NCBI GenBank assembly: GCA_016217665.1
Contig: JACRHF010000025.1
Location: 1 to 41,847 of the forward strand
DNA from: Nitrospirota bacterium
GTDB lineage: Bacteria; Nitrospirota; 9FT-COMBO-42-15; HDB-SIOI813
Reading direction: 5' to 3'
Length of the DNA stretch: 41,847 bases
The translations under genes and the position numbers were made by a program. The notes under the pieces are model-generated. The model saw only the letters and a list, made by a program, of their open reading frames with translations. It made no database searches and had not been told where the DNA came from. Below, in pieces: positions 1 to 41,847 of this stretch (position 1 is the first letter of the stretch; every line of letters begins with the position of its first letter).

Positions 1-1
1 A

Positions 2-490
2 CACCTTCTTTAGCTGGGACTCGATCTCTGTCAGCCCTGCAAATCCTCGAAATATATACCTTACAATACCTTCATTGCCAATTATGAAAAGCCACGGCTC
101 TCCAATTACGCCGTAACGCTTACCCAATGCCGCATCCTCTGGCTCAGGCCCCCAGAATTCAGCCGCCCGGTGCCGCTTTAATATGACAGCCACATCCTGT
201 TCATATCGAGACCCAATATCCATTATATTAAACCATACCTTCTCACAGTAACGACAATGGTCAGGATTGCCAAACATAAGGAGAATAACCTTCCCCTCTT
301 TATGAGCCCTTTTAAGATCCTCTGTTTCGAGAGGCGCCTTATCCCCTATCTTTACACCGGATTCACCCTCTGGCGCCCCTCTGATACCCGCCCAGGAAGA
401 GACAGGAAAAACCAGAGAGATACAGAGGCACAAAATAGAAACTATAAGATATAACAAAAAACTCTTCATTGGGCTTTGTCTTTCCACCAT
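2..490 (-). CDS. Exported thioredoxin-fold protein with CxxC (SoxW/thioredoxin-like), runs off the left window edge
   Basis: Not in the ORF track (no stop in window). Manual translation from ATG 490 (alternative ATG 469): MKSFLLYLIVSILCLCISLVFPVSSWA signal peptide, GDKAP, KVILLMFGNPDHCRYCEK (CxxC), RYGVIGEPWLFII (cis-Pro region). Confidence 0.75.
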   Translation of the reverse strand, partial: MVERQSPMKSFLLYLIVSILCLCISLVFPVSSWAGIRGAPEGESGVKIGDKAPLETEDLKRAHKEGKVILLMFGNPDHCRYCEKVWFNIMDIGSRYEQDVAVILKRHRAAEFWGPEPEDAALGKRYGVIGEPWLFIIGNEGIVRYIFRGFAGLTEIESQLKKV

Positions 491-549
491 GATTTCACCC
501 TTCTCTCTTCCAGAATATGTTTTATAACTACCCTTTAAAAGAGATTCAT

Positions 550-568
550 GATAATGAATTACATTATC
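550..568. promoter_or_regulatory. Fur-family (Fur/Zur/PerR) operator
   Basis: GATAATGAATTACATTATC matches the Fur consensus GATAATGATAATCATTATC at 15/19 positions and lies just downstream of a minus-strand sigma70-like promoter. Confidence 0.65.
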
Positions 569-576
569 ATAATGAT

Positions 577-605
577 AATTTAGTCTTTAACCCACAGGAT
601 GTCAA
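577..605 (-). promoter_or_regulatory. Sigma70-type promoter for the thioredoxin-like gene
   Basis: Minus strand TTGACA-17 nt-TAAATT. Confidence 0.55.
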
Positions 606-706
606 GGGATTCTTATAAAATTTTCCAGGATTCCGAACTCCGCATTCAAAAACAAGCTTTATCCCTTTATCTTTCGCCTGTTTTTCAAGTCATGAGGATC
701 ATTCTA

Positions 707-2012
707 TTAGTGGATGTGGTATCTGGTTATCTTTCTTTGAAGGGTCCTTCTGTCTATTCCGATGGCCCTGGCCGTGGCGCTGATATTCCCACCATGTGCT
801 TTGAGACTTTCAACAATATGTAGTTTCTCAATATCCTTCAATGAGGAGGCCTTTTCATGGCCTTTCCTGAGAGCAGACGGAAGGAAGGTAACTAAATGGC
901 CCTTTGTTATCATCGACTCCTTTGTCATGAGGATGACCCTCCCGAGGAGGTTAAATAGCTCTCTTACATTTCCAGGCCAGTGATAAAATAAAAATATCTC
1001 CATTGCACTTGAAGAAATTGTAACTGTCCTATCCTTAACTAATGGAGAGGTAGTAAGGAAGTGGTCCATCAGCAGAGGGATATCCTCTTTGCGCTCCCTT
1101 AAAGGCAGGATATTGACCCGGCAGACATTTAACCTGTAGTAAAGGTCATGACGAAATCTCCTCATCTTGACCTCTTCCTCTATGTCTTTGTTTATGGCGG
1201 CTACTATCCGAACATTAACCTTTACCTCTTTCGTGGAACCGAGGGGTCTGAACAAGCCCGTCTCTATAAACCTCAGGAGGCTGGCCTGAACCACAAGGTC
1301 CATATCAGCGATCTCATCTATAAAAAGGGTGCCACTATCGCATATCTTTAAAAGACCATCTTTGCAATTGGTTGCACCTGTAAAGGCGCCCTTTACATGA
1401 CCGAAGAGCTCGTTTTCGAGGAGATCTGGCTTGAGAGATGCACAGTTTATGGCTATAAATGGATTCTCCTTTCTGCAACTATCGAAATGGATTGCCCTCG
1501 CCACAAGCTCCTTGCCTGTGCCACTCTCCCCGCTTATTAATACAGGAAGGGATGTATCCTTTACTAATTGTACAGTATCTATAATATTCTGGATGATTTG
1601 ACTTTTTCCGACTATCCCATGATAGTGGTCAGGAACTCTCCTTAGATGTATATTCCTTTCGTCCTTGACCTCCTTCAGGATGGTCTCTAACTCAGCCATC
1701 TGACACGGCTTTGTGAGATAGTGATATGCCCCTAACTTAAGGGCCTTAACAGCAGTGGGTATGCTGCCGTAACCTGTAAGGACAATACCAACAATAGAGG
1801 GCTGAATATTTTTTAACCCCTCAATCACCTGTATGCCATCCATCTCCTGCATCTTTAAATCCACAATAAGCCACATCAAAGGATTTATCCTCCACGATAT
1901 TAATAGCATCCTTGCCGCCCTCTGCAGACCATACATCATAGCCCCTTCTTATCAACGCCCTCGACAGGTGCTTTCTAAAGGCATGGTCATCATCAACAAC
2001 AAGGACTCTCAT
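707..2012 (-). pseudogene. Sigma54-dependent (NtrC-family) response regulator, REC-AAA+-HTH, split by a +1 frameshift near 1868
   Basis: ORF 1821..2012 (MRVLVVDDD...KSFDVA) joins ORF 707..1939 (IVDLKMQEMDG...) if one T is removed from GCTTATT; Walker A GESGTGKE, GAFTGA, DEIADM, WPGNVREL and C-terminal HTH are intact. May be a sequencing error. Confidence 0.85.
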
Positions 2013-2053
2013 TTTTCGCTCCGCTCAATGTGCCCCCTTCGGGGCCCACTGCC

Positions 2054-3148
2054 TCATTCCTCTTCATCACTTACCGGAAGCAGGAGGGTGACCCTTGTCC
2101 CCCGGCCTGTACTGCTCTCCATCTTTATGTCCCCCTTAATATCTCTCATAATACCATAACTTACGAAAAGGCCCAACCCAGTCCCCTTTCCAACCGGTTT
2201 TGTGGTAAAAAACGGCTCAAAGACCTTTTTGAGATTCTCTTCAGGGACCCCCATACCATTATCTGAAATTGAAACCCTTATCCACTCCGAATCTAATCCT
2301 GTGGATATGTTGACACGCCCATCCTCCCTGTCTACAACAGCCTCAAGGGCATTTTTCAGTATATTAAAGATTACCTGTCTGAACCGCTCCGGGTCGGTTT
2401 TAATAATAGGGAGACCATTATCAAGGTCCCTGGATATTGTGACCTTTGATGATGAGCTCCCACCTTTGTCCACGAGCAGTATCGTCCTGGACACAAGTTC
2501 ATTGATGTCTGTATCCACCTTCCTCAAGATACCGCTCTTAGACACATTCAGAAGGTCCTCTATAATGATCTTGCACCGTCTTATTTCAGTATCCATATCA
2601 GTCAGGTATTCTATAAACCTCGCTACAGGGGTCTCACTCCCTTGAGATTCCACTATGATACTCTTCAGTTCATCTGCTATCACAGCTATGGTGCCAAGAG
2701 GAGTGTTCAGCTCATGGGCAACACCTGCTGCAAGCTGTCCAATGGCAGCCATCTTCTCTATCTGTGCCAGCAACTCTTCATTCTTTATCTTTTCAGAAGA
2801 CTTTTTGGTAACATCGAGGATTAGCTCCATTACCATAGAAATATCACCATTTTTTGCAGAGACAGGGATACCAATAATTTCAAAGGTTCGGGATAAGCCT
2901 TTGGAATTAATAAATAGCTCATACCGGCTTGAAATACCTGTGTCAATAGTCTTTCCGGTAGGGCATATAGGACAAAAGCTATCATTGAAATTCATTGTCC
3001 TGTAACATCTTCGCTTTTTCCCGATATCGAGGGGGCCAAACCACTCCACCACCTTTTTATTCATCCACTGGATGCGGTGATGCGGGTCTATTAAGAGTAC
3101 CCCTGCATTTAATCTTTCAATGATGTTATTTAACTTTTCCACTGTCAT
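2054..3148 (-). CDS. Cytoplasmic PAS-domain sensor histidine kinase (NtrB/HisKA-HATPase)
   Basis: H-box [12 protein letters not shown]-box [29 protein letters not shown]; N-terminal PAS-like region with CY-x10-CPICP; no TM helix. Confidence 0.92.
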
Positions 3149-3329
3149 TCATAAATAATAAATAGGTCGTCCTCTAAGCTGCACCTTAACAATAGACCAC
3201 CATCTGAAAAAAATCAATAGATTCTCTAATTTCTGGCCATAAGAATTTATCTGATGTCTTCATTTCATATGCTCCTGATGCATTTTAGGATATTCCTGTG
3301 TTAAAATAAAAATAATAATGTTGAGGGAA

Positions 3330-4361
3330 TTACAGCTCTTTGCGGATGGTGATGACGCTGTTGGCGGTGCCGATGTATTGCGGCAAGCTGGTTGCACTGA
3401 CGGGCTGGATCATGATGCCCAGTTCCGGCCAGGGTGCCCGGCCTCTCAAGACGATCAGATAACTGCCCCCGGCTTGAGTAAGCGCCTTCTTGCCGGTCTT
3501 AGATTCATAGAAGGCTACCACCTTGGCCACCGGGTCATTGGTGAGATAGACATAGTACTTCTCCTTCTCCTGGCTCATTCCAGTCGACATTTGCGCGTCG
3601 TAGCGTGCACCGGCATAGAGGGACACCCCCAAGTCCTTCTCGCTGGGCGACTTGAGAGACGGTTTCTCAGCAACCTCCGGCGCAGGCTCCTCAGACGGCC
3701 ATGGCTCTTCCTTTTCAGCGGAAGCCTCTTCTTCCATTTCCTCCGTTGTTGTCCCGTAAGCTATGACGCAAGGGGTGAGAAACGTTAGATGGCCCGCCGG
3801 GCCCTGGAGCAACGTCCCTGTGCTCACATCTTCTATTTCCAAGGTGCCCATTTTCACGTTTCCCTTCGCGTCTGCCTGTGCCCAATGGAATTCGGCAAGG
3901 TCGATCCATTGATTGGGATGGTAGGGAGGCCGTTTCGGAAGGCCTTCTTTGACGTTATTCTCATAGAGCTCGCGCAGCCAAAAGCCTACAGTGAAGAAGA
4001 CCGGTGTGCTCTGGCCCGGGCGCAACCGCTCGAGCGCGGCATCAAATTCCGGGGCTTGCATTTCCAGCTCCCCATGGGAGCCACGAGTATTAGGTGCCTC
4101 GCGCGCCTGCCAGCGCTGCGCGTAGAACTTGACCACATCTTCAATCGGTTTTCGTGCTGTGTACTTCGAGCACTCTTCGGGGCCTGATCTTTCAATCCTC
4201 ACGCCTGATTCTTCAACCCACTCAGCCCCGGAGATAAGCGGGATTTCGGCCAAGGTTTTAGGCGTCTGAGACTGAGCCTGGATGGTAAAGACGAAGGTAC
4301 AGACAGCGGCGCAGAGCGCAACGAAAAATAGCGTCTGACACCTGTAGCTCATGGATTCCAC
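3330..4361 (-). CDS. Exported hypothetical protein with an internally duplicated domain and acidic linker
   Basis: 343-aa ORF with signal peptide (…TIQAQS); repeated motifs IPLISGA…PIEDVVKFY and VSLYAGA…PVAKVVAFY separated by an E/P-rich linker. Confidence 0.75.
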   Translation of the reverse strand: MESMSYRCQTLFFVALCAAVCTFVFTIQAQSQTPKTLAEIPLISGAEWVEESGVRIERSGPEECSKYTARKPIEDVVKFYAQRWQAREAPNTRGSHGELEMQAPEFDAALERLRPGQSTPVFFTVGFWLRELYENNVKEGLPKRPPYHPNQWIDLAEFHWAQADAKGNVKMGTLEIEDVSTGTLLQGPAGHLTFLTPCVIAYGTTTEEMEEEASAEKEEPWPSEEPAPEVAEKPSLKSPSEKDLGVSLYAGARYDAQMSTGMSQEKEKYYVYLTNDPVAKVVAFYESKTGKKALTQAGGSYLIVLRGRAPWPELGIMIQPVSATSLPQYIGTANSVITIRKEL

Positions 4362-4639
4362 CTCCGTGAATGGCTTCTATACCACATAGGAAAATCAAAA
4401 TTTCAGTTTGAATAATAGACCTCACAACTAGTGGCCGTCAAGGAATTATTAAGGGTCTTTCGAGGGTTGTCAGTGGGGGCTATGGGTAAAATTTTCCTAT
4501 TTTGAACCACCGTGTCAGTTTTTCCACCGGCAAAGGGAGTAAACACCCTGTTTTTGGGCACACTGGCCGGGCAGTTGATAAAGACGCTGAATCTGCTTAC
4601 TTCTGCTTATCCTGCATCTACTCGACGTGCGTAGTGTGC

Positions 4640-4667
4640 AAATTCCTAGTGCGAAATTCCTAGTGCG
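4640..4667. repeat. 14-bp tandem duplication
   Basis: AAATTCCTAGTGCG x2 at the left border of the nif island. Confidence 0.8.
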
Positions 4668-4676
4668 GATATCACT

Positions 4677-4715
4677 GCCGAAGGTCTGAATGGCCACAAT
4701 CATCCCCGGAACAGC
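4677..4715 (-). pseudogene. Tiny remnant resembling an IS91-family (Y2) transposase
   Basis: Translates AVPGMIVAIQTFG, like the segment preceding the HUH motif of IS91-like transposases; only 13 codons. Confidence 0.4.
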
Positions 4716-4739
4716 AGTATTATCTTCTATGACGCCTGC

Positions 4740-4853
4740 TTCATCTCTTTGCTCCTCTTCAGTCTCAACCGCCTCGATATATTTGGCCATGGACCAATCT
4801 CCCCCATACTCATCCTGTGTTCATCTGAACCCTGCATATTTCTCAACGACCTT
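4740..4853 (-). pseudogene. Fragment of a TM0106-family RecB-like/RNase H-like nuclease C-terminus (left copy)
   Basis: KVVEKYAGFR*TQDEYGGDWSMAKYIEAVETEE with an in-frame TGA. Confidence 0.55.
4755..4815 (+). repeat. Left direct repeat (61 bp) of the nif island
   Basis: CTCTTCAGTCTCAACCGCCTCGATATATTTGGCCATGGACCAATCTCCCCCATACTCATCC; matches 21216..21275 with 2 substitutions and 1 indel. Confidence 0.95.
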
Positions 4854-5069
4854 CATCTCGCGGACACCGTGGATATGGATGGGGACCGGGGAGAGGTTGA
4901 AGGCCGGAGAGGCGAAATAGGGAGTGGAGACCCCGATCAGATTGGTGCAGAACAGATGGTCATGTCCCATGGCGATGATCTCGGGAGCATGATACGGTAT
5001 GTTACGGCGGTCTTCAAGAGACCGATCGGCCGAGATCTTTTTTCCGAGATCACATGCGGCACACATTAT

Positions 5070-5085
5070 TGTAGCAAACGACACA
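5070..5085. promoter_or_regulatory. NifA-type upstream activator sequence TGT-N10-ACA
   Basis: TGTAGCAAACGACACA about 110 bp upstream of the -24 element. Confidence 0.7.
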
Positions 5086-5192
5086 AATATGTTGTCATCT
5101 TGAGCATGAATGGATGTGGGATAGGGGTACCGTTCCGGACAAATGGTATGTAACACATTGAAAACATGCGGTTTATTCTGCCATCTTCCGAC

Positions 5193-5209
5193 TTGGCACA
5201 CCTTGTGCG
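5193..5209 (+). promoter_or_regulatory. Sigma54 (-24/-12) promoter of the nif operon
   Basis: TTGGCACACCTTGTGCG: GG(5195-6)-N10-GC(5207-8), TGGCAC core intact. Confidence 0.8.
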
Positions 5210-5259
5210 ATATAGAAATATACGTCGCAAGACGATTCCCAAAAGGAGGTGGTCCCGGG

Positions 5260-5457
5260 ATGGCTACCCCCGAGAGTATTTCCGATGCCATTATCGATCT
5301 GATGGAGAAGCAGGGACAGTTGACCCTGACCGAGGTGGAGACGCACCTGGGGGTCTCTTACAACCTCGTAATTCTCGACATCGACCGGATGGTGGAAAGG
5401 CATCTCCTAACTCTCGAGCGGCAGGGGACGGATTATGTCCTCTCCCGGGCGGCATAA
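5260..5457 (+). CDS. Small winged-helix-like protein (65 aa), first gene of the nif transcript
   Basis: Strong RBS AAAGGAGGT before ATG 5260; IIDLMEKQGQLTLTEVETHLGVSYNLV…IDRMVERHLLTLER has a wHTH pattern. Confidence 0.7.
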   Translation: MATPESISDAIIDLMEKQGQLTLTEVETHLGVSYNLVILDIDRMVERHLLTLERQGTDYVLSRAA

Positions 5458-5458
5458 G

Positions 5459-5659
5459 ATGTGTGTATCGATGGTCTGCATGGATTGTAAAGTCAAGGTG
5501 GAACTGGACAGAAAAGGCAGCGCCGGCATCTGCGACGAGCGGATCATCAGCGAGATCGTGGAGAGTATTGGCCAGGTCCATCATGGTTCGGTGGAGATCA
5601 AGATCCAGGATTCCAGGGTGGTCCAGATCGACACGCTGGAGAAGCGGCGGTTGAAGTAG
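5459..5659 (+). CDS. YezD/DUF2292 (OscA-like) small protein
   Basis: EIVESIGQVHHGSVEIKIQDSRVVQIDTLEKRRL is the DUF2292 signature; start codon uncertain. Confidence 0.8.
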   Translation: MCVSMVCMDCKVKVELDRKGSAGICDERIISEIVESIGQVHHGSVEIKIQDSRVVQIDTLEKRRLK

Positions 5660-5670
5660 CGATGGAATAA

Positions 5671-6684
<1,014 letters not shown>

Positions 6685-6719
6685 GGAGTTCATTGGCAGG
6701 CGGACAACAACAAGAGACT

Positions 6720-6760
6720 CACGACCATTGCATTGGCCTTCGGCCGCAATGGGTACCCCG
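6720..6760. repeat. Hairpin repeat in the nifH-nifD spacer, homologous to 38245..38285
   Basis: CACGACCATTGCATTGGCCTTCGGCCGCAATGGGTACCCCG vs CACGACCCGTTGCAATTGCCTTCGGCGCAACGGGTGCCCCG. Confidence 0.7.
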
Positions 6761-6801
6761 GCAATGGGTCATGGGGAGGGAAGTGAGGAAGGGGAGCAGA
6801 A

Positions 6802-8268
6802 ATGGGCTTAGAGACCATCGAGGAACGGAAACAACTCGTTGAAGAAGTGTTATCGGTTTATCCGGAAAAGACCAAAAAGAAACGGGCCAAACACTTGGGG
6901 GTTTTCGATGAATCCCAGATCCAAAAAGGGGAATGTTCGGTCAAGTCCAACATCAAATCGATCCCGGGGGTCATGACCATCCGCGGCTGCGCCTATGCCG
7001 GATCAAAAGGGGTGGTCTGGGGACCCATCAAGGACATGATCCACATCAGCCACGGCCCGGTCGGGTGCGGCCAGTACTCCTGGGCCTCCCGGCGAAATTA
7101 CTACATCGGGATGACGGGGGTGGATACCTTCGTCACGATGCAGTTCACCTCGGATTTCCAAGAGCGGGACATCGTCTTCGGCGGGGACAAGAAGCTGGAG
7201 AAAATCATCGACGAGATCCAGCAGCTCTTCCCCCTGAACAAAGGGATCACGATCCAGTCGGAGTGCCCCATCGGCCTGATCGGGGACGACATCGAGGCCG
7301 TGTCCAAGAAAAAGTCCAAGGAATATAACGGGAAGACGATCGTCCCGGTCCGGTGCGAGGGATTCCGAGGGGTTTCCCAGTCCCTGGGGCACCATATCGC
7401 CAACGATACGATCCGGGATTGGGTCTTCCCGCAGGCCGATCAGCGTGAATTTCAGGGGACCCCTTACGACGTCGCCATCATCGGCGACTACAACATCGGC
7501 GGGGACGCCTGGTCCTCCCGGATCCTTCTGGAGGAGATGGGGCTTCGGGTGGTGGCCCAATGGTCCGGAGATGGGACGCTGAGCGAGCTGATGAACACCC
7601 CGAAGGTGAAGCTCAATATCCTCCATTGCTACCGGTCGATGAACTATATCTCCCGCCACATGGAGGAAAAGTACGGCATCCCCTGGGTGGAATACAACTT
7701 CTTCGGTCCCACCAAGATCGAAGAGTCGCTGCGCAGAATCGCTTCCCACTTCGACGACAGGATCAAGGAAGGGGCGGAGAAGGTCATCGCCAAATACCGC
7801 CCCATGGCGGACCGGGTGATCGAAAGGTACCGACCGCGCCTGGAAGGGAAGACGGTCATGCTCTTCGTCGGCGGCCTCCGCCCGCGCCACGTCATCGGGG
7901 CCTACGAAGACCTCGGCATGAACGTGATCGGAACCGGCTACGAGTTCGGCCACAACGACGACTACCAGCGGACTGCACACTACGTGAAGGAAGGGACCGT
8001 GATCTACGACGACGTCACCGGTTACGAGTTCGAGAAGTTCGTCGAGAAGATGCAGCCCGATCTGGTGGGTTCCGGGATCAAGGAGAAATATGTCTTCCAG
8101 AAGATGGGGGTCCCCTTCCGGCAGATGCACTCGTGGGATTATTCGGGACCTTATCACGGGTACGACGGGTTCGCCGTCTTCGCCAGGGACATGGACATGG
8201 CGATCAACAACCCGGTCTGGAAGATGGCGAAGGCACCGTGGAGGGAAGGGAAAACCGGAATGGAGTAG
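6802..8268 (+). CDS. nifD: Nitrogenase MoFe protein alpha chain (group I length)
   Basis: [24 protein letters not shown], FeMoco ligands in LHCYRSMNY and FRQMHSWDY; 488 aa with no group II insertion. Confidence 0.99.
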
Positions 8269-8290
8269 GTTGGGCGAAGCGAAGCCCAAC
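8265..8290 (+). repeat. GTAG-type REP-like palindrome at the nifD stop
   Basis: GTAG-GTTGGGC-GAAGCGAA-GCCCAAC. Confidence 0.65.
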
Positions 8291-8324
8291 AATATGAAAT
8301 TGTGACGAATCAAACGGGGAGAAC

Positions 8325-9863
8325 ATGAACCAAAACGCAGATCAGATCCTGGATCACGCCAACCTGTTCCGGGAACCGGAATATCTTGAGATGTTCGAGA
8401 AGAAACGGAAGGAATTCGAAAACCCCTGCGACTCGGACGAGATCGAGAAGATCCGGGAATGGACAAAGACCCCTGAATACCGGGAACTGAACTTTCAGCG
8501 GGAGGCCCTCACCGTCAACCCGGCCAAGGCCTGCCAGCCGCTTGGCGCCGTCTTCTGCGCCGTGGGATTCGAGGGGACCCTCCCCTTCGTTCACGGGTCT
8601 CAGGGGTGCGTGGCCTATTACCGGAGCCATCTCAGCCGCCACTTCAAGGAACCCTGCTCCTGCGTCTCTTCTTCAATGACGGAAGACGCGGCGGTGTTCG
8701 GGGGACTCAACAACATGATCGACGGCCTGGCCAACGCCTATGCGCTGTACAAGCCCAAGATGATCCATGTCTCCACCACCTGCATGGCCGAGGTGATCGG
8801 CGATGACCTCAACACCTTTATCAAGAATGCCAAGGCCAAGGGGTCCGTCCCGGAGGAATACGACGTCCCCTTCGCCCACACCCCGGCCTTCGTGGGGTCC
8901 CACATAGTAGGTTATGACAATGCGCTCAAAAGCATCCTCAGTCATTTCTGGGAAGGGAAAGAACGACAGCCGGGAGAGAAAATCAACTTGATCATGGGAT
9001 TCGACGGTTACACCGTGGGGAACATCCGGGAACTGAAGCGGATGCTGAACCTGATGAGTGTAAGCTATACGGTTCTATCGGATAACAGTGATATCTTCGA
9101 TACCCCCACGGACGGACAGTTCCGGATGTATGACGGCGGAACGACGCTTGAGGAGACGAAGAACGCCCTCCATGCAAAGGCCACGATTTCGATGCAGGAG
9201 TTCTGTACGGAAAAGACGCTGGAGTATGCGGCCTCCAAGGGTCAGGAGACGGTGGCCTTAAACCATCCTATCGGAGTTGCCGGAACCGATGAGTTTTTGA
9301 TAGAGGTTTCCCGAATTACAGGAAAGCCGATACCGCAGGAATTAGAAAAGGAGCGGGGCCGGCTGGTGGATGCCATCGCTGACTCTTCGGCCTACCTGCA
9401 CGGGAAGAGGTTCGCTCTTTACGGTGATCCGGACCTGACGCTCGGCCTGACGGCCTTCTTGCTGGAGCTGGGGGCCGAACCGGTCCATTCCCTGGCCACC
9501 AACGGCGGTAAGGAGTGGGAAGCAAAGGTCCAGGCGCTGTTCGACGCTTCTCCCTTTGGAAAGAACGGTCATGTTTATCCGGGGAAAGATCTATGGCATA
9601 TGCGCAGCCTCCTCTTCACGGAGCCGGTCGATTTTCTGATCGGGAATACCTACGGGAAATATCTGGAGCGGGACACGGGGACGCCGCTGATCCGGATCGG
9701 CTTTCCGATCTTCGACCGGCATCACCATCATCGCTATCCCATCATTGGCTATCAGGGGGCGATGAATGTCCTGGTCCGGATCCTGGACAAAGTGTTCGAA
9801 GAGTTGGACCGGAAAAGCAACGTGCCATCCAAGACGGATTACAGTTTTGACATTATTCGGTAA
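8325..9863 (+). CDS. nifK: Nitrogenase MoFe protein beta chain
   Basis: [31 protein letters not shown], long group I N-terminus, FDIIR C-terminus. Confidence 0.99.
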
Positions 9864-9865
9864 TG

Positions 9866-9892
9866 GTAGGGGCGGTTCACCAACACCTCTAC
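9866..9892 (+). repeat. Degenerate GTAG-type REP-like palindrome between nifK and nifE
   Basis: GTAGGGGCGGTTCACCAACACCTCTAC. Confidence 0.55.
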
Positions 9893-9904
9893 GGAGGGCA
9901 AACA

Positions 9905-11278
9905 ATGTTAGCCCGGAAGGTCGCCGAGGTTTTCAACGAACCTGGCTGTGAACATAACAAACAGAAGTCGGAAAAAGACCGGAAGAAGGGATGCACCAGG
10001 TCGGCGAGGCCCGGTGCCGCCGGCGGCGGATGCGCCTTCGATGGGGCCAAGATCGCTCTTCAGCCGATCACCGACGCGGCCCATCTCGTCCACGGCCCGA
10101 TTGCCTGTGAAGGAAATTCTTGGGACAACCGGAGCGCCAAATCTTCGGGACCGCTCTTATACCGGACCGGTTTTACCACAGACATCAACGAAAACGACGT
10201 GATCATGGGGGGAGAAAAGCGCCTCTTCCGGTCGATCCGGGAGGTGATCAGGAAGTACCACCCTCCGGCGATCTTCGTCTATCAGACCTGTGTCACCGCC
10301 TTGATCGGCGACGATATCGAAGCGGTTTGCAAGGCGGCGGCGCGGGAATTCAACAGGCCGATCATCCCTGTGAATGTACCCGGATTCGTCGGGGGAAAGA
10401 ACCTGGGAAACAAGCTGGCTGGGGAGGCGCTGTTCGATTATGTCATCGGGACGATGGAGCCGGAATACACGACCCCGTACGACATCAGCATCATCGGCGA
10501 GTACAACCTCTCCGGGGAGCTCTGGCAGGTCAAGCCCCTTTTCGATCGCCTGGAAATTCGCATCCTCTCCTGCATCACCGGCGATGCCCGCTACCGCGAG
10601 GTCGCCTGGTCGCATCGCGCGAAGGCCGCAATAATGGTCTGCAGCAAGTCGATGATCAATATCGCCCGGAAGATGGAAGAGCGCTATGGGATTCCGTTTT
10701 TCGAGGGATCGTTCTACGGCATCTCCGATATGAGCGATTCGCTGCGGAATATCGCCCGTCTTCTTGTCCGGCAGGGGGCGCCGGAGGGGCTGATCGAAAA
10801 GACCGAAGGGCTGATCGCGGAAGAAGAAGCCCGGGCCTGGACACGCCTGGGAGAGTACAGGGAACGTCTCCAGGGGAAACGGGTACTTCTCATCACCGGC
10901 GGGGTCAAGTCCTGGTCGGTCGTCTCGGCCCTGCAGGAGAGCGGTATGGTCGTGGTGGGGACCAGCGTGAAGAAGAGCACGAAGGAGGACAGAGAACGGA
11001 TCACGGAGCTGATGGGCGAGGATGCCCACATGATCGAGAGCATCACCCCCAAGGAGATGTACTCCATGCTGAAGGATGCGCAGGCGGACATCCTGATGGC
11101 AGGGGGAAGGTCCCAGTTCGTGGCCCTGAAGGCCCGGATGCCCTTTCTCGATATCAACCAGGAGCGCCACCAAGCCTACGCGGGGTATGAGGGGATGGTG
11201 ACGCTGGTGGAAGAGATCGACAAGGCGATCCACAGTCCGATCTGGGAGCAGGTACGGAAGAAAGCGCCGTGGGAATAA
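9905..11278 (+). CDS. nifE: FeMo-cofactor scaffold subunit NifE
   Basis: EPGCEHN, GGCAFDGA, HGPIAC, GGVKSWS; ATG 9905 follows GGAGG. Confidence 0.98.
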   Translation: MLARKVAEVFNEPGCEHNKQKSEKDRKKGCTRSARPGAAGGGCAFDGAKIALQPITDAAHLVHGPIACEGNSWDNRSAKSSGPLLYRTGFTTDINENDVIMGGEKRLFRSIREVIRKYHPPAIFVYQTCVTALIGDDIEAVCKAAAREFNRPIIPVNVPGFVGGKNLGNKLAGEALFDYVIGTMEPEYTTPYDISIIGEYNLSGELWQVKPLFDRLEIRILSCITGDARYREVAWSHRAKAAIMVCSKSMINIARKMEERYGIPFFEGSFYGISDMSDSLRNIARLLVRQGAPEGLIEKTEGLIAEEEARAWTRLGEYRERLQGKRVLLITGGVKSWSVVSALQESGMVVVGTSVKKSTKEDRERITELMGEDAHMIESITPKEMYSMLKDAQADILMAGGRSQFVALKARMPFLDINQERHQAYAGYEGMVTLVEEIDKAIHSPIWEQVRKKAPWE

Positions 11279-11318
11279 TTTGTCTCCCTCCCCCGGCGGA
11301 GCCGTCGAAAGATAACTT

Positions 11319-12656
11319 ATGGCAATCGTCAACACATCCAACAAAGCCTGCACCGTCAACCCCCTGAAGCTGAGTCAACCCATCGGGGCGGCGCTGACCT
11401 TCCTGGGGATCAACCGGTCCATTCCGGTTCTGCATGGTTCCCAAGGGTGCACGTCCTTCGGTCTGGTCCTCTTTGTCCGTCATTTCCGGGAGATGATCCC
11501 GATGCAGACCACGGCCATGAACGAGGCGACCACGATCCTCGGCGGGACGGAAAATATCGAAGAGGCCCTTCTCACGCTTTATAAAAAGGCGTCACCGGAA
11601 ATCATCAGTCTTTGTACGACCGGTCTGACGGAGACGAAGGGGGAGGATATCGCCGGGGCCGTGAAGGAGATCCGGGGCCGTCATCCGGAGTTGAACCAGG
11701 TCGCCATTGTTCCGGTCTCCACTCCGGATTTTGTGGGGGCCTTCCAGGACGGTTGGTCGAAGGCGGTGGCCCGAATCGTGGAAGATCTGGCGGAAGGAGA
11801 GCCCGAAGTCTTTTCCGGCCGGGTCAACGTATTGGCTGGTCCCTCGCTGACCCCGGCCGACGTGGAAGAGATCGGCAGGATCGTCTCCTCATTCAATCTC
11901 CATCCCGTGATCCTCCCGGATCTTTCGGGATCGCTGGACGGCCACGTTCCGGAAGATTTTACCCCCACAAGCCTCGGCGGAACGAAACTCTCCGAAATCC
12001 GCTCGATGGGGATGTCGGAGATCACGCTGGCCATCGGGGAGTCGATGCGGCCCGCGGCCGAGACCCTGGAGAAAAAGTGCGGGGTCCCGTTCGTGGTCTT
12101 CGACCGTCTTACGGGGCTCGAGGCCAGCGACCGGTTTTTGGATCTCCTTCAACATCTGAGCGGGGAAGACGTTCCGCAAAAATATCGAGGACAGCGGAGC
12201 CGCCTGATGGACGCGATGCTGGACGGACACTTCTTTTTCGGAAAGAAGAAGGTGGCCATCGGCGCCGAGCCGGACCTTCTCTTCGCCCTGGCCTCCTTCC
12301 TGTCCGAAATGGGGAGCGATATCGAAGCCGCCGTGACAACCACAGGTTCTACAATTTTGAAAAAGATTCCGGCGGAAGAAGTCCTCATCGGGGATCTGGA
12401 GGATCTGGAAGAACGGGCCGTTGGGTGCGATCTTATGATCACGCATTCCCACGGACGTCAGGCGTCGGAACGGCTGGAGGTCCCGCTTTTCCGCGCCGGC
12501 ATTCCGACGTTTGACCGGCTGGGGACAGCGCATCAATTGAATGTAGGGTATCAGGGAACCATGCGGTTGATTTTCGAGGTGGGAAATATCTTCCTGGGAA
12601 GCAAGAAGGAAAATCACCCGGACACCTGGTCATTGTCAAATGCGGGAAGACTCTGA
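11319..12656 (+). CDS. nifN: FeMo-cofactor scaffold subunit NifN
   Basis: NPLKLSQPIGA, HGSQGCTSF, DAMLDGHF. Confidence 0.98.
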   Translation: MAIVNTSNKACTVNPLKLSQPIGAALTFLGINRSIPVLHGSQGCTSFGLVLFVRHFREMIPMQTTAMNEATTILGGTENIEEALLTLYKKASPEIISLCTTGLTETKGEDIAGAVKEIRGRHPELNQVAIVPVSTPDFVGAFQDGWSKAVARIVEDLAEGEPEVFSGRVNVLAGPSLTPADVEEIGRIVSSFNLHPVILPDLSGSLDGHVPEDFTPTSLGGTKLSEIRSMGMSEITLAIGESMRPAAETLEKKCGVPFVVFDRLTGLEASDRFLDLLQHLSGEDVPQKYRGQRSRLMDAMLDGHFFFGKKKVAIGAEPDLLFALASFLSEMGSDIEAAVTTTGSTILKKIPAEEVLIGDLEDLEERAVGCDLMITHSHGRQASERLEVPLFRAGIPTFDRLGTAHQLNVGYQGTMRLIFEVGNIFLGSKKENHPDTWSLSNAGRL

Positions 12657-12657
12657 A

Positions 12658-13056
12658 ATGAAAGTCGCCTTTGCCACACAGGACCTGGCCACGGCCAACG
12701 CGCATTTCGGCTGGGCCAGACACATTATGGTCTACGAGGTCACGCCGGACGCCTTCACGCACGTGAAGACGTACAATTTCGCCGGTAATCTTCAGGAAGA
12801 CGGGGACGAAGACAAGCTGATCCCCAAGCTGAAGGCCGTTAAGGATTGCGCCATTCTCTACGTGGCGGCCATCGGCGCCTCCGGGGCGGCCCGTGTCGTG
12901 GCCCAGAAGGTCCACCCGCTGAAGGTGAAGGAGTCGGAGCCGATCGTAAAGCTTCTCGAAAAACTCCAGGCGGTGCTCGGCGGGACCCCGCCCCCATGGC
13001 TTCGAAAGGCGATGCAGAAAGGACAGGAACGGGTGTTGGACTTCGAGGAGGACTAA
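12658..13056 (+). CDS. nifX: FeMo-co precursor carrier NifX
   Basis: MKVAFATQD…[16 protein letters not shown]; alternative start at 12640. Confidence 0.95.
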
Positions 13057-13057
13057 C

Positions 13058-13570
13058 ATGGCGATGGAAGAACAAAAAACACCAACGGCAGGTGAGGCAT
13101 CGCTCCGCTCCGCCCAACAAACTCCCGACCCGATGGAGTCGGTTTTCATCAAGGAACTCGTTAAACAGTTCCGGGCCCAGGATGCGCATGGAGCCTGGGA
13201 TAAAAAGTCCGACCGGCAATTGATCGAACCATTGATCGTGGACAAGGAGAAACGGAAGACGATCCCGGTCGTCGGCGATCCCCATCCGGAGGTCTTGTGG
13301 CGGGTGGAGCTTTTTTACAATGCCGTCGGCATGACCATCGAACGACAGACCGGGATCATGGTTTCGCCGATGCTGAAGATGCATCACGAGGGGTTCGGGC
13401 GGATAGTCCTGACCGCCGGAAGACTGATTGTCGTTAACAAGTTCCTGCGGGACATCCACCGGTTCGGTTTCCCGACGATCGAGAAGATGGCGGAAGAAGG
13501 GGAGAAACTGGTAGCCACGGGAGTGGACATGATCGAAAAGTTCCCCGAGGCGGCCCAGCATGGGGAGTGA
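13058..13570 (+). CDS. NifX-associated nitrogen fixation protein (DUF269)
   Basis: [25 protein letters not shown]. Confidence 0.92.
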
Positions 13571-13591
13571 TTCATAGAAGGCGAGGTGAAC

Positions 13592-15109
13592 ATGGAACTG
13601 CCGATTCTGAACAATGCAAGCGCTCCGGACCCTACGGCGGGATGCAAGGCCAGGGGGAGTTGCGGCGACAGCCGCGACCCCGGGGATATGAACCCGGAGA
13701 CCTGGGAGAAGGTCAAGAACCACCCCTGCTACAGTGAGGAGGCCCATCACCACTACGCCCGGATGCACGTGGCCGTGGCGCCGGCCTGCAACATCCAGTG
13801 CCATTACTGCAACCGCAAGTACGATTGTGCCAATGAGAGCCGGCCCGGGGTGGTCAGCGAGCGGTTGACTCCTGAAGATGTGGTCAAGAAGGTTTTGGCC
13901 GTGGCCAGCGCCATCCCCCAGATGACGGTCATGGGAATTGCGGGCCCCGGAGATCCCCTGGCCAATCCCGACAAAACCTTCCGCACCTTCGAGCTGATCG
14001 CGGAGAAGGCCCCGGATATCAAGCTCTGTCTCTCCACCAATGGCCTGGCCCTCCCGGATTACGTGGACCGGATCAAGGCCCTGAATGTTGACCATGTGAC
14101 AATCACCATCAACATGATCGATCCGGAAGTAGGGGAGAGGATATATCCCTGGGTCTTTTACAAGCATAAGCGGTGGAAGGGGCGGGAGGCCTCCAGGATC
14201 TTAAGCGAGCGCCAGTTAGAGGGGCTTGACCTGCTTATGGCCAACGGCATCCTCTGCAAGGTGAACTCGGTGATGATCCCGGGGGTGAATGACGAACATC
14301 TGGTGGAGGTGAACAAGAAGGTCAAGTCGTTGGGGGCCTTCCTCCACAACATCATGCCGCTGGTCTCCGCTCCGGAACACGGAACCTATTACGGACTCAA
14401 CGGCCAGCGGGGACCGACCGCCAGGGAACTCAAGGCGTTGCAGGACAAGTGCGAAGTCCGGATGAATATGATGCGCCATTGCCGCCAGTGCCGGGCCGAC
14501 GCGGTGGGACTCCTCGGGGAAGACCGGAGTCATGAGTTTACTCTGGAAAAGATCCACGAGATGGACGTGGAATACGATCTCGAAAAGCGCCGGGCCTATC
14601 AGTTGGAGGTGGAGGCAAAGCGGCTGGAGACCCGCGCGACCAGGGAAGAGGGGCTGAAGGCAATGAAGGACGTTCAGACTGACCTGAAGATCCTCATCGC
14701 CATCGCCACGAAGGGCGAAGGGAAGGTCAACGAGCACTTCGGTCACGCCCGGGAGTTCCAAATCTACGAGGTCAGCCGCAAAGGGTGCAAGTTCGTCGGC
14801 CATCGCCGCGTGGATATGTATTGCCAGGGGGGTTGGGGAGAAGAGGACACCCTGGACACGGTGATCAAGGCGATCGTCGATTGCACGGCGGTCTTTGTCT
14901 CCAAGGTTGGGCGTTGTCCGCGGAAAACCCTCCATGCCGCCGGGATCGAACCGGTCGATCAGTACGCGTTCGATTTCATCGAAAAGTCGGCGCTGACCTA
15001 CTTCAAGGAATATGCGGAGAAGGTCCGGAAGGGAGAGATCGTCCATCAGGATCGGGGGGAGGCCTCGATCCGGACAGGGGCGATAGTTCCGGTTCCAATG
15101 GGAGGCTGA
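13592..15109 (+). CDS. nifB: Radical SAM NifB with C-terminal NifX-like domain
   Basis: [34 protein letters not shown]-terminal VNEHFGHA. Confidence 0.99.
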
Positions 15110-15196
15110 ACCTTAGTCCTGATCCCGGACACGCGGAGACGAAGGAAGAACTGAAGGCCAAGAGAGAATGTCTTCATGCCCTGGAGGGAAGAAGTG

Positions 15197-15463
15197 ATGC
15201 GCAAGGAGGATGTCGTCGAGTTGGAGGACCCTCCCCGTTTCGATTACGGGGTGAAGGTCTGTTCCCGGAAGGTGATCCGAAACGACGGGACATTTCCCGG
15301 CCGTCAGGTGGGTGATGTCTTAGTCGATAAAGGGGAAGTCGGATACGTCGCAAGCATCGGAACCTTCCTTCAGCAGTTCTACATTTACGGGGTCTATTTC
15401 CAGGAAAGAGGTTATTTCGTGGGGTGCAGGGCCAAGGAACTGGATCCGGTGGACGAGGAATGA
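15197..15463 (+). CDS. nifZ: NifZ
   Basis: IRNDGTFPG…GYVASIGTFLQ…VGCRAKEL. Confidence 0.95.
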   Translation: MRKEDVVELEDPPRFDYGVKVCSRKVIRNDGTFPGRQVGDVLVDKGEVGYVASIGTFLQQFYIYGVYFQERGYFVGCRAKELDPVDEE

Positions 15464-15467
15464 GGTT

Positions 15468-15785
15468 ATGAGCGATCTCTGGGGGCGGTTCGATAAACTG
15501 GTGAACGCGGAAGACTTTCTCGACTTTTTCGAGATCCCATACGATTCCTGGGTGGTCGATGTCAACCGGCTTCATGTTCTGAAGAAGTTTTCCCTCTACA
15601 AACAAGAAATCGACCGGGAGGATTCCGGGATGACATCCGAGGAGCGATTTGCCCGTTACCGGGAGGCTATGCGGAAGGCCTACGAGACCTTTCTCACCTC
15701 GACGGCCCCGGAGCAGCGGCTCTTCAAGGTCTTTCAGCAGACTCCACTGGGACTGGTGACGATCGGGATCTCCCGAAAGGTGTGA
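15468..15785 (+). CDS. nifW: NifW
   Basis: AEDFLDFFEIPYD…VNRLHVLKKF…LFKVFQ. Confidence 0.93.
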   Translation: MSDLWGRFDKLVNAEDFLDFFEIPYDSWVVDVNRLHVLKKFSLYKQEIDREDSGMTSEERFARYREAMRKAYETFLTSTAPEQRLFKVFQQTPLGLVTIGISRKV

Positions 15786-15819
15786 TTTGAGTAGAGGTTT
15801 GGGCAATGGAGGAGGTAAT

Positions 15820-16029
15820 GTGAAAGTCATGATCCGTAAAAATTCAGAGGGGGTCTTCTCGGTTTATGTGGCCAAGAAGGACCTGGAGGAGCCGATCGTG
15901 GCGATGGAAAAGGACGACCTCTGGGGCGGGATGGTGACGCTGGCGAACGGCTGGCGTCTGGAACTCCCGGCTATGGCGCCGGACACGCGGCTTCCCATCA
16001 CGGTGGAGGTCCGGCGTGTGGCTGAGTGA
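15820..16029 (+). CDS. nifT: NifT/FixU
   Basis: MKVMIRK…YVAKKDLEE…WGG…LANGW…LPITV; GTG start after GGAGG. Confidence 0.93.
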   Translation: MKVMIRKNSEGVFSVYVAKKDLEEPIVAMEKDDLWGGMVTLANGWRLELPAMAPDTRLPITVEVRRVAE

Positions 16030-16050
16030 TAGTGATAAGGAGTGTATGAG

Positions 16051-16365
16051 ATGAGCGCTGTGGAAGTGGTCACCGGAATCACACAAGGCGGCAAGGTCTG
16101 GTTCCCGCAATTCGTCCAGAGCATCGATACCTCGAAGTGTATCGGTTGTGGCCGGTGCTTCAGGGTCTGCGGCCGTGATGTGATGCGGCTGGTGGCTGTG
16201 GACGAGGACGGGACGTTGATTGAGATCGAAGATGAGGACGAGGAGTGCGAAAAGAAGGTGATGACCCTGCCCCATCCGGAGAACTGCATCGGGTGCGAGG
16301 CCTGTTTCCGGGTCTGCCCGAAACAATGCTACACCCACGGCCCCGTGCCGGCCGCGGGAACCTGA
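16051..16365 (+). CDS. fdxB: nif-specific 2[4Fe-4S] ferredoxin III
   Basis: [11 protein letters not shown] and [12 protein letters not shown] with an acidic spacer. Confidence 0.92.
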
Positions 16366-16386
16366 GGAGAAGTGGAGGAGAATCGG

Positions 16387-16704
16387 ATGAAGATGGTACG
16401 AGCCATTATCCGCCCGGAGAAAGAGCAGGAGGTGGTCCTGGCCCTGGAGGGGGCCGGATTCCCTGCTGTCACCAAGTCCCATGTCTTCGGGCGGGGCAAA
16501 CAGAAGGGACTTCAGGTGGGGATCGTTCATTATGATGAGCTTCCCAAGCTGGTCCTCATGATGGTGGTGGAGGATCGAGATGTGGAAAGGGTGGTCCAGT
16601 TGATTTTAAAAACGGCCCATACGGGCAGCATCGGTGATGGGAAAATCTTTGTGAGCCCCATCGAGCAGGCCTACACTATCAGGACCGGGAAACAGGAGTT
16701 GTGA
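16387..16704 (+). CDS. nifI1: P-II family nitrogen regulator, NifI1-like
   Basis: RAIIRPEK…FGRGKQKG…YDELPK…GDGKIFVSP; short T-loop. Confidence 0.85.
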   Translation: MKMVRAIIRPEKEQEVVLALEGAGFPAVTKSHVFGRGKQKGLQVGIVHYDELPKLVLMMVVEDRDVERVVQLILKTAHTGSIGDGKIFVSPIEQAYTIRTGKQEL

Positions 16705-16706
16705 CA

Positions 16707-17126
16707 ATGAAAGAGATCATCGCGATTATTCGCCGGGACAAGCTCCCTGCAACCAAGAAAGCCCTGGATGGAATCGGCTGTTCGGGCATGACGATCTACA
16801 GTGTGGAAGGGCGGGGAAAGCAAAAAGGGAGGCTTTCAGAGATTGACCCGGAGATTCCGGAGCATTACGAAGGTGTTTCACGGATTATGATTCGACCGAC
16901 CCCTTCGGTCTATGCCCTGGGGCATCAGATCACCAAACCGGTCCTATATGTCCCCAAGCGGATGCTTCGGATCGTTGTCCCGGATGACCGAGTCAGCCTG
17001 GTGATCGATACCCTGATCCGGGTCAATCAGACAGGAGTCCACGGGGACGGCAAGATCTTTGTGGCCCCGGTGGAGGAGACCTGGCAGATTCGGACGTCAC
17101 AATCCGGAGAGGAGATACTGCAATGA
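16707..17126 (+). CDS. nifI2: P-II family nitrogen regulator, NifI2-like (long T-loop)
   Basis: MKEIIAIIR…TKKAL…GRGKQKG…PKRML…NQTG…GDGKIFV. Confidence 0.85.
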   Translation: MKEIIAIIRRDKLPATKKALDGIGCSGMTIYSVEGRGKQKGRLSEIDPEIPEHYEGVSRIMIRPTPSVYALGHQITKPVLYVPKRMLRIVVPDDRVSLVIDTLIRVNQTGVHGDGKIFVAPVEETWQIRTSQSGEEILQ

Positions 17127-17338
17127 CAGAGACAATCACTCTCGATGAATTGAAGGCCCGGGTGAAGCGCCTCAGCTCCGAGGCGGGACGGTTGAAAATG
17201 GACCTGCATGACTTGGCCGAGGATCTGCCCAACGGATGGGAGAAAATTATGGAGGTGGCCCAGAGGACTTACCAGAAGTATGCTGAGCTGATGGCGGCAA
17301 GGCAACGACTGGTGAAGATGGAAAAGGCAGGCGGATGA
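17123..17338 (+). CDS. CCE_0567/Rop-like nif-associated protein (DUF683)
   Basis: KMDLHDLAEDLPNGW. Confidence 0.88.
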   Translation: MTETITLDELKARVKRLSSEAGRLKMDLHDLAEDLPNGWEKIMEVAQRTYQKYAELMAARQRLVKMEKAGG

Positions 17339-17589
17339 TTGAATGGGTGGAGAAGATAATTGAGGTCCTGGATGAGATCCGCCCCGATCTGATCGCGGAG
17401 GGTGGAGATGTCAGGCTGGCCGGTCTCGAAGAAGGGGTGGTCTATGTACGCATGGTGGGTCCGTTCACGGCATGGTGTCAGACCAAGCGCAGGGTGCTGA
17501 GGGACGTTGAACGGGTTTTGAAAGCAAGGGTTCCCTGGATTGAACGGATCGAGGCTGTCTGTCCGCCGCCGGGATCTCAGGCTCAATGA
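17335..17589 (+). CDS. NifU C-terminal (Nfu)-like domain protein with a degenerate CxxC
   Basis: VLDEIRPDLIAEGGDV…VYVRMVG; GPFTAWC replaces the usual GACxxC. Confidence 0.8.
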   Translation: MIEWVEKIIEVLDEIRPDLIAEGGDVRLAGLEEGVVYVRMVGPFTAWCQTKRRVLRDVERVLKARVPWIERIEAVCPPPGSQAQ

Positions 17590-17598
17590 GGGTTTGTG

Positions 17599-18354
17599 AT
17601 GAATTCCGTAGCGGTTCGATATTTTGGCCACTCCTGTTTCGAGGTGACCTCGCAGGAAGGAGTTCGCTTGCTGATCGATCCGCATATAACGGGGAACCCT
17701 GCTTCTCCCCTGGGGCTGGAGGAGCTGGATCCGCCCGACCTGATCCTGGTGACCCATGCGGCCCCGGATCACCTGGGAGACACATTGGAGATTGTCAGAC
17801 AATCCGGGTGCCGCGTTTTCTGCGATCCTGCGGTGGATTATTACCTGAAGAGCCGAAAGATACCCCCGGTCCAAGTGCAACGGATGGTCTGGGGATTCCA
17901 TGTGCCGTTTCGGGGGATTCGGATCCGGGCAGTGGAGAGCCGGCACCACTCCACTCTCCGGTGGGATGGCCCGCCGGTGACCGGGATACCCCTGGGATTT
18001 ATGATCACCCTGGAATCGGGTCAGACCCTCTATCATGCTGGCGACACCTCTATTTTTGGCGACCTGAGGCTCTTTGGCGAGATCTACCGGCCAGAGGTGG
18101 CATTCCTTCCGGTGGGGAACTATCCTGGCTCCCATGCCGAGCTTTCCCCGGAGGAGGCGGCCCTGGCAGCGGCTTGGCTGGGAGTGAAGTGGGCCATCCC
18201 GATGCATTATGAGAAGGGATCAGATGCACCCTATCGTTTTGTGAATCAAGTGGCACACAAAGCACCGGGGGTCCAGGTGGTGTTGATAGAACCTGGAGAG
18301 CAGGTGATGATCGGGAGCGACCTGAAGCAGCATGAGGTGAGGATCGCAAGATGA
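17599..18354 (+). CDS. Metallo-beta-lactamase-fold hydrolase (UPF0173/UlaG-like)
   Basis: GHSCF, LIDP, THAAPDH, YHAGDT, IPMHY. Confidence 0.88.
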   Translation: MNSVAVRYFGHSCFEVTSQEGVRLLIDPHITGNPASPLGLEELDPPDLILVTHAAPDHLGDTLEIVRQSGCRVFCDPAVDYYLKSRKIPPVQVQRMVWGFHVPFRGIRIRAVESRHHSTLRWDGPPVTGIPLGFMITLESGQTLYHAGDTSIFGDLRLFGEIYRPEVAFLPVGNYPGSHAELSPEEAALAAAWLGVKWAIPMHYEKGSDAPYRFVNQVAHKAPGVQVVLIEPGEQVMIGSDLKQHEVRIAR

Positions 18355-19517
18355 TCAGAAAAGTATTTATCGACGATACCACACTCCGGGATGGGGAACA
18401 GGCCGCTGAAGTTTCCTTCACCCTGGAAGAGAAGCTTCAGATCGCCCGGATGCTGGATGAAATCGGGGTGGACCAGATTGAGGCCGGGACTCCAGCCATG
18501 GGAGGAGAAGAGCAAGAGGCCATCCGGGCCATTGCGGCGTCAGGGCTCCGGGCAGGCGTACTGGCCTGGTGCCGGGCGACCCAGTCGGATATTGACGCGG
18601 CACTGGCCTGTGGGGTGAAAGGGGTGAACATCTCCCTTCCGGTTTCTGACATCCATATCCAGCATAAACTCCAAAAGACACGTGCTTGGGTGCTGGCACA
18701 ACTGCGGTGGGCCCTTTCCTATGCCAAACGGCACGGCCTCTATGTCTCGGTGGGCGCGGAGGATGCCTCTCGGGCCGACAGGAGATTTCTCGCCCTGTAT
18801 GGGCGGATAGCTGCCGATCATGGGGCTGACCGGTTACGCTATTGTGACACAGTCGGCGTTCTGGATCCCTTTACAACCTATGAGGCTATCCGTGCTCTGA
18901 AGGAGCAGGTTGGGATCTCCCTTGAGATTCATACCCACAACGACTTCGGCCTGGCGACGGCCAATGCCCTGGCGGCGGTGAAGGCAGGAGCCAGCTATGT
19001 GAATACCACTATCAACGGTCTTGGCGAGCGGGCTGGCAATGCTGCCCTGGAAGAGGTTGTGATGGCCCTTGAGCATCTCGATGGGATTTCCCGTCTTGTA
19101 AAAACGGAAGGGCTGGTCTCCCTTTGCCAAGAGGTGGCTCGAGCTTCTGGTTCCCCCATTCCTCCCTGGAAGGCCATTATAGGCCGCAATGCTTTCGCCC
19201 ACGAGTCTGGCATCCACGTGGACGGACTTCTGAAAGCCCGGCAGACCTATGAGGCTTTTGATCCGAAAGATCTGGGGTTGAACCACCGGATTGTGATCGG
19301 GAAACACTCGGGGACCCACGCCGTCCGGTTCTATTTCGCCCGGCTGGGGATCTTCCTGACCGAGGCGGAATCCCGGGCCCTGCTGGAGCCGATCCGGCGA
19401 CTGGCCTCGCTCCGGAAACGTTCTCTCTCCGCGGATGAGCTGCGGGGAATTTACGAAGGGGTTCCGGGGACTTCGAGCAAAAGCGAAGGAGGAAACCTGC
19501 ATTGGAAGATCTCCTGA
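18351..19517 (+). CDS. nifV: Homocitrate synthase
   Basis: DTTLRDGEQ, HTHNDFGLATAN, GLGERAGN, HESGIHVDG, GKHSG. Confidence 0.95.
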   Translation: MIRKVFIDDTTLRDGEQAAEVSFTLEEKLQIARMLDEIGVDQIEAGTPAMGGEEQEAIRAIAASGLRAGVLAWCRATQSDIDAALACGVKGVNISLPVSDIHIQHKLQKTRAWVLAQLRWALSYAKRHGLYVSVGAEDASRADRRFLALYGRIAADHGADRLRYCDTVGVLDPFTTYEAIRALKEQVGISLEIHTHNDFGLATANALAAVKAGASYVNTTINGLGERAGNAALEEVVMALEHLDGISRLVKTEGLVSLCQEVARASGSPIPPWKAIIGRNAFAHESGIHVDGLLKARQTYEAFDPKDLGLNHRIVIGKHSGTHAVRFYFARLGIFLTEAESRALLEPIRRLASLRKRSLSADELRGIYEGVPGTSSKSEGGNLHWKIS

Positions 19518-20290
19518 TCGATCGAGCGTCGTCCGCCAAATCAGTCCTCCTTTCGGACCCCGGCCATTCCCGGTATCGGCGGCAGCTTCTGTTGAAAGGG
19601 ATCGGCCCGGAAGGGCAGGAGAAGCTCCGGCGGGCCACCGTGCTGGTGGCGGGGGTCGGGGGGCTCGGCGGCGCCGTTGCTCTCTATCTGGCGGCGGGTG
19701 TGGGCAGACTCGTTCTCGTCCATGCCGGGCCGATCGACCTGCCTGACCTCAACCGTCAGATCCTGATGACAGACGCGGGGATCGGCCGGAGCAGGGTACA
19801 TGTCGCCCGCGAGACCCTCCATCGGTTCAATCCGGAGGTCCGTGTGGACGTGGTGGATGATCGATCGCACGAAGGGAATATCAGCGATCTCCTCCAGGAG
19901 GCCGACCTATCGGTCAGTTGCCGCTACAACTTCGAAGAACGGGATCTCCTTAACAGGGCCTCGGTCACTTCCGGAAAGCCGGTGGTGGAGGCAGCCATGT
20001 ACGGGATGGAGTTCTATCTGACGACCTTGATTCCAGGCGCAACTCCTTGTTTGCGATGCATCTACCCGGAGTTTCCCTCCTGGGACCCGTTGGGGTTCCC
20101 GGTCCTCGGGGCGGTCTCCGGAACCCTGGGCTGCCTGGCAGCGGCCGAAGCGGTTAAACTCATCACCGGAATGGGTCAACCTCTTCGAGGCACGCTCCTT
20201 TACGGGGATCTCTCGGACATGACCTTCCGGAAGTTCCGGGTCAAAAGGCAACCCGGCTGTTTCGTGTGCGGAGACGGTGATGGAATATGA
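19502..20290 (+). CDS. hesA: HesA/MoeB/ThiF family adenylyltransferase
   Basis: RYRRQ, GVGGLG, DLNRQILM, PCLRC, C-terminal CFVC; located in a nif cluster. Confidence 0.85.
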   Translation: MEDLLIDRASSAKSVLLSDPGHSRYRRQLLLKGIGPEGQEKLRRATVLVAGVGGLGGAVALYLAAGVGRLVLVHAGPIDLPDLNRQILMTDAGIGRSRVHVARETLHRFNPEVRVDVVDDRSHEGNISDLLQEADLSVSCRYNFEERDLLNRASVTSGKPVVEAAMYGMEFYLTTLIPGATPCLRCIYPEFPSWDPLGFPVLGAVSGTLGCLAAAEAVKLITGMGQPLRGTLLYGDLSDMTFRKFRVKRQPGCFVCGDGDGI

Positions 20291-21035
20291 TCTTCCGGTT
20301 TTTCTCATTCTGATGGTGTTTCTGATCGCGGCCCTCTATTCCTCCGTAGGGCATGGTGGGGCGTCCGGTTATCTGGCCGTCCTGGTGCTCGCCGGATTCG
20401 CCCGGTCAGAGATCACTCCCGTCGTGTTGGTCCTCAATATCATAGTTGCGGCCACGGGATGGCTCCAGTATTCCCGTGCCGGCCATTTCGCTCCGCGATT
20501 GCTCCTGCCGTTCGTCATGACCTCTATCCCGGGCTCCTTCATCGGGGGGATGATCTCCGTGAATGAGACGGTTTGCGCCGTCATCCTGGGCGTCGCCCTC
20601 CTGGCAGCGGCCTTCCGCTTCCTGCTCCTCCCTTATCCGGCGTCCGTCCGGACCTCGCTGGCGACGGGACCGCTGTGGGGCCTCGCTCTGCCGGTCGGCC
20701 TGTCGCTTGGAATCCTCGCCGGGATGGCGGGCATCGGCGGCGGAGTCTTCTTGAGCCCCCTCCTTCTCCTGGTGGGGTGGGCCGACGCCAAAAAGACCGC
20801 AGCGGTCTCGGCGGCCTTCATTGTCCTCAATTCCGCAAGCAGTCTGCTGGCCCATTTTATCAAGGGAACCCCCTTCCATGAAAATCTATGGATCCCCATG
20901 GGGATCGCTGTTCTACTGGGAGGGAGATGGGGTTCCCACATGGGGGCCAACCGAATTCCGGCCCTCCGGCTCCAGCAGATTCTAGGTTCCGTCCTCCTGC
21001 TAGCCGCGATTAAACTCCTCTTTTCTTTTCAGTAA
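20280..21035 (+). CDS. TSUP (TauE/SafE) family membrane transporter
   Basis: SSVGHGGASGY, GIGGGVFLSP, multiple TM helices. Confidence 0.9.
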   Translation: MEYDLPVFLILMVFLIAALYSSVGHGGASGYLAVLVLAGFARSEITPVVLVLNIIVAATGWLQYSRAGHFAPRLLLPFVMTSIPGSFIGGMISVNETVCAVILGVALLAAAFRFLLLPYPASVRTSLATGPLWGLALPVGLSLGILAGMAGIGGGVFLSPLLLLVGWADAKKTAAVSAAFIVLNSASSLLAHFIKGTPFHENLWIPMGIAVLLGGRWGSHMGANRIPALRLQQILGSVLLLAAIKLLFSFQ

Positions 21036-21137
21036 TCATAACCGGGGCGATGCGTTTCTCTGACCTGGACGGGCCGGACACGCCGGGACCCGACCGGGCG
21101 GAACGAAACCCAGCCGACTTGCGTGCCGCGACGTATC

Positions 21138-21275
21138 AAGCACCTTCCATGTTGCCTTCAAATCTTCCTCATTGTATTTTATGATCTCACCGATCAACTC
21201 CCGCCTTTTTGTCTTCTCTTCAGTCTCGACCGCCTCGATATGTTTGGCCATGGACCAATCTCCCCCTACTCATCC
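21138..21275 (-). pseudogene. Fragment of a TM0106-family nuclease C-terminus (right copy)
   Basis: GGDWSMAKHIEAVETEEKTKRRELIGEIIKYNEEDLKATWKVL (YNxxD motif). Confidence 0.6.
21216..21275 (+). repeat. Right direct repeat (60 bp) of the nif island
   Basis: Near-identical to 4755..4815. Confidence 0.95.
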
Positions 21276-21536
21276 GCAAAAGGGGTGGGTAAACCATGGT
21301 CTGACTACGATATCTTAATCGTACTGAATAAGCGGGACAATAAAATTATTGATGAGATTTATGAGATTGTCACAGAATTCCAGTTGGAGCAGAGGGTTGA
21401 CATTTCGTTAAAGATATACAGGAAGGATGATTTTGAGATGAAGAATGCACTGCATACTCCATTCATGGAGCGTATTAAAAAAACAGGAGTCGTTCTTTGG
21501 ACCCGGTCAGAGCAGAACTTATCAAAGGCCAGATAA
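21276..21536 (+). pseudogene. 5'-truncated minimal nucleotidyltransferase (MNT antitoxin)
   Basis: AKGVGKPWSDYDILIV…F…IKKTGVVL; the N-terminus up to the GS motif is replaced by the direct repeat. Confidence 0.75.
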
Positions 21537-21653
21537 AGAAGGCAGAAGAAAAATTGGCCGCGGCCAAATCTCTGCGTGAGGATGGCTTCCAGGACGACGC
21601 TATATCAAGGGCCTATTATGTCATGTTTCATGCCGGAAGTGCGGCACTCCTTT
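21497..21653 (+). pseudogene. 3'-truncated HEPN-domain protein
   Basis: KAEEKLAAAKSL…DDAISRAYYVMFHAGSAALL, then the frame runs antisense into iscX. Confidence 0.75.
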
Positions 21654-21875
21654 TTACAGTGGAGAGTCACAGCCTGCCTTGTACTCTTCATACCAGGCCA
21701 TCTGGATGGCCTCTAAGATTCCTTCGTTGGACTTCTTCGGGTCATCTGAAAAGTCAGGGAGAGAAACAACCCATTCATGCAGGTCTGTAAACCGGACGGT
21801 GAGAGGATCCCTATCCGGGTATTTTTCATAGAGCTTTAGGGCGATATCCTCGGTGTCTTTCCAGGTCAGTTTCAT
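21654..21875 (-). CDS. iscX: Fe-S assembly protein IscX
   Basis: LTWKD…VRFTDL…FSDDP…EGILEAIQMAW. Confidence 0.95.
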   Translation of the reverse strand: MKLTWKDTEDIALKLYEKYPDRDPLTVRFTDLHEWVVSLPDFSDDPKKSNEGILEAIQMAWYEEYKAGCDSPL

Positions 21876-21882
21876 TGCGGCA

Positions 21883-22224
21883 TCACTTCTTCGGGATCTC
21901 TACGATGACATCCCCATAGACATGGGTCTGACAGCCAAGGCGGGATGTCAGTGTTAAGCCTTTTGCCTTATCGAGCATGTCATCCTCTTCATCTTCCATT
22001 TCAGAGAGGTTCTCCATCCCCCCTTTGACGATGATGTGACAGGTGGTGCATGCACAATTGCCGCCGCAGTTATGTTCCAGGGGAATGTCATGCCTCAGGG
22101 CGATCTCAAGGACAGACTCCCCCTTCTCACCTTCAACAGTCACATCCAGCGGCTGGAAGGTGACCTTTACCCTTTTTTCCGTTGCTGTTTCAGCCCCATG
22201 ATAGTCACTTAACTTCGTTTCCAT
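21883..22224 (-). CDS. fdx: ISC-type [2Fe-2S] ferredoxin
   Basis: HNCGGNCACTTCH…SRLGCQ. Confidence 0.95.
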   Translation of the reverse strand: METKLSDYHGAETATEKRVKVTFQPLDVTVEGEKGESVLEIALRHDIPLEHNCGGNCACTTCHIIVKGGMENLSEMEDEEDDMLDKAKGLTLTSRLGCQTHVYGDVIVEIPKK

Positions 22225-22244
22225 GTCTCATGCCTATCGAATCC

Positions 22245-22598
22245 TTATGTAGTAAAAGACGACCCGCAGCCACAGCTTCCCTTGGCCAGGGGATTGATAA
22301 ATTTAAAGCCTCCGCCTGTAAGACCGCTGGTGTAATCGATCGTCGTACCGGAGAGATACAAGGCGCTCTTCACATCGATGATCACCTTGATCCCATCCGT
22401 CTCATAGGTCTGGTCATCAGATTTGACCTCATTGTCAAAATTCATGGTGTAGGTGAATCCGGCACAACCTCCGCCTGTGACGCCGATCCGGAGCCCGGCC
22501 CCCTCGATCTTGTTATCAGCCATAATCCGCTTGACAGCCTTTACGGCCTCTTCAGTCAAAGTGACCGGATGGCTTGTAGTCGTAGTAGTCGTTTCCAT
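22245..22598 (-). CDS. iscA: A-type Fe-S carrier
   Basis: GGGCAGF…CGCGSSF. Confidence 0.95.
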   Translation of the reverse strand: METTTTTTSHPVTLTEEAVKAVKRIMADNKIEGAGLRIGVTGGGCAGFTYTMNFDNEVKSDDQTYETDGIKVIIDVKSALYLSGTTIDYTSGLTGGGFKFINPLAKGSCGCGSSFTT

Positions 22599-22617
22599 AT
22601 TTTCCCCTCCTTACTGA

Positions 22618-23004
22618 TTACTCGTTTCCATTATGACTCCTCTTATAATCATCGATGGCGGCCTTGATCGCATCTTCAGCTAATACCGAGCAGTGGATCT
22701 TGACAGGCGGCAGGTGCAGGGTCTCCACGATCTCTGTATTTTTGATCGTCATGGCCTCATCCAAGGTCTTCCCCTTAACCCACTCGGTCGCTAAGCTGGA
22801 GCTTGCTATGGCGCTGCCGCATCCGAAGGTCTTAAACTTCGCATCGACGATAACCCCGTTATCAATCTTTAACTGGAGCTTCATCACATCCCCGCATTCC
22901 GGGGCCCCGACAATGCCTGTTCCCACATCCTTCGAATCCTTCTCAAAACTCCCGACATTCCGCGGATTGTTGTAGTGGTCGACGACTTCATCACTGTATG
23001 ACAT
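22618..23004 (-). CDS. iscU: Fe-S scaffold
   Basis: GAPECGD, FGCGSAIASSS, LPPVKIHCS. Confidence 0.97.
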   Translation of the reverse strand: MSYSDEVVDHYNNPRNVGSFEKDSKDVGTGIVGAPECGDVMKLQLKIDNGVIVDAKFKTFGCGSAIASSSLATEWVKGKTLDEAMTIKNTEIVETLHLPPVKIHCSVLAEDAIKAAIDDYKRSHNGNE

Positions 23005-23020
23005 ATTTAAACACCTCCCT

Positions 23021-24238
23021 TTAGTCCTTTCTCCACTTGACCTGTTTCAGGTCAACACCTGCCTTGACCATCTCATAGAGGGGAGACATCTCCCTTAGCC
23101 GGTTGACAGTCTCTATCACCCTGCCGATCACATAGTCTACCTCTTTCTCTGTATTGAACCTTCCAAGGCCAAATCTTACCGACGAGTGCGCAAGCTCTAT
23201 GCCGATCCCAAGGGCCTGTAATACATAAGAGGGCTCCAGCGTTGCTGAGGTGCAGGCCGAACCCGATGAGAGCGCTACTTCCCTGAGCCCCATCAGCATG
23301 GATTCCCCTTCCACATAGGCAAAGCTGAGGTTCAGATTACCCGGCATCCTCTTCGCTGGATGCCCGTTAAGATAGACCTCTTCCAGAGCCCCCATGAGCC
23401 CGCTGCGCAGCCTTTCCCTGAGGCGCAAGAGCCGGGCGGCCTCCTCATCCATTACCTCCATGGCAATCTCACAGGCCTTTCCAAATCCGACAATACCCGG
23501 GACATTGAGTGTCCCGGAACGCATCCCTCGTTCATGTCCGCCACCATCCATCATCGGGGCAAGCCGGACGCGGGGATTCTTACGCCTTACATAAAGGGCC
23601 CCTATCCCCTTTGGCCCATAGAGCTTGTGCGCTGTAAAAGACAAAAGATCAATCCCCATCGCCTGGACATCCACCTTCACCTTTCCAACACCCTGGGTGG
23701 CATCACAGTGAAATAGGACACCCCTTTCTTTGGCGATCTTTCCAATCTCCTCAACAGGCTGTATGACCCCTATCTCATTATTGACCAGCATGATGGAGAT
23801 CAGGATCGTCCTGTCCGTAATCGCCTTCCTGACCTCCTCAGGGTCCACAAGGCCCTCCCGGTCCACAGGGAGATAGGTCACCCTGATCCCTGACTTCTCA
23901 AGCCGTTTCGCCGTATCCAGTACAGAGCGGTGTTCTGTCACCTGGGTGATGATGTGATCCCCCTTCTCTGCGTACATCTCTGCCACCCCTTTAAGGGCGA
24001 GGTTATTGGACTCTGTAGCCCCGCTTGTAAAGATGATCTCCTTAGGGTCCGCATGGATAATCTTCGCAAGCCTCTCCCGCCCAACCTCTACCGCCTTGTC
24101 CGCGTCCCAGCCGAAACTGTGGTTGCGGCTCGCCGCATTCCCGAAGTGAACGGTAAAATAGGGGATCATCTCCTCCACCACCCCCGGGTCAACCCTGGTG
24201 GTAGAATGATTGTCCATGTAGATAGGCAGATTCATCAT
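23021..24238 (-). CDS. iscS: Cysteine desulfurase
   Basis: [33 protein letters not shown]. Confidence 0.97.
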
Positions 24239-24253
24239 TTCCTCCTTTTTTGC

Positions 24254-24278
24254 GGGGACAGATTTTAAATCTGTCCCC
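24254..24278. repeat. GGGGACAGAT-family palindrome
   Basis: GGGGACAGATTTTAAATCTGTCCCC. Confidence 0.8.
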
Positions 24279-24703
24279 TAAATCTCACTTGGTTCAAAAG
24301 ATTCTGTCAACTCTGCAAGGGTGGTCTTGTTTAACAGCTCTAAAATCCTGTACTCCAACTTCTGCATCGGTGTCCTGATATTGCACTTCTCAAACTGACA
24401 GCACTTGACACGGGCCTCCTCAGAACAGTCAAGGATGTTCAGATCCCCATTCAGGGTCTCTATTATCTTGGCTACCGTAATCGCAGAGGGGTTCAGACTG
24501 AGGGAGTACCCCCCTTTGGGACCACTCACACTGGTAATAATCCCCCCTTTGACCATCCGCTGAAGTATCTTGGCCAGGAGTTCTAAAGGGATATCGTAGG
24601 CCTCTGCGATCTCTTTGGTATTGACCACCTTTTCATTGTAATTCGAAGCGATATAGGCTATGGCCATCAATCCGTAATCCACCTTTTTTGTTAACTTCAG
24701 CAT
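24278..24703 (-). CDS. iscR: Rrf2-family regulator (IscR-like)
   Basis: KKVDYGL, GPKGGY, Cys cluster CSEEARVKCCQFEKC; heads the isc operon. Confidence 0.85.
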   Translation of the reverse strand: MLKLTKKVDYGLMAIAYIASNYNEKVVNTKEIAEAYDIPLELLAKILQRMVKGGIITSVSGPKGGYSLSLNPSAITVAKIIETLNGDLNILDCSEEARVKCCQFEKCNIRTPMQKLEYRILELLNKTTLAELTESFEPSEI

Positions 24704-24749
24704 ATCAATGCGCCCTCTTTATCCCTGAATCTATGTCCGACCATTATGG

Positions 24750-24772
24750 TATCCGACCCGATTAGTCGGATA
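24750..24772. promoter_or_regulatory. Probable IscR/Rrf2 autoregulatory operator
   Basis: TATCCGAC-N7-GTCGGATA resembles the IscR type 1 site; an extra half-site TCCGAC lies at 24736..24741. Confidence 0.75.
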
Positions 24773-24774
24773 TA

Positions 24775-24803
24775 ACTATAACAAGTTATAAAACGCGTGT
24801 CAA
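24775..24803 (-). promoter_or_regulatory. Sigma70 promoter of the isc operon
   Basis: Minus strand TTGACA-17 nt-TATAGT. Confidence 0.8.
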
Positions 24804-24829
24804 GCCCTTTTTGAAGGCATGTCGCAACC

Positions 24830-25013
24830 CCTCGGTGGAGGGGGGGCCGTTTTCCCTTCGCTCCTGGCCTTCGCAGTTGACCTATCTAAGACTCGCAGGC
24901 GGGGAAGCCTTCCAGCCTCTAACGGGCTGGCTTTCCTCCGCCTGCTCGCTTTGATAGGTGCCCAACTGCTCTCGGCAAGTCGCTCAGGGAAAACGGCCCC
25001 CCCTCCACCGAGG
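24830..25013. repeat. 184-bp MITE-like element with perfect 28-bp terminal inverted repeats
   Basis: CCTCGGTGGAGGGGGGGCCGTTTTCCCT … AGGGAAAACGGCCCCCCCTCCACCGAGG. Confidence 0.8.
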
Positions 25014-25120
25014 CATCATGGCACCTCTTACTCTGTTGTTATTCTCTTAAACAAGTGGTATCATTCTGCAAAATTTAGCTACAAAATTTGGCTGCAAAAT
25101 TTCCGGGATGGGTCAACTCA

Positions 25121-26215
25121 ATGCCTGAACTAAACAGAGAAAGGCTGGAAGGATATCTTTCCTCCATCTATAAGACACAGGTACGTATAGGCTCCATCAG
25201 TGAGATCGGTAAAGAAGGGGTCAGTGGTCTTAAGGGCTTTGGATATGGGATACCCTATGTCATATCCTTTTCCGTAGACAGTGAGGTTAAGAGGGTGGTG
25301 CTGGAGACCATGTCACCCAATAGCTTCGGCCATGACCACTTCTCAGACAGGGCACAGGGCCTTCTGTGGGACCACTCTGCCTTTAACAGACTGCCACGAC
25401 ATGTACGGTCTATAGATGCAGGGGCCTTTACCCAGGATGGACAGATTATCTCTGTCGGTGAGGCAGAGGAGTTCTTCATCCTGACAGAGTTTGCAGAAGG
25501 GGCCGGATATGATCAGGACTTAAAGAGGATAGCCTCGACCGGAAAGATGGGGTCCATGGATGAGGACCGGGCAAAGACCCTTGCAGGATACCTCGTCTCT
25601 ATCCATCGCGTCAAAATGGATGCCCCTCATCTTTATACCCGGAGGATCAGGGACCTCATCGGACATGGGGAATGCATCATGGGGCTTATAGACAACTACC
25701 CGCCGGGACATTCTTTCATCACATCAAACCTGCTGCAGAGGATCGAAAAGGGGTGTGTCGCCTGGCGATGGAAGATCAAGGGCCTCGGACACCGCCTGTG
25801 TCAGGTGCATGGCGACTTTCATCCATGGAATATCCTCTTCCGGGAGGGGACAGACTATACGGTGTTAGACCGGGCAAGAGGGGAGTGGGGTGAGCCCGCA
25901 GATGATGTGGGGACAATGGTCATCAACTACATCTTCTTCTCATTACAGCGGTATGGCCGGCTGGAAGGGGACTTTGAGAGGCTCTATTCCACTTTCTGGA
26001 AAACGTATATGGACGCTGCAGGGGATGTCGAAATGCTCAAAGTAATACAGCCATTCCTGGCCTGGAGGGGACTGGTCATAGCTAATCCATTATGGTATCC
26101 TGCGCTCTCCCCTGAGGTCAGAAAGGGATTGTTTAATTTTATAGAAAATGTCCTTGCGAATGAGGAGTTCAGGCCGGAAAAGGCCAATGAATATCTGGAC
26201 ATTAATCCCCCCTAA
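25121..26215 (+). CDS. APH/choline-kinase-like phosphotransferase
   Basis: Brenner motif QVHGDFHPWNILF, then VLD…GEWGEPADD. Confidence 0.85.
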   Translation: MPELNRERLEGYLSSIYKTQVRIGSISEIGKEGVSGLKGFGYGIPYVISFSVDSEVKRVVLETMSPNSFGHDHFSDRAQGLLWDHSAFNRLPRHVRSIDAGAFTQDGQIISVGEAEEFFILTEFAEGAGYDQDLKRIASTGKMGSMDEDRAKTLAGYLVSIHRVKMDAPHLYTRRIRDLIGHGECIMGLIDNYPPGHSFITSNLLQRIEKGCVAWRWKIKGLGHRLCQVHGDFHPWNILFREGTDYTVLDRARGEWGEPADDVGTMVINYIFFSLQRYGRLEGDFERLYSTFWKTYMDAAGDVEMLKVIQPFLAWRGLVIANPLWYPALSPEVRKGLFNFIENVLANEEFRPEKANEYLDINPP

Positions 26216-26241
26216 CCCCCCTTTAATAAAGGGGGGGGATT
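26204..26241. repeat. CCCCCCT..CCCCCCTTT..AAAGGGGGG palindromic repeat (copy 1)
   Basis: Same family as 37651..37698. Confidence 0.75.
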
Positions 26242-26257
26242 TTTGAGAGGAGGTCCA

Positions 26258-26785
26258 ATGAGTGAAGGCTTTGCCATATGGATCACGGGGCTGCCAGCCT
26301 CAGGGAAGACTGCCCTGGCAGAGGTCATCATCCGAAGGCTCGATGAATGGTATGGGATGAAAGTGACCCACCTGGAATCCGATACCCTTCGGAAGATCCT
26401 GACCCCGGAACCGACCTACTCTCTCAAAGAGAGGGACTGGTTCTATGAGGTCATGACATTTATGGGGCAAATGCTGACAACCAACGGGATTAGTGTTATA
26501 TTGGATGCTACTGCAAACAGGAAAAGACACCGGAATAAAGCCCGGACCTCCATCACCAAATTCATGGAGGTCTATGTCAAATGCCCCCTGCAGAGCTGTA
26601 TGGCAAGGGACCCCAAGGGGATCTATCAGATGGCGCAGATGGGAAAGGCCGCCACGGTCCCGGGGATACAGGATGTGTATGAGGAGCCGGAGGCGCCGGA
26701 GATCATCATAGAGTCCGACAGGGTCTCGCCGGAGGAGGGGGCCGAACATGTCCTCGCAGGGCTGAAGGAAAAAGGATGGGTATAG
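26258..26785 (+). CDS. Adenylyl-sulfate kinase (CysC)-like P-loop kinase
   Basis: WITGLPASGKT, EVYVKCPL, RDPKGIY, PGIQDVYEEP. Confidence 0.85.
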   Translation: MSEGFAIWITGLPASGKTALAEVIIRRLDEWYGMKVTHLESDTLRKILTPEPTYSLKERDWFYEVMTFMGQMLTTNGISVILDATANRKRHRNKARTSITKFMEVYVKCPLQSCMARDPKGIYQMAQMGKAATVPGIQDVYEEPEAPEIIIESDRVSPEEGAEHVLAGLKEKGWV

Positions 26786-26800
26786 GGACACAGGTGAATA

Positions 26801-28018
26801 ATGGATATCTTTGTTGAACGATTGAGCGGCCTGTCTGTCGCCGAACGGAAGGTCGAGATCGTAGAAAGAAAAGGCATCGGGCATCCGGACTCCATTTGCG
26901 ATGCCATTATGGAAGAGGTGTCCTTAGCGCTCAGTCATGAGTATATGAACCGCTTCGGTGTCATCCTTCATCACAACATTGATAAGGGGCTCCTGGTCGC
27001 AGGAGGTGTAGAGCGGAGGTTCGGCGGCGGCAGGGTAACAGAACCGATGCGGCTCGTATTTGGTGACCGGGCTACTTTCAAAACAGATAACAAGACGATA
27101 CCGGTTAAAGATATCGTCATCACTACCGCAAAGCAGTGGCTTAAAGATAACCTGAGATTTATAGACCCGGATGTTCATGTGAAATATCAGGTGGAGATCA
27201 GGCCCGCATCGCAGGAACTCCAGGATATATTCTCGCGGGGCGGCGGCGTCCTTGGGGCCAATGACACCTCTGCGGCAGTCGGTTATGCCCCTCTGACTGA
27301 GACCGAGAGTGTGGTATTGGATACTGAGTTATATCTGAATTCAAAGGAATTTAAGGACCGGTTTCCTGAGACCGGCGAGGATATCAAGATTATGGGTTTC
27401 AGGAAAGAGCGCGATTTGACGCTGATTATCGCCATGCCGTTTATCGACAGATATATCGCAGATGAGTCCTCCTATTTTGCAAAAAAGGGGAGCGTCTATC
27501 AGGCCATAGGGGATTTTGTCCGCTCAAGATGTAAGGGTCTTAATAGGCTTAATAAGATCGATATCCGCCTTAATGCGCTGGACAGGGAGGGACGGGGTCT
27601 TGGGGGCATATATCTGAGTGTCCTCGGGACATCTGCAGAGGATGCAGACTCCGGCGAGGTAGGTCGGGGGAACAGGGTAAACGGGATTATCGCGTTGAAC
27701 CGGCCCTCGGCAGCCGAGGCGGCCGCCGGGAAGAATGCCGTAAGCCATGTGGGCAAGATCTATAACATACTGGCGCACAAGACAGCCCATACGATCTATG
27801 AGAGTATCGATGGGATAAAGGAGGTGTATGTCTGGCTTGCAAGCCAGATAGGAACACCGATTAACATGCCTGTCATCGCATCGGCACAGGTCTTACTGGA
27901 ACACCGGGCCTCATTTCCTTCGATCAGGAGGAAGATCGGGGAGATCATTAATAAAGAACTGTCAGAAATGGATATGTTTTGCAACGAACTGCTGCAAGGG
28001 AAATATCCTGTATGCTAA
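26801..28018 (+). CDS. mat: Archaeal-type S-adenosylmethionine synthetase
   Basis: EIVERKGIGHPDSICD, HHNIDK, ANDTS, GEDIKIMG, GRGNRVNG, GKNAVSHVGKIYN. Confidence 0.93.
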   Translation: MDIFVERLSGLSVAERKVEIVERKGIGHPDSICDAIMEEVSLALSHEYMNRFGVILHHNIDKGLLVAGGVERRFGGGRVTEPMRLVFGDRATFKTDNKTIPVKDIVITTAKQWLKDNLRFIDPDVHVKYQVEIRPASQELQDIFSRGGGVLGANDTSAAVGYAPLTETESVVLDTELYLNSKEFKDRFPETGEDIKIMGFRKERDLTLIIAMPFIDRYIADESSYFAKKGSVYQAIGDFVRSRCKGLNRLNKIDIRLNALDREGRGLGGIYLSVLGTSAEDADSGEVGRGNRVNGIIALNRPSAAEAAAGKNAVSHVGKIYNILAHKTAHTIYESIDGIKEVYVWLASQIGTPINMPVIASAQVLLEHRASFPSIRRKIGEIINKELSEMDMFCNELLQGKYPVC

Positions 28019-28044
28019 GGAGCAGTGAATAGTGAATAGAAAGG

Positions 28045-28121
28045 TGGAAAAGGGGACAGATTTATTTTTCCCCTTAACAGCTCGGCATTATAGGGGAAAA
28101 ATAAATCTGTCCCCTTTTCCA
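28045..28121. repeat. GGGGACAGAT-family inverted repeat with 30-bp perfect arms
   Basis: TGGAAAAGGGGACAGATTTATTTTTCCCCT … AGGGGAAAAATAAATCTGTCCCCTTTTCCA. Confidence 0.85.
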
Positions 28122-28158
28122 GTCAAACAGAGTTAACCCGTAAGGAGGTCGGTATCCT

Positions 28159-28587
28159 ATGGCGACAAAGAAAAAGAAAGAGGCGCTCCGGAAGATGCTG
28201 GTGGAAAAGAAACGGGAGGTTTGGGGTGATATCAAAGAAAGGCTTTTTGAACAGCTCGGCAAGGAATACAGGCGTGAGATAGAGACGGCCCTCGATGAAG
28301 GGGACAGGGCCCTGGCCAATCTTGCTGAGGAGACAGGCATTACCATAGTCAATCTCCGGAAAGACATGCTGGAGAAGATAGACCGTGCCTTAGAGAAGCT
28401 CGATCAAGGTACCTATGGCATCTGTGAGGACTGCGGGGGAGAGATCAGCGAACAGCGTCTGAAGGCAGTCCCCTTTGCCATCTATTGCATCGAATGCAAG
28501 CAGAAGAGGGAGGAGCTGGAACAGATAGAACAGGAACGGGAGCCCTTCGGCGCCCCGGCACCCCCTGAGGTGGGAGAGGAGATCTAA
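28159..28587 (+). CDS. dksA: DksA/TraR family C4 zinc-finger protein
   Basis: Coiled-coil tip DEGDRA (DxxDxA), GTYGICEDCG…RLKAVP…CIEC. Confidence 0.85.
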   Translation: MATKKKKEALRKMLVEKKREVWGDIKERLFEQLGKEYRREIETALDEGDRALANLAEETGITIVNLRKDMLEKIDRALEKLDQGTYGICEDCGGEISEQRLKAVPFAIYCIECKQKREELEQIEQEREPFGAPAPPEVGEEI

Positions 28588-28600
28588 CAAACGAAGTTCA

Positions 28601-29335
28601 CTACAAGTTTTTTAATTCATCAATACCAAATATATTGATCTTGTTCAGTTCCCGGCCGGGAAAGAAGCTCATGAGCTGACGCAGGATAACCTTCTTGGGG
28701 GCAAAACTGGCCAAAAAGACGTCAATCTTACCCTGAGAATGCTCACGGATATCCTCTAAGAATTGAAGCTGATGCTCCTTTTCTTTGAGGTAGAATTTCA
28801 CCTTGCATTCATAGCACTGCCCGCTCTCCTTCTCCGGGTCCCAGGCCCCGATATCTATCTTCTGTCCTTCTTCTCTGGTCCTGTCACGCCGGGTATTCCA
28901 GTCTTCGATCACAACATAGCAATCCCTTCGAACAATGCTCTTTAGTCTGTAGGCATACACCTCTTTGACCCGCTGAAACACATAAATCTCAGGGAACAGG
29001 CTTCTCCGTTTCCCAAGTATGGAGAGCCCCTCCTCTGTCTGCGAAAAACTGGAGTAGAGAGAAAAGAGGTGTTTGAAGAACTCGAGAAACGTGGGGTCGT
29101 TCTCGAGCATCTTCTTCTTGGCCCATATCTTTACCTTCTCAGGGAGGGTTTCAACACTGTCCAGATCTATGAGGTCTTTCTCTTTAAAACAGAAACATAT
29201 GATAGAGGCATAATTGTAGAAGTCTTCCCCCCTCTTGGAAAGGAGGATGGTATTTATGGCAGTAACATCTACATCTGATTCCAGCTCACGCAAGAACTTT
29301 TCACTTCGTTCGTCTACCGGAAAGTCTACTCGCAT
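28601..29335 (-). CDS. Hypothetical protein with a C-terminal PD-(D/E)XK nuclease-like motif
   Basis: FPEIYV…KIDIGAWD…CYECKV fits the E…D…ExK pattern. Confidence 0.6.
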   Translation of the reverse strand: MRVDFPVDERSEKFLRELESDVDVTAINTILLSKRGEDFYNYASIICFCFKEKDLIDLDSVETLPEKVKIWAKKKMLENDPTFLEFFKHLFSLYSSFSQTEEGLSILGKRRSLFPEIYVFQRVKEVYAYRLKSIVRRDCYVVIEDWNTRRDRTREEGQKIDIGAWDPEKESGQCYECKVKFYLKEKEHQLQFLEDIREHSQGKIDVFLASFAPKKVILRQLMSFFPGRELNKINIFGIDELKNL

Positions 29336-40766: not shown

Positions 40767-41847
40767 TTATTCCACAGTAACACTCTTGGCCAGATTCCTG
40801 GGCTGATCCACATCGCACCCCCGCAGTACCGCAACATGGTATGCCAGCAACTGCAGAGGTATCGCTAACAACACAGGGGTTAAGAGGGGGGCAAACTCCG
40901 GCAGATAGAAGACATGGTCTGCCCTCCCTGCAATGTCCTGATCCCCTTCATTGGCGATAGCGATGATCCTGCCGCTCCGCGCCTTGACTTCCATAATATT
41001 GCTCAGTACTTTATCATAGACGCAATTCTTCGTAATCAGGGCGACGGTGGGCATTTGGTCATCTATAAGGGCGATGGGCCCATGCTTCATCTCTCCTGCA
41101 GGATATCCCTCGGCATGGATATAGGAGATCTCCTTGAGCTTCAGGGCGCCCTCCAAGGCTATGGGATAGTTTGGCCCCCGGCCCAGAAACAGAAAATCGC
41201 GGTATTGAAAATATTCCCGTGCGACCTCTTCGATCTTCTCCCCCTTCTCCAATACCTTCTCCACCAAGTGCGGGAGCTGTGACAGGACCTCGAGAAGTCC
41301 CTTTCCTTCTCCCTGGGAGAGCGTTCCCCTGACCCTGCCCAGATAAATGGCCAGAAGATAGAGCGCTACAAGCTGCGAGGTGAACGTCTTTGTGGCGGCC
41401 ACTCCAATCTCAGGTCCGGCATGCGTATAGACAATCCCGTCTGACTCCCGCGCCGCTGTACTGCCGACGACATTGCATATCGAGAAGACCTTCCCCTTTT
41501 TCTTCCGCGCCTCCCGCATGGCAGCAAGCGTGTCCGCCGTCTCCCCTGACTGTGTCATGGCAATCAGCAGACTCTTTTTATCAATCAACGGATCCCTGTA
41601 TCTGAATTCCGAGGCCACATCCACCTCAACAGGGATCCTTGCGATCTCCTCGATCATAAATTTCCCCACCAGGGCCGCATGCCATGATGTCCCGCAGGCC
41701 ACAATGAAGATATTCCTGAGCCCCTGGATATCCTCCACGGACAGACCGATCTCATCCAGATAGACATTTCCCGTATCATAGGAGAGCCTCCCCCGGAGTG
41801 TATCCATAATGGCCCTCGGCTGTTCATAGATCTCTTTGAGCATGAAG
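40767..41847 (-). CDS. glmS: Glutamine-fructose-6-phosphate aminotransferase, C-terminal SIS domains (partial)
   Basis: [49 protein letters not shown]; 5' end lies outside the window. Confidence 0.98.

Follow-up and report, generated by a model that had tools for sequence, protein, structure and literature searches.

A foreign nif cluster lying between permuted, overlapping stubs of a nuclease gene in an uncultured groundwater Nitrospirota bacterium

Integrase-borne nif or symbiosis islands, such as the Mesorhizobium symbiosis ICE at its tRNA gene, are moved by dedicated site-specific recombinases with short att cores, as are the nifD and fdxN excision elements of cyanobacteria; the sites used are tRNA genes or lie inside nif genes. 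The locus described here resembles these elements in that nitrogen-fixation DNA lies within direct repeats and could in principle be excised as a circle, but it has neither a recombinase nor a tRNA, and its repeats are gene stubs. A Campbell-type insertion, as made by a suicide plasmid with an internal gene fragment, leaves the insert flanked by a direct duplication of the internal piece of its target. Here, too, a direct duplication of an internal gene segment flanks the insert, with the 5'-side and 3'-side pieces at opposite ends in exactly the order of such an insertion; however, we found neither a circular form nor a plasmid backbone or replication gene, both gene copies have lost their outer parts, and the remaining homology is 71 bp. 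The nitrogen-fixation island (NFI) of Pseudomonas stutzeri is about 49 kb in size, against about 16 kb for the block here. In the part of the source used here, the NFI is treated as an "anchored" genomic island that is regarded as no longer mobilisable, and our locus is like it in holding a complete nif cluster of deviant GC between core genes without an integrase or transposase (PMC4174501). That part of the source describes short direct or inverted repeats flanking the NFI (PMC4174501), whereas our block is flanked by overlapping stubs of a protein gene in permuted order, which record the topology of integration; also unlike the NFI, the host belongs to an uncultured groundwater lineage, and none of the 10 other genomes sampled from its family has a NifD match. 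The sections of PMC8386438 that we draw on report circular intermediates of the ISCR/IS91 and IS26 types, which enter the chromosome at a copy already resident there and leave direct repeats around the cargo. Our locus shares with them the repeats around the cargo and an IS91-family fragment at the border, but the common sequence is a fragment of a nuclease gene instead of the insertion sequence, and the internal IS91 scrap lies outside the repeat. In Streptococcus pneumoniae transformation, according to the excerpted part of PMC3784515, interchromatid integration with donor ends pairing at different positions duplicates an interval; there, homologous pairing takes place at IS repeats and 100-900 kb are duplicated, whereas the joints at our locus are illegitimate and the duplicated stretch is about 180 bp long.

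The window, that is, the whole stretch of DNA analysed (41,847 nucleotides), carries an intact nif cluster on the plus strand (5803..21035), identified by Pfam and by synteny with genome G230. It comprises nifH, D, K, E, N and X, a DUF269 gene, nifB, nifZ, nifW, nifT, a ferredoxin, two P-II (nifI-like) genes, Rop-like, NifU-C-like and MBL-fold proteins, nifV, ThiF and TauE. Full-length Pfam matches and open frames for nifH, D, K, E, N and B, together with nifV, X, Z, W and T, indicate a Mo-nitrogenase. The imported DNA begins to the left of the cluster, in a 5' fragment of draT (4857..4970, minus strand; 38 codons), encoding dinitrogenase reductase ADP-ribosyltransferase. The fragment matches only positions 1-30 of the 256 positions of the Pfam DRAT profile (PF07357; E 6.6e-4; 19.4 bits, cut-off 25) and is no full-length domain, whereas the full-length DraT of genome G023 scores 233.8 bits; tblastn against the latter gave E 1.5e-8, and the N-termini were also compared with those of six DraT genes. 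Because draT adjoins the DUF2292-nifH unit in G023, we count the fragment as part of the imported block. At the right end lies a GC-rich spacer (21036..21134; 68.7% GC), which does not resemble the sequence that follows TauE in G230. No terminal repeats were found on the imported block (4857-21134).

The nif cluster is foreign and constitutes a genomic island in the broad sense, with deviant composition and patchy distribution. All of the five highest-GC 5-kb windows among the 516 of the metagenome-assembled genome (MAG, G000) fall within it, and its tetranucleotide distance is in the top ~1% of the MAG. NifD occurs in 106 of 301 genomes of the phylum and in only one of the 11 genomes of the family, G000 itself (0/10 for the others). 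The best NifD match, in G230, shows 91% identity and the same cluster gene order, with no nuclease alongside. Measured in 40-codon blocks, island genes have a GC3 of 0.74 +/- 0.10 and native genes one of 0.61 +/- 0.09; the draT fragment (0.76) is nif-like, and the two nuclease stubs that flank the block, A (0.51) and B (0.59), are host-like, values obtained from 37 and 44 codons, which encode a peptide rich in Lys, Glu and Ile. Thus, the composition shifts at the inner junctions, 4856/4857 (inside the beheaded draT) and 21134/21135, and not at the repeats. The host-like GC3 also makes the stubs as likely to be a duplicated target as a piece brought in by a circle.

The sequence-only reading had proposed that the whole cluster is bracketed by a 60-bp direct repeat, and its pair (4755..4815 and 21216..21275) was reproduced exactly, with 2 substitutions and 1 indel. 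Repeat search and gapped local alignment extend the copies to 71 bp (4745..4815 and 21205..21275), with 4 substitutions and 2 single-base indels (6/71 positions; 92% identity). The gapless core is a 54-nt pair (4752-4805 and 21213-21266; 51/54 identical; spacing 16461), for which the chance expectation within 41.8 kb is ~2e-18. The proposal was to be refuted if the repeat were a high-copy dispersed element, but the repeat has two copies in its own MAG (77% complete, 115 contigs) and is absent from all 40 relatives searched. The two 71-bp copies are the overlap of the stubs. In tblastn searches with P0003, P0002 and P0014, stub A (4746..4856, minus strand) matches a RecB-like nuclease of the TM0106 family over codons ~421-457 (E 1e-11 to 3e-15), and stub B (21135..21275, minus strand) to codons ~438-481 of the same family (E 2.5e-16 to 3e-20; TIGR03491 positions 433-460, E 9e-4). 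The query P0003 is a full-length, 486-aa member of the family (209.5 bits against TIGR03491, cut-off 97.45); its residues 421-457 align to 4856..4746 (E 1e-11) and residues 438-481 to 21266..21135 (E 2.5e-16) by tblastn, which was repeated with a HMMER-based search. The 103 homologues in the protein collection are mostly ~486 aa long and carry PF12705 and PF13482. As far as their residues go, both stubs are significantly similar to true members of the TIGR03491 family, and neither is a complete protein with a PD-(D/E)XK nuclease and an RNase H-like domain above the family cut-off: against the TIGR03491 profile, stub B reaches 18.3 bits (cut-off 97.45) and stub A gives no match. Stub A has an in-frame TGA at 4821-4823; stub B has a 1-base deletion near 21267 and lacks the last ~5 codons of the nuclease. 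The stubs are relics and do not make up a gene: of ~486 codons only ~421-481 survive, in two pieces that are interrupted by one stop and one frameshift.

Both stubs lie on the same strand, in direct orientation and in permuted order around the nif cluster, stub A abutting the draT end and stub B the TauE end. The minus-strand translations quoted earlier for the inner flanks are present in the sequence and map to this one protein family, and the two flanks continue a single nuclease frame, which a recombination circle would carry contiguously over codons ~421-481. The proposal that recombination would rejoin a nuclease fragment is accurate as to the frame, but the product would be only a 60-codon relic of a ~486-codon gene, with a stop and a frameshift; likewise, the left inner flank is nuclease for 41 bp only, and beyond that it is the beheaded draT.

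No integrase, recombinase, relaxase or transposase gene was found among the 59 window ORFs scanned against Pfam, in agreement with the earlier remark that no integrase is present, and the sole mobility-related sequence in the window is an ~85-bp IS91 scrap. ARAGORN found no tRNA or tmRNA in the window, and the Rfam scan gave no match at gathering score. Thus, the locus has neither the recombinase gene nor the tRNA/att insertion of an integrase-mobilised island (ICE, IME or prophage-like). The sequence-only reading also supposed that the cluster could still be lost by homologous recombination. The minimal efficient length for homologous recombination is about 25 bp, and since the longest perfect run common to both copies is 24 bp, present-day excision would be inefficient and rare. 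No circle or empty-site joints occur among the 15 joints listed out of 30, which come from assembled contigs of four runs of one study, and contigs drop rare variants. We consider it very unlikely that the unit of 16.46 kb represents a minimal nif cassette that needs no recombinase and still shuttles between circular and integrated states through host homologous recombination on a gene-fragment handle. If it were, nitrogen fixation would be gained and lost as one unit within the aquifer population, and the co-occurring close sibling population, which shares the flanks and is apparently without the island, would represent the island-free state.

The outer flanks are unrelated debris, as the first inspection of the locus had stated. 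On the left, a dispersed ~190-bp repeat of the host family (4386..4574) is native debris with matches in 9 of the 10 other family genomes and on two further contigs of the MAG, without an Rfam match or an unusual fold. An internal fragment of an IS91-family Y2 transposase, recognised by DNA similarity (4667..4751, minus strand; ~85 bp, ~28 codons), directly abuts the left repeat, and bases 4745-4751 fit both the fragment and the repeat. Within the transposase, it corresponds to a central stretch of the N-terminal part, and it is 84% identical in DNA to a broken IS91-like gene on contig C42 of the MAG, which matches Pfam Y2_Tnp and Zn_Tnp_IS91, and 76% identical to G009:C67. IS91-like elements carry adjacent DNA by rolling-circle transposition, as reported in the part of PMC8386438 used here, and the fragment at the border might be taken for the remnant of such a driver. 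Such IS91/ISCR-type mobilisation of the nif block seems highly improbable to us: there is no intact Y2 transposase and no origin end abutting mobilised DNA, since only ~85 bp of mid-transposase are left, both ends of the fragment are illegitimate junctions, no element end was identified, and the sequences most closely related to it (G000:C42, G009:C67) are debris from the family of the host, which makes it look native rather than imported. On the right, a MNT nucleotidyltransferase gene without its ~38 N-terminal codons precedes a HEPN gene that has lost its 3' end, and the pair is the relic of a toxin-antitoxin system (21276..21653, plus strand; Pfam Polbeta profile 31-93 of 93, HEPN profile 5-45 of 117). 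Intact MNT homologues have 114-126 aa and up to 96% identity; the truncation starts exactly at the repeat border, 21276, which fits deletion from outside. Next comes the native isc operon (iscR, S, U, A, fdx, iscX; 21654..24703, minus strand; Pfam), conserved in 8 of the 10 other family genomes, and further out both flanks consist of core chromosomal genes by Pfam. The locus thus has four clean illegitimate junctions, 4751/4752, 4856/4857, 21134/21135 and 21275/21276.

The history that we favour, at even odds, is one in which the foreign nif block was inserted into a resident nuclease gene with a target duplication of ~180 bp, followed by erosion from outside. The incoming DNA would have been a 16.3-kb block (4857-21134) running from the beheaded draT to the GC-rich spacer after TauE, with the complete Mo-nitrogenase cluster, and we infer that the TM0106-family gene was resident at a variable site full of debris, with a hypothetical gene on one side and the isc operon on the other. 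Integration would have duplicated ~180 bp of the target (codons ~422-481), one copy on each side of the insert, either by a single crossover (Campbell-type) or by insertion with the ends joined at staggered positions or on sister chromosomes. The left copy would then have lost its 3' tail to a deletion from outside and become fused to the IS91 fragment, and another such deletion would have taken the first ~437 codons off the right copy, fusing it head-to-head to the beheaded MNT gene. Stubs of 36 and 44 codons overlapping by 71 bp would have remained, and today the island is anchored and is inherited passively. It counts against this history that a target duplication of 180 bp is far longer than transposase-type duplications, and we know of no bacterial case in which such a duplication arose illegitimately. 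That incoming DNA can duplicate a target interval has a precedent in the part of PMC3784515 cited above. The permuted overlapping stubs, the clean junctions, the composition shift at the inner ones and the patchy NifD distribution speak for this history, as do the lack of terminal repeats on the block and of integrase, recombinase and tRNA, and the bridging of the borders by independent contigs. Against it also stand the three events required (one insertion and two deletions), the small, compositionally biased codon sample behind the GC3 argument, and the fact that no TM0106 nuclease was found in the rest of the MAG or in the 10 other family genomes searched. Across the 41 genomes searched, hits were confined to G000 and a single distant match at 27%, and a 54-aa nuclease query had no match in 300 other phylum genomes. 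Nor does the sole same-genus genome, G001, offer a readable empty site, because its contigs break on either side of the island locus, at window positions 3499 and 21871.

The circle integration proposed earlier has the right geometry, but it is only one of three topologically equivalent histories. In its original form, a 16.5-kb circle with codons ~421-481 recombined homologously with a pre-existing 71-bp relic between the MNT remnant and the IS91 fragment, and would still be excisable. It accounts for a homology that ends at exactly 71 bp, and similar insertion of circular intermediates, including ISCR/IS91-type ones, at a resident copy is reported in the part of PMC8386438 cited above. We nevertheless judge it clearly unlikely, because it needs at least four events and a chimeric circle, the same rare gene must have arrived earlier and independently and been doubly truncated at this spot, 71 bp at 92% identity with a 24-bp perfect run are a poor recombination substrate, and contigs of the left near flank and the island are of like depth (118 and 128). 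A chromosomal relic is also not needed for such a topology, which insertion-duplication in a resident gene followed by erosion produces without it. The other alternative, rather unlikely in our view, is that a linear piece of one unit plus 71 bp from a circular or concatemeric molecule, made by rolling-circle copying or staggered opening of a circle, was inserted illegitimately between the MNT gene and the IS91 debris and deleted the MNT 5' end. The molecule would have consisted of the nif block and, closing it, a nuclease piece of 180 bp from an earlier host, and the stubs would have arrived with the island. Its topology is identical, a single event makes both outer junctions, MNT is cut exactly at the border, the bases shared by the IS91 fragment and the repeat are compatible with it, and the search of the host family found no nuclease gene. 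However, it requires a chimeric circle whose nuclease piece has host-like, not island-like, GC3; no such circle, plasmid or relative was found, with nif genes within 10 kb at 0 of 80 nuclease loci, no close plasmid match and only distant TauE relatives in a metagenome scan. Moreover, a terminal redundancy of 0.4% has no obvious mechanism, and the six differences between the copies call for later divergence.

A MAG of such fragmentation and incompleteness, with a close sibling population carrying the same flanks, invites the suspicion that assembly or binning mis-joined at the repeats a nif block from another organism or plasmid. We find this scarcely credible. The longest shared run is shorter than usual assembly word sizes, the depths of near flank and island are alike, and the outer flanks are core chromosomal genes. 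Furthermore, contigs of a second assembler (X1) cross all four junctions, and a second-sample contig (X2) crosses the left two; both borders are bridged without mismatch (X1 records 3284-5717 and 15870-21314, X2 record 4536-5101), and these independent contigs answer the earlier concern about an assembly artefact.

The repeats are a scar of insertion and not evidence of present mobility; the locus is an anchored nif island, with no sign of continuing mobility and no indication of a new mobility mechanism. It is an unusually legible example of a whole nitrogenase cluster passing laterally into a lineage with no such cluster among its sampled relatives, with all four junctions placed to within a few bases and an insert that starts inside draT and ends after TauE. 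Because the junctions are resolved and the stubs record the topology, the event can serve to study the spread of nif clusters that have no mobility genes of their own, and it can be dated against the sibling population of the same groundwater.

Ahead of nifH lies a unit of small plus-strand ORFs (5260..5659), consisting of an HTH-like ORF with a weak HTH_DeoR match (5260-5457) and a DUF2292 gene (5435-5659; Pfam E 8e-13). A minus-strand ORF of 136 aa at 5291-5701 (GC3 0.41) was rejected as spurious. Upstream, a putative sigma-54-like -24/-12 element (5194..5209, plus strand) was picked up by pattern match with 2 mismatches; such matches are no more numerous in the window than expected by chance, and its position is the sole argument for it. 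Homologues of the DUF2292 gene are also found upstream of nifH in G230 and G023.

A search of the window, which makes up the whole of contig C111 in a 115-contig MAG (1.71 Mb, 77% completeness), returned one long direct pair, 4752-4805 and 21213-21266, identical at 51 of 54 bases, for which the chance expectation is about 2e-18. Gapped alignment extends the repeat to 71 bp (4745-4815 and 21205-21275) with four substitutions and two one-base indels, and a recount by alignment at the borders used in the earlier sequence-only reading agrees with the two substitutions and one indel reported there. From the six differences per 71 bp it is clear that decay of the copies began some time ago, and the longest exact run common to both is 24 nt. 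The MAG holds two copies, both at the borders of the island, and there were none in the 40 relatives searched; thus, the repeat is not a dispersed high-copy element, an explanation that the sequence-only reading had itself put forward for testing.

Searched against a protein collection at E <= 0.01, the 54 residues read from 21266..21105 matched 103 proteins among 115 candidates. Most of these are about 486 aa long and carry PF12705 (PD-(D/E)XK) and PF13482 (RNase H-like), and several are annotated as TM0106 family RecB-like putative nuclease; the homologue P0003 reaches 209.5 bits against TIGR03491 (cut-off 97.45). By tblastn, with which a HMMER-based search agrees, the left nuclease fragment (stub A, 4856..4746, minus strand) corresponds to P0003 residues 421-457 and the right fragment (stub B, 21266..21135, minus strand) to residues 438-481. 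This bears out the central observation made from the sequence: on the island side, the left copy is continued by the upstream part of a nuclease and the right copy by the downstream part. The repeat is thus the 20-codon overlap of two stubs from one gene family. Both stubs come from one gene lineage, since SMAK is common to them and to P0002, the closest homologue (86%), whereas the six other homologues read have SIAK. Stub A contains an in-frame TGA; in stub B, one base is deleted and the final ~5 codons of the gene are missing. P0002, from a 3-kb contig, is itself an internally deleted form of 162 aa, of which about 50 are N-terminal and about 110 C-terminal; this suggests that decay of the nuclease gene affects at least two related genomes.

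Between the stubs lies an intact cluster in which Pfam recognizes nifH-D-K-E-N-X, DUF269, nifB, nifZ, nifW and nifT, together with ferredoxin, two P-II, Rop-like, NifU-C-like, MBL-fold, nifV, ThiF and TauE genes. To the left of nifH, the plus strand carries a DUF2292 gene preceded by a small HTH-like ORF (5260-5659); a minus-strand ORF of 136 aa (5291-5701) was rejected as a gene, being antisense of the DUF2292 gene with a GC3 of 0.41. Beyond them, draT is represented on the minus strand by its first 38 codons, which match positions 1-30 of the Pfam DRAT profile and, by tblastn at E 1.5e-8, the full-length DraT of genome G023, in which draT adjoins DUF2292-nifH and draG comes next; an N-terminal comparison with six DraT genes also supports this identity. 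The frame of this beheaded draT passes directly into nuclease codon ~422 at 4856/4857. A weak Pfam DRAT match within a 156-aa ORF raised the possibility that the whole left inner flank is DraT, but full-length nucleases and tblastn rejected it: DraT ends at 4857, and the final 11 codons before the stop are nuclease, for which the sequence-only assignment of this flank is confirmed. At the other end, the TauE stop is followed by 99 bp of spacer (68.7% GC), after which nuclease codon 481 is reached at 21134/21135. A sigma-54-like -24/-12 element at 5194-5209 lies ahead of the HTH-like ORF and DUF2292, in a window where the count of this pattern does not exceed chance. No nifA was seen in the island, and a host NtrC-type sigma-54 activator and its histidine kinase (707-1939) lie 3 kb to the left.

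The nif cluster is foreign. All of the five highest-GC windows among 516 windows of 5 kb fall within it (0.566-0.592, against 50.6% for the MAG), and by tetranucleotide distance it ranks in the top ~1%. NifD was found in this MAG alone among 11 family genomes, five of them at least 90% complete, and in 106 of the 301 genomes sampled from the phylum; DraT is rare, being present at E <= 1e-20 in 6 of the 301. The nearest cluster is that of the phylum genome G230 (NifD 91%); there, the genes from DUF2292 to TauE follow the same order, and no nuclease adjoins them. No nif gene was found within 10 kb of any of 80 TM0106-nuclease loci in species-representative genomes (the best 80 of 95 relatives), a TauE query of JGI metagenomes gave only four distant loci (25-43% identity), megablast against plasmids gave nifHD only (at most 81%, 13% of the query covered), and nuclease homologues on plasmids were at most 27% identical. 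The G230 cluster also carries nifS-like and iscA-like genes between nifB and nifT (locus L054, 8920-11534), which are absent from the imported cluster. It is surrounded on contig G230:C8 by direct repeats of ~185 bp (L053 18160-18360 and L054 ~19010-19200, 86% identity) that start like the 3' end of a tRNA, the right copy being followed by a DDE-type transposase-like ORF; these repeats were rejected as att sites, as they are dispersed (12 matches in G230) and match nothing in Rfam or ARAGORN. Most phylum NifD matches of 84-86% identity (e.g. loci L036 and L038-L047) were reported with one internal TGA, which may be a real in-frame TGA or may simply mark where a somewhat shorter NifD ends, translated past its stop.

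All four junctions, J1 (4751/4752), J2 (4856/4857), J3 (21134/21135) and J4 (21275/21276), are illegitimate. Outside J1, ~85 bp (4667-4751) remain of an IS91-family transposase, from its middle part; the relatives of this scrap are debris within the host's own family, and we regard an IS91 rolling-circle origin of the island as highly improbable. Beyond the scrap is a family-specific dispersed repeat (4386-4574). This sequence of ~190 bp recurs, frequently as multiple copies, in 9 of 10 other family genomes, as well as in the source MAG G000 (G000:C38 and G000:C104) and at loci L010-L015 and L073; it has no coding frame, no Rfam match and no unusual fold, and may be a miniature element or an insertion-sequence end. 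Outside J4, homology to intact MNT relatives of 114-126 aa (at most 96% identity) begins exactly at 21276, ~38 codons into the gene, and the truncated MNT is followed by a HEPN gene with a 3' truncation and then by the native isc operon. The imported cluster landed about 0.6 kb from the host iscRSUA-fdx-iscX operon (21654-24703), which may be a coincidence or may reflect Fe-S supply from the neighbouring operon. Perfect palindromes between genes at 28045-28121 and 34611-34664, whose arms measure 30 nt and 26 nt, are probably bidirectional terminators.

On the strand of the nuclease gene, the order is stub B, insert, stub A. A plain insertion that duplicated only the repeat as its target was rejected, because the outer flanks would then continue the nuclease gene. 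The order fits if codons ~422-481 (~180 bp) were duplicated to flank the insert on either side and each copy was later eroded from the outside; the topology is that of a Campbell-type insertion-duplication, and a circular permutation of the nif block plus the 180-bp piece is topologically equal to it. Three histories fit. In the one that we favour, at roughly an even chance, the nif block would have inserted into a resident nuclease gene and duplicated 180 bp, either by a single crossover with a circle carrying a 180-bp nuclease piece or by joining of the two ends of the insert at staggered positions or on sister chromosomes, and two deletions from the outside would have followed. It is favoured because composition shifts at J2 and J3 and not at the repeats: GC3 is 0.76 in the beheaded draT and 0.74 +/- 0.10 in the island genes, against 0.51 and 0.59 in the two stubs and 0.61 +/- 0.09 in native genes, although the small sample behind this comparison counts against the same history. 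It is further favoured because MNT, compared with near-identical intact genes, has lost its 5' end at J4, and because incoming DNA is known to generate duplications of a target interval (PMC3784515). That no TM0106 nuclease was found in the host family or in the rest of the MAG counts against it, as does the unusual length of the 180-bp duplication. If a copy just exceeding one unit of a circle or concatemer had been inserted illegitimately, the same topology would result, but this history needs a chimeric circle, which itself presupposes an event of the favoured type; we consider it rather unlikely. The model of the sequence-only reading, in which a circle recombines with a pre-existing 71-bp relic, requires the same chimeric circle and appears improbable. 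The repeat and nuclease geometry described there stands, and its circle model ranks below the other two histories. Similar direct repeats result from ISCR/IS26-type circular intermediates inserting at a resident copy (PMC8386438).

It had also been proposed that the island lacks an integrase and could still be lost. The first point agrees with the Pfam scan, which found no recombinase in 59 window ORFs. In the window, ARAGORN found no tRNA or tmRNA, and Rfam gave no match at gathering score, the one sub-threshold match near the left border being meaningless; at the ends of the imported block, neither direct nor inverted repeats exceeded the shuffle level. The longest perfect run, 24 bp, is about the minimum for efficient RecA-dependent exchange. 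With no recombinase, tRNA or terminal repeats and with so short a run, the proposal of possible loss finds no sign in its favour, and nothing says that the nif island is mobile at present. The observation is genuine and is best described as a nif island that was acquired horizontally, is now anchored and bears an integration scar that is unusually easy to read. The nearest described system is the Pseudomonas stutzeri nitrogen-fixation island, a nif block of deviant GC, without mobility genes, with short flanking repeats and regarded as anchored (PMC4174501).

An assembly artefact, which the sequence-only reading had asked to be considered, is hardly credible as an explanation of the join. The read evidence consists of Logan contigs from four runs of one study, among which X1 is possibly the source sample. 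Contigs of another assembler from X1 (records 3284-5717 and 15870-21314) span all four junctions with no mismatches, and a contig of a second sample (X2, record 4536-5101) spans J1 and J2; a word-based mis-join is implausible because the copies have no exact run longer than 24 nt in common. As all four runs belong to one study, this support speaks for correct assembly and not for independent occurrence. No circle or empty-site joint was among the 15 joints listed, of 30 from these contigs, which is no evidence against rare excision. Depth, for which contigs are a crude measure, is alike in the near left flank (3284-5717, 118) and the island (128), and offers no indication that an island-free form of the same strain is abundant. 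In X1, the summed contig depth on the farther flanks (3000-3663 and beyond ~21300) is about double that on the island, and variant letters at 21324, 21482 and 21504 occur on a second contig with about half of the total depth there; at these three positions, the variant is also carried by every X2 contig and by all or most X3 contigs. An intact MNT of 121 aa (96% identity) was obtained from assemblies of public runs. There thus seems to be a sibling population with the same flanks and an intact MNT, and its depth suggests that it lacks this island. Contigs of the same-genus genome G001 end at window positions 3499 and 21871, on either side of the island site. Compared with window 1-3499 and 21871-24679, these contigs (L024 and L025) form a mosaic of 67-100% identity in 100-nt bins with runs of 200-300 nt at 100%, which suggests that co-occurring populations have recombined or that mixed strains were assembled into a consensus.
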